IMG/VR virus record: IMGVR_UViG_3300050035_000086
Span: 28,953-92,952 of that record
Direction: 5' to 3' (one strand)
DNA: 64,000 bases
Source: a virus
In this document: positions 1 through 64,000 of the stretch, in pieces
Layout: every line of letters starts with the position of its first letter
How positions within the stretch are numbered: the first letter of the stretch is position 1
The notes under the pieces: generated by a model
Told to the model about the DNA's origin: nothing
Seen by the model: the letters and a program-made list of their open reading frames with translations, nothing else
Databases searched by the model: none
Position numbers and translations under genes: made by a program

Positions 1-641
1 GGTATGGGGTCGCACAACTCCCTCGGTCCCCCATTCAGCAGTTCATGGACGAGAACGGGAACATTCTATTCATCGACTCGACACAGCTGGGAATCAATAT
101 TGAATCGCCTGGATACACCGGGACCACAATCTCTCTTCCGTCTAATTCTCCGTATGGCGTGTCTGGAAGTACGCAACCCGCCGCAGACCCTAATGCGACT
201 CCTGGGACTCTTGTACAAGACGGAACCGTTATATGGACTGTGGCGGACCCGTGGGGGTACTGCTTTAGAATTTCACCTCTGCCCGCCCTAAACGGCCTCT
301 GCTGGTTCATTGGCGGACAATATCAGGCGCTCCCTCCTGTGCTGCTAACTATGCAGCAGACGATTGACCCTGTTCCGAATTCCATGACGTTTCTATTTCG
401 GGCCGGTGTTCGCGCACAGTTGCAAATGTTTAACGGCAACCCAAAAGGTGCTCAAGCTTACGCCGAGTGGGAGGAACAGCTACGCGCGAGCTTACGTGGC
501 GCGGACCGCCAGCAAGAGGAGAACGTACTTTACCCCAGCCAGACCATTTTGAACGGCGGGGGATTCGGGTCTACATGGGCCGGGATAGGCGCAGCTCAGC
601 CCTATGGACCCGCTTTTATGGGTCCTGGTTACGGGTACTAG
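1..641 (+). CDS. Virion structural protein, probably head-tail adaptor (5' truncated)
   Basis: Frame is open back to the window edge. Helical C-terminus (GVRAQLQMF...YAEWEEQLRASL) and position upstream of the nozzle gene. Shares the 'P..GT.VQDGTVIWT' motif with the nozzle repeats. Confidence 0.45.
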   Translation, partial: YGVAQLPRSPIQQFMDENGNILFIDSTQLGINIESPGYTGTTISLPSNSPYGVSGSTQPAADPNATPGTLVQDGTVIWTVADPWGYCFRISPLPALNGLCWFIGGQYQALPPVLLTMQQTIDPVPNSMTFLFRAGVRAQLQMFNGNPKGAQAYAEWEEQLRASLRGADRQQEENVLYPSQTILNGGGFGSTWAGIGAAQPYGPAFMGPGYGY

Positions 642-1249
642 CCAAACAAATTCGCCGTCTCTTTTATCTTTGGGAGTATGATCCTATATTTGTGTTTAGG
701 AAAAGACCCAGCCTTTGTATAGCCAAGTTCTACCATCTGCTGATTGGTTCGAGTCTTGGGTCCCGCTTTTCTCGCCACCATTTTTCCGTTAGGGTCCTTC
801 CAAACATCTTGAGGCTTAGTCAAACCGAGATATTCCCAGTTTGTTGCTTTGTAAATTGCTCCCGTGTGTCCCTGCATTTCGTCTGCATACGTGACCAAGC
901 ACTCGAAGCGACGGTCAGATCGAATTAGCTTCAGACTTTGTCCGAGCAGGAAACTGGCCCCGTTTTGAGGAACTTCCGGGGATACAACGAGTCTAGACAA
1001 CGAAAGAACCTTTCGCCAATCTCCATCTGGGTAGGTATTCATCGCGCACGACTTCGTAGGCGGGAGCCACCAAGCCACTCCGAGACAGTCAAATAGATTT
1101 TCTTTGTGGTATAGGCCGTGGACATACACAGCGGTATTTGATCCACCTTTGGCGTAGTGGTATTTCTCTACCATCTCCCTAGCCGCAGAGAGGGAAGTCA
1201 CACGAACTTCGTAATCCTTTTTTGAGAGAACTGGAACACAGGGTTTCAT
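638..1249 (-). CDS. mom: Mom-family (GNAT-fold) adenine-modification protein
   Basis: Family motifs VEKYHY, LSRLVV..EVPQNGASFLLGQSL and LVTYADEMQGHTGAIYKATNW. Confidence 0.8.
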   Translation of the reverse strand: MKPCVPVLSKKDYEVRVTSLSAAREMVEKYHYAKGGSNTAVYVHGLYHKENLFDCLGVAWWLPPTKSCAMNTYPDGDWRKVLSLSRLVVSPEVPQNGASFLLGQSLKLIRSDRRFECLVTYADEMQGHTGAIYKATNWEYLGLTKPQDVWKDPNGKMVARKAGPKTRTNQQMVELGYTKAGSFPKHKYRIILPKIKETANLFG

Positions 1250-1256
1250 ATTCTAC

Positions 1257-1439
1257 CTATCGGACGCTGTGGAAAATTAACCAATTTCCACCAAAATAAA
1301 TAATCCCCGCAAGTCCCAAAAACCAGCGTCCTCGTAGTTTTCTGATGTGTCCTTCCAGATAGAAAATGTGTTGGTCGTACCAAGCCAAATTATCTCCCGT
1401 GCAGTATGTAGATCCTACCCAGTTCCACATATTTTTCAT
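1257..1439 (-). CDS. Small hypothetical protein with C-terminal hydrophobic segment
   Basis: GAGGTG RBS. Lies between a strong leftward promoter and the mom gene. Confidence 0.55.
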   Translation of the reverse strand: MKNMWNWVGSTYCTGDNLAWYDQHIFYLEGHIRKLRGRWFLGLAGIIYFGGNWLIFHSVR

Positions 1440-1456
1440 TTCTCACCTCTGAAAAT

Positions 1457-1486
1457 AGTATACTACCGTTCCACTCTTTCTGTCAA
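1457..1486 (-). promoter_or_regulatory. Sigma70-type promoter for the mom operon
   Basis: TTGACA (1486-1481), 18-bp spacer, TATACT (1462-1457) on the - strand. Confidence 0.7.
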
Positions 1487-1502
1487 CCGAAAAATCCAGA
1501 TA

Positions 1503-1883
1503 ATGGACAAAATGAAACCTTTCTACGGAAATATCGAAGATTTAACAACTCGAAATTCCAACTTCAGGAAAGTACTTTTCACGGGGAAGCTCCAACTGGT
1601 TCTGATGTCCCTGAAGCCAGAAGAAGAAATCGGCGAAGAGAAACATCCCTCCGATCAGTTCTTCCGTGTCGAGCAAGGAACTGCGGTCTTCGTCCTGAAC
1701 AAGGAAGATGTATTTATTGCCCGAGACGGAGATTCTGTAGTAGTCCCCGGTGGCTCGTACCACAACGTAATCAACAAATCCAAGACCTCTACTTTGAAAT
1801 TATACACGATATACTCCTCTCCCGAACACCCTAGTAAAGAGATTAAGAAAACCAAGAAAGAAGCAGAGGCCGCTGAGAAATAA
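1503..1883 (+). CDS. Cupin domain protein
   Basis: NFRKVLFTG.LQLVLMSL....IGEEKH..DQFFRVEQG and VVVPGGSYHNVIN...LKLYTIYS.PEH. Start at 1503 or 1512. Confidence 0.85.
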   Translation: MDKMKPFYGNIEDLTTRNSNFRKVLFTGKLQLVLMSLKPEEEIGEEKHPSDQFFRVEQGTAVFVLNKEDVFIARDGDSVVVPGGSYHNVINKSKTSTLKLYTIYSSPEHPSKEIKKTKKEAEAAEK

Positions 1884-4800
1884 TGGCAAACCAATTTCAA
1901 CTAAATGGATCGACTTCCGGTAAACAAACCCGGTATACCGGGCTGTGGAATGCCTCGTGGACTTCCGGAATTTGGACCAATAGAAGTCCACTCAGAGAAG
2001 GACCGGTCACCCGAATGGAGGCCCGGTACATTGGCGCACGTAATGACTGTTTCTGGGACGGGTCCAACATTGAGATCAGTCAGAGACTGACCCCCGTCCG
2101 CCGCCCGGGTCAGACGCAATATAACACGTCCACTTTCTCCGCCATCAACTGTTTCTATGAATTTCGATTGTTCAACACCAACACCGAGACCATCAAAGTG
2201 ATGGCCGATACTGCTGGTACTTTATTCGATGCCACTGGACCCTCTGGTCAAATTGCTGTATGGTCGAAATCCGCAGGCGCTGGGCAGACATACATGCAGT
2301 ATGTCGCCAACAATTTGTATTTCGGAAATGGGGTAGACCTCAAGAAGTGGGTCCAGAATCCCGTCGGGTGGCTTGCGTCAAATAAATATACTGTAGACGA
2401 AATGCAGACGTTCGTTATTGACTCCAATGGAAACTTGGAGCAGTTGACCCAGTGCATTATCCCGGTCGTATCAATTGGAATCGCATCGAACGTCCTCACG
2501 GTCACTTTCGACCGAAATGTTACCAACTACTTGACCACCGGGTTGAATATCAATTTTAGGGGCTTGACGGTAGCTACCTTCCTTAATGGCTACGACCCAA
2601 AGAACCAAGTAATCACGATCAGTAACGTTTCGGGAACCACGGTCCAAGCCCCCTTTGTCTACAACAACTACGCCACTACCGCAGATTCTGGAACTTGCTA
2701 TGTAGTGGAAGGTGGAACCCCGTACTCTGGGGGAACTGTTCCTGTCTGGAATACCGCTTTGATGGGAACTACCACAGACAATGTGTGTTTGTGGGTCAAT
2801 CGCGGAACCCCTCTTGAGAATTTCGGAATCGTTGGGCCGACTCAGCAAACCATGAGTTTTACGGTAAATACCAACTCAAACTCTTGGGCAGATAACACCT
2901 ACTACTCGATCCTGGATTCAATCATTGATAACAACGGAAACTTACAGAAGGTAACGACATCTGGAAAAAGCGGATACTATGGCTCGGGTTCATTCCCCAC
3001 GTGGTCCACTACTCTCGGTGGTACTACCGCCGATGGTACTGTTGTTTGGACGGTAGTACAGCTCGGTCTATGGAACCCCTCTGCTCCGAATGTGACCACT
3101 TGGCTTCCTAACCATACATACACGAATGGAGCTTTGATAACCGCCACCCCAACTGGTGGATCGCCTTCGGTGTTCCAACTTCAGGGTTTTGCAGAAGCGC
3201 AGATTTCCGGAGCGGTCACGGCCTACTTGTACCCAGGAACCGGGTCTGGGGCTGTCACTCAATTCAACCACTCCTTTCCCCTGTCTACCGGGTCCGCACT
3301 GGGGTCAGCGACTGGCAACAGTTTTTTATTTGACCCAGCTAGTACTTCGGTATTCGGAGCTAACCCAATTCAATGGGCTACTCTTAACTCCTCGGGGACA
3401 ACCACGGGGTATACCACCCCTTTTCCAACGCATACCAATACCTACGAACTGGTGGTTTTGGGAAATATTGTATTTCCCGAGGCCGGAAACTACACAATAT
3501 CCATCGTCCACAAAGACGGTATGTTTTGGGGAATGGGTAATTCTGCGACCGTAATTAGCGGACCATCAAACGACCCTAGAAACAATACGGTAACGGCTGT
3601 TCAGGGATATCCTGTTTTTGGCGGAACTAATACCAACGCTTCTGGGGTAGACCTAACAGAAGACTTTGTCATTAATATACCGACCGCAGGAACCTACCCG
3701 ATTGAAATTGACTATGCCTATTGGTATCATAGCGGACAGACTTTGGTTCTGACCGTAAACGGAGTCAATCCTGTCCCAGGAACTATCTCAACGTTGAGAA
3801 CCAGCGGACCTACCGCCCCGACGTGGCCAGCATTCAGTTCGGCCTACGCTCCCGGATATGCTCTGGCTAACGAGACTTCTGGGCAATTGGTGTGGGCCAA
3901 TATAGGACTTGTGACTGATTTTTCGTGGACAACCAAGACGTATTATCTAACAAACAGTTCGGCTGGGATTATTGACTCAAACAGTTATTCTGAAATTCCG
4001 TATGAGTCCGGAACAACCACCACCTTGGCCCCTACTTTTGTCAAAACTTTCAACGGGATTACGTCAGACAATCCAAACTTAATATGGCTAAACACGGGAA
4101 AGGCATCTATCGTCGCAGCAGGAAATTTATCGACCTCGGCGGGAGGATGGCAATATTGTATCGCTCTGGTCAACACGCTAACTGACACCGTATCTAATGC
4201 TGGACCAGTCACAACAATCACTGGAAGTTTTGTGGGTGCTTCAGGGGTTCACCTATCTGGGGGTCTTCCCGACGTATCTGTTATAGACCCACAGGTGGAC
4301 TATGTCGCCATCTTTCGAACTAAGGATGGCGGAGGAACTTATTACCTAATTCCTCCTACATACAACCAAAATACAGTTTATACCTTGCCGTTGTCCGAGT
4401 ACCTCGCGAACGGATATACAGACACGACTCTTGATGCGGATCTTAACTTCCTCATCTCTCCCGCGCTTTCTTACGAGAATACTCCTCCCGGAAACGTGGG
4501 AACTGGAACGCAGGGGATGATCAATTTTACCTACCATCTAAGCCGTCTCTTCGCAAGCACGGGAAATATAGTCTACTGGAGCACGGGTCCAGATACGACC
4601 GTTGGAAATGGAAACGAAGCTTGGTCTCCGTCTAACTCCTTTACCTTTCCTTCTCTTGTAAAGAGAATTGTATCCACCAGTATTGGAGCTTTAATATTTA
4701 CAGTTTCTGACGTGTACCTTATTGCCGGGAAAGCCACATCCTCCAGTCCCCTGTTTCCTACTCCATACATCCCCGGGCTTGGTCTTCTATCTTACAACGC

Positions 4801-5542
4801 CCTTTCCACCAACGGAACATTGATTTATTTGCTTACCGCAGATAATCAATTTGTAGAGCTTAACCCGCACTCCGGAGTGAGTCAGCTTGGAAACCCAATT
4901 GGTGACAAGCTGCAAACATGGGACCCATCTCTCGCCTATGTCACTTGGCATGTCAGCGGATCGAGAGACCAAGCCCTATATGTTTCAGATGGCTCTACGG
5001 GGTGGTATAGACTTATGACCACACCTAGTCCAGAAACTGGACAAACTTGGTGCCCCTTCGCCACTATTCAGGGAGGAGCTAAGGCCGTCCAATCTGTTGA
5101 AGTATCTCCCGGAGTAACTAAACTGCTAGTGGGTCCTACAACTTCCGGACCCATTTTGCAACGAGACTACTCGGTAAACACAGACAACGGAACGGCGTAT
5201 CCGGCATTTGGAACTCTGGGAAGTATAGTTCTAGCGCACCCAGGTCAACTTGCAGAATTGGTATTTGTCACTTTGGATAGCACTGCGGTTGGCTCACATC
5301 CCACCGTTAGTACTCTGATTGATGAGATATCGGGAACTTTCGAATCTATGCCTTCTTATGTTCCGGACCCAACACAACTTCCAGCAAGTACCACGCTCTA
5401 CGGAGACAGATTCTACTTCTCTCAAACTCAACAACCTGCTATTTGTCGCCATCTCATGCTGAAATTTTCGTGGCCTGCTGAAAACTACGCAAATGAACTT
5501 TTAGCAATGACTATCTTTGGCGGTCCTACGGAGGAGTTGTAA
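1883..5542 (+). CDS. Tail nozzle / DNA-stabilisation protein with inserted carbohydrate-binding repeats and PA14-like domain
   Basis: 1219 aa, beta-rich. N- and C-terminal propeller-like segments (RRPG, NNLYFGNG, RLFAS.GN.VYWS). Central W..N..Y repeats and a PA14-like GNYT..V.KDG...GTYPIEIDY segment. Podovirus synteny. Confidence 0.6.
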   Translation: MANQFQLNGSTSGKQTRYTGLWNASWTSGIWTNRSPLREGPVTRMEARYIGARNDCFWDGSNIEISQRLTPVRRPGQTQYNTSTFSAINCFYEFRLFNTNTETIKVMADTAGTLFDATGPSGQIAVWSKSAGAGQTYMQYVANNLYFGNGVDLKKWVQNPVGWLASNKYTVDEMQTFVIDSNGNLEQLTQCIIPVVSIGIASNVLTVTFDRNVTNYLTTGLNINFRGLTVATFLNGYDPKNQVITISNVSGTTVQAPFVYNNYATTADSGTCYVVEGGTPYSGGTVPVWNTALMGTTTDNVCLWVNRGTPLENFGIVGPTQQTMSFTVNTNSNSWADNTYYSILDSIIDNNGNLQKVTTSGKSGYYGSGSFPTWSTTLGGTTADGTVVWTVVQLGLWNPSAPNVTTWLPNHTYTNGALITATPTGGSPSVFQLQGFAEAQISGAVTAYLYPGTGSGAVTQFNHSFPLSTGSALGSATGNSFLFDPASTSVFGANPIQWATLNSSGTTTGYTTPFPTHTNTYELVVLGNIVFPEAGNYTISIVHKDGMFWGMGNSATVISGPSNDPRNNTVTAVQGYPVFGGTNTNASGVDLTEDFVINIPTAGTYPIEIDYAYWYHSGQTLVLTVNGVNPVPGTISTLRTSGPTAPTWPAFSSAYAPGYALANETSGQLVWANIGLVTDFSWTTKTYYLTNSSAGIIDSNSYSEIPYESGTTTTLAPTFVKTFNGITSDNPNLIWLNTGKASIVAAGNLSTSAGGWQYCIALVNTLTDTVSNAGPVTTITGSFVGASGVHLSGGLPDVSVIDPQVDYVAIFRTKDGGGTYYLIPPTYNQNTVYTLPLSEYLANGYTDTTLDADLNFLISPALSYENTPPGNVGTGTQGMINFTYHLSRLFASTGNIVYWSTGPDTTVGNGNEAWSPSNSFTFPSLVKRIVSTSIGALIFTVSDVYLIAGKATSSSPLFPTPYIPGLGLLSYNALSTNGTLIYLLTADNQFVELNPHSGVSQLGNPIGDKLQTWDPSLAYVTWHVSGSRDQALYVSDGSTGWYRLMTTPSPETGQTWCPFATIQGGAKAVQSVEVSPGVTKLLVGPTTSGPILQRDYSVNTDNGTAYPAFGTLGSIVLAHPGQLAELVFVTLDSTAVGSHPTVSTLIDEISGTFESMPSYVPDPTQLPASTTLYGDRFYFSQTQQPAICRHLMLKFSWPAENYANELLAMTIFGGPTEEL

Positions 5543-6303
5543 TGTCCACCCTAGCACAAGCAACCTCCAAAACAGTAGAGGAACTGGGACTCAGGCGGGT
5601 ATCCTCCTCTGCTTCCTCCTTTACTCAAGCGATTTCGGATACCTCTCAAAGTAGCGGAACACAGACCACACGATGCCCAGTTCCCCCTATTTCTATTTCC
5701 CCTGATTCTCTTTCCTCATACGATCAAAAAGGTTTGGTGCCTCAAGCCCGATTTATGGCCTCCCTTCCTCTATTCCAAGATACATCTTCTACGGGAGTTT
5801 CAGTTACCAAGACGGTTGTCGCTAGCGGGGGTTCAGCATCTTCTGGATCTTCTTCGGGATCGTCGTCTTCTGGGTCCTCATCTTCGGGTTCTTCCTCCTC
5901 TCCGACAAACACTATTCCAACCAACACGGGGATTATTACACCAGCAATCAGTCAAGGTTCTCCTTTTTTGACTTCTTTGCAAATGTCTCCTTTGTTTATT
6001 TTGTATAAGGTAACAGTTAGCTCTCCCGCGCGCGTCGAACTCTATAGCACCTCTGGGGCGCAAACGCTGGACAGGGGGAGACCCGCAACTACCCCGGTAT
6101 CCTCAGGAACGGAAAACGAAGTCATCGGAGATTTTAATTTGGCCTTGAGTACAGAATCTCCCTGGCTATGCTCTCCCGCTCCGACCGGATTTAATGGGGA
6201 CGACCCGATCTCTTCAACTATATATCTGACGGTGACGAATCTTAATCCGTCTACTTCTCCCATAACAGTTTCCTTGTCCTATCTTCCTCTAGGAGGATCT
6301 TAA
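5542..6303 (+). CDS. Putative tail protein with Ser/Gly-rich linker
   Basis: Translationally coupled in the tail operon. Poly-Ser linker followed by a beta-rich C-terminal domain. Confidence 0.5.
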   Translation: MSTLAQATSKTVEELGLRRVSSSASSFTQAISDTSQSSGTQTTRCPVPPISISPDSLSSYDQKGLVPQARFMASLPLFQDTSSTGVSVTKTVVASGGSASSGSSSGSSSSGSSSSGSSSSPTNTIPTNTGIITPAISQGSPFLTSLQMSPLFILYKVTVSSPARVELYSTSGAQTLDRGRPATTPVSSGTENEVIGDFNLALSTESPWLCSPAPTGFNGDDPISSTIYLTVTNLNPSTSPITVSLSYLPLGGS

Positions 6304-7526
6304 TGGGTCAAATTTATCCAACTCCATCCTCCTTCGGGCAGTCCCTAACCATTAATACAACTGCTCCCCTAACCGGAGGGGGTCCTGTTTCTTCGGGAGG
6401 AAGTCTTACCCTGGGTCTTTCGACCAGCAATGATTCAACCCGTCGAGCATACGTAGTTACTCCTGCTCCAGACGGAAATACTGCCAATTTTACGATAGTC
6501 GGATTCCCGCCTGGGTCAAACGTTTCTTACGCTGACGTTTTCGTTGACGGAAAACTTCAGTTTACTTCTACTTTTACTCTGTCAGGTTCTACCCTTTACC
6601 TGAATACTCCTCCCACAACCGGGCAAAAAGTTAGGGTAGTATGCTCGACTCCGTCCGACAACCGACAGCAGTTCACATTAACTTCCTCTTCTTCCACCGT
6701 TTTCACGTTTCCTTCTGTTTCTCCCCAAAGTGCTTACGTAGATGTCTATGATGGAAATGGAAAACTGCAAACTGTTGGGGCAACTGGGTACTACCTCGAT
6801 ATTACCGACGGAGCGTACTCTGTTGTTTTTGCTTCTGCTCCGGTGATCCCCGTTGTCGCTGTGTTCGATCCTACGGTAAACAGTGGTCGTAATTTGTACA
6901 CAACAACGGCCATTACTTCGACAACCTTCAGCATATCTGGCGGATCACCTAGCACCCCCTACATTGATGTGTTTGACCAAGGTTTGTTTCTGATGGACGG
7001 CTCGTCTTACGACTACACCCTGAGTTATACTTCCGGGGTGTGGATCATAACATTTGCAACCGCCCCGGTCGCTCCTGTTGCTATCTTCGCCCCGGCTACT
7101 GTAATTCCCCCCTCCCAGAGTATCGGTTCTGTAGTTAATACTCTAAATGGACTGTCCGGAAATGTTACCCTAGTCCCTGGGTCAAATATCACTCTGACAC
7201 CTTCTGGGAATACGATCACCATAGCGTCTACGGGAGGAGGGGGTGGTTTTACCTCGGGAAGCACCTCAAGCGGATATTGGGTAAAAGACCCTACAGGACA
7301 TATTCACCAGTGGGGCAATATTACAACCGATATTAATAGCGGAAGCGTTGTGGTAACTTTTCCAACTCCTTTTACCACCGCATTAAGTATTTCCGTACTT
7401 GTAGCAACTGTATCGGCAGCAGACCGAATTACTTACGTGAATAACGGAACTGCGAACGATGTTGGCTTCTCTGTGTCAAACAACGGTTCGGGTGGATTTG
7501 CCTCTTGGACTGCTGACGGATTCTAA
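6303..7526 (+). CDS. Tail fibre protein with three internal beta repeats and gp53-like C-terminal domain
   Basis: Repeats YADVFVDGKLQ / YVDVYDGNGKLQ / YIDVFDQG; VNTLNGLSGNVTL; C-terminal YWVKDPTGHIHQWG...VTFPTPF...W.ADG. Confidence 0.7.
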   Translation: MGQIYPTPSSFGQSLTINTTAPLTGGGPVSSGGSLTLGLSTSNDSTRRAYVVTPAPDGNTANFTIVGFPPGSNVSYADVFVDGKLQFTSTFTLSGSTLYLNTPPTTGQKVRVVCSTPSDNRQQFTLTSSSSTVFTFPSVSPQSAYVDVYDGNGKLQTVGATGYYLDITDGAYSVVFASAPVIPVVAVFDPTVNSGRNLYTTTAITSTTFSISGGSPSTPYIDVFDQGLFLMDGSSYDYTLSYTSGVWIITFATAPVAPVAIFAPATVIPPSQSIGSVVNTLNGLSGNVTLVPGSNITLTPSGNTITIASTGGGGGFTSGSTSSGYWVKDPTGHIHQWGNITTDINSGSVVVTFPTPFTTALSISVLVATVSAADRITYVNNGTANDVGFSVSNNGSGGFASWTADGF

Positions 7527-7576
7527 AACGCCCCAAAATAATTTCTTGACCTTCAAATCTAAAACTTAGGATAAAC

Positions 7577-7897
7577 ATGCAAGCACCTTGGAACCCAATG
7601 ACGTGGGCATCAGAACACTGGCCGCAACTTGTGGGATGGACGGCTGTGGCAACCTTTCTGTCTTATATCTACCAGTGGGCAAAGAACTTAGGCGGATACG
7701 CCACGTCTCTAACCGCAACGAGAGATGATTTAGGCGCGATTAAGTCTAACCATATCCCTCATCTTCAGAAGGAGTTGGAGATGGTCAATCAGCGACTCGA
7801 AACAGTCAATACTAATCTTGAAGGAATTCGAGAAGACTTTCGTGACGGCATTAATCGTCTAAGCGACAGTATCAATGTTTTACTGACGAGGCTTTAA
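7577..7897 (+). CDS. Holin-like membrane protein (one TM segment plus coiled coil)
   Basis: N-terminal hydrophobic helix, then a heptad-rich C-terminus containing NHIPHLQ. Confidence 0.45.
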   Translation: MQAPWNPMTWASEHWPQLVGWTAVATFLSYIYQWAKNLGGYATSLTATRDDLGAIKSNHIPHLQKELEMVNQRLETVNTNLEGIREDFRDGINRLSDSINVLLTRL

Positions 7898-8302
7898 ATG
7901 GATCTTATGTTTGTGCGTCCGGCTAAACTGGGAGATGAGACGAAATTTTTGGACTGGTCTGTAGAAAATCCAGATAATGGATTTGATCCAGAGGTTGCTA
8001 AATCTCCGTCTACATTCGTTCTATGTGCTTACGACAAAACGGGAGCAGTAGCTTACCAGCCGGTCCAGCAAGTATTCATGATGGACTCCTACGCGGGCCG
8101 TCCCGGAAATACTAAGTTGCAAACAGCGGTGGCTATGAAGGAATTGTTCCAGGAGACGGTTACCCAAGCACACATAAAAGGCGTGTCCGAAATTTACTAC
8201 CTCGGGACAGAGGTAGGAACCGATGCAATGACTACCAAGCATGTTTTTGAAGAGCTTCCATACAAGGTTTTTCGCGTGAAAGTTGCTAGTCTAGAGGGCT
8301 AA
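7898..8302 (+). CDS. GNAT-like protein preceding the ejection genes
   Basis: VRPAKLGD start and GNAT-like secondary-structure pattern. Position typical of podovirus tail/ejection modules. Confidence 0.45.
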   Translation: MDLMFVRPAKLGDETKFLDWSVENPDNGFDPEVAKSPSTFVLCAYDKTGAVAYQPVQQVFMMDSYAGRPGNTKLQTAVAMKELFQETVTQAHIKGVSEIYYLGTEVGTDAMTTKHVFEELPYKVFRVKVASLEG

Positions 8303-9196
8303 ATGAAGATCAACACATTTTTGGAATTCGTTTGGAGTTCCCGGCAAAATCGATACATACTTGTCCGCAATCAGTCCATTACCTGGACTGGTGGGGTTGC
8401 TCTGTGTAAAGCAGAGGGGCCTAGCTCTGAACAACAAGGAATAGCCTCCTCCCAACAATCTTTCTACAACACGCTACAAAAAGACTACGGAACACAGTTC
8501 GCAAACCAGAGTAATATTTTGAATGCTCTGAACAAATCTTTGTCCCCCATTATAAATGCAGGAGTCGGTCAGTATGGGTTTGGAAATGCTGAGGACGCGG
8601 CAATGCGTACTCAGTCAACTTCGGGAACCGCGAGCGCCTACAGAAGTGCGAAACAGGCGTCTGGGGAAGCGCAAGCAGCGCAAGGCGGAGGAGATACTTT
8701 TATCGGCTCTGGTGTCAAAGCGCAGACAAACGCGCAACTAGCCAATTCTGCCGCTTCTACTGAAGCAAATCAGCAACTAGGAATTACGCAACAGGGGTAC
8801 CAAACCGGAAGATCAAATTATTTCAACGCAGTCAATCAGGAACAAAATGTAGCTAATGCTTATAACCCCTCCGCGTACGGCCAGATGGCGAACTCGGCGG
8901 GATCTGCGGCGTATGGGTCGGCCTCAAACAATCAACAACTAAAAGCCGCAGCAGACGCTGCAAATAATCCTTGGGGACTCGTCGGGGGAGTAGCTGGTGG
9001 CATCGCGGGCTCTTTCGTAGGGATGCCGGGGGCTGGATACGCTCTTGGGTCTTCCTTGGGGGGTGGTTTAAGTGGTGCAACTTCTTCGGGGGGAAACTCT
9101 GGCGGTCTTGCTGGTGGGTTTGGTAATCTAGATACCACAGGAGGATCAACTTTCATGGAGCAGTTGAAGAATTTCGGATCGGGCCTGGGCAGATAA
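8303..9196 (+). CDS. DNA ejection / pilot protein
   Basis: N-terminal ...WTGGVALCK motif, Gln/Ala/Asn-rich helical body, Gly-rich hydrophobic C-terminus. Confidence 0.6.
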   Translation: MKINTFLEFVWSSRQNRYILVRNQSITWTGGVALCKAEGPSSEQQGIASSQQSFYNTLQKDYGTQFANQSNILNALNKSLSPIINAGVGQYGFGNAEDAAMRTQSTSGTASAYRSAKQASGEAQAAQGGGDTFIGSGVKAQTNAQLANSAASTEANQQLGITQQGYQTGRSNYFNAVNQEQNVANAYNPSAYGQMANSAGSAAYGSASNNQQLKAAADAANNPWGLVGGVAGGIAGSFVGMPGAGYALGSSLGGGLSGATSSGGNSGGLAGGFGNLDTTGGSTFMEQLKNFGSGLGR

Positions 9197-9197
9197 T

Positions 9198-9590
9198 ATG
9201 AGCGAACGAAGAATTGAAGCACTGGTTGACGCTATTGCCCACTTACGGGGTTCGTCCACTAACCCGGACTCTGATTTGTACCAGATTCGAAACCCGATTG
9301 GTACTATGAGTTTTTCTCGTCCCGGACGCAATGAGGTAGATGCTGAGGGACACCGCGTGTTTAAATCTTGGTTAGCCGGGTATCGAGCCGCTGTATTTGA
9401 TCTTACCATCAAGTGCAAAGGAGAGTCTCGTGCCAACCTAAAACCTACCGATCTACTCGAAAATCTATTGCGCGTTCTGGGAATTACTGAGAAGCTGGGG
9501 CAAGATCAAGTAGTTAAATTCCTGAAGCGCGCCCTCAAAGACCAATCCATTACCCGGACCACCCCTCTATCATATTTTGTCGAAAACTAA
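9198..9590 (+). CDS. Putative lysozyme-like virion protein
   Basis: AIAH.....RNPIG....GHRVFKSW.AGY.A resembles NNPGN-type lysozyme-like virion proteins. Divergent. Confidence 0.35.
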   Translation: MSERRIEALVDAIAHLRGSSTNPDSDLYQIRNPIGTMSFSRPGRNEVDAEGHRVFKSWLAGYRAAVFDLTIKCKGESRANLKPTDLLENLLRVLGITEKLGQDQVVKFLKRALKDQSITRTTPLSYFVEN

Positions 9591-9598
9591 GGACCACA

Positions 9599-11245
9599 AT
9601 GCCTGATAATCTTCCTAATCCCGATGCGTCTGCTGTTGTAACTGCACCCGCTGGACCTCCTGCTCCCCAGACTCAATCTCCCGATATGGGGGATCAGCAG
9701 ATTCCACAACAACCGATGCAAGCCTTTAATCCCCCCGCGCGTGGAGTCCCCGCCTCCCAACCACAGCAACCCGCCCCACAAAGCGGATGGCACAAGGCTC
9801 TTCAGAGCTTAATGGGAAGTTCTACCCAATATCAGCAGACCCCAAACGGCCCAGTTCCAGTTCAGGTCCCGAATAAACCCGGGCAGTTGTTCCGTAGTAT
9901 CTTGGCTGGGGCCATCATGGGAGGAGCTGCGGGAGAAGAAGCGCACAACCAGAATCCCTACGGGGGTTTTGCTGGCGGTTTTATGCCCGGGGCAAAAGCG
10001 GGTATGCAGAACCAGCAAGCGGAGCAACAGAGAGCGCAACAGCAAGCTCAGCAGCAATGGCAGAACCAGCTAACAGCGAACAAGGAGCAGAGAGACAAAG
10101 ATAAAGACCAAAGAGAAGCGACAGCCGCCTCGACTGAGGATATGGTTCAAAAAGCTCGAATCGCCCAAGCAAACGCAGAAACCTTGAGAACAAACCAATT
10201 AGTTCAGGGATCTAGCTTTGACCTCCACCAAAGAATAGCGGACGCGGACAAGGCGCGCATCTCTACGTTCGTAAACGCCGGAGTAAAGCCAACTTACGAA
10301 GATATTCCAGAATCCCAAATGAATGATATCATCAAGAATGCCCCCGGGTCCGGGTCTCTTGACTGGAGAGCAACCGGGACCAAAACTGTGATGGTGAAAG
10401 ACGCAAACGGAAACGAGACTCCTTCTTTCGAGCTGGTATATTCCGCCTACGATCCAAAAACATCTGCCCCTCTATCTCAGGCAACTATTCAGCAGTGGGA
10501 TAAAGATGGACTTTTCAAGTATCATCCGGAGTATAAAGATATTGTCAAAACCGGGAAGGTTCTAAGTGCCGATCAGTTCACATCTCTAGACCAGCAGGCC
10601 CAAAACTACGCGAACCAAAGCCTCGCACAAACCAAAAATGATTTAGAAGTTGAGCTCGTCAGGGCACAAATCGGGGAAGCAAAAGCGGCTATTGCCGCTC
10701 ATCAGGCTACTACTCGTAGAGAAAATCTGTCTACTTCAGAAATGGCTACAGAGGACGCTCGGAAGAACCGAGAAGAAAACGCTTGGAAACATCTCGCAGC
10801 CGCTGGAAATGATCCTTCTAAAATAAGTGCAGAAGACCGAGTCGTCATAGGACGAGCTTCTGCTCCGGTAGCTGCTGCCGCTCTTGCGGGGATTAAAGTC
10901 GCAGCCCAAGAAGCACAAAACGGAGACGCCGACGCCGAATCCCAACTCCCTGAATTGTGGAGGCAGTATAACGCTCTCAGCCGATTGGCTAGCTTCTCGA
11001 ATGAGTCTTCAGCCTCAGCGGTTGATCCAATTCAGGCTACCGTTGATTCTCTCAAGGGTAAGTCTGCCCACGAAGTTGCCGCTTCTCTGGACGACCCAAA
11101 GAATAAAGTTCCTGACGCCGTTAAAGCACAGGTATGGAAGAAGCTAGGAATGCAGCCGCCATCGTCCTTGAGTCCTCTCGGACAAGGTGCGCTGAGGGCC
11201 GTAGAAACGATAGGCCCAGCTCTTAACGCAATACCGATCTTATAG
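9599..11245 (+). CDS. DNA ejection protein
   Basis: Pro/Gln-rich N-terminus, Gly-rich hydrophobic segment, long coiled coils, synteny. Confidence 0.55.
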   Translation: MPDNLPNPDASAVVTAPAGPPAPQTQSPDMGDQQIPQQPMQAFNPPARGVPASQPQQPAPQSGWHKALQSLMGSSTQYQQTPNGPVPVQVPNKPGQLFRSILAGAIMGGAAGEEAHNQNPYGGFAGGFMPGAKAGMQNQQAEQQRAQQQAQQQWQNQLTANKEQRDKDKDQREATAASTEDMVQKARIAQANAETLRTNQLVQGSSFDLHQRIADADKARISTFVNAGVKPTYEDIPESQMNDIIKNAPGSGSLDWRATGTKTVMVKDANGNETPSFELVYSAYDPKTSAPLSQATIQQWDKDGLFKYHPEYKDIVKTGKVLSADQFTSLDQQAQNYANQSLAQTKNDLEVELVRAQIGEAKAAIAAHQATTRRENLSTSEMATEDARKNREENAWKHLAAAGNDPSKISAEDRVVIGRASAPVAAAALAGIKVAAQEAQNGDADAESQLPELWRQYNALSRLASFSNESSASAVDPIQATVDSLKGKSAHEVAASLDDPKNKVPDAVKAQVWKKLGMQPPSSLSPLGQGALRAVETIGPALNAIPIL

Positions 11246-11260
11246 CAACATAGGAAAATC

Positions 11261-14200
11261 ATGTCTAACTCAGTAGACCTTAGTGGAATCTGGGGGCAAA
11301 CAACCGCCTCCACAGAAACTAATGCTCCTGCTCCTCCAAGCGCTGTCGATTTAAGCAGCATTTGGGGGGCGCAAAAATCATCTCCAGTTGCCCCCACTTC
11401 AACTCCCGGGGCCGCCGACCTCAGCAGCATATGGGGTGGAGGTTCTGCGCGTCCAGATAATGGACAACCTGCCCAACCTATTCAGCATGTTTACCAAGAC
11501 CCAAATCAAAGTTGGTATAAAAGGGCCTGGGACTTCGCACAGACACCGATCACGGAAAGTCTCTTCGGAATGCCAGAAGAAAGAGAAGGGGCTGGTGGCC
11601 TTGAGCGCGGTATAGAACACATTGCATCTGGGTTTACGAGTCCCCTCTCGCTCGCGCTGACCGCTGCCACCTTCGGCACTGGGTCTTTGATCGAAAGCGC
11701 CGGAGCAACTGCCCTCAAAGAAGCCGGACTCTCTACTGCCGAAATTGCAGATGCTGTCAAAGGCTCCCAAGCGGCTCTAGGTGCTCTCAAGGAAGCGAAG
11801 TCAGTGGACCCAGTCATTCAACAAGCTCTGGAAGCGGGAGGGCACGATCTGGGTCTTCTGGATCGGGCTAGGAAACTCGTGTCTCCGTTAAATCGAGACG
11901 CGGAGTTCGGTTCGTCTGCAATTCAGAACGCCCTAAAGGAATCTGGAAAATTCTCCCCAGAAGAACTAGAAGCTCTGGGTAAGGCCGGAGACGCAGTCGC
12001 CGAAGCCAAGGCTGGATTCCACCCAGTTGAAGACGCCGTACGCGAAACAGGCGCAGATGTAGACGTTTGGAAGCGCGCGCAGAAAGCCCTATACGATAAT
12101 GGCCTGACTGAGCAGGACCTATTGTCTAAAAATATGCTCGAAAACGGGGCCTTCCAAGTCCTGCGTCACACGATCCCGGATCTACCTGTCGCTGCTACTG
12201 CTCGAATGGCCAAGACTGCGAATGCTGTTTTGAATGCCGGATTTACCCTCCAGCAGTTTGAAACAGCAGCGGCTATGTCTCCCCGATTCCTCGACGCTCT
12301 CAAAGAAGGGGACACCGATAAAGCTTGGGAGTACGGAACAGAAGCCTTTGCAGGCGGTGCTTTGGGAATCCTCGGGACGCCTCACGCTCTTCACGCAGCG
12401 GGAGAACTGTTCAAACCGCTTCTGGAGACCGACAAGTTCAGACCCAACGACGAGTTTTTGGCAATGGACCGGGCTAACAAGGAACGTGAAGTTCAACATG
12501 CAGTCGGAGAACAAGAATCCATCAATTTGGATAGCCGCGTTCGGAAAATTCTCGGACACGAAACTCCCGGCTTTAAGGATAAGGTATTTGGCCCAAATGC
12601 TGATGTAAAATCACAGAAAGAACTTGAACTAGCTTCTGTGTTTCATCAGGTGGTCACCGGAGGAGACGCTGAAAAAGCGGCTGTTTGGCACGACGCTCTT
12701 GCGGAGGCATTGGGCAAAGACGAGCGCTTGACGAAGAGTCCAGATAATGGACAGTATGGTCCAGCTAATGAAGCCGATGAGTGGGATCAGCTTGAAAACG
12801 AGGTTCATTCTCGAACTGGAAAGGACCCGGCGGACGTTTCTTATGCCGAGTTACAGAAAGCAGGAGTATCTCCAGAACTACTAAACAACTGGGATAAGTA
12901 CACAAAGAGAAACCCGTTTTCAGCCGACACCCCAGAATTGTCTAAATATGCTCGCACACAGACTCTCTCAGGAATCGGAACCGCTAATCCTGTTTTACTT
13001 CTCAACGACTACGCTCACGAACTACTCACCCGTGTTTGTATGAACACTCGGAACTGGTACGGAGCTGAGTTTAACACAGAAGATGTTGGGAAACTGGTGT
13101 CCGCTCTTCGAGAAGAGGCACAAAAAGGAGACAGAGGAAACCTCTCGGTACTTGCGAACGAACTAGAAAAAGCCGCGTCGGGGGGTAGGTCTGTGGTCGC
13201 CGTTAAGAAAATCGGTGGTCTCGCGCAGACATCTACCATTGCTCACGAGCAGACACACGTCTGGCAGACTAAATATCCTCTGACCCCGGAGCAACTGAAG
13301 CCGGTACTCGGTGATCCTCTGTACCGAGATGCCCTAAACGATTTGTACCGCAAAGGATATAAGTCGGATACAGATACGCTTCCAGATGAAATCCTGTCTC
13401 ATCTATCCACTGATGATCGACTTGGGTTATCAAAAACAGAAGCAAAGGACTTGACAAAGAAGTTCTTGTCGTTGTATCCTAAAGAAGCAATATCGGAATT
13501 CCCGAACAGAAATGAAACCACTCTAAATGCCCTGAAGGAGCTAGGATACGATGAGAATATTAACCAGACCGCAAATCGAGGAATACTTTACCAAACGTCA
13601 CGAGTCTTCGGAAACGGAGCGGGGTCTCCGCACCCCTACCTCCCCGACAACATCCGAGAACTCATCGCCGACAACAACTTCAAAGCACTCCCCGATAGCT
13701 ATAAAGCCACTGTCTTAGCCTCTTTAAAGAGAGTTGCTAACGGAGAACTATCTGACCGGGAGCTTGAAGCAGCCAAAGCTCTGAGAGACGAGCAGGCTCG
13801 CAATTTCCAAATAGGATCGTCCAACGATCTTCTGCACTCGTTCGTCCAAGACTACATGACCCGTACCTACAAGGACCTGAATCCAGACGGTAAGGTTGTT
13901 GCGTCCGAAGCCAAGCAGGGTAAGTTCGCTACGAACGTCACGATGGCTCGTCAGCGCGTATATGACTCTCACCTAACCGCCCTTCTGAAATCTCCAAAGC
14001 CAATCGACTTTGATCCGGTGTCTGTAACAGCTAAAGGACGCGGAGAACTCATCAAAGCAGCGGCAAACAAACAGTTGATTGACACTCTCCGCGATCAGTT
14101 CACTCGCGGCTCAGACGGTCGTCCTGCGGTAGTTCTCTCAGGACAAGGCCAAGTTGTGTCTGGACAAAATGGGGAAGACCCTAAAACTTTCATCGACCCA

Positions 14201-16351
14201 AACCGGGTTCGTAAAATCAACATTGCAGATTCAGTAGTCCAGCAACTGGACAAATCAGGAGACCTCCAAAGATTCTTGGACGAAGGAACCATCAAGGACC
14301 TGACTCCATACGTCCATCCATCGAATATCCAAGCAGCTATCGAAAAGTTGGAGGAGCAGTCTACTCGTAAAGAAGCTCAATATGACGAAGTCGGGAACAA
14401 TAAGCTATCAACCGACATCATGTATTTGAAGTCGATGGCAGCTAACAAAGACTACTCAGGACTCAAGGAGTTTAACGACGCGCAGAAGAAGGTTTATGCG
14501 TGGGACCCCCAAGATTACATAAGTCTAAATAACAATGCAATGAAGGGGTGGAACTTCGTAACCAACGATTCTGCTGGGCATAACATCTTGGTCCGGTCAG
14601 ATATTCGTGTCCATCCTGAGTTTGCGGAGTACCTGAAGAACCGTCTGGGTCTGGAACCGTCGGCGGTCGCCAGCAGCGCGGTGGGGAAAGCCTTGCTCGG
14701 AGCCGGGACCAAGATGAAAGAGACGTTGCTGTCTCTATCTCCGTTCCACATGGTTCAGGAAGCGCTACGCGGAATCATGATAGGAATTAACCCGTTCCAC
14801 AAAATTGGTCCGGACATTCTTACCGGGGCTAAGGTAGACCCACTCGACCCTAATTCACCCACGAAGATTAACGTGGGTGTCCGAAACGGACTGACCGTGG
14901 GTACTGACTACAAATCCTTGCAGGACCATTCTGAAGGTGTCGCTGCGGGCGGCGGAATTCTTCGTCTGATCCCCGGAGTCGGGAAACCTCTGTCTAATGC
15001 CATGGACTGGTACCAGTCGTTCTTGTTCAAACGCTATATTCCCGCCCTTAAAGCGCGCGGTTACGAACTTATGTTTGATCGCTACCAAGAGGCGCATCCC
15101 GACTGGGAAATAGACCACGTCGCAAAAGTAGCAGCTACCCACGCCAATAACACGTTTGGTGGAATTAATTGGAAAGCGATGGGCAGATCAGCTACGAATC
15201 AGGACTGGGGGCGCTTATTGCTGCTAGCTCCTGATTGGCTTGAGGCGGAGATGCGCTCTGGGGCCAATCTGTTCAACAAAGATGAAGGCGGACTAGGCCG
15301 TGCGCAAGTCGCCAAGATGGCTCTCGGTTTGTGGGGGGTAGCGCGCGTTCTGAACTACGCTTCTACTGGTAGTTTTCACAACGAGGCTCCCTTTGGGTTA
15401 GCCGTCAAGAACAAAGAAGGCAAGGAAACGGTCTTCGGCATTAGAACTCTACCCACCGACCTTCTTCACGCGGCGTCTGACCCAGTAGGGTTCCTCAAAG
15501 GACGTTTAGCCCCTACCATACGTACGGGGGAAGAACTCCTGTCCCAACGCGACCAGTTTGGAAGAAAGCTGGCTCCAGAAGACTTGTGGGCAGACGTTTT
15601 CAGGAACATGGCTCCTATTCCTGCTCAGACTATAGGACAAATGGTATCGGGGTCCGGGCCTTCTGTAGGCAACCCGGGGCAAGTATGGAAATCTATCGGA
15701 GGCACTGCCCAAACTTATCAGACCCCCGCTCAGAAGCTAGCCGCAGAACTGGCTAGTAATCACAACGAAGATGGCCCCGTGGACTCGTCACAAATGGCTC
15801 GCCATTCTAGAGTTATGCAGCTAGAAGATCAAGTAAGATCAGGAGACCTTTCTTGGCCGGACTTGATGAAATTGACGTATGAGACAGATCAGTTGAAGGA
15901 ATCGGAGCTGAAACATATTCAGCAGAATCTTCAGAAAACGAAGGGGCTGGATTCTTCAATGGCCTCTCTCTACACTAGAGCTTCGAGACTGCCCGCCAAA
16001 GAATACTTGCAACTTTTAGATGTGACAAATCCTTCCGAGAAAACGGCTTTGGTTCCTCTGACAATACAAGTTCAGAGACGGTACCTGACCAAAGCTAAGA
16101 AGGATGAGACCCCCGAAGAGAGACAAAGGGATCCAGTATTCCAGAGACTGTTGAGAACAATCCCTGGGAGAGAAGAAGCTGCTCCGCAGCCGCAGTCTCA
16201 AGCAGCTCCTCCGCCCGTGGTTTCTCCGGCTATACAAAAGGAAGTAGCATATCTCTATACAGCTACTCACCCGAATACTGGGCATAGAGTTGGGTCAAAT
16301 GACGGTCATACGTGGTTTGATCACCAGACGGGAGAACCAATAAATGGCTAG
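11261..16351 (+). CDS. Large DNA ejection / polyvalent protein with HExxH metallopeptidase-like domain
   Basis: 1696 aa, mostly helical. IAHEQTH with a downstream DEILS. Three N-terminal DLS.IWG repeats. Confidence 0.65.
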   Translation: MSNSVDLSGIWGQTTASTETNAPAPPSAVDLSSIWGAQKSSPVAPTSTPGAADLSSIWGGGSARPDNGQPAQPIQHVYQDPNQSWYKRAWDFAQTPITESLFGMPEEREGAGGLERGIEHIASGFTSPLSLALTAATFGTGSLIESAGATALKEAGLSTAEIADAVKGSQAALGALKEAKSVDPVIQQALEAGGHDLGLLDRARKLVSPLNRDAEFGSSAIQNALKESGKFSPEELEALGKAGDAVAEAKAGFHPVEDAVRETGADVDVWKRAQKALYDNGLTEQDLLSKNMLENGAFQVLRHTIPDLPVAATARMAKTANAVLNAGFTLQQFETAAAMSPRFLDALKEGDTDKAWEYGTEAFAGGALGILGTPHALHAAGELFKPLLETDKFRPNDEFLAMDRANKEREVQHAVGEQESINLDSRVRKILGHETPGFKDKVFGPNADVKSQKELELASVFHQVVTGGDAEKAAVWHDALAEALGKDERLTKSPDNGQYGPANEADEWDQLENEVHSRTGKDPADVSYAELQKAGVSPELLNNWDKYTKRNPFSADTPELSKYARTQTLSGIGTANPVLLLNDYAHELLTRVCMNTRNWYGAEFNTEDVGKLVSALREEAQKGDRGNLSVLANELEKAASGGRSVVAVKKIGGLAQTSTIAHEQTHVWQTKYPLTPEQLKPVLGDPLYRDALNDLYRKGYKSDTDTLPDEILSHLSTDDRLGLSKTEAKDLTKKFLSLYPKEAISEFPNRNETTLNALKELGYDENINQTANRGILYQTSRVFGNGAGSPHPYLPDNIRELIADNNFKALPDSYKATVLASLKRVANGELSDRELEAAKALRDEQARNFQIGSSNDLLHSFVQDYMTRTYKDLNPDGKVVASEAKQGKFATNVTMARQRVYDSHLTALLKSPKPIDFDPVSVTAKGRGELIKAAANKQLIDTLRDQFTRGSDGRPAVVLSGQGQVVSGQNGEDPKTFIDPNRVRKINIADSVVQQLDKSGDLQRFLDEGTIKDLTPYVHPSNIQAAIEKLEEQSTRKEAQYDEVGNNKLSTDIMYLKSMAANKDYSGLKEFNDAQKKVYAWDPQDYISLNNNAMKGWNFVTNDSAGHNILVRSDIRVHPEFAEYLKNRLGLEPSAVASSAVGKALLGAGTKMKETLLSLSPFHMVQEALRGIMIGINPFHKIGPDILTGAKVDPLDPNSPTKINVGVRNGLTVGTDYKSLQDHSEGVAAGGGILRLIPGVGKPLSNAMDWYQSFLFKRYIPALKARGYELMFDRYQEAHPDWEIDHVAKVAATHANNTFGGINWKAMGRSATNQDWGRLLLLAPDWLEAEMRSGANLFNKDEGGLGRAQVAKMALGLWGVARVLNYASTGSFHNEAPFGLAVKNKEGKETVFGIRTLPTDLLHAASDPVGFLKGRLAPTIRTGEELLSQRDQFGRKLAPEDLWADVFRNMAPIPAQTIGQMVSGSGPSVGNPGQVWKSIGGTAQTYQTPAQKLAAELASNHNEDGPVDSSQMARHSRVMQLEDQVRSGDLSWPDLMKLTYETDQLKESELKHIQQNLQKTKGLDSSMASLYTRASRLPAKEYLQLLDVTNPSEKTALVPLTIQVQRRYLTKAKKDETPEERQRDPVFQRLLRTIPGREEAAPQPQSQAAPPPVVSPAIQKEVAYLYTATHPNTGHRVGSNDGHTWFDHQTGEPING

Positions 16352-17273
16352 TCCTGGAAATCCATTATCTGGACAACAACCGACTCCTCCGGCGGGCTAC
16401 AAACTTGATGTGACCCCTCCGGAAGGGTATGCGTTGGACCAGAGCGTACCTGAAAGTCAGCAATCGATCCCACCTCCTACACCCAATCTAGCGGCGCAAC
16501 CCCCTGAGGTTCTGCCACAGGCAATGCACCCGGTTCTACAGCAGATATTGAAGGAAAACCAGGGACTCGCTAAAAATTTCAACGCAGACAACACTTCTCT
16601 AGTGTTTGCCAGCGGAGAGAGACAGCAGCGAGGACTCAAGGAAAGAGGAGGTCTAGAATTCTGGCACCCAGAAGGAGAACCTGTTGATAAGGGAGGCGAT
16701 CCGACCTACCCAACTCCACAACTCGGAAAGAATGTTCTTGAAGTATACAGTGATGACTTGAAGAATGACCCAATCTCCCTAAAGCAGGCACTCGTTGGCG
16801 ACTTATTGCACGGAATGACGAGTGATCCTTATTGGAAGAATCTCCGCGACCAGTTTATGCAGAACTTTACTCCGCAGGAGAGGAAACGACAAAAAGATGC
16901 ACAGACGTGGTGGGAAGACGTGAACGGAGATAGACACGCGGAACAAAAGGGAGAGGTTGGACATTCGCTGGGTAATGGAACATACGATGCCTATATTCGA
17001 GGATGGATATTTAATGAGGGGGAGGGAAAACAAGGGCAGATGGAGCAAGGAAATACTATGTATTCCCCCAAACAACTACAAATCTTACAGAAGATGCAGG
17101 AGTATCTAAAAACTGGAAAGATTTCTACTGCCCCACTAAAAAATACCCGTAGTAGGCCAGAAAAGATAGTTCCTAAGAAGGAGCCAGTTCGACCAGAACC
17201 AGATTGGGATGCCAATGACTACAAAAGGAATGGTCTAAAAGTACCTCCTTCTCTAGCTACTCTCAACAAATAG
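16344..17273 (+). CDS. Hypothetical protein, last gene of the virion operon
   Basis: Overlaps the previous stop. N-terminal PP.GY.LD repeats. Confidence 0.55.
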   Translation: MASPGNPLSGQQPTPPAGYKLDVTPPEGYALDQSVPESQQSIPPPTPNLAAQPPEVLPQAMHPVLQQILKENQGLAKNFNADNTSLVFASGERQQRGLKERGGLEFWHPEGEPVDKGGDPTYPTPQLGKNVLEVYSDDLKNDPISLKQALVGDLLHGMTSDPYWKNLRDQFMQNFTPQERKRQKDAQTWWEDVNGDRHAEQKGEVGHSLGNGTYDAYIRGWIFNEGEGKQGQMEQGNTMYSPKQLQILQKMQEYLKTGKISTAPLKNTRSRPEKIVPKKEPVRPEPDWDANDYKRNGLKVPPSLATLNK

Positions 17274-17285
17274 TCTAGCAAACAG

Positions 17286-17320
17286 AAGCCCCGAATCCTC
17301 TATAGGACCGGGGCTTTTTC
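17286..17320 (+). terminator. Rho-independent terminator between convergent operons (possibly bidirectional)
   Basis: AAGCCCCG...CGGGGCTT stem with an inner TCCT/AGGA stem, ending in a T run. Confidence 0.8.
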
Positions 17321-17341
17321 TGTGTCCATTATCTGGACCGT

Positions 17342-17557
17342 CTAATCCGCATCTGGTAAACCGAAGTAATGTCTCCACCCCTCGGTTCCAAACGTATCAT
17401 CACCATCCGACTCGTCTAGCTTCTGTTCTACGATGTCATAGTGTGAAAACACAGACATCAGTTCTGCCGGGGATGCTGCTCCTACGATAGCCTTTCCCCT
17501 GATGGTGTAGATTTCCTTCTCGGTCAAAAGTTTTGGTTCTTTAAATTTCAGAGTCAT
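17342..17557 (-). CDS. Hypothetical protein
   Basis: AGGAG RBS. Last gene of the leftward operon. Confidence 0.6.
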   Translation of the reverse strand: MTLKFKEPKLLTEKEIYTIRGKAIVGAASPAELMSVFSHYDIVEQKLDESDGDDTFGTEGWRHYFGLPDAD

Positions 17558-17948
17558 CTTTCTTCTCCTTGGTTAAAAAATCGTATCTTTCCCTAATCAG
17601 ATCAATCAAAACCGGATCTCGATACCCGTAGACATCCGGAATGCCGAGGTTTACAATTGGCCTCTCTTCCTCTCCTAGCATTTCCCGCAATTGCGCTTCC
17701 TGCCGGTCATCCATACATACAATAAGGTCCGCCCATTGCAACAGAACTTCATCTACCGGGACCAGAGCAAACTCCGCCGTCAGCCCCGCCGCCCTGGTGT
17801 TGAAGTTGTACGGTTCTTGCGACAGGACCATAGCCGCTGTTGGTGAACGAAGAATCCCAGCGGAGCAAACACAGAGGACCTTCTTGTACTCGCCCTGGTA
17901 TGGATTTGTACTATTTGCTAGCCTGTTCATGAGGAAGTTCGTTGACAT
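17541..17948 (-). CDS. Low-molecular-weight protein tyrosine phosphatase-like protein
   Basis: KVLCVCSAGILRSPTA (CX5R), WADLIVCM, LGIPD.Y.Y.DP. Confidence 0.85.
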   Translation of the reverse strand: MSTNFLMNRLANSTNPYQGEYKKVLCVCSAGILRSPTAAMVLSQEPYNFNTRAAGLTAEFALVPVDEVLLQWADLIVCMDDRQEAQLREMLGEEERPIVNLGIPDVYGYRDPVLIDLIRERYDFLTKEKKDDSEI

Positions 17949-18249
17949 TTTTATTATCCTTTTCAATTTCCAATTGTAGCATAGCCAGCGCCCTCCACGC
18001 AACTTTTGCGCTGTGTCGTACGCCATCCGTATCTACGGTTCCTTTTTCCATCAAATGGCGAAGCAATGTATCTTCTTGATCGCCAGACTTTTCTCTAGCC
18101 CAATGAAGTGGTTCTCCGCTGTTGTGTTGTTCGTTTCCAATGTAGGACAAATGGGCAACATCTGCCAAGGCGTCGGGGAAATATTGGAACAAACCCGACC
18201 ACAGAGGAATCTTCTTCCTCTCAACAGGATCAGTCGGAAGCAATGACAT
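17911..18249 (-). CDS. dATP/dGTP diphosphohydrolase-like protein (DUF5664)
   Basis: FPDALADVA..S..GNEQHN...LHW...LLRHL...D.DG.RH.AKVAWRALA.L. Confidence 0.75.
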   Translation of the reverse strand: MSLLPTDPVERKKIPLWSGLFQYFPDALADVAHLSYIGNEQHNSGEPLHWAREKSGDQEDTLLRHLMEKGTVDTDGVRHSAKVAWRALAMLQLEIEKDNKNVNELPHEQASK

Positions 18250-18655
18250 TGTCTATCCTTTCACCTTCCAAGAAGGAGTCAAAGTCCGAATAATGGACAA
18301 CTTGGGGTAAATAATGGAAAATGTTCTCTTCGCCTCCGATCACTACAATCCTCTTGCCTGTACCTAAAGCATATCCAAACTCAGCATGGCGACCGCCTCG
18401 TGGTGTTCCGATAGTGGGGTCCTCTGAAAAGAATACGAACGTGTCGGCGGCGTCGATATCTTCGAGGTCGATGTATGCGGTATGTCGGCAGAACTTAGGC
18501 GTAAACTCGTGAAGATGGGCTGTCTCTGATCCCGTCTCCTCAAGCCATCGACTCGTTACTTTGATGTTGTGTTCGAGAAGAATAGGAACCAAAGACTTGA
18601 TTTCCTTCTTCCTGGAATATCTAGCAGCTAAGTATACCTTCATCATCTCCTCCAA
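18230..18655 (-). CDS. Nucleoside 2-deoxyribosyltransferase-like protein
   Basis: KVYLAA, DLEDIDAAD, GGRHAEFGYALG.GKRIVVIG. Confidence 0.8.
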   Translation of the reverse strand: MEEMMKVYLAARYSRKKEIKSLVPILLEHNIKVTSRWLEETGSETAHLHEFTPKFCRHTAYIDLEDIDAADTFVFFSEDPTIGTPRGGRHAEFGYALGTGKRIVVIGGEENIFHYLPQVVHYSDFDSFLEGERIDNVIASD

Positions 18656-18817
18656 ATTGAGCCTGTCTTCGGGTCCATCCCATACTTCTCGTTACTCAAA
18701 GAGTAGGTCCGAGGTTTCCGATCCGGGTCTCTTCGTCCAGTCGGGGACTTCGGTTCGTCTAGGTTATGAATGGGTGTGTACTGGCCCCCAAGATCATGAA
18801 GCCACCCAATCCAAATT

Positions 18818-19405
18818 TCAAACAGATTCTTGTCTCTCAATTTTTTCCTCTCTAGATTCTCTGTATTCTCGAATTGCTTTGCCAACTAATACCCACTCTT
18901 CGTAGCAGCGAAGCAGCTTTGATTCGTTACATCCTTTGCAGCAAGGAACGCAATTTTCAACCGAATATCCCTTTGAACTATCCTTTCGGTCTAGATTATG
19001 TCCCCTAGAGGTATCATTTGTGCTATGCTTGCACCACACAAGAGGGAAGGAGCAGTAGTGGCATACGAAGTTCTTTTGGGCAAAATTTTGGTACTCTTCG
19101 AAAGAAAGATTTACCGAAATATGTCTCTTCTTGGCATCTCGTACCAGCCGAGCGTAAGGGACCCAATACGGTTCTTTTTGAAGGGCCTTCGTTATTTGCT
19201 CCTTCTGATAACATGTGCAACTTATAGTCAATCCACCTTTTAAGCTGGAATGGCTTATTATCTTTTCTTTTCCGCAGTCGCAGCGACACAACCACCTTCT
19301 TTTGCTTTCGTTTTTTCCTTTAGTTCTTTTTCTAGCCGCCTCTTGTATGACGACAAGTTTACCGAACCTCTGATTAGTGAGGTCTTGAAGCGGAACAGTT
19401 CTCAA
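18818..19405 (-). CDS. HNH homing endonuclease
   Basis: DLTNQRFGKLVV..WLCRCDCG N-terminal domain; CHYC...LDRKDSSKGYSVENCVPCCKGCN. Confidence 0.85.
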   Translation of the reverse strand: MRTVPLQDLTNQRFGKLVVIQEAARKRTKGKNESKRRWLCRCDCGKEKIISHSSLKGGLTISCTCYQKEQITKALQKEPYWVPYARLVRDAKKRHISVNLSFEEYQNFAQKNFVCHYCSFPLVWCKHSTNDTSRGHNLDRKDSSKGYSVENCVPCCKGCNESKLLRCYEEWVLVGKAIREYRESREEKIERQESV

Positions 19406-20253
19406 AGTTCGTCTAGGCTCCTTACTTTAAATAGGCTCCTTACTTTAAACCCAGAAGCACGGGCGTGGCCCCCACCTCCGTAGAGCTTAGCAATCTCGGA
19501 CACGTCTAAGCCATACTCGTCTGATCGCAAACTAAAGATAGCGGAAGTTCCATCTAGGTAGAACGTCGCCCCGAACGGCTCTCCCCGGGCCAAGATGTTT
19601 CCGGCTTCGGAGCACAGAGTATAAGGCAGGTTCGCCGTCCAGACTTCATGACCTCCGATTTTGAACCGGAACTTGTTTTGAAGAAGCTCATTGATATCTT
19701 TGGTCTGCTTCTTCAAGATTATGTTTCCATACCCTTCTATCTCTCGCGCTTCGTGTGGATCTTCCAAAAGCTTACGGAGGAAGTCCCAGTTTTCAAAGTC
19801 GTACTCAGTTGCAAACAAGTAGGCCGAGATACCTTTGGTCTCTTCGAAGTGGAACCTCCACAGGTCTCTATCCTCTACGTAATTCACCAGCATCGGAATA
19901 TCTTCTACTGGGTGAAAATAATCCCAAGCCAGACGTGCGCCGGACTTCTCCATGTCGAATTTCACAGACACGTTTTCTGGGAGATCGACTAGATCAGCTT
20001 CCGCGCTCTTGTGGTGGTCCAGGATTGTGATCGATTTTGCCTTCGCGGACATCTCCAAAATCACAGGACGCTTGTAGGAGAAGTCAACAAACCAAACCTC
20101 TCTATCTGTTACATCCGGAGGGTCTTCCTGGTATTTTCCAGGATAGAATTCCCAGTCCGGATGTACTTTCCAAATTGACCAAGCTGCTGTGAACCCGTCA
20201 GCGCAGGGACTATGATAAATTACTAGAGGCGTCATGTAATCCTTTCTGTCCAT
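19402..20253 (-). CDS. DHH/DHHA1 family phosphoesterase
   Basis: YHSPCADG, VDFS, LDHH, EDRDLW, SLRS, GGGGHARASGF. Confidence 0.9.
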   Translation of the reverse strand: MDRKDYMTPLVIYHSPCADGFTAAWSIWKVHPDWEFYPGKYQEDPPDVTDREVWFVDFSYKRPVILEMSAKAKSITILDHHKSAEADLVDLPENVSVKFDMEKSGARLAWDYFHPVEDIPMLVNYVEDRDLWRFHFEETKGISAYLFATEYDFENWDFLRKLLEDPHEAREIEGYGNIILKKQTKDINELLQNKFRFKIGGHEVWTANLPYTLCSEAGNILARGEPFGATFYLDGTSAIFSLRSDEYGLDVSEIAKLYGGGGHARASGFKVRSLFKVRSLDEL

Positions 20254-20261
20254 TATCTGGA

Positions 20262-21737
20262 CTAAACCCTCGTCTGAATTGTACCAGTAACACCCCGGCG
20301 TCTGTCAACTATGTAGCTCGACAAAGCAGCATCTGATATAAACGCGTTTCTCTCGTGAAAACGGTCTGCTCCTCGGAGGGAGGACATCTGGTAGTGTGTC
20401 CCACCTGTCAACTCTTGAACAACCTCGTGGTGCAGGTGTCCGGTGAAGAAAGCACGGTAGATCGTCTCCGCCCACAACCTCGGTTCTTCCTTCGCCATTG
20501 TTGCCATGTACTGCGGAGGTTTGAGCGCCCCGTCCCCGTGGGCAAACCCCATCAACGTGTCCCCGTAGCAAGCGTATGCCCGAGTCTTGGCAGAAAACAC
20601 AACTTCTACTGCGGGATCAGCTTGGTACTTGACCTGGAGGCACTTCAGCAAAGCTAGGCTGAGCAGCCGGTCATGATTGCCCGGGACAAAAAGTATCAGG
20701 ACTGGGGCCACACTTCGAAGCATGTCAACATCTCGGAACGCAAGGTCTACGCCCTCAGAGAAAATCTGCGCAGCGGTTCCATCCAGTTCTTGCGGTGTTC
20801 CGCGAGTCGTCCCTCCTTGGTCGTTGTCAATAGTCAGAAAATCATTTCCCGAGGTGTAGATAAACTTGTCAGGTTTTCCCTTGTCTGCCACGTCCTCCAA
20901 AAGTTTCGTCCTGGCGTAGACAAGACGCTCCTCTGCTTCTTTGCGGCTGAAGTTTTCTCCGGTCTCGACTTCCCAACCCGAACCTCCGTAATGAAGTTCT
21001 CCCGCGCTGGTGACTACTGCAAACGGATTTCGAGGAGACTTCAAATTAAACACAGGAGGAGTATATGCCGGGATGAGCGTAGACAAGTGGTCCTGCAACG
21101 GAACGATAAAGTTCTGTTCAAGATCATTCCACTTCTCGGCGTCTATCTTTGTCTGGTGCCAGCGTTTCTTCTCGAATCCTTCCCATACCGCCTGCCGCCT
21201 CTGTTGGAAAGCGTCATCTGCCAAGTCATCCACTTCCCGAGCCATGACTTCTTCGCGGGTAAATGGCTCCGCTTCATGGGTCCAGCCATGCACTGCTTTA
21301 AGTTCTTGAAACTGGTCGCGGGGGATTGCAAAGCGACGACAAATTTCATTGATCGTAGAAGGCTTTCCGTCCCAATCAGAGTATGCCTTCTTCATCGACC
21401 GGAATTTGACACCGTTGATGACTAAAGGTTTAGGACGACATTTTAGGAAAGTGATGTATGTGTCAGAATCTCCATTATACACGTATTTTTCGTTTTGTAC
21501 CCACGTTCCTTCTGGCTCATCAAAGGATACCTCGTTGCTTTGAGTCGGACCGTCCTCAATAGGCCACGGTTCGGCCTCTTCATTAAGAGGGAGAGGCCGC
21601 TGGAGGATTCGGTCCACAGTCTTATGGTGGAGACCAAACTGCTTAGCGATCCAGCGATGAGACGCTTCGGGATTAAGGGTGGAGCACTCGTGTACCCGAG
21701 TCTTGAGTTCTTCTGGAACTGGTGTTGTCTTAGGCAT
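20262..21737 (-). CDS. HTH-containing calcineurin-like metallophosphoesterase
   Basis: N-terminal HTH (SHRWIAKQFGLHHKTVDRIL); ELHYG, GNDF..D, PGNHD, AHGD, GHLHH. Confidence 0.8.
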   Translation of the reverse strand: MPKTTPVPEELKTRVHECSTLNPEASHRWIAKQFGLHHKTVDRILQRPLPLNEEAEPWPIEDGPTQSNEVSFDEPEGTWVQNEKYVYNGDSDTYITFLKCRPKPLVINGVKFRSMKKAYSDWDGKPSTINEICRRFAIPRDQFQELKAVHGWTHEAEPFTREEVMAREVDDLADDAFQQRRQAVWEGFEKKRWHQTKIDAEKWNDLEQNFIVPLQDHLSTLIPAYTPPVFNLKSPRNPFAVVTSAGELHYGGSGWEVETGENFSRKEAEERLVYARTKLLEDVADKGKPDKFIYTSGNDFLTIDNDQGGTTRGTPQELDGTAAQIFSEGVDLAFRDVDMLRSVAPVLILFVPGNHDRLLSLALLKCLQVKYQADPAVEVVFSAKTRAYACYGDTLMGFAHGDGALKPPQYMATMAKEEPRLWAETIYRAFFTGHLHHEVVQELTGGTHYQMSSLRGADRFHERNAFISDAALSSYIVDRRRGVTGTIQTRV

Positions 21738-22186
21738 TACTTAGTCTCCTTTTGAATCTCTTCCAGCATCCACAAAGCAGTCATTGTTTCCCCGTCTTGC
21801 AAACCATAAGTGTAGGTTGTAAGATCTTCCGTAGCGATGTGTCGAGTCATATCTCGGGCCGCTCTGACTTTCAGTTTGGTAAGGATTTCGTCCGAGAGTT
21901 TTATACGGGGGTCTTCGTCCAGATAACGGACAAATTCATCAGAATATTCAGACCACGCATCTGTTACCCATGTAGTTCGAAAAAGTCCTATCAAACGAGG
22001 TTTGAACGTCCTTTTAATAACCGCTACACCAGATCGCAGGCCGCAAGTCGAACACACTTCTTCTTCGTCTGACCCGATAAACTGGTGCCACGAAACAGAT
22101 TGAACGTGCCCGTTGGCACAAGCAAACCCAATTCTGTATGTTATCTCTGGATCGGGTTTAGGCGGGGAAGGCTTAAACCAACTCAT
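21737..22186 (-). CDS. Hypothetical protein (possible Zn ribbon)
   Basis: CANGH...CSTC; GGAGG RBS. Confidence 0.55.
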   Translation of the reverse strand: MSWFKPSPPKPDPEITYRIGFACANGHVQSVSWHQFIGSDEEEVCSTCGLRSGVAVIKRTFKPRLIGLFRTTWVTDAWSEYSDEFVRYLDEDPRIKLSDEILTKLKVRAARDMTRHIATEDLTTYTYGLQDGETMTALWMLEEIQKETK

Positions 22187-22528
22187 GCTTCCTCCTCGTA
22201 TTCCGACCTGAAATATCTCAAACTACCTAATCCTCGCTCAATAATAAGTCTCTCTTTAAGAAGAGAAACTATTTCTCGGCGAAGAGCCAATGTTTTAGTC
22301 AGATTTTCTACTTTCCTCTGGGTGAGGAATAGTTCAGCTTCTCTGAGAATATTCATTTCTCCTCCTCTTCAATATCAGCCTTCTCAGTAATCAAGAGGGC
22401 TACTCCTACTAGCGCGGAGAACCCGCCCAGCAGCCAGGAACGTTGGATAAAGGCTTCTACCGCCGCTGCCCCAAATACAGAGGCGAGGATGGCTTCTACC
22501 GTTCGGCGTTCGAGTTTGATTTCGTGCA

Positions 22529-22738
22529 TCATCGGCCCTCCGCAAAATAAACGACAATTCCCAGCAGAAGAATGAAGAGGAAAACCGCGAGGAAGATGCC
22601 AGCTCCGATCCAGATGGGGCTTAGCACCCACCACCAACTCCACGTAATAAACCCCACTAGCTTGAGGGTAACGAAGATTAGGGTAAGCCATCCGCCGAGA
22701 CCCACTCCTTGGTAAGAATTTACTGTTACGTTGCTCAT
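22529..22738 (-). CDS. Small phage membrane protein
   Basis: LTLIFVTLKLVGFITWSWWWVLSPIW, a motif common in phage membrane proteins. Confidence 0.7.
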   Translation of the reverse strand: MSNVTVNSYQGVGLGGWLTLIFVTLKLVGFITWSWWWVLSPIWIGAGIFLAVFLFILLLGIVVYFAEGR

Positions 22739-22883
22739 GCTGTCTCCTTGTGCTCTTCACAGCGCGCTGATCGAGAGGATAGATCGGCACCGCCTCTCTT
22801 GTCTTTCTTGAAAGCCCAGACGGTTGCGGGTTGTTGACAAACGGAGCACTTACGAGGTGTCGAGTATTCTGAAATTGGTTTAG

Positions 22884-23351
22884 TCATTTTGTCTCCTGTC
22901 CAGATAATGGACTTCCCTTCTGAAAGTTTTCGAGGTAGTCTGCGGCAGCACGTAGAAGTCGTGGATCGTCGCCAAACTTTTGAATCCCCGAATTTATTTG
23001 GTACGAAAGGAGCCCACGGACGCTCGCACGGAGTAGGTCTCTCTTGACCTTTCGAATCACAAGTGATTTCTTCGCGTTGAAACCAACAAATTCAGACCCG
23101 TTATATGTTGCGACCGCTTCCCACCCCTCCTTGAGCTTGGTGGTCTCGATCTTGACCTTCTTCCATGAGTGGTCATGGTCAACATGCAGACGCCGAGTTC
23201 CTGCGGGTTTTCCGCTTACCCAGCAAAGCCCGTTGCTCCTTCTAGCCATCTCATCGTACTCGCGAAGAGTGATATTGTATGTCTTTTGGAGTCGGCGGTC
23301 GGCCTCCTTGTCGAGTTGTACTTTGGTCTTATGCTTTACTTTTCGTGTCAT
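22884..23351 (-). CDS. Recombination endonuclease VII-like protein (degenerate Zn ligands)
   Basis: YNITLREYDEM...LHVDHDH...VRGLL...N.GI..F.DD...LRAAADYL. Confidence 0.75.
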   Translation of the reverse strand: MTRKVKHKTKVQLDKEADRRLQKTYNITLREYDEMARRSNGLCWVSGKPAGTRRLHVDHDHSWKKVKIETTKLKEGWEAVATYNGSEFVGFNAKKSLVIRKVKRDLLRASVRGLLSYQINSGIQKFGDDPRLLRAAADYLENFQKGSPLSGQETK

Positions 23352-23682
23352 AAACTTCCTTTCGAACAACGCCACTGGGCCGGAGACGTGACGCTCCAAA
23401 TCTGTTTCATCGGCTTTCCACATGCCGGACAAAAAGGCGGTTGGTCGCTTATCTTGACCAGCTTCTCCGCCTTCTCTCCGCAGTATACGCATTGGTAGTT
23501 GTAAACCGGCATTTAGAACACCCTCGCAAGAGTATATCCAATTGAGGCCCCTACCAAAAGTCCAGCAATTGCCTCCCACCAACCAAAGTGGTAAACTTCG
23601 GTGGAGATCAAAGCAGAATGAATCTCCTCCATCTTTTCGTACAGCTCTTTGACAGTCAGTCTTTTCCTAGCCATGTTACCTC

Positions 23683-23889
23683 CTACTCGTTTTTCCAAAT
23701 GGTGGTAATTTCCACATCGCGTCCATCTTGGTAGTCCCCGAGTATGGAAATGAAATCTTCTACCTTCAGCTTTTTGGCCTCCACTAAGGCGGCGTCCCAA
23801 TCTTCCGCACCAATTTCTACCCCAACGTCAACCGATATTCTGCCGGTAATACTGAAGGTCTTCAATTTAGAAGCTGTTTTTGTTGCCAT
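23683..23889 (-). CDS. Hypothetical protein
   Basis: AGGAG RBS, coupled in the operon. Confidence 0.55.
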   Translation of the reverse strand: MATKTASKLKTFSITGRISVDVGVEIGAEDWDAALVEAKKLKVEDFISILGDYQDGRDVEITTIWKNE

Positions 23890-23897
23890 GTTTCTCC

Positions 23898-24269
23898 TTA
23901 TTTGACGAACACAAGTCCGCCAATGGTTGTGGTAATGTTATACCCTTTAGGCAATGAAGACTCGTCCAGTTCGGGTTTGGGGGCAAAGTAGATAGCCCCT
24001 CCGGTTACGTCCGACACCAGCTTCGAGGTAACCGAATCGATCCTGGACAGTAGCTGCTGGAACTGAGGGTCTCTCGTGTCGGGAAACTCGCCCGGGTTTT
24101 CTTCGAGCCAACGCCAACAGTTTTCATAGAGGTCTCCGTCATACCAACCAGCCGCTGCCCGATTCAGGAACACTTGGCAGACCGCCAGCATTGTCTGGTG
24201 GAGTTCTGTCTTGGCGGCGCGCCAACAAGCAAGGGCTACTTGACTCTGTTTGAAGTCTGTCCCGGTCAC
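23898..24269 (-). CDS. SleB/Hydrolase_2-like cell-wall hydrolase homologue
   Basis: MLAVCQVFLNR and DVTGGAIYF. The catalytic Glu position appears to be Ala. Confidence 0.55.
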   Translation of the reverse strand: MTGTDFKQSQVALACWRAAKTELHQTMLAVCQVFLNRAAAGWYDGDLYENCWRWLEENPGEFPDTRDPQFQQLLSRIDSVTSKLVSDVTGGAIYFAPKPELDESSLPKGYNITTTIGGLVFVK

Positions 24270-24583
24270 TGACCCTCCTGTCCATTATCTGGACTCGGCT
24301 CCGTCCAAGGTTCAACTGGTTTCCGTGTGGAAATATCCACCACCGGGGTCTGCTTGATATCGTACCCAAGCGGAAGGAAGTACATCGCCGCGTGTAGTTG
24401 GCAGCAGAAGGACTTCGTAACTCCTCCCTGGTTGAAGATTACTAGGTACTGAGCTTCGGAAGGAGCCTGCGCTTTTCCACTTTCAACATCATCCTTACAC
24501 CATTGTATCCGAAGAGCGGCGTTTTGTCCAGCTTTACATTCTGGATAATCACAAATAACTTCGATTGTGTTTCGAATGCCCAT
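24266..24583 (-). CDS. Hypothetical Cys-rich protein
   Basis: CDYPEC...FCCQLH; GGAGG RBS. Confidence 0.55.
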   Translation of the reverse strand: MGIRNTIEVICDYPECKAGQNAALRIQWCKDDVESGKAQAPSEAQYLVIFNQGGVTKSFCCQLHAAMYFLPLGYDIKQTPVVDISTRKPVEPWTEPSPDNGQEGQ

Positions 24584-24591
24584 TATCCCTC

Positions 24592-24975
24592 CTAATATTT
24601 CTTCCCATTAGCCTTCATCCGGTTCTCCCGCTTGTGGTCTTCGCGAGTCTTATTGTATTCCAATTTCTCCGCGTAAGCCCCACCCAGGTCCATCCCCAGT
24701 CCAGCAGCAATATCAAAGATTCGGATGACGGCGTCAGCAAGCTCTACTTCAATCATTTTCCGGTGAGGAAGGTGGTCATCCATCAAGTTCTTCCGATGTC
24801 CCTCCATCGCCTCGCTAATTTCGCTGTGGACTAGACATAGAAGTTCTCCCACATTTCGTTCGGTCGGTTTTCCAGTTTCCAAATCTACCCACCACTTTTG
24901 ATTAATCTCGTGAACTTCCTGGGCGAGATCGTTTATGATCGCTGCTGCAAACTTTACTTGATAGTCTTCTGACAT
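24592..24975 (-). CDS. MazG-like nucleotide pyrophosphohydrolase
   Basis: LVHSEISEAMEG...ELADAVIRIFD...KLEYNKTR. Confidence 0.85.
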   Translation of the reverse strand: MSEDYQVKFAAAIINDLAQEVHEINQKWWVDLETGKPTERNVGELLCLVHSEISEAMEGHRKNLMDDHLPHRKMIEVELADAVIRIFDIAAGLGMDLGGAYAEKLEYNKTREDHKRENRMKANGKKY

Positions 24976-25487
24976 TATTCCACCTCGAAATATTTCTTCA
25001 GATTTTTGATCCCGCTATCTACTAGGTTCGCTACCTGTCTGCGGCTGATTCCAAAATCTCCGGCGGTCTCTCGCTGTGACTTCCCGTCTACGAACACGTT
25101 GTAGATTACTCTGTACTCATCCAAAGGAAGACTATAAATAGCCCCATACAATTCTTCGTCTGAGACCTCTGCAACCGGCTGCGGTATCTTCTCAGCTTGG
25201 TGCATAATCTTGGGCAAGGAGAGCGACACCAGCCGGGGTCCGGGATCTTCCTTGGTGCGCTGTGGGTGCTGCCCAGTTCGCCACAAGTCTGTGATCCGGC
25301 TTCGGCAAATTCGAGCGGCGTAAGCCTCTCCTTTTCCCTTGTCTATACCTTTTTGAACGTGATACTTCTTTTCAAGCAAGGCTACGTAGCACTCCTGGCT
25401 CAGGTCTTCCCTCTGATCGGCGGGGATTTTAAGCCGCGAAAGAACTCGCTCGATTACCGATTTGTATTTAAGAACGTCAATGTCCAT
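24975..25487 (-). CDS. ECF-like RNA polymerase sigma factor
   Basis: REDLSQECYVAL (region 2); AIYSLP...GKSQRETAGDFGISRRQV...IKNLK (region 4 HTH). Confidence 0.8.
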   Translation of the reverse strand: MDIDVLKYKSVIERVLSRLKIPADQREDLSQECYVALLEKKYHVQKGIDKGKGEAYAARICRSRITDLWRTGQHPQRTKEDPGPRLVSLSLPKIMHQAEKIPQPVAEVSDEELYGAIYSLPLDEYRVIYNVFVDGKSQRETAGDFGISRRQVANLVDSGIKNLKKYFEVE

Positions 25488-25488
25488 T

Positions 25489-25893
25489 TTATTCCTTGGG
25501 ACTCAATTTTGCTGTTTGCCATCTTCTGTCTTTGTGTGCCGCATCTGGCCCCGTTTGATGGCATGACCGGCATAGTGCCTCACAATTTGTTAAACTTACT
25601 TCCCCACCAGACCCCTTCGGGACCCTTTCGTTCATCTCACCACTTACCCAAGTGATTGTTCTTCCACACTTTTCGCACTCGAAGTTTCCAGATAATGGAT
25701 TCCAACACCTACGGAATACTTGCTTACGAATTCCCCCCACTGCCTCCGCCTTGGTCATTTCTACCGTGGGGTAGTTCAACCGCTGCTTGTCTCGGAAGAT
25801 ACGAATTGGGAGACCGGTTTCGCCGAGTTCTACGCGGACGGTTTTAGTCATATCGATAATCCCTTTGTCCCAAGTACGTTCGGATTTCAGCAT
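25489..25893 (-). CDS. HNH-like endonuclease
   Basis: CEKCG...PKGSGG...NCEALCRSCH. First His motif is degenerate (EMNE). True start is probably about 25852. Confidence 0.6.
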   Translation of the reverse strand: MLKSERTWDKGIIDMTKTVRVELGETGLPIRIFRDKQRLNYPTVEMTKAEAVGGIRKQVFRRCWNPLSGNFECEKCGRTITWVSGEMNERVPKGSGGEVSLTNCEALCRSCHQTGPDAAHKDRRWQTAKLSPKE

Positions 25894-26220
25894 CTACCGT
25901 TCGAGAAATATAGTCTCCAACCCAGTCACCAAATGTTATGAGGCGTCCATCTTCCGTTTCAATAGGTGGCATCGAATCCAGATACTTGAAAACCTGCTCG
26001 GGTGTCGATCTAATGCGGTACATTTCCCGGTCAATCATTCATACTCCTTATTACCCCAAATACCAGACATATCCCATATAGTTGGAGTTGTTTGCTTTCT
26101 GGAAATATATTTTGGGTAAGAACAAAGTTAAGAGCTAAGAGGACAAAGAACAACGATCCGGAGTCCGCCAGAACACGAGAGGTGTGCCTAAGCACTCCAG
26201 AAACCCCCGCTAAAATGGAA

Positions 26221-26949
26221 TCAGTTTTTGACATCGCTTAGTTCTCCTCTCCAAGTTGAAACCGATTCTCGAACTGCCGCTAAGAATACCTGTTTGTGCA
26301 ACTCATGCTCCGACTCGGACGTGATCTCCAGCACTTGTTTCCCCAACTTCCAGAACTCGTCTATCTCTTTTCTCTCGTCTGGCGTAGCGTAGAACCCGGG
26401 AAGCTCCAACCAAAGCCCAGAGGGAAGCTCGTGGACATGAAGAAGCTCATTTACCTTGACCCGAAGCTGGGCTGCTGTTACTTTGGGGCGAAGAGCGTAG
26501 TCCATTATCTGGACAGTATAGCATCCGTTTCCATCACCATCTTCATTATCCGTATCGTTGATTTCTGCGTGTACGTTTCCGTCGTTCTGGACCAGTCGTC
26601 TCAATTCATGAGCTTTAGTAATCCCAATCTCTTCCAACTTGCTCTCAGAAATATGCGGAAGCAAAACTTCAGCTACAGACAGTATAGCATACAATTGTGA
26701 CCTACGTCTATCTATTTTTTCGCGAATCGTCTCCAAGTAGGAAGAAAACCGGTCAAAACCGTAGGCTATCCAGTACTGCTGTAGCTTTACCTCCCGGAGA
26801 AGAGAACCGAGGCGGGCATAGGAATGGGAAAGTCTCTCTTCGTGGGAGCATATCTGACCGATGAGTGCATCAATTTCCTTTCCTTTTACGAGAGCGTCTT
26901 CCTGGTTTAGAGGAGGAAGGTAGGAAGGTATTGTCTGAATTTCGTTCAT
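26221..26949 (-). CDS. Hypothetical protein
   Basis: 242 aa, coupled to dnaN. LG..L.EVK...W..YGF..F..YL motif seen in phage proteins. Confidence 0.6.
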   Translation of the reverse strand: MNEIQTIPSYLPPLNQEDALVKGKEIDALIGQICSHEERLSHSYARLGSLLREVKLQQYWIAYGFDRFSSYLETIREKIDRRRSQLYAILSVAEVLLPHISESKLEEIGITKAHELRRLVQNDGNVHAEINDTDNEDGDGNGCYTVQIMDYALRPKVTAAQLRVKVNELLHVHELPSGLWLELPGFYATPDERKEIDEFWKLGKQVLEITSESEHELHKQVFLAAVRESVSTWRGELSDVKN

Positions 26950-28028
26950 TACTTCGTCTCCTTCTTCCCCGCCATCGGCATTACCAAAGTAGTCATATTT
27001 CCGGATTCCAGACGTATCGGCTTGTTCTTGTCTACTAGACCCAAAGTAGCCTCTTCCCCCGCTTTTGCCAAGAATGCGGACAGATACTTGGCCTTAACCC
27101 TCAGATTCGAGACAGTTACCGGCTGAAACAAGGGGTCCGGGTCGATCTGTTCGTAGGGCGCTTCGTCTGAGGCGGTTGATCCTACTCCAGTATTTCTATA
27201 TTGTACCACACCTTCGGCGAATTGTAAATCTATTCCTCCTTGATCTATAGATTCGTCAATTAAAGTCTCAACCGTACGGAGAGCAGCTACCCACTCCTCC
27301 GTCTTGAATCCGAACTTGAGCTTCGAAGGAATTGCCAGAAGCCCGTCAAAATTCGGGAACGTCTGGGTCGGTTTGGAAGCGAATACGCGGATTCCTCCCG
27401 ACTGGGCGTACAGGTGCGTATTGGATTCCCCGAGGGAGATCGTACCGTCCATTATCTGGACTATTGCAGCCGCCGGGAGATTCAACGTCATCTTGAATTC
27501 GAACGGGACTGAGTTGCCCACGGTCGCCACGGTAAGCACGTTCGCGTCTGTCCCCACAATTCGATAGCCGGATGGAGATTCTTCCTCGATACCCAAAGGC
27601 AGGCTCTGGAGCAGGACAACACCGCCGAACGCCGAAGCCTTATTAGGAGACGCCGAAGCAACAGCAATAGACAGGGCCTTCTTGAGATCGACAGAAGCCA
27701 GTTCCAGGACCTTGGTAGGAGGCTCGGGAATCTTGAGAGGCTTGATATCCTGGATTTCCAATTCGATCTTCGCGCGCGCCGACTTCAGAGACAGGAGCTT
27801 CTCTTCCTTGGCGATCTCGACTTGTCCGGACATTCGACCTACGACCTGAGAAAGCTTCTTTCCGTTGACCGAGAAAGTTCCCCCTAGTCCGGATAATGGA
27901 CTTTCTGAGACAACCCAAATGTCACTATCCTGGGCGCTTATGCCGTGCTCTCCGATTTGGTAGAACTCGGTACGAACCGGCGAGAACACCCTAAGACTTT
28001 TCTTTAGCTCTGTGGCGACTATGTTCAC
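26949..28028 (-). CDS. dnaN: DNA polymerase III beta sliding clamp homologue
   Basis: 359 aa; IVGTD, FPNFDGL, KYL..FL, PIRL...TLVMPM C-terminus. Confidence 0.75.
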   Translation of the reverse strand: MNIVATELKKSLRVFSPVRTEFYQIGEHGISAQDSDIWVVSESPLSGLGGTFSVNGKKLSQVVGRMSGQVEIAKEEKLLSLKSARAKIELEIQDIKPLKIPEPPTKVLELASVDLKKALSIAVASASPNKASAFGGVVLLQSLPLGIEEESPSGYRIVGTDANVLTVATVGNSVPFEFKMTLNLPAAAIVQIMDGTISLGESNTHLYAQSGGIRVFASKPTQTFPNFDGLLAIPSKLKFGFKTEEWVAALRTVETLIDESIDQGGIDLQFAEGVVQYRNTGVGSTASDEAPYEQIDPDPLFQPVTVSNLRVKAKYLSAFLAKAGEEATLGLVDKNKPIRLESGNMTTLVMPMAGKKETK

Positions 28029-28313
28029 TGATTATCCCTTTCATATCTTGCTTCTTCTAGCCACCCTTCAACCGGCATAGAGAATCGAGTGAGTCGGTCC
28101 CTAGATTCGTTGCATAATTCTAAGGCTCGAAATAGAAGATCTCTATCTGGACTGCCGAGAGATTCTTCTCTGTAGATCATTTTCTGAATCTCAGACAACG
28201 GCTTTCCAAATAGGGTGTTCCCAGGGTCGGACATAATCTCTTCTATAAGTCTTTCGCGTGATCGAAAGCTACCCAGCGATGCGTTGCCCACATTTTCTCG
28301 ATCTCCTAAATCC

Positions 28314-29501
28314 TCATTCAAACCCATTTGGGTCCTCCTCTTCGTGGTTTGTATCCAACACTTTGGATTGTAACATACTGTCCATCCAATCCGCAATCTT
28401 TAAATGCTCCTCGGCGGTGCCGTCGTTTTTGAGCAGGTTTGCGCGATACGAAATAACAACAACGTTACCTTTAAAATATCCCAGAGAAGAATCAATTCTG
28501 TCGAGAGTCGGCGAATAACTTTCTAGTCGCCCAACCCCTCTCCGCAAAATCCAACCGAAAACGGGACATATTCTCGGTATTTGTATATCTTCTTTGGTAA
28601 GTTCAAACAACAAATCTCGATCTTTGGCTCTTCTCTTCGCGTTATGGTACATACTGACTACAATTTGCTTAACTTCCTTACTAAGCGACAAAAACTCCCC
28701 CGAAGGGTGCCCGGAAGACATCCATTCTGAAATTCTTCTGTGTTCCTCCGCAGTTCCACTATTTTTGATTCGATTAGCTCTATTCGAAATTACAAATATG
28801 TTGTCAGGAACGTATCCCATGTTAGGAATAAAGCGATCCAAAGAAGGAGAATTATCCCCAGAAACCCCCCGCGCGCGGCGAATAGGTATCCCAAGAACTG
28901 GACACGTAGCCGGAACTGATATATCATCCTCCGTGATTGAAAAAGGAATAAAGAATTTTTCGGCTCTTGTTTTTGCACCATCTACCAACCCCTTCTCTAG
29001 GTGCGTGTCTTCGTACACGTCCTGATAAAGTTTCATGTACCTTTTGTGTTCAGGGGTTTGTTGCCTCTCTCTGTTTCTCTGTTTTGTGGACTCTTTTTGC
29101 CTATAATCGCGCTGAGCTTTCTTACTCTGGGGTGTATTTCTGTACGCCCCTTGATACTCCCGCATGTACTCGATACGGTTTTGAGTCTCTCGGTATTTCT
29201 TTTGGCATGTCTTGCAGCTACTGCATTTTCCATCTTCTTTGGTTGTATCTCGGCTAAAATTCATTAGCTCTTGGGACTCTCCGCAGGTTCCGCATACTTT
29301 AAACAGAGCCTGCCCAAGAGGCGCGGCAAGCAATAGGTTATTTTTCTTCCTGTTTCTTTCGGCGCGCTCTGCGTCAGATTCTTTTTGGCACTCCTTACAT
29401 CTTGCTTGCAGTCCATCTTTAGCTTTTCTGTTTTTAGAAAAGCATTCTACTTTCTTGGATTTTCCGCAAGTACAACATGATTTTTCTGCTTTTTGGATCA
29501 T
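28314..29501 (-). CDS. Homing endonuclease with duplicated Zn fingers and duplicated HNH domains
   Basis: Two CxxC..K....F......DG....CKxC fingers; two CPV.G...SP.LDR....GY...N..VIS.RAN..KN domains. Confidence 0.85.
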   Translation of the reverse strand: MIQKAEKSCCTCGKSKKVECFSKNRKAKDGLQARCKECQKESDAERAERNRKKNNLLLAAPLGQALFKVCGTCGESQELMNFSRDTTKEDGKCSSCKTCQKKYRETQNRIEYMREYQGAYRNTPQSKKAQRDYRQKESTKQRNRERQQTPEHKRYMKLYQDVYEDTHLEKGLVDGAKTRAEKFFIPFSITEDDISVPATCPVLGIPIRRARGVSGDNSPSLDRFIPNMGYVPDNIFVISNRANRIKNSGTAEEHRRISEWMSSGHPSGEFLSLSKEVKQIVVSMYHNAKRRAKDRDLLFELTKEDIQIPRICPVFGWILRRGVGRLESYSPTLDRIDSSLGYFKGNVVVISYRANLLKNDGTAEEHLKIADWMDSMLQSKVLDTNHEEEDPNGFE

Positions 29502-31378
29502 TGTTCCTCTTCGTACCGGTCCGAAATTTGCTCGAAGCTGGCGAACTCACCAAACGATGTCAGATAGCAAGCCGAGTTTCCGGTTCCCATCGAGCGACCC
29601 TTCAGGAGCTTCACTAACGTTTTATCCTCGTACACTCCCTTAGTCATCGTGGGGTCGTCTGCTTTGTTTAGTTCTCGGTGAATCGTAACCACTGAGTTTG
29701 AGGCGTCCGCCCAAGCTCCGGAACCTTTTGCATCTGTCAGATGAATCTGCTTGCCCTTTGTCTGCTGCGTTGCCTTCCGGGGCTGACCCACGTTAAAGAA
29801 CACAACCTTGTAGGTCTCAGCTATCTGCTTGATCCGGGTCATTGCCGCTGTCTGCACCTGCGTCTCGTTGTTCATTCCCGTGGTCAGGTGGTGGAAGTGA
29901 TCCAACACGACCCCATATGGCGACAAACGTTTAATAGCAGCCTCAAGTAGATCAAGGACCGCGTTGATGTCATTCAAAACTGGATCAAACCCCACGTAAT
30001 ATTCCACGCCTTCCAACTCATTCGCGGCCTGTTTCTTATCAAAGCCGGTCAGAAAATTTCTATCTTTCCTGAGAACCTGCGCTGTCACCATTGTAGCAAT
30101 CTCAGCAGGACGCATTTCGGCTTGGAAGTTTACAAACGACCGACCGTACTTCCTGGCATTATACAAAGTCCATTGTAACACAAAAGTGCTCTTGCCCATA
30201 CCACTATTCGTGGCATTGATTCCGACCACGTCCCCAGGCATGATGTTCACCATTGTGTCTACGTCGTGCCACGGAGCGCGCATTCTATCTGGGTGATCAG
30301 AGAGAACCGCGTCATCTCCGGACCGCATAGTTTCCTGCAAGGAATATACAGAGGGCATAGGCTGTGACTTAGCCTTGCTTGTCAACTCGTCTACAAGATT
30401 CTTGAATTTTGAAAGGTCTCGTCCGCAGGCTTCGAGGAACGTCTGGTTGCCGTCCTTCATTCCTTCTGGCCAAGTTAGTAGATAGGTCTTCTCCCCCAAC
30501 TCCTTCCATAATTTTTCCATGTACCCGGAGCCGGTTGCGTCCGTATCCCCAGCCAAGACCACGTAGGACGCCTTCATCAACTGGTCCTTCATACCGGGTG
30601 TTAGCTTTGTTCCCGCAGAAGGAACGGATACCGAACACAATCCTATTTGAGCGAGAGCTGCGCAATCGAACTCACCCTCAACTACGTAGACAGGTTCAAA
30701 ACAGTCAATGGCTTCCGTATTAAACAAAGCCGTAGACATCCCCGGCTGACGGCTGAACCCTCCTGGTTTTTTCCTGACGATTGATCTGTACTTGACACCA
30801 ATAACCTTATCCCCTTCGATTGAAGGAAAGGCAATCCATCCCTTGTCTGCTAGGTCTGCTCCTTCGTTTCCAGACAAAGACCCAATATTTTGTGCAAAGC
30901 CAAGTCTTAGCTGCTGGGCCGTTGCAAGTGTTATTCCGCGTTCCTCCCGGAGAAACGTACACGCGGCTTCTGAGTTTGCCAAAGCCTTCTCTAGTGCGCC
31001 CCACCTACTCAGGTCGATGGTTTTATAAACCTTAGACTCAGCTACTGGGCGAAAAGTAGATTCCACCTTGGTCTTAGCTTCCTCCCAAGATGAGGTCTGT
31101 CCAATTTCTTTCTTGACTTTTTCCAAAGCCGTCGCGAAGTCGCAGTTATCTACTTCCTGTAAAAACTGGAATATGTTGCCTGTTTTTCCGCACCCGAAAC
31201 ATTGGAATCTCTGGTCATCAAAAACGTTGAAACTGGCGGTCTTCTCAGTGTGCCCAGGTAGCGGGCATAGTCCCGCGTAGGATTTACCGCTATTCCTCTT
31301 CAGATGAGTATATTTCCCGTAGATTTTAAGAACCGCCGGGTTTTCTTTGATTTCGTCCAGATTATCCACTATGTCCAA
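29498..31378 (-). CDS. DNA primase-helicase (CHC2 Zn finger, TOPRIM, SF4 helicase)
   Basis: CPLPGHTEKTASF...CFGC; VVEGEFD, DTDATG; SGMGKST, VLDHFH, KGSG. Confidence 0.9.
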   Translation of the reverse strand: MDIVDNLDEIKENPAVLKIYGKYTHLKRNSGKSYAGLCPLPGHTEKTASFNVFDDQRFQCFGCGKTGNIFQFLQEVDNCDFATALEKVKKEIGQTSSWEEAKTKVESTFRPVAESKVYKTIDLSRWGALEKALANSEAACTFLREERGITLATAQQLRLGFAQNIGSLSGNEGADLADKGWIAFPSIEGDKVIGVKYRSIVRKKPGGFSRQPGMSTALFNTEAIDCFEPVYVVEGEFDCAALAQIGLCSVSVPSAGTKLTPGMKDQLMKASYVVLAGDTDATGSGYMEKLWKELGEKTYLLTWPEGMKDGNQTFLEACGRDLSKFKNLVDELTSKAKSQPMPSVYSLQETMRSGDDAVLSDHPDRMRAPWHDVDTMVNIMPGDVVGINATNSGMGKSTFVLQWTLYNARKYGRSFVNFQAEMRPAEIATMVTAQVLRKDRNFLTGFDKKQAANELEGVEYYVGFDPVLNDINAVLDLLEAAIKRLSPYGVVLDHFHHLTTGMNNETQVQTAAMTRIKQIAETYKVVFFNVGQPRKATQQTKGKQIHLTDAKGSGAWADASNSVVTIHRELNKADDPTMTKGVYEDKTLVKLLKGRSMGTGNSACYLTSFGEFASFEQISDRYEEEQ

Positions 31379-31741
31379 TCCCCTTGTATATCCCTACTCC
31401 GAAGTTGCCTCCGGAATTCGACCCAGTCTTCGTCTTCGTCGAGCTGGACAGTAATTATCTCAGACGCTTTGTCTATAGCAGTTGGGGCGCTGAAAGTAAT
31501 TCCGAAGAATTCACCCCGGCGCTCTAGGTACTCTCCTGCGAACAAGATGAGATCGGGTAGGGGCTCGTTATTTCTCAAGCTGAATTCACTGATTAGCATG
31601 TCATCTCCTACACTTCCAGTTTGTATCCGTTGTTTTCGGCCCACGTTTCAAGCTGCTCTGCCGAGAACACATCGTCTGGCTCTAGGTTGTTTTGAATCCA
31701 AGACACAGAGTCATCGTTCAGCGCACTACTAAAATCAGGTC

Positions 31742-32320
31742 TCATACTTCCTCCTCTTTCCTCGGACTAACCAGAATCGCGGTTGAGTAGTCAGGCTCCC
31801 AAAGTTGAATCGACTCGTTCGCTTTATTGAACTCCGTCAATGCCGCTTCGAGTTCTTCGAGACCGTTTAGGTCTGACGTACCGGCATCTTCCCACATGTT
31901 GTCCAAAAGATTGCAAGTTACATCTTCCAAATCAACCGTAGGCAAACCGTGAGTTTTGCAGGCCCAGACATATTCAGGCTCCTGCCCCTCTTCGTACCGG
32001 TCGATGGCCTCATCTACAGACTCATAAAATTCATCGCCATCAAGAACGTGATCTCCGGTATATTCTGCCTCCGTGATCTTGGTGGCCTTCTCAAATCGGT
32101 CCCACTCTTTCTTGCTTTCCTTCAGGACCCACTCTTTGTGTTCGCATTCCTCGCAGACTTTGTAGGAGCCATAACGCTTGATTGTCTTTCCGCAAGCGCA
32201 CAGACGCTCTCCGTGGCAGAAGTCCGCCTCTTCCTTCGTTCGGGCGACTACTTTACACTCCGAACAGTAGAAGATTCCCGCAGTAGTTCCGTCTGCTTTA
32301 AAAAGCTCGATTGCTGACAT
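31742..32320 (-). CDS. Hypothetical Cys-rich protein
   Basis: GAGGAGG RBS directly after a 15-bp motif; CSEC, CACG, CEEC. Confidence 0.6.
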   Translation of the reverse strand: MSAIELFKADGTTAGIFYCSECKVVARTKEEADFCHGERLCACGKTIKRYGSYKVCEECEHKEWVLKESKKEWDRFEKATKITEAEYTGDHVLDGDEFYESVDEAIDRYEEGQEPEYVWACKTHGLPTVDLEDVTCNLLDNMWEDAGTSDLNGLEELEAALTEFNKANESIQLWEPDYSTAILVSPRKEEEV

Positions 32321-32355
32321 TATTCCTCCTCGTCCATTATCTGGACACAAAACAA

Positions 32356-33534
32356 TTATATCACAGCTTTGTCAGTTTCGGACAACAAATCTGCGAGAGG
32401 ATCGAAGATATTTTCGTCTGCCTGCTTCATCTTCTCTCGCGCTTGCCGGTCAATCTCGGCTTCTTCTTGGAGTCGTAGGGCGGTCGCGTCTCTCAGGGTC
32501 TTGGCTTTTTCGGCTTCCTGCTTCTGCTTCCGAGCGGAGTACGCGAGGTTGTCCACTATCTGGACAAACTTTCCAGGGGCGTACGACAGGTTTTTGGTAT
32601 CATTCAGGTCCTGCGTTTCGACCCAGGTTTTGAACGCCGACTTGATTTCCTCGGCGGTGAACTCTTTCAGCACTTCTGCTAACCGCGCCCGTTGCTTGTC
32701 TAAGAAGCATACAAGGCCCCCAGACGCGTAGGAAAGCTCCCGGACTAGGGAAACTACCTCTGGGTCTTTGGCGGAGGCTTGTAGAGGCGAATCTGACCTC
32801 AAACGATCCTCAGCGCTCTTCAGGTATGAGGAAATGGCACCATACGGAAAGTCGTCTCCTTGATTTTCCTGAATCCACTCTTCAAAGTCACGGGCAACTG
32901 CGCCGGTCCCGTGGGCGATACCGAGAGCCTTAACGTCGTCCCAGGTTCCTTTGTGGCCACCTGCCTTGGCTCCGTACTGCGCTGCAATTTTGGTAAGTTC
33001 GTCTTTCAGCTTCATAGTTTCTCCTTGTCCGTTATCTGGATTTTCAAAATCTTCTTCAGAGAAAATTTCAGCATCTTGCTCTGAAATGCTCTGCTCTGTA
33101 TCTGCTCTGCTCTGCTCTGCTATATGGCAAATTGTGGCAAGCTCTGGCAATTGCTTAGCATTTGCTTGTCGTTCCTTTGTTTTCTTCATTTTAGCCAAAG
33201 CTCCTGCTTTTCCTGCTCTGGCCCTCTCGGCTCGTACCGCATCGTCGTCTGTTCTCTGCTTCTCCAGCTTAGAGTTGACTAGAGAACCATCTTCTTGCTC
33301 TTCAAAGAAGACCTTGAGGGACGGCCAGCATTCAGACATAACTTCTACTGGGCACCCACAGATGTCTGCAAGCTCCTCTATTTTTGAAGGGATCGACCCT
33401 TCACACCACTGCTCATCCAGAAGATCGCGGTAGAGACCTCGGGCTACATAGTCCAAACGCTGAACCTTTCGGTTGGCGCGCCAGTCTCTCCACAGCCATT
33501 TGAAATAGGGCAGGGGCTCCGTATTTTTTCCCAC
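32356..33534 (-). CDS. DUF1376/YdaU-family replication initiator-like protein
   Basis: LPYFKW...DW......L....RGLYRDLLD.QW..GSIP....LA.I.G; internal repeats. Confidence 0.75.
   Translation of the reverse strand: MGKNTEPLPYFKWLWRDWRANRKVQRLDYVARGLYRDLLDEQWCEGSIPSKIEELADICGCPVEVMSECWPSLKVFFEEQEDGSLVNSKLEKQRTDDDAVRAERARAGKAGALAKMKKTKERQANAKQLPELATICHIAEQSRADTEQSISEQDAEIFSEEDFENPDNGQGETMKLKDELTKIAAQYGAKAGGHKGTWDDVKALGIAHGTGAVARDFEEWIQENQGDDFPYGAISSYLKSAEDRLRSDSPLQASAKDPEVVSLVRELSYASGGLVCFLDKQRARLAEVLKEFTAEEIKSAFKTWVETQDLNDTKNLSYAPGKFVQIVDNLAYSARKQKQEAEKAKTLRDATALRLQEEAEIDRQAREKMKQADENIFDPLADLLSETDKAVI
33077..33167. repeat. Iteron-like and pentamer repeats inside the initiator gene (candidate origin)
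   Basis: TGGCAA three times at 10-bp period (33125-33150), next to a (CTCTG)n tract at 33077-33121. Confidence 0.5.
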
Positions 33535-33581
33535 AGATCGTCCCTCCCATCGTAAAACGTTATTTCCAGTCGTAAAACAGT

Positions 33582-33619
33582 ATTATACTACCTGTTTCAT
33601 GGGAATCCATTATCCGGAC
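33582..33619 (-). promoter_or_regulatory. Candidate promoter of the replication operon with the 15-bp motif over the -35 position
   Basis: TATAAT at 33587-33582 in an intergenic gap; motif at 33605-33619. Confidence 0.5.
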
Positions 33620-33622
33620 AGC

Positions 33623-34150
33623 TTAAAATTCAAGCAGAGACCCGTAGGGAACGTACAAAGGGTGCCAAGGTCTTCCCTCGTTCGTCTTTTTCAGGCACCA
33701 CAGTTTCCGATTTAGCAAAGCCGTAGTTTCTCGGACTCGGCGAATTAGGAACGTCTCGTTCTTGAAAGTTGATCCCCAGGCGGCTACTACGGTCTCCTCT
33801 GGTGGAATCTCTCGAACGTAGGAGTCATTCAGAGGGCCAACCACGTCCAGGCAGTCCCCATAATAGGCTTTTTGCAAATCCTTTGGGTTGGTTGCTCGGA
33901 ATGCGAACAGGTTGATAACCCGAATAGCATTGTATCCGTTGAGTTTAGCAAATCCGACACACTTTCTAATGGTCGGATCATCTTTGTCTGCATCGGCTGT
34001 GCTTGGGTTCAACATTACGAAATTCAGCACCTGTCGTGGATCAAACACGTCGTCCGGCCACTCTCGGTAAAGGGTATATCGGTACCTTCCGTCTTCGCTT
34101 ATTACAGCTTCCTTGTATGTTTCCATTATCTGGACCTTTTTGCCGGACAT
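33623..34150 (-). CDS. DUF1643 protein
   Basis: YRYTL.R.W, FVMLNPSTAD..KDDPTIRKC, NLFAFRAT.P, AAWG, PWHPLY. Confidence 0.9.
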   Translation of the reverse strand: MSGKKVQIMETYKEAVISEDGRYRYTLYREWPDDVFDPRQVLNFVMLNPSTADADKDDPTIRKCVGFAKLNGYNAIRVINLFAFRATNPKDLQKAYYGDCLDVVGPLNDSYVREIPPEETVVAAWGSTFKNETFLIRRVRETTALLNRKLWCLKKTNEGRPWHPLYVPYGSLLEF

Positions 34151-34368
34151 TTAACCGGACACTTCCTCTTCGTCCGGAGCAAGATACTTCAAGTCTAGCG
34201 GGTGTACGGGGACATCGAACTTCTGGCCATCGAAGCGGACATGGACGTACATATCGTAGGACCGTTTTCGCACTACCGTCCCGAACTCAGGTCTATGGCC
34301 TTCCATAGAAACCCTCTGTCCAATTTCAACGGGAACTCCATAATACTGTTTTACATATTCGTAGGCCA

Positions 34369-34638
34369 TTATCGGTCCAACTTTCCACCCAGAATTTTAG
34401 GCTCTTCGGTTTGATCAAGTAGTAGTCCGTAGTGGCTGATGCACGGCTCAGGTAGGTCCTCTTCGAACTCGCACAAATCTTCTATGTCGTCAAAGGAATC
34501 CGCGCCCCAACGAACGTAGTCCAACCCTCCATCTGTGAACGTTCCACAGGGGCAAGACACAAAGTCGTGTCGGTGCCTCGACTCCAGAATTGTATTACAC
34601 TTTTTGCAGCGTATTCGGTTACGTACGATACGTGACAT
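34369..34638 (-). CDS. Conserved phage Zn-binding protein (DUF7695-like)
   Basis: NRIRCKKCNTILESRHRHDFVSCPCG.F.DGG.DY. Confidence 0.7.
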   Translation of the reverse strand: MSRIVRNRIRCKKCNTILESRHRHDFVSCPCGTFTDGGLDYVRWGADSFDDIEDLCEFEEDLPEPCISHYGLLLDQTEEPKILGGKLDR

Positions 34639-35419
34639 TACTCCTCCTCATCTTCAAAATCTAACCACTCGGCTTCGGCTTCTTTGTAGAAGCTAAACTC
34701 CTGATCATAAGCCACGTCGAGAGCGGTTCCTTCGTCAGCGGCTTCTACTTCCGTGTCCCACTGGACGCTTACTCTCCACTTTGACATTATTCTTCCTCAC
34801 GTTCCGCAGTCATGAAAAGCCTGCTAAATATTTTTCCTCCGGGTTCGTCAATATATTGGGACAGCTCATCGGAAGCGGCATACAGCGCTTGACGGAAGAT
34901 TCGAGCGTTCTTCTTTTCTTCTCGTGCCTCTTTTCGGAGTCCTGAAACTATGAAGGAGTGCATATCATAGTCAATCTGATCCTTCTTTTGTTTGAACCAA
35001 AACATTATTCTTCCTCCATTCTAGTTACAGTGCTGGTTCCTACGTATCGAGCGTCCGCGTCGGCTACAAGAGGCGGACACAGCATCTCCATCGGTTCCCC
35101 TAGTTTGAGTCGGATCTCCAGGTAAGATCCTTTGGGCGTTCGAAGTTTATTTGACACCGGGTCGTGGTGTAGACGTTCCCAGGTCTTTGCGTCCAAGTCG
35201 ATGCGGTACTTGCTTCCTGATTTTGTGTGAACGATCATGCTTCCTCCGGTTCCCGAATAATGGCTATAATTCGAGCAGCTTTGTCTAAAGTCATACAGCC
35301 TGCTGACTCGTGCTTGTACCCTCCGCCATCAGGTAGAGGAATGTGCCTACGGTTAATCATCACACTGAAGATAGCCATACCCTCTTTCTTGGCTTTATCC
35401 TTATACTCTTGTTCTACTT

Positions 35420-36592
35420 TCATTCTCCATCCTCACTCTCCAGTTCGGTAAGCCAGTCTATTTCAGGCGTAACAGGTCCGATTTTAACAAGAAGCTGATC
35501 CACCAAGTCTTGGCGATTTAGGCATAGACCCCGCATCCGACACATTGGGCACTTCTGGTTTGGGAAACGGACTCCACCGGTCTTAGGAAAGAAATTTGTC
35601 TCGTACGCCGTCTTGATTTGAATCGTCTTGTTTCCGATCTGTTGTCCGGCGTCTGGAAGATCCTTTTCAGGAACGACCGCTTCTACCCACTGTAGACGAA
35701 CCTTAGTCACATCGGAGAGAGGGACAATTCGAATTCGTCCGTCTTCTAGGTATGTGGCGGACACTTCGGCTTTCTTCTCTGTTGATCCTTTCCCTTTGAT
35801 CTCCGCTAAAGCTGCATCCATTACCTGGACAACTGCGGGGTCTCCCACCACAACCTTGCTTACTTCCCCGGTGTCAGAAGCAGAAGCCTCGACAACTCGG
35901 ATAACTTCAAGGCTGCGTCCCGCTTTCCAATCCTCAGTGTCTGTCAGAAGAGTGACTGAATCTCCCTTCTTCGGCGTCCCTTTGGACTTAACAAGCCACA
36001 GGAAAGCTACATCTCTGATTCCCGAGGCCCACGCATAGTCTTTTAGTTGCGGGTCGAGAGAAACCATACCGGGTGTATCGTCCAGAGGAGCCTTAGCTGT
36101 CTTGATGTCTACGATTATACGCTTACCGTCTTCAAGAGTCGATAGCAAATCGATAAAGCTGGTAAATTCCAAGTCAGATAGATCTGATCCCGGCCACAAG
36201 GACTTGGCGTAGTTCAGTTGGAATTTTGGGTTTCTGATGGGGAGAGTCGGGAGGAAGATTTCGTACAAGCGAAGCATGTGAGCACCCATAAAATACAAAT
36301 CCCGCCAAGACCCCTCCTGAGAGGTAAAGATTAGTTCAATGTCGGTCCACTTCAACCAGATACGCTTGAACTCGTCGATTCCACTTCCTTCTTTGAGACC
36401 ATTTTCATGGTAGAACTGAAGCGCGTCCTCGACGGCCTTGCCGAATTCGAACGCGGCCCTCCGGCCCTTGTCCTTGTACCCATCGATTCGACTCAGCTTA
36501 AAAAGCTGGGGGCAGTAGTCGAAGTCGGAGATCGCCGAGTAGGATAGGTGTCGAATTTCTCGACCGCTGGCTGATTTGTAGAGTACGCTCAT
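35420..36592 (-). CDS. PD-(D/E)XK RecB/Cas4-like exonuclease
   Basis: LSYSAI..F..CP..F, FIDLL....IVDIKT, QL..Y, C-terminal CPMCRMRGLC. Confidence 0.85.
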   Translation of the reverse strand: MSVLYKSASGREIRHLSYSAISDFDYCPQLFKLSRIDGYKDKGRRAAFEFGKAVEDALQFYHENGLKEGSGIDEFKRIWLKWTDIELIFTSQEGSWRDLYFMGAHMLRLYEIFLPTLPIRNPKFQLNYAKSLWPGSDLSDLEFTSFIDLLSTLEDGKRIIVDIKTAKAPLDDTPGMVSLDPQLKDYAWASGIRDVAFLWLVKSKGTPKKGDSVTLLTDTEDWKAGRSLEVIRVVEASASDTGEVSKVVVGDPAVVQVMDAALAEIKGKGSTEKKAEVSATYLEDGRIRIVPLSDVTKVRLQWVEAVVPEKDLPDAGQQIGNKTIQIKTAYETNFFPKTGGVRFPNQKCPMCRMRGLCLNRQDLVDQLLVKIGPVTPEIDWLTELESEDGE

Positions 36593-38415
36593 TCTTCCAC
36601 CTCTCCCGCTAGACGGGTCAGAACCAAAAGAGTATCGATTTGGCTCATTATCAGGTGGTAGTATGTCTGGTCCACGTCGTCAGGATAATCTTTGGACATT
36701 AGTTGGCGCAGTTCCGATACCTTTTGCCGAGCATCATAGCTTGCTTTCTTTGCTGCTGTCTCTTCAATCATTTCTTCTCCAATCCTTTTGCCCAAGACCA
36801 CATAATACTGTGTTGTTTTGCGTGGTCATTGATCTGGTCCATTTGATGGCTCGATGGTCTTCCTTCTAAGCCCAGCGATCTTCGGTCTACCCAATCTGTA
36901 TGAAACACGTCTCGTTTGTTTCCGCAAGCATAATGGCAACTTTCGCAGTAGTACCGCCAAGGGACATCCAGGACATGAATTTTAATGTCCGGATCGTGGA
37001 CTCCGTTGTTGTACTCGGGAAGAAGGGTTATTCTTGGACTGTCGAGTACAATATCAGGGCTAGTTTCTGTTGTCCCACAATGAAGGGGAAAGTAAACGGG
37101 AGCGTAGGCGGGTCGTGGAGGAGACAGAAATATCAAACCCCGACAATCTGTATCGTAGACGATCATACTAATCTCCTAATCCAATCCCACACACGCTCTT
37201 TCCAAGTCATAGGTACTAGAGAAACCTGATTTACTTGGAATACCAATCTAGCTCCTGGCCTGAGACGGGCCATCGCTTCAAAGTATCCTTCGAAGAAGTT
37301 GTGAGAACCATAAACTCCGTTGTTAAAGTTGACAATCATCCAAGGCCGGGGGAACGACAGGAACGGCTCCTTCCCCAGCAGAGTCTGGCTAGCCTCGTGG
37401 AGGACTTCTACCTTCTCTTTGTACTTCATTTCTTCCTCCGTTCATTGATAAGATATGCCAGACATATTTGGCAGAGATCGACCGCTGGCCTGTATGTGTG
37501 CCGTAGGTCGTACCGGTTGTAATCTCCTCTGTAAAAAAGAGTAGTAAGATCGTTCTCTAAGGTCTTTGTGTGACACCTATCACATTCGGAGTTGTCTACT
37601 ACCGTAGAGGTAGATTTAACGTCAATCATTTCTTCCTCACTTTCCCGTCGGACTTCCCCGCCTCGTAGGAATCTCGGGTAAGAGTACTAATCATAAGATT
37701 AACTTCGTCTCGAAATTCTCCCGCCCCGATTGCGACTACCAGACGCCCTGACCAGAAGTTGATAGCTTCAGAAAGGCTCATCTCAGCATGAGTTTCTTGA
37801 TTTTTTCCTAAAGAGTTCATTTCTTCCTCCGTCTTGGCTTAGGCTTGACTGGGTCCGGATAATGGACAGGAGCAGCTTCCAGAAGTTGAACCTTATCTGG
37901 ATACTCTTTGAGAGCTTGCTCAAGAGACATAGGTTTACTTGGATATTCCTTGAGAATTTCCTCCCTGGAAACATCCTTTCGGGTGATGATGTATGTAGGG
38001 TTGTAGGGTTCAATCGGTGCTGATTCGTCTGTTGCTTTGCGTGGCCAGAATCTCATGCTTCCTCCAATGCTTCGCGGACAGCTTCTTCGAGAAGGAGACG
38101 GTCAAAGTAGGGGTCTCCTCCTATGTCTTGGAGGATGATGTACTCTGACCCCTCTATCATCTTACTGACGACGGCCTTGACCAGAAGTTCAAGGTGTTGT
38201 AGCTTCATGCTTCCTCCTTATTAACCCGAAGGTATGGTACTACAGCGGTCTCCTCAATCTTTCTGTTCCATGTTCTGATTGCCTCTTCGTCTGTTCTTTC
38301 GATTCCGGAACTTAATGGACTAGGACAACTCGATCCACATCGGTAGGTGTACTGGTCAAAATACGGGTCTGTGTGCCACTCTAACCAAGGAATCTTTTCG
38401 CACGTTTTACATTTT

Positions 38416-39249
38416 TTAAGTCTCTCCATTGATCTCCTCAACCTTCTGTAAGTATGGTACCACAAATCCCGACGGTTGTCCACTATATGTCACAATCAAC
38501 TTCTGTTCGGCACGGGAACACGCCACAAAAAAGCAGTTCCGTTCGCCTTCGAGATCGGTAGATTTGGAATGAGGTAAAATACCTTCTTGGCAGCTTACTA
38601 GGAAAACCGAGCGCCACTGAAGGCCCTTGGCACTGTGGATTGTTCCGAGGGCCACCCCCTTCTTAGCCCGAGAGGCGGCGGCAACTCTTCGTGTAAAATC
38701 CAGGAACTCTTTTATCGACCGGTACTTACCTGCCATTTTTATCAAGTCAGACAGGTTCTGCAAGGGGTCATTGTCAATGGTTTCTTGTTCTGCAAAATGG
38801 TCTCCAACCTTCAAAGCTCCGAGCACCTGTTTGAGGGCATCAGAGGGGGGAAGGTCTCGGTACCTAGACAGAGAGTGGACGAACTGGACGAAGTGTTGTA
38901 GAGCTTCCACGTTTTTCGGATCAACTAATGTTCTTGGTTCTTTGGTCAGTAGTGTCCAATAGGAGACCTGATCGTCAACTGCTTTTAGCTCCTTGAAACG
39001 CGCGCTTATTTTGGTTTTTGGGAGAAACTTAGTTGGGTGAAAATCGGAGTGGAGCATTCCTGAAATCAAGTAGTTTGCCGGGAACAAGCACGCTCCTAGA
39101 TAGGCCAGACTCGATTTGATTTCAGGCTGCGAAAAGAAACCCGCCCGGTTGATATAGTGAAAAGGAAGATTGGCATCAGACAGAGCCTGCTCAAATGGCA
39201 TCAGCGCTCGGTTGGTCCTCGCTAGTATTGCAGTCGTGGGTTTGTCCAC
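38416..39249 (-). CDS. uvrD: UvrD/PcrA helicase, C-terminal half
   Basis: AILARTN, TIHSAKGLQW..VF, ERNCFFVACSRA. Own GGAG RBS and GTG start. Confidence 0.85.
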   Translation of the reverse strand: MDKPTTAILARTNRALMPFEQALSDANLPFHYINRAGFFSQPEIKSSLAYLGACLFPANYLISGMLHSDFHPTKFLPKTKISARFKELKAVDDQVSYWTLLTKEPRTLVDPKNVEALQHFVQFVHSLSRYRDLPPSDALKQVLGALKVGDHFAEQETIDNDPLQNLSDLIKMAGKYRSIKEFLDFTRRVAAASRAKKGVALGTIHSAKGLQWRSVFLVSCQEGILPHSKSTDLEGERNCFFVACSRAEQKLIVTYSGQPSGFVVPYLQKVEEINGET

Positions 39250-40059
39250 TATTGTTCTCCCGGAATCCGGACAATCTTCCCGTCTTTCCTCAGATATACC
39301 ACCCCACCGGAGACCAGAAGAAAGTCCTTGAGTTGTGAGATAGTGAGGTCATCCGGGGCAACTACGCCTTCTTTTGTCATGGTCCACATACCTGTATCCA
39401 AGTAATCGGAGTATTGTCCAACCGTCGCCTTTACGGGCTCATGGTTCTCCTTGCATTTCCAGCAGAACCAGCCACCGTAGGATTTATTTGCCGATACGTC
39501 ATTATGACATTTGCAATCACAATTTTCCATTATCTGGACTCCTGTTCAAGCTCTTCCCCGTCTTTAACGCACGTCGCACCTTCTATTCTGATAGACCCGT
39601 CAACTGTCCATCGTTTGGAACACCTAGAGCAATAGTAGGTAGTCCAATAGCTTTCGTACCTGTCGTAGTTGCCGGTGTTGGCTCCGTACTCATAGCGTAC
39701 GTTTTGTGGTGGGTGTGGGCAGGCTTCTTGGAAGGCGGAAATTTCTTCGAGCGCCTTCTTAATTTTAGCCTTTAATCGTACGATTGTTTTGTCCATTATT
39801 CGGACTCCTTTTCCGGTTTTGCCGACAAAACGCCCTCTTCAATCATGTAGTTGTTTGGGTCAAAGATCAATGGTCGGATTCGAACAGCTTCTACTTTCAT
39901 AGCCGCAAAAATAGCCGCCTGTCGAATCTCTGAAGGGGTGTAATCTCCGTTCCAAAGTAGACCGGTCATTGTATCTACCAGAATCCGATAGTGAGGATCA
40001 TCTGCATACTTCTGTGCGGCAGATTCCTTAAAGGGTGTGAACTCGTATCGACCGATCAT
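39249..40059 (-). other. Three small coupled hypothetical ORFs (39249-39530, 39530-39796, 39796-40059) inside the split helicase locus
   Basis: RBSs and TAATG stop/start overlaps; two of these overlaps are formed by the 15-bp motif. Confidence 0.6.
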
Positions 40060-40343
40060 TGTTTGTCCTCCGACTTGGTGTGCCAGTAGTCGTAGTAAAT
40101 TTCTATCGTGTACTTCGCAGTAGGTAAGTCGAGATTGCCTAAATACTCTCCTTGCTCGTTGTAAATACGCTCGGACTTGAACTCCTTTTCATTTTTGTCC
40201 ATTATTCAGACTCCCAATACTCATTTAGCAGAATAATAAGACGGTGGACATCTCTTTCGACTTTCTGGTGATCCACATCGTCGTAGTCGATGGATAATTC
40301 CAAGTCTCCAGGTCCTACGATCACCAGAGCTTTATCGTACCGA

Positions 40344-40919
40344 TCAAAGGGTTGTAGAACAAATAGATTTTTCATTCCTTCTCCTGTGCCACTTATTATA
40401 CACCCAAATCCTGAATCTACACCACAAGCAAGTATCGGTCAAATCTAAAGCAGTACGCAAGTCATCCTTCTCTTGACTCAGTAGATCAATCGATTGCTGT
40501 TGTTCTGTTATTTTCATTACCAAAGATTTATTAGACGACCAAATAGAGCGGTTCTCGTTACACTCTCGGCAGGCCGCTCGGAGGTTAGACAGCTTATTGA
40601 TGTTCTTACCTTTGGTAGCTTTTGGGACTACGTGCTCCAAGGTCCGATAAGACGGGGCTCCAGACCCTCCGTCCGTCATTGTTTTCCCACACCAGAAACA
40701 TTTCCACTCTTGGCGCACACAAAGCTGGCGGAGAACCCATCGTCTCTTCTTTTGGTCTGAACACGTATCGGCGTCAAGAAGAGGCGGCTGTCCGAACGTT
40801 TTCTGGACTTCTTCGATTGCCAAATCCCATTCGTTACCAGTAGTTATTTGTCTCTTCTCTTCTTTGGACAGAAATATCTTGGCAAATTTCTTCACCGATC
40901 CTCCTGGTGAGCGCACCAA
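40344..40919 (-). CDS. HNH endonuclease
   Basis: CFWCG...TLEHVVPK....NLRAACRECN. Confidence 0.8.
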   Translation of the reverse strand: MVRSPGGSVKKFAKIFLSKEEKRQITTGNEWDLAIEEVQKTFGQPPLLDADTCSDQKKRRWVLRQLCVRQEWKCFWCGKTMTDGGSGAPSYRTLEHVVPKATKGKNINKLSNLRAACRECNENRSIWSSNKSLVMKITEQQQSIDLLSQEKDDLRTALDLTDTCLWCRFRIWVYNKWHRRRNEKSICSTTL

Positions 40920-40959
40920 ATAACAAACAACGTAAACAAGATTAAGAGTACAAATCCGG

Positions 40960-41259
40960 TCATAGCCCCTCCTTGCCGATTCCGGTTAGTCTCCAGTAGA
41001 GTCCGTTTATGTTGGCATACGGATTGATCTCATGGGAGTATCCAGTCGTCGGCTTATCCCACTCTTCTCTCCACCATTGGATCAGTTTACCTTCGGGAGG
41101 GGTGTCTCCAATCCAGTTTCTCCAGCCGTCCGGGGTCAATCCGGCAAATCCTACCAAAGCCCCTCCGCAGAGTAAACTGGACCAGAAGTTATGACACTCG
41201 GGGCCGAGGTACGCCCCCAAACCTCCAATTTGCCTCTCGCCGTACATCGACTCAAACAT
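40960..41259 (-). CDS. Hypothetical protein
   Basis: GGAGG RBS; overlaps the stop of the UvrD N-terminal half. Confidence 0.5.
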   Translation of the reverse strand: MFESMYGERQIGGLGAYLGPECHNFWSSLLCGGALVGFAGLTPDGWRNWIGDTPPEGKLIQWWREEWDKPTTGYSHEINPYANINGLYWRLTGIGKEGL

Positions 41260-42328
41260 TTTGTGCCTCCTGGATACATTTTACCACGAACTCGGCCTCT
41301 AGGGTGGGAGAAACGAATCCTTTTATTTCTGGGGCAAGACCATGTCCATTTTGAGTATGAAATTTTTCTGCCAATCCCTGGGAAGCCGCTATTGGTCGAA
41401 TGAAGTTCACGATTTCAGGCGTTGAACGATAGTTGCAACTGAGGTACAACGTTTGGGTCCCCGGAAAAATCTCTTCCATCTCGGAGAATAGCTTGGCGTC
41501 TGACCCACGAAATCCGTAGATTCCCTGGGAAATATCTCCGACTGCGCACACGGATTTACCGGAGATAAGCTTGGCCAAATCCCACTCAATTTTCGACATA
41601 TCCTGAGCTTCGTCGAGCTGTAGCCAATCCCTAACCCAGCGCGCGCGAACTGCTGGCTTCTTGCTCAAGATTTCGACAGCATAGTATATGAGGCTATCGA
41701 AGTCTAATAGTCCCTCAGCGCGACTGCGCTTCTCGTAGTCCTTGTAGGCCAGAGCCATCCTCAGTTGTTTGGGGTCAGATTTAGCCTCCGCGTCACGGAC
41801 AGCCTCAGCAGGACAAATCCGGTGCCTTCGGTAAAGGGAAGCCACGGGCCGAAAACTTCTGGGGTCAAGTTCGTATCTACGGGCCGACTCGCTGGCCAGA
41901 CGGTAGGCCACGGGTTCGGCGGCAAGTGGGAATTCTGCAAGGGTAAAGGGAAATTCATCACGCTCCTCTTGGGCAAAAGCCAACGAATATCCATGGAAGG
42001 TTCGGGCTCCTGCGGTTCTGGTTGTTGTTAGCTCTCCGACTTGCGCAGTCACGCGGTCGGTAAGATTCTTCGAGGCGGTTTTCGTGAAACTGAGGGAAAG
42101 GATGTCGTCTGGACTGATTCCCTCTTGGATCAAGGCGGAGAAGCGGGCAACTAGGCAGGCCGACTTTCCAGCGCCCGGTCCAGCCTCCACTTTCCAGAAT
42201 CCCTCTTTCGCGGATACCACAGCCTTCTGCTCCTCGTTGAGGGTAATCTGCTTCGGAATTTGTTTCTTCCTAGTGGGCACTATCGAGCCTCGCCAGCAAC
42301 CGGTTTGTGTGCTTTTGTTGGTCTGCAC
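41252..42328 (-). CDS. uvrD: UvrD/PcrA helicase, N-terminal half
   Basis: LNEEQ, AGPGAGKS, SFT, TFHG, LDEAQD, VGD..Q.IYGFRGS, NYRS. Start may be the GTG at 42280. Confidence 0.9.
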   Translation of the reverse strand: MQTNKSTQTGCWRGSIVPTRKKQIPKQITLNEEQKAVVSAKEGFWKVEAGPGAGKSACLVARFSALIQEGISPDDILSLSFTKTASKNLTDRVTAQVGELTTTRTAGARTFHGYSLAFAQEERDEFPFTLAEFPLAAEPVAYRLASESARRYELDPRSFRPVASLYRRHRICPAEAVRDAEAKSDPKQLRMALAYKDYEKRSRAEGLLDFDSLIYYAVEILSKKPAVRARWVRDWLQLDEAQDMSKIEWDLAKLISGKSVCAVGDISQGIYGFRGSDAKLFSEMEEIFPGTQTLYLSCNYRSTPEIVNFIRPIAASQGLAEKFHTQNGHGLAPEIKGFVSPTLEAEFVVKCIQEAQNV

Positions 42329-42895
42329 ATTTCATTTCCAGACAGGGTTACCCACTTACCGTAAATAAACCGCAGTTCTTTGTGGCAATCTCCACAAACT
42401 ACCGTGCATTTCGATCCTCCACCGCTTATCATCACTCCTCCTTATCCAGAATGGAATCAATCAGGTCAGTATCGTGAGCGGCATAATTCCAGATCTTGTA
42501 TGCTGGAACCTTGAATACGCGCACAACACGATCAGGTCTGCACACCTCTATTTCGGCGTCTCCTGATTCTCCAACGTAGTAAGCTCGGACATTGTGGCCC
42601 CTGTATTCGTTTGTGCTAAAAACCAGCTTGCTCATTACTCCTCCTGTTCAGAAAATGGACTAGGCTCCGCTTCTTCTCGTAAAGAGATAAACGCAGCCAG
42701 TTGTTGAATCAATTCCTTCCCGTGTTTGTCTAGTTTGGAGGATACGTAGCAGAGTTGTCCTTCTACCTTGTCGTGGTCGAACTTACAGGCTTCGAGGAGA
42801 CTGTAGCCGAGTTGATTGAGAAATTCGGCCTGCTCTTGGTCGTCGGCATCGCCGAAGGCGCGTTGAATCACGCTTAGAATTTTCATACTTCCTCC

Positions 42896-44080
42896 TTAAT
42901 CTTTATACGGGTCAAATTCATTCCGGCCCGCCATCGCGACCCCGACAGGCGTAAGACGGTGCAGAATCTTGATGGAATCTCCGCAAGCATCAAGAACATT
43001 ATCCAGTCGCTTATAGCAGTCCGGAGACTCGTCAATATCTGCCCCTCGTAATTCGATTCCAGATCGGCTAACCCACCCACCCATCATATCAGATGTGACT
43101 CGTCCGATACGTTTGACTTCTCCCGTCTTCCGGTCGATCTTTCCTTTGGCTTCCATACGTCCCATTGCTCGGCCTGCTCCGTGAACAGTAGAGTACAGGG
43201 AGTACTTGGCGTTTTCGTTTTCAACCCCTTCGATAATGACAGAGGTTTCGCCCATTGTGGCCCCCACAAATCCACGCTGCCCGGGGAAAGCCGGAGTTGA
43301 TCCTTTACGAACTACCCACAGCTTGTCTCCGTTGTGCTCTTCCAACCACCCGAAGTTGTGGTGGTTGTGAATCTCTTCTAAAGAGCTGGCTCCCAGGATT
43401 TTGACTACTCGGTCACAGACCCAATTGCGTCCCGCGTAGGCGTACTCTCCGGCGAGACTCATGGCAGACAAATAGGAAGCACCCAGATCGCTGTTTACAG
43501 GAAGTACGAGAGGTTCAACATCCATTCCGTCTTTTGCCCCGCCTTCCGTCAGAAAATGAGTGGCGATTCCGTGCCCAAATCCACGAGACCCAAAATGGAC
43601 ACCAACCCAGACACGGTCTTCCTCGTCTACGAACAGGTCAACGAAGTGGTTACCCGACCCAATGGTTCCGAGCTGTCCCGCTGCCTTGTCTTTCAAGGCG
43701 AGGACTGCTGGAATACCCCAAGCCTCGTGGGATTCGAGGTCACCCAGGTCAACCTTCTCGTTGTTCTTCCGACCGACTCCAAAAGACAGAGTAGACCAAA
43801 TATCGTCCATTATCTGGACAATATTTTTGCGCAACTCCGTGCCAGACATATCAGTCATGACCGCCTTATTCCCGCAGGCAATGTCGTAACCTACGCCGGT
43901 CGGGGAAATGGCGTCCTTGTAGGCAACTACTCCTCCAATGGGCACCCCGTAGCCGAGATGGCCGTCCGCACTGACAGAAGCTCTAACAACACGGGGGTCA
44001 AGCGCAGCCCGGGATATTTGTTGAATAGCCGCGTCATCTACAGAACCGAAAACAGAAATTTTATCCCCGATTAATTGCAT
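42896..44080 (-). CDS. rtcB: RtcB RNA ligase
   Basis: DGHLGYGVPIGGV, VGYDIACG, LGTIGSGNHF, HFGSRG, HNHHN, VRKG.TPA, HGAGR, DESP..YK. Confidence 0.95.
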   Translation of the reverse strand: MQLIGDKISVFGSVDDAAIQQISRAALDPRVVRASVSADGHLGYGVPIGGVVAYKDAISPTGVGYDIACGNKAVMTDMSGTELRKNIVQIMDDIWSTLSFGVGRKNNEKVDLGDLESHEAWGIPAVLALKDKAAGQLGTIGSGNHFVDLFVDEEDRVWVGVHFGSRGFGHGIATHFLTEGGAKDGMDVEPLVLPVNSDLGASYLSAMSLAGEYAYAGRNWVCDRVVKILGASSLEEIHNHHNFGWLEEHNGDKLWVVRKGSTPAFPGQRGFVGATMGETSVIIEGVENENAKYSLYSTVHGAGRAMGRMEAKGKIDRKTGEVKRIGRVTSDMMGGWVSRSGIELRGADIDESPDCYKRLDNVLDACGDSIKILHRLTPVGVAMAGRNEFDPYKD

Positions 44081-44900
44081 CTAATAACTCCTCTTCTACG
44101 GTGTTTATGCTTCGTTTGATGTCATACTCCCACAGAACCAGCACACGGTAACCGAGAGATTCAAGGTGCTCTATTCTTTTCTTATCTTTTTCCCATTTAT
44201 CCGACGCGGCACAATGGAGAGACTTGTTTTGGTATTCCGGACCGTAAACTTTTGGGTTGCAGTGCCAAAAATCCCCAAAGCATTCTACAATTATTTTATT
44301 GCCTAACAGAAGATCAACATTATAGGCTCCGATTTGAACGTTGTTTTGGTGTTGAACATGGAGAGAGTCTAAAACGCTGCCAACAACTACTTCTATTTTG
44401 GTTTGTGACGACTTTTTGTTAGCCTTCAAACCGGCCTCGATAAAGGGAATCATTCTTTTCTTTCGCTCTGGTTCGGACATTCGGTCCCATCTTTTCTTGG
44501 CATTTTTGGACCGCTCGTCGGAGGACCACTCAATCACGTGCCGGGTATTTGGGTCTCTTTTCTGCTGAGAACTACTCATTTTCTCGTGCGTTTGGGGAGT
44601 ATGTTTTTTCCCGTAAAAAGGATTCTTCTCGCCGGTAAATGCACATTTTCGACACAATCCGCTTCGGTTGTTCGGGGAAAGATCCTTGCCACAGGAAGTG
44701 CATTTTTGATGTGATAATCCTCCTCTCCAATTAGGATTGCTCTCCATTTTATATGAGCACTTGGCTTTCGTTTCGGAGTCCATCATATTCGCTCCTGGGT
44801 GAAGAACCAAATATTCTTTTGGAAGCAAGCGGCAACACGCCCTCAAGTGACTAAAGGAAATGGCGTGCAGTTGTTTTCCGCACTCAAGGCAGGTAACCAC
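44061..44900 (-). CDS. Vsr/DUF559-type homing endonuclease with NUMOD3 motif
   Basis: NPFYGKKHT (NUMOD3); VDLL....IVECFGDFWH...DKKR..HL..LGYRVLVLWE. Confidence 0.85.
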   Translation of the reverse strand: MVTCLECGKQLHAISFSHLRACCRLLPKEYLVLHPGANMMDSETKAKCSYKMESNPNWRGGLSHQKCTSCGKDLSPNNRSGLCRKCAFTGEKNPFYGKKHTPQTHEKMSSSQQKRDPNTRHVIEWSSDERSKNAKKRWDRMSEPERKKRMIPFIEAGLKANKKSSQTKIEVVVGSVLDSLHVQHQNNVQIGAYNVDLLLGNKIIVECFGDFWHCNPKVYGPEYQNKSLHCAASDKWEKDKKRIEHLESLGYRVLVLWEYDIKRSINTVEEELLDAINRG

Positions 44901-45299
44901 TAGTCCTCCAGTTCAAATTCAAAAGGCCCCGACACAAGTTCATTATCGTAGCTCTTCATGAATTGTATCACACTTTCGGGCGTAGAAACCTCATAAGGAT
45001 ACCCAAAATTATCATCCCACGCGATTCGGACAGGGGATACCCACGGGTGCTGAAGTCCGGCGTCTTTCATCGCTAACGAAACTGGGTCCCCAGAGCAACT
45101 CCCCCGGAGACCCGCATTGATGTGCTTCTGTGTTACTTCAATTCTCATTCCACATCCCTCTTCTTTTTGAGAGCCTTGATAATTTCGTTGAAGAAGTCTC
45201 GGTACTCAGCACTTGGAAGACTCCAGGCTTTTGTCTGGGCCATCCTCACGATTTCATTCACGGCTCTCTTGAGTTCAATTTGTTCAGGCACGATGCCTC

Positions 45300-45602
45300 C
45301 TAGAAGGGCGGATCAAAGTCGTCTGGGTCTTGTTCGACTCGAATTGCTCGCTGTTGCGACTGAGACCAAGGATATGGCGGGTCATTCTCTCCTCGTTGGT
45401 AAGGAGTCCACGGCGATGGACTGAGTTCTTCAATCACATACTTCGGTGCGGCCTTTACGACCGCTTTGGCATCGAGGATTTCGTACTCGCCTCCAACCGT
45501 ATCGACCAGCCGTTGTGCTTCTGCTACTGCTTGTTGAAAAGTTGGGTGCTTAAAGGTCGGCCTCCCTCCTCCGACCTTGTAGACATAATAGAAGTTGGTC
45601 AT
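45300..45602 (-). CDS. Hypothetical protein with SSB-like acidic tail
   Basis: PTFKHPTFQQAVAEAQRL domain; C-terminus DPDDFDPPF. Confidence 0.6.
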   Translation of the reverse strand: MTNFYYVYKVGGGRPTFKHPTFQQAVAEAQRLVDTVGGEYEILDAKAVVKAAPKYVIEELSPSPWTPYQRGENDPPYPWSQSQQRAIRVEQDPDDFDPPF

Positions 45603-45615
45603 CTCAGTTCCTTCC

Positions 45616-46077
45616 TCAGAAAGGTATCGGGTCGTCGTCATCATCAAACGGGTTATCGTTGGTTGTGGCTCTTGGGGTCGGGGCAACTTGCTGCCGGGGT
45701 GCGGGAACAGCACGTTCTTGCCGAGTTGCGTGGGGAGTGTCAGATGTCTTGCCTCCGGGAGAGTCCACGAACTGGATTTTATCCACGATAATCTCAGTAG
45801 CGTATCGCTTGGACCCTGTCTGCTTATCGTCCCAGGATCGGACATCAATCTCTCCAACCACGCGGACGTTCTTGCCCTTCTTCAGGTACTTCTCTGCAAA
45901 CTCTGCTTGGTCTTTGAAGGCTACACAGTTGATCCAGCAAGTACGAACGCTGTCCTTGAATCCCCGCTCGTACCCGAGCGAAAAATTCACGATCTTGACT
46001 CCAGACGGGAGGGCCTTACTCTCTGGATCGCGAGAAAGGCCCCCTTCTACGATTGCGTAAGAGAATCCCTTGCTCAA
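45616..46077 (-). CDS. ssb: Single-stranded DNA-binding protein
   Basis: G.LSRDPE, WINCVAF...AE....YLKKG..V.V.G.I..RSW; C-terminus DDDDDPIPF. Confidence 0.95.
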   Translation of the reverse strand: MSKGFSYAIVEGGLSRDPESKALPSGVKIVNFSLGYERGFKDSVRTCWINCVAFKDQAEFAEKYLKKGKNVRVVGEIDVRSWDDKQTGSKRYATEIIVDKIQFVDSPGGKTSDTPHATRQERAVPAPRQQVAPTPRATTNDNPFDDDDDPIPF

Positions 46078-46445
46078 TCGGTCACCTCCGCGCCTTCCGG
46101 TTCGTTTTCGTCAGGCTCAAGAAGTGTGTAGACGATGTCGGCTACAGCATTAAACCCTTCTTGGGTGTTAAGAAACTCAGCGATACGGCAGTCGAGACAT
46201 ACGTCGTCTGTTTCGTCTTCATCCGAGACGAGTCCGAAGGTATCATCGTCTGAGTGGTCTGCGAAATAGAAGTCGGGACCTTCTACCTCCTGATCAACCA
46301 CAGCGAAGAGGTTGGGAGAGAAGGGAACCGAAGCCACCACATGATTATCCTTTGAGAATGTATAATCAGTATTGGTGGGCACGAAACGATCAGCTTCGAT
46401 CACGAGATTTCGGTTGTCGTGAGTCAGTACGGTAAACTTTGCCAC
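46074..46445 (-). CDS. Hypothetical acidic protein
   Basis: AAGGAG RBS and GTG start directly after a 15-bp motif. Confidence 0.55.
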   Translation of the reverse strand: MAKFTVLTHDNRNLVIEADRFVPTNTDYTFSKDNHVVASVPFSPNLFAVVDQEVEGPDFYFADHSDDDTFGLVSDEDETDDVCLDCRIAEFLNTQEGFNAVADIVYTLLEPDENEPEGAEVTD

Positions 46446-46476
46446 AGGCGATCTCCTTTGTCCAGATAATGGACGG

Positions 46477-47052
46477 TTAGAATGAGTAGTAAGCGTATCC
46501 TGGTTGACGTTCAGGAACGAGAGGACACGAGGAAACAGGGCTTCCCGAATAATTTGAGTCTGGGTTCTTTGCTCCTCGTTCAGCCCCCTCTTTGTCCTTA
46601 AAGGGGAAGAACGTCTCTCCTCGCGAGAAACCCCAAGTCGAAATACCATAATAGAAACGGTGTTCTACCGCAGGGTTCGCATTTGGTACTTCGAAGGTGA
46701 CCGACTGGTCTACGTCGATTTCAAGGAGTACCGGGACGGGCTCTCCATGATAGATATCATCGACAGACCGGTTCTCTGCTACTGCCTCATATTTTGAGTC
46801 GTAGAAGTTGGCTCCTGGGATCAAAGTATCAGAGTTGTAGGACTTGAGAACTCTCATCCACTTCGTTACCGTTTTCTTCTTCGGAGTAGCCAGCGTGGTT
46901 CCAACGAGTTCGAATACCCCAAACTTCAAGTCGGGGCGCAGCTTGGCTAGACGGAAGCTCTCTGTCTTAGCCTCTTCAAAAGAAGTGTGTCTTACTGGGT
47001 GAGTGCTCGGACCCTCGTCACTTACGATGATCCATGATTTTGATTCTGGCAT
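46477..47052 (-). CDS. Hypothetical protein
   Basis: AAGGAG RBS. N-terminal PVRHTSFEEAKTESFRL domain resembles the 45300-45602 protein. Confidence 0.6.
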   Translation of the reverse strand: MPESKSWIIVSDEGPSTHPVRHTSFEEAKTESFRLAKLRPDLKFGVFELVGTTLATPKKKTVTKWMRVLKSYNSDTLIPGANFYDSKYEAVAENRSVDDIYHGEPVPVLLEIDVDQSVTFEVPNANPAVEHRFYYGISTWGFSRGETFFPFKDKEGAERGAKNPDSNYSGSPVSSCPLVPERQPGYAYYSF

Positions 47053-47242
47053 GGTGTCTCCTTAATCTGGTAAATGTTCTTGGTTAAAAATCTGGCTACT
47101 TCTTCAAATTTCTCTTGGGGCGATGGCCTAGCGTAAAACACAACGTAGCCGTCGGAACCGCAGTCGAATTTGTCTGCCGTGACTGGGAGGGCTGTGTTTG
47201 CGGTTTTTAGGTAGACGTTGTAGTCAGTTAATTTGTTTCTCC

Positions 47243-48598
47243 TCAGAACTCAGCGGGTAGTGGCACATCTTTAGCCTCCTTCAAAAGCTCCTTCAGTGTT
47301 CCTGCCTTCTTGGCCTCTTCGAGGAGGGCAAGAGCTTCAGTCCAGTCCTTGACAGTCAGATTCTTTGATGGCTGTCCGACCTTGTTCGCGCGGAGCAGCA
47401 TGTAGTCTCCAATAGACTTGATGTCGGCTCCTGGTTCTGGAAGAGCACGAGTTCGGGCAATGAAGGCATTCTTTTGCTCTCCATCCGGTATCTTACTATA
47501 CTCAGGAGGATCTGGCAAGCCTTTTTCTGCGGCTTCTTCCGTGGTCATGTTTACAACACCATCAACGAACTCCTCCGCTTTTTGCTTATTATCTGCTTCG
47601 TCAAACTCGGTCTGTGGAAGAGAGGCGTTAGCGATATCCTCGTCGGTTATCCCGCCTTCGGATGCAACATCTCGTCCATTATTCGGACTCTCCTTCTTCG
47701 GACGACCTCCACGCTTCTTTGCGGGAGGGGGAAGCTCGGCGGCGGGTTTGAGTCCCGAAACTGCGGCAAGAACCACTTCCTTCACCGTGGCCTTGACTTC
47801 GGCCTCTGGCTTGATTTCTGGAGTTTCCTTCGGAACCTCTACTTCGACTACTGGGTGAACAGTCACCTTCTCGTTCGGCCTTGGGGCGTCGGTCGGAACG
47901 GCTGGCGTCTGATTTACTTGAGGGACGGCTGGAGGTAGAGGAACTACAGACGCGGGGGTAACCCTCTCTGGCAGGATTTCTTCAACTTCATTCTTCAGTT
48001 CTTCGGCGAGGTACAAATGTCCAGCTTCTTCACTAAAGGCGCGACGAAACCCGTCTGCTTCCGCGCATTTTTGTGTCATTTCTGGGCTTCGTTTGGACCA
48101 AATCTCATTTAGGGAGAGGACTTTCTTTCCGTTAACCTCTTTCTCCCTGAAAGCAGCTACAGCTTCAAATCGGGTCATCCCAATGATGGGTTCGTCAAAA
48201 TCCTTACGCTTGATCGCGACACGTACAGCCCACGGCTCCCGAGGCAATAACTTGTTCTCCTTGTCTGGGAGAGGAATATGGGAGATAATAGTAGGCAGAC
48301 CCTCTTCGTCCAAGTAGATGAACTCCGCAGGAGATTGTCCGGCATACACTCCTGTTCTTTGGGCGATCAAACGAAGGGCACCAATCGTTGTGATCCAATA
48401 TGGTTTCTTAATGTACCGATACGAACGAGTGTCTTCGTCCCATTCTTTGGCATTTCTCAACTGGAATACAAGGTGCGGTCCGGGGCGTAGATTTCTTGCC
48501 TCAGCTTCCGCGATAAATAAATCGAACTGAGTATCTGTGGCTCCCTTGGCATACTCGGCACGGAATGCTTTGAGTTCTTCTGTCGTAAATTTACTCAT
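47243..48598 (-). CDS. RecT/Bet-family single-strand annealing protein
   Basis: GATDTQFDLF.....RNL.P, IGALRLIAQRTG.YAG, W...PEM..KCAEA..FRRAF; long Pro-rich tail. Confidence 0.85.
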   Translation of the reverse strand: MSKFTTEELKAFRAEYAKGATDTQFDLFIAEAEARNLRPGPHLVFQLRNAKEWDEDTRSYRYIKKPYWITTIGALRLIAQRTGVYAGQSPAEFIYLDEEGLPTIISHIPLPDKENKLLPREPWAVRVAIKRKDFDEPIIGMTRFEAVAAFREKEVNGKKVLSLNEIWSKRSPEMTQKCAEADGFRRAFSEEAGHLYLAEELKNEVEEILPERVTPASVVPLPPAVPQVNQTPAVPTDAPRPNEKVTVHPVVEVEVPKETPEIKPEAEVKATVKEVVLAAVSGLKPAAELPPPAKKRGGRPKKESPNNGRDVASEGGITDEDIANASLPQTEFDEADNKQKAEEFVDGVVNMTTEEAAEKGLPDPPEYSKIPDGEQKNAFIARTRALPEPGADIKSIGDYMLLRANKVGQPSKNLTVKDWTEALALLEEAKKAGTLKELLKEAKDVPLPAEF

Positions 48599-48616
48599 TT
48601 TTCTCCTTCTGCTTTC

Positions 48617-48626
48617 ATTATAGCAC
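48617..48626 (-). promoter_or_regulatory. Extended -10 promoter element upstream of recT
   Basis: TGCTATAAT in an intergenic gap, followed by AAGGAG. Confidence 0.5.
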
Positions 48627-48839
48627 AGTTTTCAGTTTTGTACGAACTATTTTAAACGCCAATCACCGTTTGTCCGGTTAATCGGGCAGTTACTTCCTGC
48701 ACAGTTCCTTTGATGGTAACAGACACTCCCGCCGCTGTGGCTAGGTTACAAACTCCGACCAGAGGATTGGGCAGCACAAAGGCCACCTGATCCGGGTTTA
48801 CTTGCGCGATCTTCCCGTCTTGCTCGATTTCTACTAGCT

Positions 48840-49301
48840 TCATAAGCTCTCCTTAATAATTGTGAACTTTGTATTTTTGTGTGCTGCTTTTTCCCTTAAC
48901 ATAACAGAGGCTCCGGTGAAAAACTTAGGAGTTACCTCCCAAACATCGGCGCACATATTCGGGACGAAGGCATCGGCAATTTCGTAGGACATTCCAAGAC
49001 CCTCAGCCGCCTCTATTTTATCGATGATCATAGGAAAATCACGGTCCCAGAGTACGCCGGAAACATGAATTGCTTTTCCTTTGAGTCGGGCGCTGGTGAT
49101 TACCCCTATCTTGCGTTGCGCGTCGTGCCCAGCGAGGTCGTCTCTTGCGTTGATTCCTTGCCCTTTTAGGGTGGTCACTGTTCGTCTGGTTCCCTCCGGG
49201 GACAAAAATACTTTATGTCCTCTAGCTCCTGATGGAGACGCGGAGCTAACTTCCCCCAGGCGCGCAAGTATTCCTTCGAATTTGAGACGGTTAGTTCTCA
49301 T
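48840..49301 (-). CDS. Prohead-protease-like protein (HK97/assemblin fold)
   Basis: GHD..RKIGVI..A......IHVSG.LW..DF...GLGMSYE...FTGASV....AA. Confidence 0.55.
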   Translation of the reverse strand: MRTNRLKFEGILARLGEVSSASPSGARGHKVFLSPEGTRRTVTTLKGQGINARDDLAGHDAQRKIGVITSARLKGKAIHVSGVLWDRDFPMIIDKIEAAEGLGMSYEIADAFVPNMCADVWEVTPKFFTGASVMLREKAAHKNTKFTIIKESL

Positions 49302-49339
49302 TGCGCCTTCTTGTATAAGGATGTCATGGTAGTCTCCTA

Positions 49340-49370
49340 GTCCATTATCTGGACTAAGAGTATTATAGCA
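49340..49370 (-). promoter_or_regulatory. Extended -10 promoter with the 15-bp motif at the predicted +1
   Basis: TGCTATAAT at 49370-49362; exact motif at 49354-49340; then TAGGAG RBS. Confidence 0.55.
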
Positions 49371-49619
49371 CATCTACCCGTTGACATGAACCACAAAACG
49401 CGACTTACACCAGTTGCAGTATCCGATAAATATATGCCTCCCGCCTTGGTCAAAACCATCTTCCGGTATCCGTCCGCAAACCGGGCAGTATCGCGCGGGT
49501 CTCTTGTCGCGCTCCTTTCTCTCCTCTTCGTCGGCGCAAAGAGAGGCTTCAATCCCCTCTGGAGAGTATGGGTCGAGTCCGGTACGGAAATATTCTATTG
49601 ACCTCTTTTGCGCCATTGT

Positions 49620-50549
49620 CTACCTCCCCATCACCTTAGTACACTTAAACAGCAAACCTGTTAAGCTCGCATAGGCTGTTCCATCTGCGAACGAAGCGTT
49701 TCCCACGCCAACCAAACACGCCGCGAGACCGTCTGCTCTTGGTCCGGGTTCTGAGTCGAGCAGCGCCCATCTCAGCTTAGCAGAAACTACAGCTACCATC
49801 GCCCGGTAGTCGGCGGTCTTGATTTGCTTCAAAAGAGAAGCTGTTTTAGTCCAGTTTCCGGACAGTACTGCTTTGGCGACTTCCGGGTAGAGAGGCTCGT
49901 GTTCGCTTCCGTGGATTGCTTCTTCGAGAGGGACCCCGGACAAATACTGATCCAAGACTCCTAAGATTTCTCGCGGGGCGTTTACTTGCTTGTCGTGCAG
50001 GAACTTGAGGACGTTAGAACCCTCTTCGGCGGACACGTTTCCCGCTAGAGCCTTGACTACCAGCTTGGCCCGGTCTGCGTCTGAGAGGGGCTTTAATTCG
50101 AAGGTAGCTGCTGCCGCTCGGCTCTTGATGGCAGGTTCTACCTTTTCAGGTTTGTCCGTGGTCAAAATCCAGAGCGCCGGATTCTTCTCCATCGGGTCTT
50201 TGAGAGCATTCTGCGCTGCGATTGTCACTTGGTGAAATTCGTTCAGAATTATGACCCGGCGTCGTCCGGAAAATGGACGAGACGAGGAGATTTCAGCCAG
50301 TGACCGAGCGAAGTCCACCCCGTTGTCTGTTGAGGCGTTGATCTCGTGCAGACCGTCTCCTTCTGCTCCTGCGAGTTGCGCGACGATCAGAGCCAGAGTG
50401 GTCTTACCCGTGCCCGGAGGTCCATAGAACAGGAAGACGTTGGGCCAGTTATCCTTCTCTGCGAAGGACCTGATGGCCTTCTTGGCCGCTTCCTGCCCCA
50501 ACACATCTTCCAATTTCTGGGGTCGAAGTTCTAGAGCTAGTTGACCCAT
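49620..50549 (-). CDS. dnaX: DNA polymerase III gamma/tau-like clamp loader AAA+ subunit
   Basis: LRPQKLEDVLGQ, FYGPPGTGKTT, EINAS..NGVD, IILNEFH...AQNAL, IKSR. Confidence 0.85.
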   Translation of the reverse strand: MGQLALELRPQKLEDVLGQEAAKKAIRSFAEKDNWPNVFLFYGPPGTGKTTLALIVAQLAGAEGDGLHEINASTDNGVDFARSLAEISSSRPFSGRRRVIILNEFHQVTIAAQNALKDPMEKNPALWILTTDKPEKVEPAIKSRAAAATFELKPLSDADRAKLVVKALAGNVSAEEGSNVLKFLHDKQVNAPREILGVLDQYLSGVPLEEAIHGSEHEPLYPEVAKAVLSGNWTKTASLLKQIKTADYRAMVAVVSAKLRWALLDSEPGPRADGLAACLVGVGNASFADGTAYASLTGLLFKCTKVMGR

Positions 50550-50985
50550 TCAAGCACCACCCAATCATCCGCAAGAAGGTCCTGCGTATACATCAAAGCT
50601 TCAGACCCGTCATCCATTGTCCAAGGACCCAAGCTGGAACCTCTTGGAGAGCCTACATTAAAAGACTGGGGTTGAGAAGTTCGGTACACCCGCTTTCCTT
50701 CTCGGACCCACTTTGCTGCTTGCTGAATACTAGCCATTGTCTTCCTCCTCAACTCCGAGCAGTTGGAGTATTCCAGTTCTTAGCTTCTCTTGTTCCGATC
50801 CCAATTGGTTGATTTTTGAGAGAAGCTGGCGAATGTAGGTGATAGCGTCTTCGTACGTTGCTTTTTGCACATAGTACGATCCACTAGCTCCCCCTTCGTA
50901 CGTAAATCCTCCGCCCTCAAAAGGCCCCGTAGCAAAGGCAAAATGGTCGGAATTCCGGAAACGAATTAAAGTCCCCGCTCCTGTT

Positions 50986-51627
50986 TTACGCTTGGACATT
51001 TTCCTCCTTCACTTTATCGTACATCTGAATACCCCAAGTAAGAGCATAGCAGCACCAGATGAATCGGTAGGTGTACTCTCTGAGGTCCCATTCCCAAGTG
51101 TCGCTGAACTCGAAAGTATGGCCTTCAATTTTGCAAGAGAAGTCACGCAAAGACTCGTGAGCCTCGTGCTCGTTGTCAGAGCGTCGTAACACATCTTCCT
51201 TGACCCACTCCCACAGTTCGTCAGTTTGGTCCTCGGTCAGAGAGTAGTCCGCGATCCACTCCTTGGTGTGTTCGTTGACCAGTTCTTCAAATTTTTCAGA
51301 AGAGAACTCACGGAAGTTGGAATCGTACCCGTCTCGGTCAACCGCCTCTAGCTTCTCTCCCCAATACCCAAGGTTGATTCCAAGACGATCTTTATATCGC
51401 CGGTCTGTCCGGAAGAACTCAAACATATCATTCAGTCGCGAGAATACAAAGCACCCCATATCCCCAGAGTAGGCGAGGTATCCAGACCACGTTACAATGT
51501 CGAACCTCTGGTTCCAAGACCCATTATTTGAAAACTGGAGGTGTCGGTAAACGCCGTCGTCCTTCAGGATTTTTATCGAGTGGTTGGCTACGTCTTTCAG
51601 GAAACTCTCTTCAGTTGGTTGGCTCAT
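50986..51627 (-). CDS. Conserved phage hypothetical protein
   Basis: DDGVYRHL.F...FDIVTW.G.L.YSGDMG.FVFSRL.DMF.FFR. Confidence 0.65.
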   Translation of the reverse strand: MSQPTEESFLKDVANHSIKILKDDGVYRHLQFSNNGSWNQRFDIVTWSGYLAYSGDMGCFVFSRLNDMFEFFRTDRRYKDRLGINLGYWGEKLEAVDRDGYDSNFREFSSEKFEELVNEHTKEWIADYSLTEDQTDELWEWVKEDVLRRSDNEHEAHESLRDFSCKIEGHTFEFSDTWEWDLREYTYRFIWCCYALTWGIQMYDKVKEENVQA

Positions 51628-52375
51628 CGGTCTCCTCAACTTTCTCCACCAAACTTGGCAAATGTGAGAAGTGCTCAGGATCAATCTGCGGGTCAACCTC
51701 TCGTAGCAGTCCGGTTATTACAGAGGCCCATCGTTCTTCGGTGGTGCGACCGATACTTGTTCCGCCGAGAATGTGTCCGTCTTTGAAGCTCTCTGTGGAG
51801 ATTCCATTCAAATCCACACCGTCCACCAACCGGGCCAGAACGGCACCCAGAGAGTCAAGTGGAATACGAAAACCGCGCTGGTAAAACTTGAGGACGCGAA
51901 GCAGACTACCCCCGCTATCCTCATTCCGCTGTGGAGACCTATACACCAACCTCTTAGCGGCGAGGTCCGCGTAGAACTCATCATCAATCAGACTTGTCCA
52001 TTTCTCGGACTCGAACCAAAGGGCCGAACAGGCGATAGTAAAGTCGAACGACTCAATCAAATACTGCGGGGTTGGGAAGGACCACCGATGGATGTACTGC
52101 ACGAAAGGTCGGGGAGTCAGCTTTACCGAAATTGCGTTACCGGTTTCGTACGGCTTCTTCTTCGCTTCGTCTGCTAGTTCTTTCGCGAATAGCTTTGCGT
52201 CTTCTGGTGTCTGCGTGAACAAGTCTAGGTCATTAGGCTTTTCCCCAGACACCATCGAGCGGATATACCCGCCGCCCAGGACAAGTCGGGGTCCGTACTT
52301 AATCATTTGGTTTCGCAGACGGACAGGCAAAAGCCGGACCGCCCAATTCAGATCATGTGGATTTAGTTCTCGCAT
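51611..52375 (-). CDS. Nucleotidyltransferase (CCA-adding/poly(A) polymerase head-like)
   Basis: LGGGYIRS....KPNDLDLF, FDFTI, LLRVLKF..RGF. Confidence 0.75.
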   Translation of the reverse strand: MRELNPHDLNWAVRLLPVRLRNQMIKYGPRLVLGGGYIRSMVSGEKPNDLDLFTQTPEDAKLFAKELADEAKKKPYETGNAISVKLTPRPFVQYIHRWSFPTPQYLIESFDFTIACSALWFESEKWTSLIDDEFYADLAAKRLVYRSPQRNEDSGGSLLRVLKFYQRGFRIPLDSLGAVLARLVDGVDLNGISTESFKDGHILGGTSIGRTTEERWASVITGLLREVDPQIDPEHFSHLPSLVEKVEETDEPTN

Positions 52376-53647
52376 TCTTCCTCCTCCACGGTCCATTTAG
52401 TGGACAAAAGTTCCTCTATGTAAAACCCGAACGGCTCTGGATTTTCTCTTTCACTGTTTAGAAGCATACCCTCGTCGTCCATTACGGCCACGAACCCGTA
52501 CTCGGACACGAGCTTCTTCTTGGGAGTCATTCTTTTCGCCGCATCAATGATGTTCATTCTTCTCCTTCTTCTACAACAGTATTATAGCACGACTTGCAGA
52601 GCAGCAGTCCATTATTCGGATCGAACAACTCGTCAGTCAGGTCTCCGCACCCATCGCAGTACTCATCTTCCAGTTCCGGCCCGTCGTCCGGGCTTAGGAG
52701 GCCGCAGTACTCCGGTTCGCTTTCGCTCTTGTATTCTCGTTTGCTGGTAGCGCCCATAGCCCCCCTAAGTGAACATGTACAGAGAATCATATTCTCCGCT
52801 GTACAAAACTCCACAGCGATGGAGTTCGATTAGCTCGTCTTCGGTTGCGACGGCGAGAAGGCTGTCGGGACTCGTGTCCAAATAGATTTCGTCGTATCCG
52901 GCGTCCGATACAATGTCAGAGTTTCCCGGAACTAGCTTGTCCAGTAGCAGGAAAGCATGAAGATCCGGGCGGTTGGACAGCTTGTGCGTAACACGGTTAA
53001 ATTTGAGAAACTCGTCTTCGTGTTCCTCGTAGAAGCTTTCTAAGTCGGTAATCATATCTTCCTCCGTCCAGATAATGGACTACTCGCTCCTTAGAGCGGC
53101 TCTGTCTTTTTGGTCAATGTGTTCGATGAACTGGGGAGTAGCTCCGCGTTGGAGCAAGTCCTCGGTCTCGTACTTCTTTTTGTCCAAAAGGCGTTTCTCC
53201 AAGCGTTTTACCTTGCGTTGGAGCTTCTCGATTTCCTTTTGCTGCTTGGTGATTATTTCGGCGTCTGTCAAGCTGGTTTCAGCGGTCCTGGTCCGCCGCC
53301 TCCTTCAATGAAGTCTTTGTAAATAGTCCACGTCAGAAACCCAAATGCAAAGATACAGAACACCAAAGACAACCAAGGGGCGTTCAGAAGGCCGAAGGCG
53401 ACTCCGAATACGAAACAGACATAACCCATTACGCGAGATTCAAGAGAGGTCATTCCTCCTCCTCGGGTGTCAATTCGTTCGTATAGTCTTGCAGCAAGTC
53501 CCAGATGTGCGCTCTGATTCCCTGCTGCCGGATAGCTTGGTTAATGCTTTCGTTTCCGAAGTCGGTATCCGGCTCGGATTCGTAGGCTTCCATGATTTCG
53601 TCTACTAAGGTTTCAATGTCCATTTCTCTCCTTGTCCATTATCTGGA

Positions 53648-54046
53648 CTAGTCCCACAAATCTCCGTACCATTTTGCAAACAAGTGGAGGCCCTTATTTT
53701 GGGTTTTGGTAAGTTCTTTGAGTTGACCCCTGTTTTCATACTTAGCGTCGGCTATGGACCGAGAAGCGAAGAATCCCACTTGAATTTCAGTAAGAATCTT
53801 GTTCCACTCTTCTTCAGTAATGCTCATCGGGATAGAGTGGGTATGATACTTGAGGTGGCCAATTGCTTCTGGAAGGACCTCATTCAAGTAGTCATACAAA
53901 CTCCAGGTATCGCAGTTCGCCCACCCGCGAAGACCTCTCTGGACGAAATACTTCACAGCGTAGCAGTAGGTCTTGGGACTGAGGTACTGTTTCCACCAAG
54001 GCCAGCAGAACGTTCGGTATTCGGGCTTCAAACCAAAGTAGGGCAT
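53648..54046 (-). CDS. Conserved phage hypothetical protein
   Basis: DTWSL..YL...L...I..L...EEW..IL.EI...F...GL.LFAKWY..LWD. Confidence 0.65.
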   Translation of the reverse strand: MPYFGLKPEYRTFCWPWWKQYLSPKTYCYAVKYFVQRGLRGWANCDTWSLYDYLNEVLPEAIGHLKYHTHSIPMSITEEEWNKILTEIQVGFFASRSIADAKYENRGQLKELTKTQNKGLHLFAKWYGDLWD

Positions 54047-54260
54047 TTCATTCTCCTATCCATTAGCTGGACTAAATTTAAACCTCTTACTGTCAAACCC
54101 CTGCCAGTCGAAACCAAACGGACCTGGACCAAGGTGAATTGACAGACCGAACAGCCCAATGGTAACACCCCTGGAAATTCGACTGACAAATATTCCGTTC
54201 CGTCGAACCAAAGGATGCTGAACCCAGGCTGAAATTTTCATTTGTTCCTCCAATGTTGTC

Positions 54261-54287
54261 AGTATACCACATTTCGAGTAATTGCAA
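54261..54287 (-). promoter_or_regulatory. Candidate extended -10 promoter downstream of polA
   Basis: TGGTATACT (54269-54261) followed by GGAGG and ATG. Confidence 0.4.
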
Positions 54288-54297
54288 GCAAAATATC

Positions 54298-56520
54298 TCA
54301 ATCTTTTTTATATTCTTTTGCCTCATATCCAGCCGCTTTTAGAGGTATGCCGTCGGGCATCCAAGACGGTTTCTTCGTCATGCACTCACACAGCTTCGCT
54401 ACGGTTAGAGGCGAGTTCTCGGGAACCAAAGTGATAAGCTCATCGTAGGTACTTCCAATAATCTCGAACCCCGCTTGGTCGGCCTCGTGCATCCCGCTAA
54501 CCAGGATGTCTCTCGCCCACGACTGGTCGGCATTTTCAAAGATTTTCCCCCCGTGCGTCGGAACTCTTCCCCAATGGGTGGAATTTTGCTCCTTGCCATA
54601 GTAGGAGATTTTCTCGCTGGTTATTTCTTTTCCATTCCAGACATACTTCTCTTCCTCCAGGGTCGGGTCCAGATAATGGATACTCCGCCCACTCGGGAGC
54701 TTGAGTTCCAAGACCTTGGCTCCGTGGCAAAGAAAAGACACGACGGGATCATATATTTTACGACCTTTTTCGGCAAACCACTCTTCTTCTCTTTTGGTAT
54801 GCGGGACCCCTACCCCGAACAGCTTACCGGGGTTCTTGATGGCGCGTCTTGCCGCCCGTTCCATGTCCTTCCAGGTCCGGGGTATCTCTGGATACACAGA
54901 ACGGAAAATATCGATGGCTTTGACTGCTTCTTCTCGGGTCATCACGACGCCCATCGTGCGCGCGTAGGCCAACAACCCTGTCCATACTTTGTTTCCACCT
55001 CCCATAACAGAGCCACACTCCGGGCAAAGGGGAGGCAGGGGTTGCTTGTAGTTCTTCTTGAGTCCACACCGGGAGCACTCCCACTCGTAGAATTCGTCTC
55101 CGGCTCCTAGCCCAAACCCAGAGCCAAGGGTGGCAGGTTTGCACATAGTCCGTTTGGCTTTGTTTCCGCGCCCTTCATCATACTCAGCTTCCAGTTCTGC
55201 ATACGTCATTTTGTAGAAGTGCTGTCCAAAATCGAGGTAAGGGTCTCGTCCTTCCCGGAAAACACGAAGTACGGGGTCGCTGTGAGCGATAAAACCGGCT
55301 CCAACGTTTTCGATTGCCGAGAGATCAGCCGTCACCAGCTTCATTCCCTCGGGGGCACGAAACGCGGCGCGAACTGTCGAACCAACTACGTCAAGTGGCT
55401 TTCCAAACTCCTTCAAAATGGAATCATAGTCAGCGGAGCGGACCAACTCGATGGCTCGCTGCATATTTTTCTCGACATACTTTACCGGCTTCGGAAGATT
55501 TCCCATGTTGACGCCGTGCGCAGCCCAGCGGCCCGTCCTTGCTGCTCCCATGAAGGTGTACTGGTGCCGCAGTCTCCCGTCCGCGCTCACCATGTCCGCG
55601 ATGTTGGTGTACTTCCGTACGGCGGACTTAGATGTTTGTCCACGCAGTAGTAGGGCTTCTTTCGCTTCCTCGGTGAGGTCACATTCGCCGGACATTGCCC
55701 GGGCCACGAAAGGTTTACCAAGCGAAGAGAACCCGTAATTATGCTCCCGAAGCCAAGGCAAAATCTGGCTAACAGAATTTGGATTGTCTAAACCGGTGAG
55801 TTCTTTGAGGCGGGCGGTGAGTCGTTCCATCTCCTTTTGGGTGATGAATTTTCCACCGTTGACCAGAGGCATGTCAACGCTCCAGCCGGTTTCGTTGATC
55901 TTCTGGTCCAAAAACCACGCCTCCCATTCCTGGTCGGGCAGGGGAAAGTCCTTCAGCTTCTTTACGGCAATAGTTCTTTCAGCTTCTGTGTCTCGTATGC
56001 CATACTTACAAAACAAGGCCCAGTCCTCTGGGTCTGTGTTCCAGTCTCGGTAAGAGGCGGCGCTGAGGCCAAACAACGTGTCGTTCCCCCCGAAAGTTTC
56101 GGGGGAGCAGAACTTCTTGATGAGACGTTTTCCTTCTTTTAGTTTAGCTTCTGATTCTTTAAGCCCTAAAATTTGACCGGCTTCGTCTAGTCCTCCGGGC
56201 AAGGACAGGTAGCGCGCGCGGACCATCGAGCAGCGCCACTCGTTGATTGGTTTGTGGATTCCCAGAAAACGACGTGCTGCATTCCTCTCGAATTGCGCAC
56301 CCCAGGCGTTGGCAATCACAAACGGGTCCATCAAAGCCTCGACCAATTCAGTGGGGGGCTTAGGGTCCAAATGAGGTTGCCATAAATGGACACGCCCATT
56401 ATCGATGGCGTGCTGGCTCATGATAAGTTCAGTAGAAGGGTCATCAAAATAATTAGCGAGGCCGACAACTTCCAAGTCAGCCTCGCTTCGAGTCTCCACG
56501 TCCCAATGTAGTTCTGTCAT
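54298..56520 (-). CDS. polA: Family A DNA polymerase with 3'-5' exonuclease
   Basis: DVETRS, AQFER, YGIRD (exonuclease); GAARTGRWA, ADLSAIE (A), R..CK...LG.GFG (B), FENADQ..ARD, YDEL (C). Confidence 0.92.
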   Translation of the reverse strand: MTELHWDVETRSEADLEVVGLANYFDDPSTELIMSQHAIDNGRVHLWQPHLDPKPPTELVEALMDPFVIANAWGAQFERNAARRFLGIHKPINEWRCSMVRARYLSLPGGLDEAGQILGLKESEAKLKEGKRLIKKFCSPETFGGNDTLFGLSAASYRDWNTDPEDWALFCKYGIRDTEAERTIAVKKLKDFPLPDQEWEAWFLDQKINETGWSVDMPLVNGGKFITQKEMERLTARLKELTGLDNPNSVSQILPWLREHNYGFSSLGKPFVARAMSGECDLTEEAKEALLLRGQTSKSAVRKYTNIADMVSADGRLRHQYTFMGAARTGRWAAHGVNMGNLPKPVKYVEKNMQRAIELVRSADYDSILKEFGKPLDVVGSTVRAAFRAPEGMKLVTADLSAIENVGAGFIAHSDPVLRVFREGRDPYLDFGQHFYKMTYAELEAEYDEGRGNKAKRTMCKPATLGSGFGLGAGDEFYEWECSRCGLKKNYKQPLPPLCPECGSVMGGGNKVWTGLLAYARTMGVVMTREEAVKAIDIFRSVYPEIPRTWKDMERAARRAIKNPGKLFGVGVPHTKREEEWFAEKGRKIYDPVVSFLCHGAKVLELKLPSGRSIHYLDPTLEEEKYVWNGKEITSEKISYYGKEQNSTHWGRVPTHGGKIFENADQSWARDILVSGMHEADQAGFEIIGSTYDELITLVPENSPLTVAKLCECMTKKPSWMPDGIPLKAAGYEAKEYKKD

Positions 56521-56535
56521 CTTTTCCTTTGTCCA

Positions 56536-56904
56536 TTATTCGGACGGTTTTTCCAAAATCACGGAAGCGTAATAGTTTCCTTCTTTGACGACAACGGGCC
56601 GGTCTTTGAGAATTTCTCGGACGGCCTCAGCGCGCTCGGGGTAATTCTTATCCCAAAGTCCCGAGTCAATGTCCAAAACTACGCTTACCCACTTGACGGG
56701 TTTTTGAGTCGTGGGCGGAACTAGAGGATCGTCAATCGCGGAGAAGTTGAGCGAGTAATAGGATTTTCCACCTAGAGCAAAAGCAATGTCATCCAAATAT
56801 CCGTAGTGAGTTCCCAGATCGTGTACCGAACGTCCCTCGTAGTCTCCTTCGGTGGTTACGTGCCACCAGCCTAATGCTTTATACTGCTTACGGCTTCCGC
56901 TCAT
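56536..56904 (-). CDS. Hypothetical protein
   Basis: AAGGAG RBS; WHVTTEGD.EGRS..DLG...G..DDIAFAL motif. Confidence 0.6.
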   Translation of the reverse strand: MSGSRKQYKALGWWHVTTEGDYEGRSVHDLGTHYGYLDDIAFALGGKSYYSLNFSAIDDPLVPPTTQKPVKWVSVVLDIDSGLWDKNYPERAEAVREILKDRPVVVKEGNYYASVILEKPSE

Positions 56905-57712
56905 TTCAACTCCTTTCGAAGTTCGTCTAGTTGTGTCCCCAGACGCTCAATAAGGCGTAGGCGAAGTCCTAGTGTGGTAATAGGCTCGACTGCCGCCATT
57001 ACCCAAGTTATCTCTTCATCGAGTTCTTGGATTAAAGTTTTGATGGTTGAGTCACGTTTGCTCATTCTCCCTCCCGATAAAATCCACCGTCAATAAAGTT
57101 TGCGGACCAGTCGTCGAAGTCTTGCTGCAACTCCCGGTCGGTCACGTCGTCGTCGTAGTCAAACGTCTCTTCCTTCCTCGCGTTTGCAAATCCGATTCCG
57201 TAATAGAAAGTTACCTTCATGATTCCTCCTCAAGTTCAACGGTTGTTTCTTCAAACACACCCTCGACGGAGTCCACGAAGCCATAAATTCTAAACTTCCT
57301 GTCAAGCCATCCGCCGGTCCTGTTCTGCGTGGTGTCGTAGTTTGGGCTTATTCCCGAGCGTAGGTGATCGGCGATTCGGAAAGCCTCTTCCCTTGTTAGG
57401 CAGTAGTAACGGTGACGTTCGCATCGGGGAGAGGAGTCGTAGTTGTAGACGAGCAGCCGGACGTAGATTTTCTTCTCGGTCATTTCTCCTCCTTACTACT
57501 CATCATTCCCCACAGTATAACACAAAATACACCCCAAGCGGGCCAGAAAATATCGGTTTGAAACAGAACACAAGCTCCCGCCGATAAAACAGCGCCGAGA
57601 GGAACACAAAGAAACCAGAACTTTCGGAAGCTCAGCTTACGAGCTTTCTCTGGATCAGGAGGAGCGGGACGACGGATTAGAGACTCAGCGGAGACAGAGG
57701 TGGGAAAGGGGT

Positions 57713-58149
57713 TCATACTTCTTCTCCTAGTCTTTCCAGCAACTCACGAGCGTCTGCCAGAGCGCGGCAAGACGTGCAGTAGCTTGTGGAATCTTCGGTG
57801 TGGTCTATTTCCAACTCCGCAGACAGAGCGCGGACGGCCTTGACTACTTCCTCGTAGTCCAGATAATGGACGAACGGCCCCTGCGGGTCTTGAAACAGGA
57901 TGTTCGCGCCTCGGTCTGTGTATCGGGTGGTCATATATCTTCTCCCAGATCAACGAGGGCCTTTTCCATGCGCCTTTTGTAGGCCGGGTGTTCTCCCCAG
58001 CGATCGAGGTCTAGGATGGCTTCTCGAAGAGTGACGACCAACTTCGCGTAGTCCGAATAGTGGACAAACTCTCCTTCGGGGTCTTCGCACATTTCGGGAT
58101 TACCGTCTACGTAGTAGGGGTTGGGGATCTCTGTGTACCGTTTGGTCAT
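57713..58149 (-). other. Two tandem paralogous small ORFs (57931-58149, 57713-57934)
   Basis: Both start MT.RYT and share DP.G.FVHY.DY...V..LR. Confidence 0.7.
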
Positions 58150-59526
58150 TGTTCCTCCCTTGCTCGTTTTCTGTACTGGTCCAGAGAGGCGAGCACCCGG
58201 GGTTCAAGAAAGATCACGTTGTCCGCTTCTAGTTGCTCATGGTGGCCGGTCGTGAGCATAATGCTCCCGTCTTCTTCGGCGGTCGCGTAGGCCCCGTCCC
58301 CGAGATATTGTGGTCCGATCATACGCCCTCCTCATCTTCAGCAGTTGTAGGAACGCGCTCCTTGTATCGGGCTATCCACTTTCGACCAGACACTATCGCT
58401 TCATGTTTGCGATCTGCATCCACTCCTTCTACGGCCAGAGCCGTCACACATTTGGTGATTGCTTTCACCGCTGATGCCAATTCTCGATTGCGATTGGTCA
58501 GCGCCATGATAAGATCGTCAATCAACCCTTGGTCAAATTCACCCATCTCTCCTCCTAAACCTGGAACATCTGTCTGTACTCGAAGTAGTCTTTCGCATCC
58601 GCCGTGAAACGTTCTTCGACTGACCCCGGACGTTTGTCTGCGAAGACATACCAAGAGTGCATGTGTCGAATTCCGCGCGCGCTCTTGGCCATCTGATTGC
58701 AGAACTCGTTTACGAAGATCAGGAGTTTGGTTTCGTTGTCCATTATTTGGATTCCTCCGGTTCTGCCTGTCTTCCTGTTGGGTTTCCGTTTGCATCAAAG
58801 CAGCTAAACAGATGTGTGGGAAGATGTACATACTTCCCAGTTGGCTGCGGGTCGATATGGACCTTGGACTTGTTCTTCTCAATTGGTTCTCGGCAGTATT
58901 TGCAGATCACAGCGCCTCCTCTACGGTCTTGCGTTGATTGCTTCGTTCTTGTGCAGAAAGTTTCCGATCACATCTACTGCTGGGAGGTCTTCCTCAAAGA
59001 TCAGTGATCCGGGGTAAAGCGGAGCACCCCCTTTTAGGTGGTTGTATATGTCGGTGAGCAAGGCGATGACCTCGTTAAGTTGCAGCTTAGCCTGAAAAAG
59101 CTGGTCAAGGTGCGAGACGTATCCATCTCCTGGCCTCGACTTCTCCCAAACTTCATCCCAAATTGGGTGTCCCGGCTTAATTCCGTTTACCATTACTCCT
59201 CCTCAAAACTACAACTACTTTACCACGTTGGTGCTGTTGTCGTTATCGCGAGAGTGCCTAAGGGTTGAGGGCGGAATACGCCGTTGACGTGCACTGATCC
59301 AGTAACCTTGTCGCTTCTTCTTGAGATAGGTCATAAGCACGCGAGAAAGATCGTATTACTTCCAGCGCCTTTTCAAGCTGGCCGACGCGCTCTTCAAGGT
59401 AGCGATTTCGCGCCAACGCTGCGTCAAGCGTTCCTTTAAGGCTTACGTCGGCAATGCGATTTAGATTTGTCATTCCGATCCTTTCATAAGGCACTGTAGT
59501 GCCAGCGTTTGTGTTCCTTATCTGGA

Positions 59527-60651
59527 CTACACACAGTCTACCACGTTGTCTGGCGTTTGTCCAGAGGATTCAAGAATTTTTCGGACACGGTCTTGCTGTC
59601 CAGCTGTGATGGCTGAGTAGTATTTCTCAACAGTCTGACACGAATCTCCGATCAGCTTAGACACGTCAAACAGCGAAGCGCCGCGCGCTAGGAGAGAACA
59701 CACGAGCGTTGTGCGAAGTTTATGCGGGAAGCAATCCTCAACTCCGGCACACTTCCCCAACCGGGCAAGCATCTTGTACAACCGCGCCCGAGTTAGGCCA
59801 CCAAGGATAGGGAGGTTGGAGTTCTTATCCGCCGGGACTGCGCTGGCTAACCTAAGCAGCAATTCTCCGTGTAGCGGAATTTGCACCCAGGTCCGTCTCT
59901 TTTTTGTCTGCCAAGTCAGCGTCTTCGTTGTCCAGTTAATGGACGACCACGTTACCGCTGCCGCGTCCGATCCACGCATACCCGTCCAGCGGAGCAGAGC
60001 AAAGGGTAGCTGGTCCTCATCTGTTAGGCAGGATTCTAGGCGTTCCATTTCTTCCGGGGTAAACGGAACCGCGTCCGGCTTCTTCTCTTCAGTCTTGTGC
60101 TTGATCTTTAGGGGCGACTGTCTGATGAGTCCTTCTCCCTGGGCGAAGTTGAAGACCGACTGGAGCACTGTGTAATCGGTCTGGATTCCTTTTCCGTTTC
60201 CGCCGCGCTTGAGTATGTCCTCTTTTCGCTGGACCAGATAATCTTCGACTCTTGCAGAGGAAATATCCCCCAGAGTTTTTACGTCGTGGTTCGCGAGGTA
60301 CTGGAAGAACATGGTGGCAGTTCCGGCATACAGGTCCCGGCTGCGCTCAGCCAGTTCTCCCAACTTGACTCGGCGGTCCAACTTGTCGGTGAATGCTGTT
60401 TCAAATTCGGACAATTCAGGACTGGGTTTGATGCCTCGGTTCGCCGTGAGGATTTCCCACGAGGCTTTTGGAAGCACCGTCTTGAGCGTGTGCCAGTGGT
60501 TTGACTCAGGACCCTCGGCTAGAGCGGCCCCGATCTGGCGAGAGAGGGTCCGAGCCGCTTGGGGAAGACGAGTCCCAAGAGAAAATCGGAGGCGTTTGCC
60601 CCCGACAGTCTCCGAGAAAGTGTATACTTTTCCGCGTTTAACGATTGTCAA
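59527..60651 (-). CDS. int: Tyrosine recombinase / integrase
   Basis: LLRWTGMRGSD, QTKK, PHKLRTT, VSKLIGDS...VEKYY; N-terminal arm-like segment and SAM-like core. Confidence 0.88.
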   Translation of the reverse strand: MTIVKRGKVYTFSETVGGKRLRFSLGTRLPQAARTLSRQIGAALAEGPESNHWHTLKTVLPKASWEILTANRGIKPSPELSEFETAFTDKLDRRVKLGELAERSRDLYAGTATMFFQYLANHDVKTLGDISSARVEDYLVQRKEDILKRGGNGKGIQTDYTVLQSVFNFAQGEGLIRQSPLKIKHKTEEKKPDAVPFTPEEMERLESCLTDEDQLPFALLRWTGMRGSDAAAVTWSSINWTTKTLTWQTKKRRTWVQIPLHGELLLRLASAVPADKNSNLPILGGLTRARLYKMLARLGKCAGVEDCFPHKLRTTLVCSLLARGASLFDVSKLIGDSCQTVEKYYSAITAGQQDRVRKILESSGQTPDNVVDCV

Positions 60652-63231
60652 CTTCTGCTCCTAAACCCCTCCGGTCGAGTTCGCTATACACTAGCTCACA
60701 CCATGAACCGAAGTTTATTCCGTTGTAGTCCCAGCCATCGTCGTCGATGTTATGCAGGAGAGCTACCCAAGTTTTGACCAATGCAGCATCGTCTAGCCCG
60801 TCCACGATCTTGGCCGCATTCTCCCATTTGCTGTGCGATAGGAGCGTCATTGTTTCCTCCTTGATTAATCTTTCCAAAGTTTCTTGATGAGGGAGTTGAT
60901 CTCCCCTTCGTTCAGGGGAGAAACTTCATCGAAGATTGGAGCATCTGTTGAAAGGTGGTGGTAGTTCCCATACTTGGGCCGAATCTCTTCCTGGAACAAA
61001 CGAAGAGAGTGAACGATGGTGTGTATCTCTGCTTTGGACAGCTTCATGTCTCCTCCTTGGTTAGTCCATTATCTGGACAGGTGCGTAATCCATCCGAAGG
61101 CAGCTAGCGTCAGAACAAAACCCCAGGCCGCAGCCCCAATTAACACAAGTTTAAACAACAAGTTCCAGAGGTTTTCGCGACGCCAGATTACGGACATAAA
61201 CAACAGGATACTTGTCGAAACCGCCAGATACATAGTCATTTCTTCCTCGCTTTCTTCTCCGCTGCTGTAGAGGCTTCTTGCGTCGTGGCTGTGAGCATTA
61301 AGCAAACGCCCTCGCGGAATTTTCCTCTTCCAATTTCAATCAGCAGGTAGCCGCTCCAGTAGTCTACTAATTCGTTGGTGGTCATTTCGGATAAGGGTTT
61401 CATCTGGCCCCCTTCTTGGCTTTCTTCTCCGCACGTTTCGCCGCTACAGCTTTCAGCACGGCGAGATTGTAAATCGAAGCGGGGGAAATGTCAAACGCTA
61501 CGCGCATTCCTTTGAGTCTTACCTTGACTCCGTATGGAGAGAACTCCATCATCACGGGTCTCAGCCGCCCACGCTCACGTACCGCGTCCGAGAATTCAAC
61601 CGATAGCCTCGTTTTGCGTTTGTCAAGCGCGGTCATTTGCACCCTCGGATAAGCAGGATCGTCACGAGAACCAAACCCCAAAAGAGGATACCCAGGATCA
61701 GGCCGTTTAGGATTCCGATAGCGGCGTCCATTGGGTTCTCGTGCTCCTCGACAGGCACGTACAGCGGGCTTCTGTCTGGGTCCCGGAAGCGGTCGTAGAC
61801 TTCGTTGGTGATACGTTCGGTGTCGGTCATTCTCTCTCCCCGTGTTGGTTGGGCATACTCAGGTTCCCAGTTTGGAGGTATCTCTCCAAGGCAGACCCGG
61901 AGCAGCGGACTCCGCAGAATATCACAGCACCCTCTCGCTTAGCAACCACCGGGTCATACGGAAGAAACGACAGCGCCGTGAGGTTTCCAGACGAGCGGCG
62001 GGAGGCCACAGTCGGGACCGCCAGAGAGTAGGCTCGTCCAGACAGAGGCCGGTGGCAGATTTTACAGTTCACTCGGCCTCCAATTCTTCAGAGTCGTAAG
62101 GCACGATCTCGTGGTTGCAAACCGGGCAGCGGTCGTCGCAAGCGCAGGACCATTCGTCGGACCAATCGGCAGCGGGTTCTTTGTCCGCGTATGGTGTGTC
62201 CTCATGGTCGCAGTGGTAGTGGTTGATAAAGCCTGTCTCGAAAGAACTCATTTTGTCCTCCTTCACTCCAATCAGTAGTAGCTCATCCGCACCATGCTTT
62301 CGCTGAGGGTCTGGAGTATGCGGACTTGGGGCAGGTTCGCCCCGTTGGTTAGTGGGTGCGCCGGTCAGGAAAAGGAACTTCAATCGTCTTTCCCCGGCTT
62401 TCGTTATGCCATTCTCCGATAGCCTTGCGGTTGGCTTTGTTCCGGAGGTTGGCCGCGTCCTTGACTGCTTGGCGTTGCCTCTTCTGTTCTGGTGAAGCCT
62501 GAGCGCGAAAGTCCGAAGTCAAGCTGTTTTCCTGCGCTGCTGGTTTCATGTTTCTTCTTTTAGAGCTTCTTGTGCTCTCTTAGCCGCTCGGCCTCTTTTA
62601 CCGCCTCCTATGCGGGGCGTTGGACCTGTCTCCGTTTCCTCAAGTTCGTCTATTGGCGAACTGCATTGTCAGTACGCGGAGAGACCATTTTCGGAAGCGG
62701 CTAAGGCAGCACACGCCGCCCGTCCATTATTCGGACCGTCTGGTTACGCCTTAAGTGTCACGTCCGGGTTCTCCAGGTACGACCGTGACACGGCGATCTT
62801 GGCTTGCAGTTGAACGCGTCGTTCGTTGCTGATTGCCTGAGTCAGTTCCAACTCAGCAGCCTCAATTTCAGACTTGAAAAACTCGGGAGTGTAGCGTGGT
62901 CCGTTCATTGTGCTCTCGTTTCTGTCCACTAGCTGGACTTGTTGAACTACAATCAGTGTAAACCAGTTTGGCTCGGAAGTCAAACTATTTCTGAAAAGTG
63001 TTTCCGACCGCACCCGCACCGATCAGAAACGCAGAGCGTGTGCTTTGACTTCTGACAGGCCGCGCAGATAAACGCGGGTTTCGGTTCCGCCGTGAGGACT
63101 TTTGCTTTGCCCCTAATCACGTCAGACAACGATCTGGCAGACAGAGAACGGGCAGAGGTCCGGCTTATGCGAGAGGGTACGCGGCTGTAGGCTTGGACTA
63201 GCATGTTACCGCTTCCCGCCACTCGGGCCAT
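60638..63231 (-). other. Cluster of small early hypothetical ORFs
   Basis: Closely packed 60-100 aa ORFs with GGAG RBSs. Confidence 0.5.
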
Positions 63232-63424
63232 TCGTCCCGGCGATGTATCCCATCCACCTCTCCCTGTTGAAGTTGGGGTTCTGCTGTTCGCAGAAGTCGG
63301 CCAGCGCTGCTACATGATCGTCACAAGCCCGGAACAGATTTGGGTCCCAGTTTTTGCCATAGCTGTTGCGGACCTGTTTTAGTGTGTCCGCTAGAGCTAT
63401 AAAGTCGCGTTTCGTCATTGCCAT
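63206..63424 (-). CDS. Conserved phage hypothetical protein
   Basis: MTKRDFIALAD...LADF....NPNFNRERW; AAGGAG RBS. Confidence 0.65.
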   Translation of the reverse strand: MAMTKRDFIALADTLKQVRNSYGKNWDPNLFRACDDHVAALADFCEQQNPNFNRERWMGYIAGTNGPSGGKR

Positions 63425-63486
63425 GTGTTCTCCTTTTCGGCTACTGCTAGCGGCTTTTGCCGCTTTCGACCGGGCCAAGGGTCTCG

Positions 63487-64000
63487 TCAGGCAGCTTCTA
63501 CGAACTTTCCTCCCTTCAAGGTGTAGAAGGTATCGGCCTTGATTTTCTTGCCGTCTACCTTGGTGGTTTTTGCTGTGAGGAGTTTGTATTCTCCGTTTAC
63601 GTACTTCCATTCCGCGAGGGTAAGATAGCACCCGAGAGCACCGGAAGCTTTTCCTTCAATGCCGGTATTGATCGCGAACCCGTTTTTGCCGGTGTTGGTG
63701 GCCGCGCTTCGGTCGCCGGTGTTGGTGGCTGCGCTTTGGTCGCCGGTGTTGGTGGCTGCGCTTTGGTATCCGGTGTTGGCGGCTGCGCTTTGGTCGCCGG
63801 TGTTGGTGGCTGCGCTTCGGTATCCGGTGTTGGTGGCTGCGCTTCGGTATCCGGTGTTGGTGGCTGCGCTTCGGTCGCCGGTGTTGGTGGCTGCGCTTTG
63901 GTTGCCGGTGTTGGCGGCTGCGCTTTGGTCGCCGGTGTTGGTGGCTGCGCTTCGGTATCCGGTGTTGGTGGCTGCGCTTTGGTCGCTGGTGTTGGTGGCT
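63487..64000 (-). CDS. Repeat-containing phage protein (DUF7666-like), 5' truncated, missing from the ORF track
   Basis: Hand translation: (TNTG[DYN][QR]SAA)n, then GIEGKASGALGCYLTLAEW...VDGKKIKADTFYTLKGGKFVEAA*. Confidence 0.75.
   Translation of the reverse strand, partial: ATNTSDQSAATNTGYRSAATNTGDQSAAANTGNQSAATNTGDRSAATNTGYRSAATNTGYRSAATNTGDQSAAANTGYQSAATNTGDQSAATNTGDRSAATNTGKNGFAINTGIEGKASGALGCYLTLAEWKYVNGEYKLLTAKTTKVDGKKIKADTFYTLKGGKFVEAA
63688..64000. repeat. 27-bp coding tandem repeat, about 11.5 units
   Basis: Unit ggtgttggtggctgcgctt(t/c)ggt(cg/at)cc; runs off the window end. Confidence 0.95.

Follow-up and report, generated by a model that had tools for sequence, protein, structure and literature searches.

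A 15-bp quasi-palindromic word repeated across the genome of an uncultured peat-soil phage, and its possible role as a protein recognition site

The window analyzed here (64,000 bp, from base 28953 to base 92952 of a virus contig 92,952 bp long) derives from an uncultured phage from peat soil, whose host phylum is probably Acidobacteriota. It carries a 15-bp word, GTCCAGATAATGGAC, in dozens of copies and in both orientations. The sites are real, selected even within genes, conserved in place, orientation-independent and phage-specific. Selection maintains the word even in genes, which makes a landing site for a phage protein its most likely role. We propose, at roughly even odds (probability about 0.5), that the 15-mer is a double-stranded DNA recognition site, bound by a sequence-specific protein whose gene would lie in the non-structural arm of the phages in this clade.

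Abundance and placement of the word

An earlier note on this DNA reported 16 exact copies and about 45 in all. Our recount returned the same 16 at the same coordinates, versus none in 100 dinucleotide shuffles, and 44 copies with at most two mismatches (16 exact, 11 with one and 17 with two). At up to three mismatches the window holds 58 matches versus 1.5 expected, and the whole 93-kb contig holds 24 exact copies and 59 with at most two mismatches. The average density in this phage and its relatives is about one per 1.5 kb. The arrangement GTCC-N7-GGAC occurs 53 times versus about 2 expected, and the other spacings from N2 to N12 only 0-5 times. A recurring variant, GTCCATTATTCGGAC, corresponds to GTCCGAATAATGGAC read on the other strand. 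Enrichment survives the codon-preserving shuffle that the note had proposed: 56 coding sequences contain 16-20 copies versus 0.3-1.1 after synonymous-codon shuffling (maximum 2-4). The note's count of five copies in the first 17 kb was low, as seven lie in 1-17.3 kb at up to two mismatches; its empty stretch from 1.6 to 7.9 kb stands except for one palindromic variant at 5028.

A functionless word, arising from faulty assembly, from base composition or as a signature of the host genome, is virtually excluded. Nothing was found in its favor, and the reading is already refuted by the occurrence of the word in over 30 contigs that come from different samples and were assembled independently, by shuffle, reversed-pattern and codon-shuffle controls that are all near zero, and by the likely hosts. 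The note had proposed a check of host chromosomes: among 401 Acidobacteriota genomes none has more than 3 copies, the level of the reversed control, and the word is thus not a signature of these hosts. Lack of enrichment, a host signature and an artefact, which the note had listed as grounds for abandoning the feature, were each checked and none was found.

The sites in the window are listed below ("opposed" denotes opposed to transcription).

1494..1508, +, ATCCAGATAATGGAC, 1 mismatch, inside ORF 1347-1883; conserved in G001
5028..5042, +, weak palindromic variant GTCCAGAAACTGGAC, within 1219-aa ORF
7968..7982, +, ATCCAGATAATGGAT, intragenic; both end bases changed, A..T
8374..8388, -, GTCCAGGTAATGGAC, intragenic, opposed
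11451..11465, +, exact, within 1696-aa ORF, encodes P-D-N-G; G002 orthologue GAATAAT
12738..12752, +, exact, within 1696-aa ORF, same frame, P-D-N-G
16360..16374, -, GTCCAGATAATGGAT, opposed; 16 nt into ORF 16344-17273
17324..17338, -, exact, where two gene arms converge; G001 homology stops at site edge
18284..18298, +, GTCCGAATAATGGAC, intragenic, opposed; conserved in G001
20248..20262, -, exact, between exonuclease and DHH phosphoesterase genes; overlaps upstream stop codon, abuts next SD
21917..21931, +, GTCCAGATAACGGAC, intragenic, opposed
22898..22912, +, exact, opposed; last codons of EndoVII-like gene; abuts next gene's SD
24280..24294, -, exact, last codons of 105-aa gene; abuts next gene's SD
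25686..25700, +, TTCCAGATAATGGAT, within HNH gene, opposed
26500..26514, -, exact, within 242-aa clade-specific gene (V-Q-I-M-D); G003 and G005 orthologues GAATAAT
27447..27461, -, exact, within sliding-clamp gene
27887..27901, +, GTCCGGATAATGGAC, within clamp gene, opposed
32332..32346, -, exact, 8 nt downstream of TGATATAAT -10 box; abuts SD
32551..32565, -, GTCCAGATAGTGGAC, intragenic; identical in G002
33027..33041, -, ATCCAGATAACGGAC, then SD; junction of DUF1376 part and conserved 210-aa part, ORF 32356-33534
33605..33619, -, GTCCGGATAATGGAT, intergenic; over -35 position of TAGTATAAT promoter
34121..34135, -, GTCCAGATAATGGAA; own ATG may be SD-led start codon
35816..35830, -, GTCCAGGTAATGGAT, within PD-(D/E)XK nuclease gene
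37853..37867, +, GTCCGGATAATGGAC, intragenic, opposed
39525..39539, -, GTCCAGATAATGGAA, provides TAATG stop/start junction
39791..39805, -, GTCCGAATAATGGAC, SD just upstream; start codon is site's own ATG
42646..42660, +, GTTCAGAAAATGGAC, opposed; abuts SD
43805..43819, -, exact, within RtcB gene (V-Q-I-M-D)
46460..46474, +, exact, intergenic, opposed; abuts SD; G004 orthologue AGGTAAT
47674..47688, -, GTCCGAATAATGGAC, within RecT-family ORF; identical in G002
49340..49354, -, exact, 7 nt downstream of TGCTATAAT -10 box; then SD
50264..50278, +, GTCCGGAAAATGGAC, within clamp-loader gene, opposed
53066..53080, +, exact, intergenic, opposed; abuts SD
53634..53648, -, exact, intergenic; abuts SD
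54058..54072, -, GTCCAGCTAATGGAT, abuts SD
54667..54681, +, GTCCAGATAATGGAT, within PolA gene, opposed
56531..56545, -, GTCCGAATAATGGAC, intergenic; abuts SD
57857..57871, +, exact, within small ORF, opposed
58738..58752, -, ATCCAAATAATGGAC, SD upstream; start codon is site's own ATG
59513..59527, -, degenerate site GTCCAGATAAGGAAC, directly downstream of recombinase gene
59930..59944, +, GTCCAGTTAATGGAC, within recombinase gene, opposed; identical in G004
61064..61078, -, exact, intergenic; 16 nt before SD-led ATG
62722..62736, -, GTCCGAATAATGGAC, intergenic
62924..62938, -, GTCCAGCTAGTGGAC

At up to two mismatches, 29 sites in the window share the direction of local transcription and 15 oppose it, in line with the two thirds noted earlier. 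The larger set comprises 153 co-oriented and 90 opposed sites (63% versus 37%), and the bias flips at the meeting point of the two gene arms. As the word has 6 A and 3 T, the A>T skew of coding strands would produce roughly such a 63% bias (our own estimate is 65-71%). Called gene boundaries lie within 30 nt of 40% of the sites versus 15% expected, and 31% either precede an SD-led start codon by 8-14 nt or supply its ATG versus 9% expected, in either orientation. This preference may merely mirror weaker coding constraint at boundaries. Roughly half of the sites are deep within genes. Spacing is even, about 1.4-1.6 kb, with a coefficient of variation of 0.52-0.78 in six of seven genomes; no clustering was observed, and no two sites are less than 150 bp apart. 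In long genes the sites are about half as dense as on average, and the widest interval between sites is 4.4 kb. Sites show no fixed distance or geometry relative to sigma70-like promoters, and the structural genes have ordinary TGnTAnAAT promoters.

Conservation among relatives and candidate readers

Following the note's suggestion to search related phages, the word was found in close IMG/VR relatives, with sites in place. Those whose portal protein is at least 59% identical all carry it except two short contigs; it is absent from portal relatives at or below 57% identity and from Tunturi_3, the closest cultured phage. Across relatives it co-occurs with the whole non-structural arm. Genomes G000 and G001 are collinear and 82% identical, and 16 of their 18 alignable sites are kept, the remaining two still having GTCC..TGGAC; against G002 (about 67% identity), 6 of 8 are kept. 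Over all pairs, conservation in motif columns is 0.81 versus 0.69 in the flanks for co-oriented sites, and 0.79 versus 0.73 for opposed sites.

Orthologous sites drift in concert to lineage-specific cores (AGATAAT, GAATAAT or AGGTAAT). The ends are also lineage-specific, G..C or T..A, and one subclade has TTCC..GGAA. Concerted lineage drift is the pattern reported for repressor-stoperator pairs (PMC6550527). The phage RtcB gene, otherwise known from bacteria, encodes V-Q-I-M-D as GTC CAG ATA ATG GAC, and bacterial homologues encode x-x-I-M-D with ATC for Ile; here a site was created in place within the gene.

Three proteins are pertinent here, as a possible reader of the word or as context.

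26221..26949, -, 242-aa protein, candidate reader; clade-only, no known domain
24975..25487, -, sigma-70 family factor with regions 2 and 4; co-occurs with the motif
59527..60651, -, tyrosine recombinase (Phage_integrase family); conserved in clade, context for possible lysogeny

The 242-aa protein has 177 homologues, all within the phage clade; genomes with the motif have it, and relatives without the motif do not. Of the two HTH proteins put forward by the note, that at 20262-21737 is instead a DNA-repair exonuclease (PHROG 704) and that at 24975-25487 is the sigma-70 family factor, whose gene adjoins the clamp gene. Pfam, PHROGs and NCBIfam scans of about 90 proteins detected no DNA-binding regulator, only the sigma factor, nucleases and replication proteins. 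The motif-linked arm encodes a primase-helicase, clamp, clamp loader, sigma factor and three conserved HNH/EndoVII proteins. The 134-aa HNH protein has a homologue in motif-less relatives. The note's remark that the window has no obvious repressor holds, but a tyrosine recombinase is present, and its conservation across the clade makes a silenced, lysogenic state conceivable.

Duplex recognition and competing readings

Across 350 sites, position 5 is A or G and position 11 stays T (A-T 176, G-T 155, G-C 5). The four stem pairs show no covariation, and the stem is not extended, with positions 0 and 16 pairing 83 times versus 109±8 by chance. Flank base preferences are mirror-symmetric (Y-W before, W-R after). 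The core, RRNWAAT, is asymmetric at every site; its symmetric counterpart ATTNAAT did not occur. Copies are found in either orientation, and in each they are better conserved than the flanking DNA. Taken together, these features argue for recognition of the duplex by a phage-encoded protein. The note had suggested duplex recognition by a dimer: the duplex remains the best reading, as opposed copies are conserved and no compensation is seen, but a plain homodimer is doubtful because the core is always asymmetric.

The arms GTCC and GGAC are 11 bp apart, center to center, so both would face the same side of the helix. The symmetric flank preferences are as expected from two equivalent contacts, and the A/T-rich core may be read asymmetrically or required for shape. 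Single sites every 1.5 kb or so, preferentially at cistron boundaries, could influence transcription throughout the genome, serving as roadblocks or points of silencing much like the stoperators of mycobacteriophages, with an effect independent of orientation. Several observations count against this proposal: the lack of a DNA-binding regulator in the protein scans, a core ill-suited to a plain homodimer, the variable distance to promoters with about half of the sites deep in genes, and an orientation bias of only 153 to 90 where stoperators are strongly oriented. In addition, Tunturi_3 grows lytically (PMC11924767), and no related prophage was found among the 401 Acidobacteriota genomes.

The word might instead act as a folded single strand, which we regard as unlikely. 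In RNA it would be a hairpin with a 5-bp stem and G-A-U-A-A loop, of the size and loop type of lambda or P22 boxB, read by a phage RNA-binding protein for antitermination, mRNA processing or translation control beside the SD; in DNA the hairpin would be exposed during replication. The 15-mer does fold as a 5-bp stem with a pentaloop (-5.5 kcal/mol as RNA, -3.1 as DNA), A-to-G at position 5 retains a G-U pair in the forward strand, the second loop position is the most variable, as in GNRA-like loops, one subclade swaps the end pair from G-C to T-A on both sides, and many copies abut an SD. However, the 37% of copies opposed to transcription are conserved above flanks although they give a UUAUC loop, and G5 variants there give an A-C mismatch, as the note had observed correctly for 27887 and 37853 (GTCCGGATAATGGAC on the + strand, transcribed from the -). 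Neither the absent covariation nor adjacent pairing below chance fits a stem, symmetric flank preferences lacking pairing make no sense for a hairpin, and no Rfam family matches. A replication or DNA-processing mark is likewise doubtful. Known primase sites are 3-5 nt long, and the word has 15; still, GTC, the T7 primase trinucleotide, stands at both outer edges of the site, which could be the preferred start site of the phage's T7-gp4-like primase-helicase. Alternatively, a conserved HNH or EndoVII-type nuclease might nick it specifically, the nicks serving to load the sliding clamp, also in late transcription of the T4 type that would involve the phage sigma factor. Even, unclustered spacing near Okazaki-fragment size, the motif's travelling with the replication genes of its arm and the switch in orientation bias where gene arms meet are consistent with such a mark. 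Against it, half density in long genes and the 4.4-kb gap fit boundaries better than even coverage, coding skew predicts about the same orientation bias, motif-less relatives have a homologue of the 134-aa HNH protein, and 1 of 58 contig ends lies within 30 bp of a site versus 0.9 expected (a weak test).

It is quite improbable that the word is a recombination junction, either a minimal core-type tyrosine recombinase site with inverted arms around an asymmetric 7-bp overlap or a microhomology at which related phages exchange gene modules. The 4-7-4 geometry with its asymmetric center resembles recombinase core sites, the recombinase is conserved across the clade, sites are located at gene boundaries, and homology blocks end at the motif edge 9 times versus 1.9 by chance in G000, with similar results in other genomes. 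Such block ends would also be expected if the word were an island of conservation beside variable DNA. Arms of 4-5 bp are far below known recombinase binding-arm length, many sites are deep within conserved genes, and an active system acting on 60 sites of both orientations would leave the genome scrambled, whereas G000 and G001 are collinear and retain their sites in place. A promoter for the phage sigma factor, with a -10-type GATAAT center like the T4 late promoters read by gp55, is very improbable. The neighboring sigma-70 family and clamp genes, the GATAAT center and the many copies 8-14 nt ahead of a start codon speak for it, but 37% of copies are wrongly oriented, about half are deep in genes, motif position 7, which would have to be the key -11 A, varies most and is a G in the majority of G004 copies, conserved flanking elements, -35-like or other, are lacking, and the structural genes use promoters of the ordinary type.

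Precedents in other phages

Such arrays are known in other phages and are mostly unexplained. A literature search did not find the 15-mer sequence itself; as a kind of feature, which the note called undescribed, it has precedents in the stoperators of Cluster A and the dyad repeats of Cluster O mycobacteriophages. The operators of the phage P1 C1 repressor, about 17-20 in number and each overlapping a promoter, likewise consist of an asymmetric word distributed along a genome that is about 94 kb long and encodes a tyrosine recombinase; here, in contrast, there are about 60 sites and promoter geometry is not fixed. The boxB RNA hairpins of lambda and P22 are similar 15-nt elements with a 5-bp stem and a G-A-N-A-A type pentaloop. 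They occur once or twice per genome and are active only in the transcript sense, whereas here both orientations are conserved and the stem lacks covariation.

Cluster A stoperators, bound by repressors such as L5 gp71 and Bxb1 gp69 (PMC6550527), are also dozens of single short sites in both arms, about one per 1.5-2 kb, many in tiny intergenic gaps, with a lineage-own consensus drifting in concert and a recombinase gene present. They differ in being 13 bp long, fully asymmetric and nearly all co-oriented with transcription (PMC6550527), whereas the present sites have dyad arms, both orientations and about half of their number deep in genes. Unlike in Cluster A, our protein scans found no repressor, the host phylum is probably Acidobacteriota, and the sequences are dissimilar. 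Cluster O mycobacteriophages carry a 17-bp dyad repeat, TGTTCGGNNNCCGAACA, of unknown function (Cresawn et al. 2015, PMC4351075), which similarly exceeds 30 copies per genome. These are found within ORFs, close to ORF ends and in the gaps that separate ORFs, and have invariant inverted arms and a short center of some strand asymmetry. The repeat has arms of 7 bp and a center of 3 bp, unlike the 4-5 bp arms and conserved asymmetric 5-7 bp core here, and its sequence and phage group are unrelated; the present word is further set apart by its concerted lineage drift and its co-occurrence with the replication arm.

Distribution and anatomy of the word

The 15-bp word GTCCAGATAATGGAC is present in 16 exact copies in the window, compared with none in every shuffle, and in 44 copies at up to two mismatches. 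This recount agrees with the 16 exact and about 45 total copies of the earlier note, which had proposed an operator- or stoperator-like system. The enrichment also persists against a codon-preserving shuffle, with 16-20 copies in 56 confident coding sequences and 0.3-1.1 after synonymous codons were shuffled. The whole IMG/VR virus contig (92,952 bp, estimated 86% complete, with the window at bases 28953-92952) contains 24 exact and 59 near copies. Density is 59-68 sites per genome of ~93-110 kb, and, as in the Cluster A stoperator system, these are single copies of one short site dispersed genome-wide. Sites are spread more evenly than random placement would give, the coefficient of variation of spacing being 0.52-0.78 in six of seven genomes, and no two sites lie less than 150 bp apart.

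Genes up to ~17.3 kb of the window are on the + strand and encode tail and other virion proteins, with terminase and portal further left on the contig, beyond the window. From ~17.3 kb to the right end, genes are on the - strand and include replication, nucleotide metabolism and many small genes. Features discussed in the text are as follows.

17911-18643 (-), MazZ-like protein with a dATP/dGTP diphosphohydrolase N-domain, adjoining a weak nucleoside 2-deoxyribosyltransferase-like protein
18818-19405 (-), 195-aa Cys-rich protein with an N-terminal zinc-finger-like and a C-terminal HNH motif (by eye)
24592-28028 (-), cluster of MazG-like protein (by eye), sigma-70 family factor, HNH nuclease, 242-aa protein and sliding clamp
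26221-26949, the 242-aa protein
32356-33534 (-), ORF with a DUF1376 part at its N-terminus fused to a 210-aa part for which all relatives have a separate gene
38416-39249 and 41252-42328 (-), UvrD-like helicase in two pieces, N- and C-terminal domains
40344-40895, HNH endonuclease gene
42896-44900 (-), RtcB RNA ligase adjoining a NUMOD3/DUF559 homing-type endonuclease
59527-60651 (-), tyrosine recombinase (Phage_integrase family, Xer-like)
63688-64000, tandem repeat of 27 bp (11.6 copies, 91% match), running off the right contig end

The 27-bp tandem repeat probably explains why the assembly stops at the right contig end, and could be a coding repeat or origin iterons.

Of the spacings between the two arms, GTCC-N7-GGAC alone is enriched (25-56 per genome vs ~2 expected), the others being at background. 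Both arms are near invariant, and their centres are 11 bp apart, which places them on the same side of the helix. The core, read over 258 sites, is RRNWAAT, with AAT near invariant and position 5 either A or G; the symmetric core form ATTNAAT does not occur among them. Flank preferences are weak and mirror-symmetric (Y then W before the word, W then R after it; 350 sites in seven genomes).

Sites concentrate at gene junctions. A gene boundary lies within 30 nt of 40% of sites (15% expected), and 31% (9% expected) either precede a start codon led by a Shine-Dalgarno (SD) sequence by 8-14 nt or supply its ATG. The SD-adjacent sites are in either orientation and at times fall within the final codons of the preceding gene, and the embedded TAATG doubles as a stop/start junction. 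Long genes have about half the average site density. In the ORF carrying DUF1376, a copy of the motif (33027) followed by an SD sequence is positioned exactly at the junction with the 210-aa part.

Relatives, probable host and drift of the consensus

An exact-match scan of IMG/VR returned many contigs with several copies of the word. Five of these, read whole, have 13-35 copies each at up to one mismatch, and align with the contig under study (G000) at only 65-82% nucleotide identity over 5.5-34 kb. Among 49 portal relatives, GTCC-N7-GGAC is present at 1.4-7.5 per 10 kb in every one of at least 59% identity, except two short contigs; one subclade carries TTCCAGATAATGGAA in place of the usual word, with 46 core copies in a 91.9-kb genome. 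At identities of 57% and below, portal relatives have no copies. These motif-less relatives have only the structural module in common with G000 and lack the whole non-structural arm. No other dispersed word was found in them, and an apparent one in relative L169 proved to be a tandem repeat. Annotated phage relatives were detected neither by megablast nor by a search with the 242-aa protein, and a portal search among annotated phages matched only Tunturiibacter phage Tunturi_3, at 31% identity. Tunturi_3, the nearest cultured phage, is a 97.6-kb podovirus with lytic growth (PMC11924767). Both it and G000 have a two-arm layout; Tunturi_3 has an integrase, and contains neither the word nor any other abundant dispersed word.

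Proteins from Terracidiphilus and Acidobacteriaceae genomes match the phage RtcB at 65-75% identity, and the host is therefore probably an acidobacterium. Neither RtcB nor the adjoining homing-type endonuclease is present in any of six sequenced relatives; together with the identity to Acidobacteriota proteins, the missing counterparts suggest that RtcB was acquired recently. None of 401 Acidobacteriota genomes has more than three copies of the degenerate word, a level matched by a reversed control. The word is therefore a phage trait and not a host signature; a host signature of equal abundance was among the outcomes that the earlier note had named as refuting its proposal. This result is independent of G059, one of the 401 genomes, which is flagged unpublished. 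An origin of the word as an artefact or host signature is excluded, and a literature search for its sequence gave chance matches only. The tyrosine recombinase is conserved in relatives G002, G004 and G415, and the phage may accordingly be temperate or plasmid-like, though its cultured relative is lytic; a portal search found no related prophages in the 401 genomes.

Sites are conserved in place. Of the 18 sites alignable between G000 and its relative G001, 16 retain both position and orientation and the other two retain GTCC..TGGAC; for G002 (~67% identity) the figure is six of eight. Over all genome pairs, conservation of motif vs flank is 0.81 vs 0.69 for sites with transcription and 0.79 vs 0.73 for those against it. 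One orthologous site is flipped in orientation between relatives. Left of the window, in the stretch 17.7-20.3 kb of the contig, G000 has sites at 18917, 19821 and 20129, and the G002 orthologue of the one at 18917 has the opposite orientation. At orthologous sites, AGATAAT of G000 becomes GAATAAT in G002, G003 and G005 and AGGTAAT in G004, and GTCC..GGAC becomes TTCC..GGAA in G415. Sites therefore change together without changing position, as predicted for a co-evolving reader. The consensus differs by lineage and tracks it, as in Cluster A stoperators; concerted drift of the site consensus has been reported for repressor-stoperator pairs (PMC6550527). RtcB provides an example of a site being made. 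Its site encodes V-Q-I-M-D (GTC CAG ATA ATG GAC), where the bacterial homologues read x-x-I-M-D and encode the isoleucine by ATC.

Probable duplex recognition and competing explanations

In six genomes 153 sites lie with local transcription and 90 against (63% with transcription overall, 78% in G002), rather than in the predominant single orientation of the Cluster A system. Coding strands are richer in A than in T, and from this skew a word containing six A and three T is estimated to show a bias of 65-71%, close to that observed. Since base composition accounts for it, orientation was rejected as a sign of function and gives no support to a strand-specific role.

We conclude that the array is best read as putative docking sites on duplex DNA, genome-wide, for a phage protein; recognition of double-stranded DNA, by a dimeric protein, was also judged probable in the earlier note. 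Copies opposed to transcription are conserved, the arms do not covary, and the flanks, mirror-symmetric in preference but unpaired, fit a protein that makes two equivalent contacts on the duplex. A signal acting as a folded strand has lower odds. The 15-mer can fold (-5.5 kcal/mol as RNA, -3.1 kcal/mol as DNA), and its pentaloop resembles the boxB loop. However, the 37% of copies against transcription are conserved too, and over 350 sites the A/G alternation at position 5 is uncompensated at position 11 (A-T 176, G-T 155, G-C 5) and the four arm pairs show no covariation. Bases beside the arms pair below chance (83 vs 109±8) despite their mirror-symmetric preferences, and the sole two-sided pair change is that of the end pair, in one subclade. 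A boxB-type RNA hairpin fits poorly, as opposed copies are kept in place (10/10 alignable, G000 vs G001) rather than sense copies only, and the arms are invariant with no stem extension next to them. No Rfam family matched the window. A virion RNA polymerase using N4-like hairpin promoters was discarded; the 1696-aa protein considered for this role matches nothing in PHROG or PDB and lacks a DxDGD motif.

Other functions on duplex DNA were weighed. That the word is a sigma-factor promoter is unlikely: no conserved flank or -35 partner surrounds it, with no strong conservation beyond the 15 bases. Promoter-operator geometry was rejected as well, there being no preferred distance to TGnTAnAAT promoters (four sites lie 6-8 nt past a -10 box and the others are scattered). 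A replication, priming or nicking mark has lower odds than docking. Sites of T7 gp4-type primases are short words read on the lagging-strand template, with a strand preference that changes over at the origin. The word has GTC at both edges and travels with the primase-helicase arm; its strand bias is explained by base composition, and contig ends, used as a proxy for nicks, fall at sites at chance level. Lower odds also apply to a recombination junction. Site edges coincide with the ends of homology blocks between relatives nine times (1.9 by chance), and the 4-7-4 geometry fits a tyrosine-recombinase core site, in which inverted arms flank an asymmetric overlap of 6-8 bp. The arms of the word, however, are very short, and the genomes are collinear despite ~60 sites in both orientations.

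The docking protein would most likely affect transcription where cistrons meet, much as a stoperator-bound protein does. The stoperator likeness in the earlier note holds for the dispersed sites and the lineage-tracking consensus, but the dyad arms and orientation indifference of the array differ from Cluster A stoperators, a published precedent (PMC6550527). The dyad repeat of Cluster O phages, a published precedent of unknown function (PMC4351075), has a short variable centre between invariant inverted arms and, at more than 30 copies, lies both within ORFs and between them; the word, with near-invariant arms, shares these features. The two sequences are unrelated, and the array is thus of the same kind and not a homologue.

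Candidate reader proteins

Evenly spaced dispersed words occur in several unrelated phage groups, including those with Cluster A stoperators and Cluster O dyad repeats. To our knowledge, the reader and function of such an array are known for the Cluster A system only. The material here comprises many diverged peat and soil genomes with in-place sites and lineage-specific rewriting of core and end pair, a sharp boundary to structural-module-only relatives without sites, and a cultured distant relative with its host genus Tunturiibacter; together these make a search for the reader protein tractable. Its identity would reveal the means by which genomes are controlled or marked in a large group of Acidobacteriota phages, and may account for the class of dispersed arrays more generally.

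The motif-linked arm encodes a sigma-70 family factor, sliding clamp, clamp loader, primase-helicase, PolA, RecT, a PD-(D/E)XK nuclease, several HNH or EndoVII-type nucleases, a tyrosine recombinase, and clade-specific proteins without known domain. No HTH repressor was found among the ~90 proteins scanned, with many small ORFs outside the scan and a contig 86% complete, in line with the earlier statement that no obvious repressor is present; the two proteins there called HTH proteins are an exonuclease and a sigma factor. A ParB-like domain, expected alongside the palindromic sites of a ParB/parS or KorB/OB type array, was not found among the proteins scanned either. The 242-aa protein has 177 homologues, all within this clade. 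It gave only a non-significant match to a partition protein (E = 0.018), and a model from six orthologues (pLDDT 56) was too poor for a fold search. Searches for a reader with PDB profiles were empty, a protein atlas gave viral hypotheticals only, and ten ORFs beside the recombinase gene of the complete relative G002 had no Pfam DNA-binding domain.

It is doubtful, though conceivable, that the array is a self-mark and not a classical repressor-operator system: an evenly spaced barcode in the phage's own chromosome, written by the phage even into newly acquired genes such as RtcB, that a clade-specific protein or conserved HNH nuclease would read to tell phage from host DNA. Such a mark could protect the DNA of the phage against the phage nucleases, or serve to load the clamp for late transcription and replication.

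The cluster that includes the 242-aa protein recalls the sigma-plus-clamp late-transcription set of T4. The 195-aa Cys-rich protein is conserved in relatives G002, G005 and G415 and has no Pfam match. The neighbouring MazZ-like and deoxyribosyltransferase-like pair hints at a modified DNA base. In the ~2 kb between the two UvrD-like pieces, the HNH endonuclease gene is accompanied by small ORFs, and the two-piece helicase may represent a split gene, or an intron or intein-type insertion.

Follow-up and report, generated by a model that had tools for sequence, protein, structure and literature searches.

Dispersed repeats of this kind occur in a few other phages, and their function is mostly unexplained. 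The closest analogue of the array described here, the repeat of the Cluster O mycobacteriophages, is itself unexplained, and in published analogues such repeats have been read as protein-binding sites (PMC4351075, PMC9283540, PMC11790492). KorB operators, Noc sites and stoperators act globally, and the proposed array is likened to them in this respect, whereas DUS, Chi and HIP1 are short, mostly polar and host-genome-wide signals; the present repeat, in contrast to the latter, is 15 bp long and private to a phage lineage. It was studied in the IMG/VR virus record IMGVR_UViG_3300050035_000086, a viral contig of 92,952 bp, of which a stretch of 64,000 nt (the window, to which all coordinates refer, with the strand in brackets) was analysed. 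About 60 evenly distributed copies of one 15-bp near-palindrome are a feature of an uncultured temperate phage family with genomes of ~100 kb, in whose conserved replication genes, as judged from sequence, codons and amino acids are rewritten by strong DNA-level selection on the motif.

Form and abundance of the 15-mer

The motif, GTCCAGATAATGGAC, is composed of inverted 5-bp arms flanking an asymmetric core; R is accepted at positions 5 and 6, and the tolerance at the outermost base of both arms is symmetric. The consensus was identical across six genomes, in which the information formed a sharp block of 15 bp with no signal in the flanks. At ≤3 mismatches the window contained 58 copies, against 1.5 expected from dinucleotide shuffles, and the whole contig contained 74. 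The in-gene copies occurred in either orientation and in each of the five open frames, and those deep within genes (54 sense, 41 antisense, not significant) had no orientation preference.

Selection on copies inside genes

The first-pass annotation had listed recurrent peptides left by in-gene copies, and at all 24 coordinates the 15-mer was present at 0-3 mismatches and, read in frame with the overlapping ORF, gave the named peptide; sense copies yielded PDNG/PNNG and VQIMD-like peptides, and antisense copies PLSG/PFSG, HYLD-like and SINWT peptides. Its gene names were borne out by Pfam or tblastn for the clamp-loader AAA+ protein, RtcB, the family-A polymerase and the tyrosine integrase, while the ORF called DnaN gave no Pfam match and matched PHROG 947 (DNA polymerase processivity factor, E 2e-22). 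With proteins and codon usage held fixed, 13 exact in-gene copies were seen versus 0.25 expected; peptide places permitting an exact motif numbered 14 versus 0.05 expected, and every one of them carried it. Synonymous positions within the copies were fixed, rare ATA and TTA codons included, demonstrating selection at the DNA level.

The exact sense copy in RtcB (43805-43819, -) encodes VQIMD, which aligns ungapped with KQLVD of the solved Pyrococcus RtcB, and the antisense PolA copy (54667-54681, +; one mismatch) encodes IHYLD, which aligns ungapped with MHYFK, MYYHR, LHYMR and LHYID of non-motif homologues. The antisense integrase copy (59930-59944, +; one mismatch) encodes SINWT and is kept in the relative G005, with SVDFQ in G002. 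SIIWT matches SVMWG/S in distant relatives, and distant orthologues have near-cognate peptides in the same alignment columns. No 15-nt indels were detected between close relatives at 40 mapped sites, and no target duplications were found at the copies. These comparisons support the earlier proposal that DNA-level selection acting on substitutions, and not insertion, gave rise to the copies.

Further exact copies lie inside genes. Two are sense copies in the PDNG frame of a 1696-aa ORF (11451-11465, +, in a linker; 12738-12752, +), the former being kept in G002 and G003 and replaced at the orthologous place in G001 by an exact copy in reverse orientation. The clamp gene carries a sense VQIMD copy (27447-27461, -) with 14-15/15 nt identical in four relatives at 51-55% protein identity, as well as an antisense PLSG copy in a variable loop (27887-27901, +; one mismatch). 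Antisense VHYLD is found at 57857-57871 (+). Other copies with one mismatch are SITWT, antisense in ORF 8303-9196 (8374-8388, -; kept in G001, G002 and G004, and with a flipped core in G003), the antisense VRYLD (21917-21931, +; exact in G001) and VHYPD (37853-37867, +), and the sense VQIVD of the DUF1376 ORF (32551-32565, -; kept in G001, G002 and G004).

Two mismatches were counted in the sense copies encoding VQVMD in the PD-(D/E)XK nuclease (35816-35830, -; kept in 4/4 relatives), PNNG in RecT (47674-47688, -; kept in G002 and G003), VQLVD at 62924-62938 (-), which may instead provide a GTG start, and the PDNG frame at 7968-7982 (+), where the orthologous place in relatives lacks the motif, and at 33027-33041 (-), which has an in-frame internal SD and ATG directly 3'. 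The antisense copies of this class encode VHYSD (18284-18298, +; kept in G001, lost in G003), PFSG in the clamp loader (50264-50278, +) and the PLSG frame of a 134-aa Zn/HNH-like ORF (25686-25700, +), whose relatives have a site 22 codons away. A weak copy with two mismatches in a 1219-aa ORF (5028-5042, +; SPETG) is probably a chance near-match, since SPETG is kept in relatives without the motif.

Some of the listed in-gene copies need a different description. Those at 52607-52621 (-; PNNG) and 58051-58065 (+; VHYSD) are present but weak, with three mismatches. At 34121-34135 (-; one mismatch) the copy is there, but V-Q-I is probably not translated because the motif ATG is probably the start codon of the DUF1643 ORF, whose family homology begins right after it. 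Three more are real but fall among the first or the last few codons of their ORFs: an exact antisense copy in the EndoVII ORF, in its C-terminal tail, with the next ORF's SD and ATG directly 3' (22898-22912, +); an exact sense copy, PDNG frame, in the tail of a 105-aa ORF, with the SD and GTG of the following gene directly 3' (24280-24294, -; kept in G001 and G004); and an antisense copy with one mismatch, PLSG frame, at codons 6-11 of ORF 16344-17273 (16360-16374, -).

Copies at gene boundaries

Junction copies, about half of the total, were missing from the earlier list. Gene boundaries held 54% of copies versus 22% expected (p 9e-8), 73% of them sense, and the junction copies reused the motif TAA as stop and the motif ATG as start or adjoined a ribosome-binding site, which demonstrates rules of placement. 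Across six genomes, 46 copies immediately preceded an SD and start codon (28 sense, 18 antisense), and further copies contained the start codon. At no fewer than 14 genes the start codon was 8-16 nt past the motif, mostly 10-12; this fixed distance between motif, SD and start, together with the sense bias, could reflect a role at the RNA or translational level instead of coding economy. A subset began 7-9 nt after a -10 hexamer, an operator position (5/46 versus 2.4%, p 0.011).

Both motif codons are in use at 39525-39539 (-), where the SD adjoins motif base 1, at 39791-39805 (-) and at 58738-58752 (-). The TAA ends the upstream ORF at 56531-56545 (-; two mismatches), ahead of the SD and ATG of PolA, and in the exact copy at 61064-61078 (-), ahead of those of a 60-aa ORF that is the head of the integrase operon. 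The ATG is the likely start of a cupin ORF at 1494-1508 (+; one mismatch, identical in G001) and can start the DHH phosphoesterase ORF in an exact junction copy (20248-20262, -), where motif base 1 is the last base of the upstream stop. The stop codon also ends on base 1 in an exact antisense copy followed by SD and ATG (53066-53080, +), and exact copies are flanked by a stop codon and by SD with ATG (53634-53648, -, sense) or SD with GTG (46460-46474, +, intergenic, antisense). An SD and ATG lie directly 3' of two copies with two mismatches (42646-42660, +, antisense; 54058-54072, -). The exact copy at 32332-32346 (-) has an extended -10 promoter upstream and the SD and ATG of ORF 31742-32320 downstream, and that at 49340-49354 (-) lies 7 nt past an extended -10-like hexamer. 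The remaining copies comprise an exact one in a convergent intergenic region adjoining a terminator-like hairpin (17324-17338, -), a degenerate one directly after the integrase stop codon (59513-59527, -), and two intergenic ones with two mismatches (62722-62736, -; 33605-33619, -, with a TATAAT hexamer 17 nt downstream).

Conservation among related phages

The motif was common to at least 25 related viral contigs and was present in all of the clamp-bearing relatives found (17/17), among which clamp identity falls to 47%, demonstrating lineage-wide conservation. As to site turnover, proposed earlier as a check, relatives at ~82% nucleotide identity retained 39 of 40 sites, and ~45% of in-gene sites held their position at 40-70% protein identity. 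Sites conserved in place had 13-15/15 identical nucleotides versus a background of 8.4, and the in-gene core sites were mainly within the replication and recombination module. At two orthologous positions the core was flipped. The suggestion that density itself matters agrees with spacing more even than random in five of the six genomes (CV 0.56-0.71), but the fixity of sites over deep divergence, the lack of compensatory turnover within genes and the boundary enrichment indicate that position matters too. When 596 Gb of cellular genomes were scanned, no enriched genome was among the matches listed: each stretch held a single match and no taxon was repeated, as chance predicts. The likeness to DUS, Chi and HIP1 drawn by the first-pass annotation is only partly supported.

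Proposed role and alternatives

At about even chances, we read the 15-mer as an orientation-independent array of duplex-DNA sites bound by a sequence-specific protein that the phage lineage encodes; we infer the binding, the phage origin of the binder and the outcome of binding. The motif, which recurs across the entire genome at intervals of about 1.5 kb, would be a double-stranded binding site with the two GTCCA arms as half-sites, made unequal by the conserved asymmetric core, and its facing relative to transcription would be irrelevant to binding. The array would act globally, in genome-wide silencing or organisation, and not as a single-gene switch. As spare DNA is almost absent from the genome, the sites are proposed to occupy the least costly places, either junctions, with the motif TAA/ATG as stop/start or the copy in the gap before the ribosome-binding site, or peptide segments tolerant of change, in which point mutation would have altered codons and some residues. 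If orientation is irrelevant, the strict conservation of an asymmetric core is odd. The most likely binder, named only tentatively, is a conserved 242-aa protein adjoining the clamp gene (26221-26949, -), a weak candidate with a ParB/Noc-like fold and, in one relative, a fusion to FtsK-gamma. Its gene contains an exact sense VQIMD copy (26500-26514, -) kept in 4/4 relatives, with a motif-compatible peptide at this place in 25/56 homologues. The surroundings of the integrase yielded no classical HTH repressor.

All the DNA-level evidence for this binding array applies equally to a mark for a nucleic-acid transaction, a rather unlikely alternative in which the copies would be boxes for the initiator-like DUF1376 protein (titration or control of replication, like DnaA boxes), sites for phage HNH or EndoVII nucleases, with programmed nicks like those of T5-like phages, or recombination signals for the RecT/nuclease pair. 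RecT, a PD-(D/E)XK nuclease and no fewer than four HNH/EndoVII proteins are encoded by the phage, its conserved in-gene core sites are mainly in the corresponding module, and copies are densest across the DUF1376 gene region (32332-35816), with five or six in succession, all in one orientation; this cluster, however, was not significant against the overall over-even distribution, and the in-gene copies lack the strand polarity of known nick and Chi-type signals. An RNA hairpin of lambdoid boxB size and shape (5-bp stem, 5-nt loop) in translation-initiation regions, read by an RNA-binding protein or governing ribosome access, is improbable. The sense form does fold in this way (-5.5 kcal/mol), and the copies at SDs and start codons and the sense bias at boundaries suit it, but common variants reach only -3.4 kcal/mol, both loop sequences are equally conserved, which a single-loop reader would not need, and the G5 variant, a wobble pair in the sense form and a mismatch in the antisense form, is similarly common in both (41% vs 34%). 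The neutrality of deep in-gene copies, the 28:18 ratio at SDs and the flipped cores also argue against it.

Still less probable is a promoter element for a phage sigma-like factor, or a -10-like element for the host polymerase. The core resembles a near-consensus -10 hexamer on both strands, a protein with sigma-70 regions 2 and 4 (24975-25487) is conserved in all relatives, and many copies shortly precede an SD and start codon; yet about half are in genes without any orientation rule, a start codon inside many copies would exclude a promoter firing downstream, good promoters have the motif downstream of their -10 and not as the -10, and there is neither a -35 partner nor a flanking signal. 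Insertion of a tiny mobile palindromic element, or spread by gene conversion without selection on single copies, has the least probability. Some copies are in indel-rich linkers (27887, 25686, 11451), template switching at the arms could account for the core flips, and insertion would keep the reading frame because 15 nt are five codons; the ungapped RtcB and PolA alignments, the near-cognate peptides of distant orthologues, the lack of 15-nt presence/absence differences or target duplications, and the unconserved flanks largely refute it. A host reader, such as a regulator or nucleoid protein recruited by the phage, or a self-mark shielding phage DNA from a host or phage nuclease, is about as improbable as the hairpin: the phage binder is only a candidate, the host is probably absent from reference genomes and even coverage fits a protective or marking role, but the cellular scan gave single matches among those listed, 15 bp far exceeds known uptake, Chi and HIP1 signals, and a motif kept at 47% clamp identity would demand an equally conserved partner. 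Of the alternatives, this one is nearest to the original analogy with DUS, Chi and HIP1.

Sequence and abundance of the motif

The consensus 15-mer read from the 24 coordinates at which the first-pass annotation had placed recurrent peptides, GTCCAGATAATGGAC, consists of a 5-bp core flanked by 5-bp inverted arms, with the dyad broken only at positions 6/10 and 7/9 (4/15 positions). Information content was zero immediately outside the 15 bp; either purine was accepted at positions 5 and 6, and a transition was tolerated at the outermost base of both arms, symmetrically. In the window, which is the final 64 kb of a 92,952-bp viral contig, 58 copies were found at up to three mismatches, against 1.5 expected (maximum 5) from dinucleotide shuffles; the whole IMG/VR contig carries 74 copies at this threshold, 24 of them exact, divided equally between the strands (37 vs 37).

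All 24 of the copies first reported were present, two of them weakly (three mismatches each), and in each case the reading frame of the ORF lying across the copy gave the peptide that had been assigned to it. The identifications of the clamp-loader AAA+ protein, RtcB, the family-A polymerase (PolA) and the integrase held up, and the ORF called DnaN, hereafter the clamp, was matched to a processivity factor by PHROG 947. Several copies fell within the first or last few codons of their ORFs, and at 34121 the ATG of the motif is probably the start codon; gene calls were made with a simple in-house caller and start codons are approximate.

Selection on the DNA word

When synonymous codons were permuted within genes, keeping the protein and the codon usage of each gene fixed, the expectation for in-gene copies was 0.25 exact and 1.9 with one mismatch, whereas 13 and 24 were observed, in agreement with the selection at the DNA level that had been proposed from the sequence. 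The proteome contains 14 peptide places able to encode the exact motif, compared with 0.05 in residue-shuffled proteomes; 13 of these places hold exact copies and the remaining one holds the accepted position-5 variant. The codons of the motif include rare ones (ATA, 17% of Ile codons; TTA, 7% of Leu codons), and the chance that a motif peptide uses all the motif codons ranged from 0.2 to 3.6%, depending on the peptide. Because of these three controls (codon permutation, residue shuffling and rare codons), the peptides owe their existence to the DNA word and not vice versa. Chance or protein-driven recurrence was ruled out by the dinucleotide, synonymous-codon and residue shuffles.

Origin by substitution and conservation among relatives

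The RtcB peptide VQIMD aligned without gaps to KQLVD of Pyrococcus RtcB, and the PolA peptide IHYLD to MHYFK, MYYHR, LHYMR and LHYID of cultured-phage and family relatives; in distant relatives SVMWG/S stands opposite SIIWT, and SVDFQ opposite the integrase SINWT. Some copies lie in indel-rich linkers, and no clean five-codon insert was found there. Between genomes about 82% identical, 39/40 mapped sites were kept with no 15-nt indel differences, and no target duplication was observed at the motif flanks. A mobile 15-nt insertion was discarded on these three grounds (ungapped outgroup alignments, no indels between close relatives, no target duplications). The alignment, indel and target-duplication results therefore bear out the origin by point mutation that had been suggested: neither true insertions nor homologues with the same peptide and codons in the absence of the motif were found.

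An exact-word scan of viral contigs revealed further contigs with many copies, five of which were fetched whole and agreed in consensus, with site densities of 0.3-0.6 per kb. All the clamp-encoding contigs, down to 47% identity, carried the motif (n = 17/17, 0.2-1.0 per kb), which is present in at least 25 related viral contigs. In the same kind of scan over 596 Gb of cellular genomes, the matches listed were only single and taxonomically scattered, as chance predicts, and no cellular stretch among them had more than one copy; the host may lie outside the genomes sampled. A megablast of 20 kb against cultured phages gave no match, and the closest cultured relatives of PolA shared just 35% identity with it.

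Among relatives at 40-70% protein identity, the motif was kept at 15/33 ungapped orthologous positions, typically with 13-15 of the 15 nt identical, compared with a same-gene background of 8.4. The fixed core of sites comprises those in the clamp, a conserved 242-aa protein whose gene adjoins it (26221-26949, minus strand), a PD-(D/E)XK nuclease, RecT, a DUF1376 protein and two structural-block ORFs. Inversion of the core, with the arms in phase, was seen at two orthologous places: an exact antisense copy (PLSG) in the relative G001 occupies the place of PDNG/PNNG in the genome under study (G000) and in the relatives G002 and G003, and SEKWT in G003 stands against SI[ITF]WT in four genomes.

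Arrangement along the genome

Copies lying between genes or within 30 nt of a gene end made up 54% of the total, versus 22% at random (p = 9e-8), and the other 46% were deep in genes. In sense orientation the motif offers TAA at positions 8-10 and ATG at positions 10-12; 24 copies in the six genomes (the one under study and the five related contigs) supply an overlapping stop and start in this way, and dozens more use one of the two. In this genome, at least 14 genes, including PolA, show the order stop codon, motif, 0-3 nt, Shine-Dalgarno (SD) sequence and start codon, with the stop codon contained in the motif or 0-9 nt ahead of it and the start codon 8-16 nt (mostly 10-12) past the motif end. 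This order occurs with the motif in either orientation, and the SD-abutting sites across the six genomes amounted to 46 (28 sense and 18 antisense). Most of them are inside operons with no promoter nearby, while 5/46 begin 7-9 nt after a -10 hexamer, compared with 2.4% of control gene starts (p = 0.011); two of these five follow perfect extended -10 elements. Textbook extended -10 promoters (TGnTATAAT) were noted at 32347-32370 and 49355-49380 (minus strand), ending 7-8 nt before a motif copy.

Deep in-gene copies showed no significant orientation preference (54 sense vs 41 antisense, p = 0.22) and used all five open frames. Boundary copies were 73% sense (p = 7e-7), although here, as in all figures pooled over relatives, the counts are non-independent. 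We read this bias as coding economy, because only the sense form supplies a free stop and start. The SD and ATG behind the copy at 49340 are not in phase with the long ORF 48840-49373, possibly owing to a short leader ORF or a frameshift. In the ORF 32356-33534 (minus strand), a strong SD and an in-frame ATG at 33015 directly follow a copy, which suggests that a nested 219-aa product of this DUF1376 initiator-like gene may be made from there.

Spacing was more even than random, with a coefficient of variation of 0.71 versus 0.98 in this genome (largest gap at most 4.4 kb) and of 0.56-0.71 in five of the six genomes. The earlier suggestion that site density itself matters thus found partial support in the spacing, but a pure density model, with compensatory turnover, was not: private sites were not compensated within the same gene (odds ratio 0.8).

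Proposed recognition of the motif by a protein, and alternative readings

The sharply bounded 15-bp block, the dyad arms with their symmetric tolerance, the conservation of both core orientations, the orientation neutrality and flips, the lineage-private distribution and the long-term conservation point to recognition of the motif as duplex DNA by a putative protein with two half-site contacts; since such a binder would be conserved with the lineage, it is probably encoded by the phage. Our preferred reading is that the array would act in orientation-independent, genome-wide silencing or organisation, its main rival being that the array serves replication, recombination or nicking. An RNA element was also considered, because the sense transcript would fold into a hairpin of 15 nt, its 5-bp stem capped by a purine-rich pentaloop, like the boxB/nut hairpin of lambdoid phages, whose sites number about two per genome and occur in sense orientation only. 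The present motif has about 60 copies, one third of which are antisense, and common variants break the loop or the stem; the position-5 variant is equally common in both orientations (41% and 34%) and the hairpin is weak (-3.4 to -5.5 kcal/mol), so this reading fails.

A promoter function could draw on the sigma-70-like protein of 170 aa that the phage encodes (24975-25487, minus strand; weakly matched in Pfam and PHROG, with regions 2 and 4) and that is kept in all relatives, but wherever good promoters exist the motif sits downstream of the -10, and the reading founders on the orientation neutrality within genes and on the copies containing a start codon. The lone reverse-strand gene of the structural block (638-1249, minus strand) was discarded as a repressor because it is a Mom-family DNA-modification gene (Pfam PF25680, E = 1e-30). 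As a partner of the motif it was rejected too: no counterpart was found in the five related genomes, and the commonest motif variants remove the adenine context.

Returning to silencing or organisation of the genome, the 242-aa protein is the likeliest but still a weak candidate for the binder and a possible member of the ParB/KorB/Noc group; its predicted fold appears to resemble a ParB-type helix-turn-helix DNA-binding domain, a structural match that covers this domain only. A first fold, built from five sequences, had a pLDDT of 49 and was discarded. Nothing significant came from Foldseek against the PDB, from a PDB sequence profile or from Pfam searches with 56 homologues, and the sole lead from the protein atlas was DUF3102 at 0.88. 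Co-occurrence of candidate genes with the motif was uninformative because all the clamp-bearing relatives carry both. In a 304-aa relative from the representative library (P0220), the family domain is preceded by a fused FtsK-gamma winged-helix domain at the N-terminus (E = 5e-8, above the Pfam cut-off).

A more far-reaching version of the preferred reading would be a replicon-wide system of the KorB/Noc style in a virus: the 242-aa product, as a phage-encoded ParB/Noc-like protein without a CTPase domain, would bind about 60 evenly spaced near-palindromic sites and silence or physically organise the whole 93-110-kb genome, its need for sites would be what altered residues of the clamp, the polymerase, RtcB, RecT and the integrase, and the site would have become a reusable stop/start cassette at junctions. 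We consider this extended version rather unlikely.

Dispersed sites in other systems

Among published cases, the 17-bp dyad repeat of the Cluster O mycobacteriophages (Corndog and relatives) comes closest, with 34 copies, i.e. more than 30 per ~70 kb or about 0.5 per kb, and with 7-bp inverted arms, a 3-bp spacer and an A/T-rich asymmetric centre (PMC4351075). Its copies occur in short intergenic gaps, at 5' gene ends and in mid-gene with no orientation rule; it is lineage-private, not found in host genomes, mostly syntenic and lost by single substitutions, and it is thought to bind a dimeric protein, its function being unexplained (PMC4351075). The motif described here likewise has inverted arms, an A/T-rich asymmetric centre and more than 30 copies (0.3-0.6 per kb), lies between and within genes without an orientation rule, and is common to a lineage of viral contigs, its cellular matches being single and scattered among those listed. 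In contrast, the two sequences are unrelated, the arms here are of 5 bp around a fully conserved 5-bp core, the host phylum is another and the lineage is uncultured, which makes the two analogues and not homologues. In the five Cluster O phages, which are near-identical, none of deep conservation, codon selection, regular spacing, core inversion or stop/start reuse was shown (PMC4351075).

The stoperators of Cluster A phages (L5, Bxb1) are dozens of 13-bp sites spread over a temperate genome in promoters and short intergenic gaps; they are fully asymmetric, monomer-bound, mainly intergenic, strictly oriented with transcription and inactive when inverted, their consensus drifts between relatives, and their logic is one of global silencing (PMC9283540, PMC6550527). 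Density is similar here, and promoter and short intergenic placement is shared (the boundary enrichment and the 5/46 copies after a -10). The motif is, however, near-palindromic, half of its copies are in genes, the deep ones are neutral in orientation, the boundary ones fall short of the ~100% sense expected of stoperators, and orthologous copies are flipped. No HTH repressor was found among the ~60 proteins scanned, which cover only part of the small ORFs.

Noc-binding sites and parS are 13-16-bp palindromes bound by dimers of ParB-type helix-turn-helix proteins, scattered over the replicon, often inside genes and independent of orientation, and they serve long-range silencing or replicon organisation. 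The KorB operators of RK2 are ParB-family sites of the same kind, forming a palindromic, orientation-independent, replicon-wide array (PMC11790492). The present motif resembles all three in being a non-polar 15-bp near-palindrome scattered over the replicon, here more evenly than at random, but its copies per kb are far higher and its core is asymmetric, and no Pfam match to the N-terminal ParB/Srx CTPase domain was found in the 242-aa protein or its 56 homologues. DUS, Chi and HIP1 are words of 5-12 nt in cellular genomes, mostly strand-polar and overprinted on coding DNA in several frames. The first-pass annotation had drawn an analogy with them, which applies to the overprinting, by substitution, of a short word under DNA-level selection and no further, since the motif is 15 bp long and private to a phage lineage, with no enriched cellular genome among the matches listed.

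To our knowledge, dispersed short repeats have been reported in few cultured phages, with a function known only for the Cluster A stoperators, and the Cluster O repeat has been without an explanation since 2015. The present data provide the first quantitative evolutionary footprint for such a repeat. It covers the strength of selection once the proteins are kept constant, the persistence of sites at the same position in relatives of ~50% protein identity, the flips of orientation, the regular spacing and a clear rule of economy in how gene junctions are occupied. The data reveal that core replication proteins of a virus can have their sequences constrained by a cis-acting DNA array, and they outline an extensive family of uncultured phages, represented by at least 25 contigs and by 286 clusters of the candidate protein, as the search space for the binder. 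For annotation pipelines, the motif carries real start and stop codons.

Other features of the genome

A helicase (PHROG 1967) is split at 38416-42328 (minus strand), where 41252-42328 corresponds to profile positions 147-443 and 38416-39249 to 481-674. The two parts are separated by five small ORFs, with motif copies as junctions, and by an HNH endonuclease gene (40344-40919), possibly through a mobile insertion or an interruption of the intron/intein type. The replication block contains an unusually large set of HNH/endonuclease VII-like genes, at least five in number (28314-29501, 22884-23582, 40344-40919, 44061-44900 and 25489-25893). Nine tRNA genes (Phe, Pro, Arg, Trp, Lys x2, Arg, Val and Ile; L253:173-1284) are located at the start of the contig, outside the window, and the cluster is followed, ~85 nt past its last gene, by an exact motif copy. 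At 63691-64000 a tandem 27-bp unit of at least 10 copies, with a period of 27 or 54, reaches the contig end within a minus-strand ORF, where it encodes a 9-residue protein repeat.

Follow-up and report, generated by a model that had tools for sequence, protein, structure and literature searches.

A dispersed 15-bp dyad motif beside Shine–Dalgarno sequences in a phage family: a candidate protein-binding site accommodated at gene boundaries

Introduction

Why does the same 15-bp sequence stand directly upstream of the Shine–Dalgarno (SD) sequence of so many genes in a single phage? The motif, GTCCA-TTATC-TGGAC, recurs along the 64,000-nt stretch of viral DNA analysed here (the window), and the original prediction listed 13 places at which it is followed by a ribosome-binding site and a start codon. 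Either the motif would be a regulatory element of starts, comparable to the start-associated sequences (SAS) of cluster K mycobacteriophages or acting as a 5-bp hairpin next to the ribosome-binding site, or the copies would accumulate in the least constrained bases at gene junctions. The cluster K SAS is asymmetric, contains the SD core GGGATAGGAGCCC, has a single orientation, lies upstream of starts in 119 of 125 cases and is confined to the non-structural half of the genome (PMC3203893; PMC12699233). The present motif resembles SAS and ESAS in being short, repeated and placed a few bases from many starts, sometimes with the upstream stop codon inside it, and in persisting in relatives where the genes themselves change, as the SAS does from one subcluster to another. 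It differs from the SAS in lacking an SD sequence, in its dyad symmetry and in its occurrence in both orientations, genome-wide and largely within genes.

Results

Exact copies of GTCCAN5TGGAC number 23 in the window, against 0.06 expected, and with up to three mismatches allowed there are 58 matches, corresponding to 55 distinct sites (1.3 expected). The 92,952-bp phage genome holds 74 distinct sites, where about 1–2 are expected. The motif and its boundary pattern were also found in 69 related IMG/VR stretches (those with at least 0.3 motif sites per kb), whose proteins are 40–98% identical to those of the phage under study and which contribute 304 unique sites; the family consensus is GTCC-RR-ATAAT-GGAC. 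Density across the family is high and fairly even, at about one copy per 1.2 kb, and the spacing is more even than chance (coefficient of variation 0.76, against 0.98 under random placement; P = 0.007). The phage genome is about 91% coding, and 48 of its 74 copies (65%), which are scattered over its whole length, lie inside coding sequence; gene starts, like all gene calls used here, come from a crude, purpose-made caller that combines open reading frames, codon usage and SD sequences.

All 13 sites of the original prediction do read motif, SD sequence and start codon on the minus (coding) strand. With d denoting the distance from the end of the motif to the start codon, exact copies are found at 22898..22912 (TTATC in the mRNA, then AGGAG and the ATG at 22887; d = 10), 24280..24294 (GATAA in the mRNA, then AGGAGG and the GTG at 24269; d = 10), 32332..32346 (GAGGAGG, ATG at 32320; d = 11), 46460..46474 (2 nt past the upstream TAA; AAAGGAG, GTG at 46445; d = 14), 49340..49354 (TAGGAG, ATG at 49327; d = 12), 53066..53080 (GGAGG, ATG at 53055; d = 10), 53634..53648 (AAGGAG, ATG at 53623; d = 10) and 61064..61078 (AAGGAGG after 5 nt, ATG at 61047; d = 16). 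Two mismatches are present at 33027..33041 (AAGGAG, ATG at 33015; d = 11), 42646..42660 (AGGAGG, ATG at 42635; d = 10), 54058..54072 (AGGAG, ATG at 54046; d = 11) and 56531..56545 (AAAGGA, ATG at 56520; d = 10), and three at 52391..52405 (GGAGGAGG after 3 nt, then the ATG at 52375; d = 15). Absent from that list was an exact minus-strand copy at 20248..20262, 12 nt from the ATG of gene 19402..20235.

The copies fit closely around neighbouring coding signals. The upstream stop codon TAG overlaps the first G of the motif at 20248, 53066 and 53634, and the internal TAA of the motif is the stop codon of gene 56536..56904 at 56531 and of the ORF 61069..61239 at 61064. The site at 22898 falls within the last codons of an Endo VII-like ORF upstream, which ends in a stop codon that shares bases with the ATG at 22887, and that at 24280 within the C-terminal codons of the ORF upstream of it; both are conserved in relatives L082 and L041, as are the sites at 42646 and 46460 in L025 and that at 53066 in L078 and L050. 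The ATG at 33015 is in-frame codon 174 of the 392-aa ORF 32356..33534 and corresponds to the first codon of homologues in relatives; that at 49327 begins a mini-ORF of nine codons, the stop of which forms an ATGA overlap with an in-frame ATG of ORF 48840..49373. A second register, which the original prediction had not described, is formed by five sites at which the ATG of the motif is the start codon and its TAA the upstream stop. On the minus strand, TAATG at 39525..39539 both ends gene 39530..39796 and begins gene 39249..39530, with the SD sequence GGAG overlapping the first base of the motif, and the same stop/start arrangement is found within the copies at 39791..39805 (GGAG overlaps the first G), 40197..40211 and 58738..58752 (GGAGGA upstream); on the plus strand, in a divergent gap, a copy with one mismatch at 1494..1508 contains the ATG called as the start of gene 1503..1883.

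A comparison with random placement bears out the association with starts. In the whole genome, 16 of the 74 copies have d = 8–16, against 1.16 under uniform placement (maximum of 6 in 2000 simulations), and a further seven have d = −6, the start codon being supplied by the motif (TAATG); distances of 0–7 and 17–30 nt are empty among the 74 copies, so that the register is sharp, with peaks at 10–13 nt and at −6. Among the relatives, 58 of the 304 unique sites are flush with an SD sequence; the share given for the related stretches is 22%, where 2% are expected. Either orientation is used beside SD sequences, as had been claimed: in the pooled family data, 42 SD-flush copies read GATAA and 30 read TTATC. 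Overall, about 65% of copies read GATAA in the sense strand and 35% in the antisense strand, a mild directional bias.

Sequence comparison does not support the 5-bp hairpin beside the ribosome-binding site; the motif would rather be read as sequence on DNA. At pair 5 there are 19 broken pairs and not one compensatory change in the arms; this pair is Watson–Crick in 213 of 361 copies (59%), and a 4-bp stem is left in the others. In either orientation, conservation of the spacer matches that of the arms, and the ratio of G·U to A·C (98:47) equals the overall orientation bias. Unlike the 15-bp motif, a nearby hairpin with a GGATT loop in the same genomes shows covariation, its stem sequences varying yet remaining paired. 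The motif does have a superficial likeness to the boxB (nut) elements of phages lambda and P22, which are RNA hairpins that occur twice per genome, in the sense orientation only, and work as RNA. Both are 15 nt long with a 5-bp stem and a pentaloop, and GAUAA resembles the P22 loop GACAA; the present motif, however, recurs 74 times, lies antisense in 35% of its copies, has its fifth pair broken and does not covary.

Start-associated regulation of the SAS kind is not supported as a general rule. Only about 30% of the copies are near starts; some 70%, including those in convergent gaps, are elsewhere, and most lie in coding sequence. Moreover, the association with stop codons is at least as strong as that with SD sequences: 94 of 363 copies are flush with, overlap or supply a stop codon, against 10 expected, and where a gap leaves 20 nt or more to spare, 24 copies are stop-flush (6.0 expected; P < 1e-5), while 20 are SD-flush (10.8 expected, about twofold; P = 0.003). 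Convergent junctions, which have no start at all, hold 16 copies, 10 of which are at most 3 nt from a stop. An example is the exact copy at 17324..17338, in the gap where the plus-strand and minus-strand gene blocks converge; it stands 3 nt away from the stop codon of gene 17342..17557, adjoins a terminator-like hairpin and T-run, with no SD sequence or start nearby, and is kept in L082 with one mismatch. Where relatives have different neighbouring genes, the motif follows either gene about equally often: the downstream one in 13 of 45 cases, the upstream one in 13 of 38. These observations contradict a start-specific reading. Still, the copy at the ATG at 56520, which starts a 740-aa gene (polA being the name given to it in the original prediction), is kept in the homologues of L020, L050 and L051 despite differing upstream genes; since some starts retain the motif across relatives in this way, it may have a start-linked function at some of them, polA included.

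The suggestion that copies accumulate where constraint is least is borne out in substance, but its neutral form is not. Comparison among relatives indicates that the copies are selected: identity is 0.90 over junction copies and 0.76 over the sequence that flanks them, and the presence of the motif agrees at 91 of 94 orthologous junctions, the remaining three being threshold cases; the even spacing also speaks against neutrality. Within genes, the copy at genome position 7545 lies over a conserved S-I-I-W, where synonymous changes and no indel separate it from distant orthologues. The tolerance at gene boundaries is to be understood as tolerance of insertion or extension, and substitution-level conservation at motif-free junctions revealed no obviously lax zone directly 5′ of SD sequences.

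Most copies are distant from promoters. At TGnTATAAT promoters of the phage and its relatives, the motif is centred at +14 to +16 from the end of the −10 element in five cases and at −21 to −34 in four, and five promoters place it at +1 to +15 of the transcript. In the window, the site at 32332 begins 8 nt past the extended −10 element TGATATAAT (centre at +16) and that at 49340 lies 7 nt past TGCTATAAT (centre at +15), a layout also seen in L050. Two further minus-strand copies lie over the −35 zone: 33605..33619 (two mismatches), upstream of ORF 32356..33534 and centred at −30 when counted from where a TATAAT −10 element ends, and 52607..52621 (three mismatches), centred at −33 from the end of the extended −10 element TGCTATAAT. 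As for candidate binding proteins, a Pfam scan of the 95 small proteins of the window revealed no classical HTH repressor, the only matches being a sub-threshold sigma-like protein, NUMOD3 and HNH, and genome searches for HTH_3 and ParB were negative. The phage encodes a 170-aa protein matching sigma-70 region 2 and region 4 slightly below the Pfam cut-offs, as well as RecT and endonuclease VII.

Discussion

We judge the chances to be about even that the motif is a binding site for a protein on double-stranded DNA, maintained in many closely spaced copies at the positions of lowest cost, and that its position at gene boundaries reflects packing and not a translation signal. From the sequence patterns we infer that the 15-bp element would most likely be bound by a dimeric protein, probably phage-encoded, and that the phage family would maintain it at high and fairly even density. 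With about 91% of the genome coding, copies would be fitted where the cost is lowest: wedged between a stop codon and the following SD sequence, overlapping the stop through their first G (TAG) or their internal TAA, sometimes supplying the start (TAATG), or written into tolerant codons within genes by synonymous choice. Abutment on SD sequences would thus mainly follow from packing at the gene boundaries of a compact genome; the ribosome would not be reading it as a signal. Where one of the few strong sigma-70-like promoters has a site across its transcription start or −35 zone, the bound protein would repress; elsewhere it might act as a roadblock or in genome organisation. Several observations count against this reading: the negative searches for a binding protein, the distance of most copies from promoters, the retention at polA, the lack of an obviously lax zone 5′ of SD sequences at motif-free junctions, and a very sharp SD-flush register, with SD-flush placement still about twice expectation in roomy gaps. 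In addition, a purely dimeric site does not predict the 65% bias to GATAA in the sense strand.

That bias would be accommodated if the ATAAT core, flanked by GTCC and GGAC, were a −10-type element recognised either by the phage sigma-like protein or by host sigma-70 together with a phage factor, a reading that we regard as unlikely. Transcripts would then begin a few bases past the motif, so that the SD sequence directly follows and the leader is only 10–16 nt. The consensus does contain a RATAAT hexamer, including its critical A2 and T6, the 170-aa protein would be a candidate factor, and copies separated from the SD sequence by a GGATT hairpin (d = 31–45) are biased 27:10 to GATAAT reading into the gene. 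However, 30 of the 72 SD-flush copies are oppositely oriented, a third of the copies within genes would drive antisense transcripts, and at d = 10 a start about 7 nt past the hexamer would land within the SD sequence; furthermore, the motif has no conserved −35 partner, and its copies at TGnTATAAT elements lie downstream or upstream of an already complete promoter.

Even less probable, in our estimate, is a translational element of the SAS kind, in which the motif, once transcribed, would tune initiation at the neighbouring ribosome-binding site, either by folding into a small hairpin or by serving as operator for an RNA-binding protein, and TAATG within the motif would enforce translational coupling. 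The sharp start register, the retention at polA and the position at the 5′ end of five predicted transcripts are compatible with such a role, as is a predicted hairpin of −3.4 to −5.5 kcal/mol, which in the −6 class would cover the AUG. The two orientations beside SD sequences, however, would form two different loops, the spacer is conserved whichever strand is transcribed, and the missing covariation, the frequently broken fifth pair, the many copies away from starts and the stop association all count against it; of the four features that define the cluster K SAS, three are absent and the distance to the start is shared in part. An equally improbable proposal, that the 15-mers provide micro-homology for cassette exchange, possibly through the phage RecT, or spread selfishly with their junction position reflecting the mode of arrival, could appeal to the presence of RecT and endonuclease VII, to exchange between repeats reported for the Cluster O repeat (PMC4351075), to the loss of similarity to relatives at several copies (e.g., 53634, 54058 and 56531) and to 21 alignment ends within 10 nt of a motif (7.8 for random positions), but random gene junctions give 33 such ends, so that the enrichment reflects junctions and not the motif, a single clean presence/absence indel came to light, in-gene copies arose by substitution and not insertion, presence at orthologous junctions is stable, and the even spacing and the copies within conserved genes are left unexplained.

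A dispersed protein-binding site would have precedents in other phages. The stoperators of cluster A phages (the L5 gp71 sites) are asymmetric 13-mers in fixed orientation to transcription and are bound by a known immunity repressor. These elements, also mentioned in PMC3203893, are likewise numerous repressor-type sites scattered among the transcription units, often in short intergenic gaps, and set a precedent for genome-wide arrays of protein sites away from promoters; the present motif differs in having no orientation rule, its binder is putative, and evidence of lysogeny is lacking. The closest counterpart is the 17-bp repeat of Cluster O mycobacteriophages, TGTTCGG-N3-CCGAACA, dispersed in more than 30 copies in Corndog and its relatives; it was proposed to be the site of a dimeric protein, with its function unknown, and its authors doubted a transcriptional role because most copies are far from promoters (PMC4351075). 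Both are short dyad-symmetric repeats with an A/T-rich asymmetric centre, spread genome-wide over short intergenic gaps, 5′ ends of genes and gene interiors without meaningful orientation; in both, a few copies are near sigma-70-type promoters and most are not, and positions are conserved among relatives. The present motif is, however, unrelated in sequence, has about twice as many copies per genome, arms of 4–5 instead of 7 bp and a longer, strongly conserved asymmetric core (ATAAT), and belongs to a family of uncultivated phages whose host uses strong SD sequences, not to actinobacteriophages. Unlike the repeat described for Cluster O, it also supplies stop and start codons, and it is flush with stops as often as with SD sequences.

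Copy number and distribution of the motif

The 15-bp dyad, in which the arms GTCC(A) and (T)GGAC surround a TTATC or GATAA centre (orientations are named here by the core on the sense strand), is present in exact form (GTCCAN5TGGAC) 23 times in the window against 0.06 expected, and with up to three mismatches there are 58 matches against 1.3 expected. The window corresponds to bases 28953-92952 of a single-contig virus record of 92,952 bp, linear by IMG/VR class and 86% complete by CheckV estimate, with genes directed along the plus strand to about window position 17273 and along the minus strand from 17342 on. Genes were called with our own, crude caller, which uses codon-usage log-odds and the Shine-Dalgarno (SD) sequence and returned 162 genes (91% coding). 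In the whole genome there are 74 distinct copies, of which 24 are exact; 48 are wholly coding, 17 intergenic and nine partly overlapping, and their spacing is more even than random (CV 0.76 vs. 0.98, P=0.007). The information content of the motif logo drops sharply outside the 15 bases, the flanks being nearly uninformative.

Relatives were gathered by scanning IMG/VR for the exact 15-mer, which returned at least 105 stretches. At least 69 of the at least 105 motif-bearing stretches listed carry 0.3 or more copies per kb, where chance would give about 0.002 per kb, and their proteins are 40-98% identical to those of the phage studied. The family consensus across relatives is GTCC-RR-ATAAT-GGAC, with purines at positions 5 and 6 in all (AG, GG or GA being preferred there). 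The motif proved a better probe for relatives than the protein of the 740-aa gene called polA in the original prediction, which, used alone, found none because exact 8-mer matches were needed. An exact-motif scan of genome contigs gave only single matches scattered across all phyla, as by chance, and therefore no host or prophage is indicated. One further stretch, from a Nitrosopumilaceae MAG of 66% GC (L166:2099-3997), was rejected as a relative: its nine look-alikes in 2 kb are a coincidence, sitting in a tandem protein repeat whose V-Q-I-I/V-D residues are encoded by GTCCAGATAATCGAC, and the stretch shows no similarity to the phage.

The motif abuts starts and, at least as often, stops

The original prediction listed 13 copies that abut SD sequences, and all 13 were confirmed in the order motif, SD, start codon on the coding strand, with d, the distance from the motif end to the next start codon, at 10-16 nt. 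Compared with random placement, the association is strong: 16 copies lie at d=8-16 against 1.16 expected under uniform placement, with a maximum of six in 2000 simulations of the whole genome, and no copy was found at d=0-7 or d=17-30 (whole genome, our gene calls). Seven copies lie at d=-6, where the motif itself supplies the ATG of the start and the TAA of the upstream stop, and GGAG overlaps its first G; 23 of the 74 copies stand at starts. Among 304 unique copies in the listed relatives, d=8-16 was found for 58 (21.8%), against 1.9% of random positions, with a peak at 10-13 nt, and another 15 copies lie at d=-6. Both orientations adjoin SDs (42 GATAA and 30 TTATC), as originally noted. The register is sharp (10-13 nt plus -6), but an SD needs at least this much spacing, and tight packing would give the same register.

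Stop codons are contacted by 94 of 363 copies, against 10 expected, which is at least as frequent as contact with SDs. Expressed as u, the distance from the upstream stop to the motif, 29 copies lie at u=-10, where the motif's TAA is the stop, 30 at u=-1, where a TAG overlaps the first G of the motif, and 35 at u=0-3. Tandem gaps with 20 nt or more of slack, in which the position of the motif is not forced, were analysed separately; in these, 24 copies are flush with the stop (6.0 expected; P<1e-5) and 20 with the SD (10.8 expected; P=0.003). Moreover, 16 copies occupy convergent junctions, where there is no start, and 10 of them lie within 3 nt of a stop; at one convergent junction, an exact copy (window 17324) adjoins a terminator-like hairpin and T-run. 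Where relatives differ in a neighbouring gene, linkage of the motif to the downstream gene persists in 13 of 45 cases and linkage to the upstream gene in 13 of 38, over a background of 15-16%.

Two of the 13 confirmed start codons call for a caveat. The ATG that follows 33027 lies within a 392-aa ORF (window 32356-33534, minus strand) as its in-frame codon 174; in this ORF an N-terminal DUF1376 domain is joined in frame to a second module. Homologues in relatives start at this position: the second module begins exactly at Met174 in L010, L025, L080 and L009, and Met174 has its own motif and SD. The ORF is either a gene fusion or contains an internal start. A 9-codon mini-ORF starts at the ATG after 49340, and its stop overlaps, as ATGA, an in-frame ATG of ORF 48840..49373. 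At window 49301-49368 (minus strand), the promoter TGCTATAAT is followed by the motif at about +1, the SD and the mini-ORF MTSLYKKAQ; the promoter, motif and SD have the same layout in the relative L050, and the arrangement looks like a leader peptide or translational coupling.

Copies are under selection and probably packed at gene boundaries

At gene junctions, copies are 0.90 identical between the phage and its relatives, their 40-nt flanks 0.76; for in-gene copies the values are 0.77 and 0.70. A leave-one-out rule was used in this comparison to offset the ascertainment of loci by the motif. The presence or absence of the motif is concordant at 91 of 94 orthologous tandem junctions, the other three being threshold cases. 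The copies are under selection. At genome position 7545, an in-gene copy can be aligned with distant orthologues with no indel, and these orthologues keep S-I-I-W through other synonymous codons; such copies therefore arise by substitution and not by insertion, and only one clean 15-nt presence/absence indel was found. Motif-specific mosaic breakpoints were considered and rejected: 21 alignment ends lie near motifs, vs. 7.8 at random positions, yet 33 are expected at random gene junctions.

The motif fits a double-stranded DNA site, probably for a dimeric protein, that is maintained densely and at even spacing. Such sites would be accommodated at gene boundaries and in pre-adapted codons, in a genome so compact that a 15-mer placed at a junction would end flush with a stop on one side and an SD on the other. 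Repression of early promoters, a transcriptional roadblock and genome organisation are candidate consequences of binding; these, like the binding protein, we infer.

Two readings had been offered for the contact with SDs. That sites accumulate in the least constrained bases of junctions holds in part: copies are packed flush with stops and SDs, but they are selected, not neutral. Moreover, the conservation profile around motif-less starts shows no dip just upstream of the SD; a simple model of substitution tolerance alone fails to predict the position. The other reading, start-associated regulation as in cluster K mycobacteriophages, is contradicted as a general rule by the stop contact, the copies at convergent junctions, the 48 of 74 copies that are wholly coding, the linkage of the motif when neighbours change and the use of both orientations at SDs. 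A residual start-linked effect is possible, as copies flush with SDs are still at twice the expectation in roomy gaps and the motif at the polA start is retained in three relatives whose upstream genes differ.

Promoters and candidate binding proteins

The phage and its relatives have 76 extended -10 elements (TGnTATAAT), many of which are chance matches; relative to these, nine motif copies, all in the GATAA orientation, are centred in two zones, while most copies are away from promoters. Five are centred at +14 to +16 from the end of the -10 element, with the motif spanning about +1 to +15 of the transcript; the other four, centred at -21 to -34, cover the -35 zone or the spacer. These positions are operator-like, with few copies involved. 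A scan with consensus promoters and terminators added little.

The only recognisable transcription protein found, of 170 aa (window 24975-25487, minus strand), is probably a phage-encoded minimal sigma factor, to judge from Pfam matches to sigma-70 region 2 (E=3.6e-5) and to its region 4 (E=1.1e-4), both just sub-threshold; it is conserved in the relatives L082 and L041 (82-84%) and L059 and L009 (~40%). In the search for a binder, Pfam on 10 + 10 + 95 proteins yielded only this sub-threshold match, NUMOD3 and HNH, with no other DNA-binding regulator among the 95 small proteins, and HTH_3 and ParB_N had no match in the genome; for a stoperator-type repressor, the sigma-like protein was the sole candidate. 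Together with the -10-like ATAAT core of the motif and the orientation bias of the hairpin-leader class (27:10), a phage sigma-like protein would suit a motif that is itself a single-element promoter, or promoter plus operator, read with that protein and firing directly at the ribosome-binding site (RBS), but the many antisense and intragenic copies make this improbable. If it were so, about 20 genes per genome, and many more family-wide, would have their own minimal cassette for starting transcription and translation, which would also encode the stop of the preceding gene: a compact gene-boundary code in a large family of uncultivated phages.

The motif is probably maintained as DNA sequence, not as a hairpin

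A 5-bp hairpin beside the RBS, also raised in the original prediction, is not borne out: the pairs show 0-2 compensatory changes each vs. 12-19 broken ones (pair 5, 19 broken and none compensated; pair 1, 12 broken and two compensated). Pair 5 is Watson-Crick in 213 of 361 pooled copies (59%), and copies lacking it have a 4-bp stem of about -3.4 kcal/mol. Conservation of the spacer equals that of the arms, whichever strand is transcribed, and the overall orientation is about 65:35, 35% of the copies being antisense. An excess of G.U over A.C (114:66) was apparently significant, but it was discarded as an RNA signal since it mirrors this orientation bias; on the sense strand, the 98:47 ratio at pair 5 matches the same bias and adds nothing. 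The Rfam search of the window gave no match. A structured RNA hairpin, whether boxB-like or a translational operator, is not supported, as pairing is not upheld by compensatory changes and occurrence is not strand-specific. A REP-like extragenic palindrome is dismissed by the 65% of copies that lie inside ORFs.

In contrast, another hairpin of the same genomes has stems that are fully variable but compensated, around a GGATT loop that is invariant. It adjoins the SD in 29 genes, whereas control loops do so in 2-7. Its stem of 4-7 bp varies in sequence yet keeps pairing, an A/C-rich CCCGT(C) stretch lies 5' of it, and immediately 3' come the SD and start; 20 instances have the motif at a distance of 8-13 nt on the 5' side, most often oriented as GATAAT. 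Upstream of the window, the hairpin lies at G000:C1:15475-15525 and G000:C1:26649-26704 (whole-record coordinates), and examples in relatives are L005:10354-10410, L047:6040-6107, L060:5060-5130 and L102:330-400. Structural genes appear to carry this element as a structured leader. Also upstream of the window, about 130 nt of non-coding sequence 5' of the gene at genome position 25673 (G000:C1:25490-25645) are highly conserved in L103 and L104, contain long inverted repeats and end at an SD-flush motif copy; this region may be a structured RNA.

Comparison with known phage repeats

For more than ten years, phages have been known to have short, dispersed repeats at gene boundaries, among them the mycobacteriophage Cluster O repeat, the cluster K start-associated sequences (SAS) and the stoperators; to our knowledge, a function has been demonstrated only for the stoperators. 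The Cluster O repeat, TGTTCGG-N3-CCGAACA, has 7-bp arms, a 3-bp A/T centre and 34 copies (14 intergenic, 10 at 5' ends and 10 intragenic, with four near promoters) and follows no orientation rule; a dimeric protein was proposed to bind it (PMC4351075). The phage motif likewise has arms in inverted repeat that flank a short asymmetric spacer rich in A/T, occurs in tens of copies genome-wide that are common to relatives (74 here; at least 69 related loci) and mixes intergenic, 5'-proximal and intragenic copies without an orientation rule. Its sequence is different, however, with no nucleotide match to deposited phages in a search with window 46000-56600, and it was absent from the searchable literature in a full-text search. 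The Cluster O repeat is thus the closest analogue, not a homologue. The SAS consensus is asymmetric and includes the SD core AGGAG (PMC3203893), whereas the logo of the phage motif lacks the SD, which comes after it. Moreover, SAS have one orientation and nearly all copies lie a few nt from a start, few being within ORFs, whereas the motif is found in both orientations at SDs (42:30) and is mostly coding; SAS (PMC3203893; PMC12699233) differ from it in every defining respect except start proximity.

The comparative sample, dozens of metagenomic relatives with more than 360 unique copies, shows that a selected DNA site can come into contact with the RBS simply because it is packed into a genome with little free space. 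Stop-codon association, convergent junctions and neighbour linkage are the controls that separate packing from start-signal readings, and are also applicable to the mycobacteriophage cases. If a binder is found, a genome-wide regulatory or organising system would be defined in an uncultivated phage family.

Other genes

At window 638-1249 the minus strand, opposite to the surrounding structural genes, encodes a protein clearly homologous to the DNA-modification protein Mom of phage Mu (Pfam Mom, E=1.2e-30). Also on the minus strand, genes for an endonuclease VII-like protein (window 22884-23582), a RecT-family recombinase (47243-48598) and an AAA+ protein similar to a clamp-loader or to RuvB (49620-50549) form a phage recombination/replication module.
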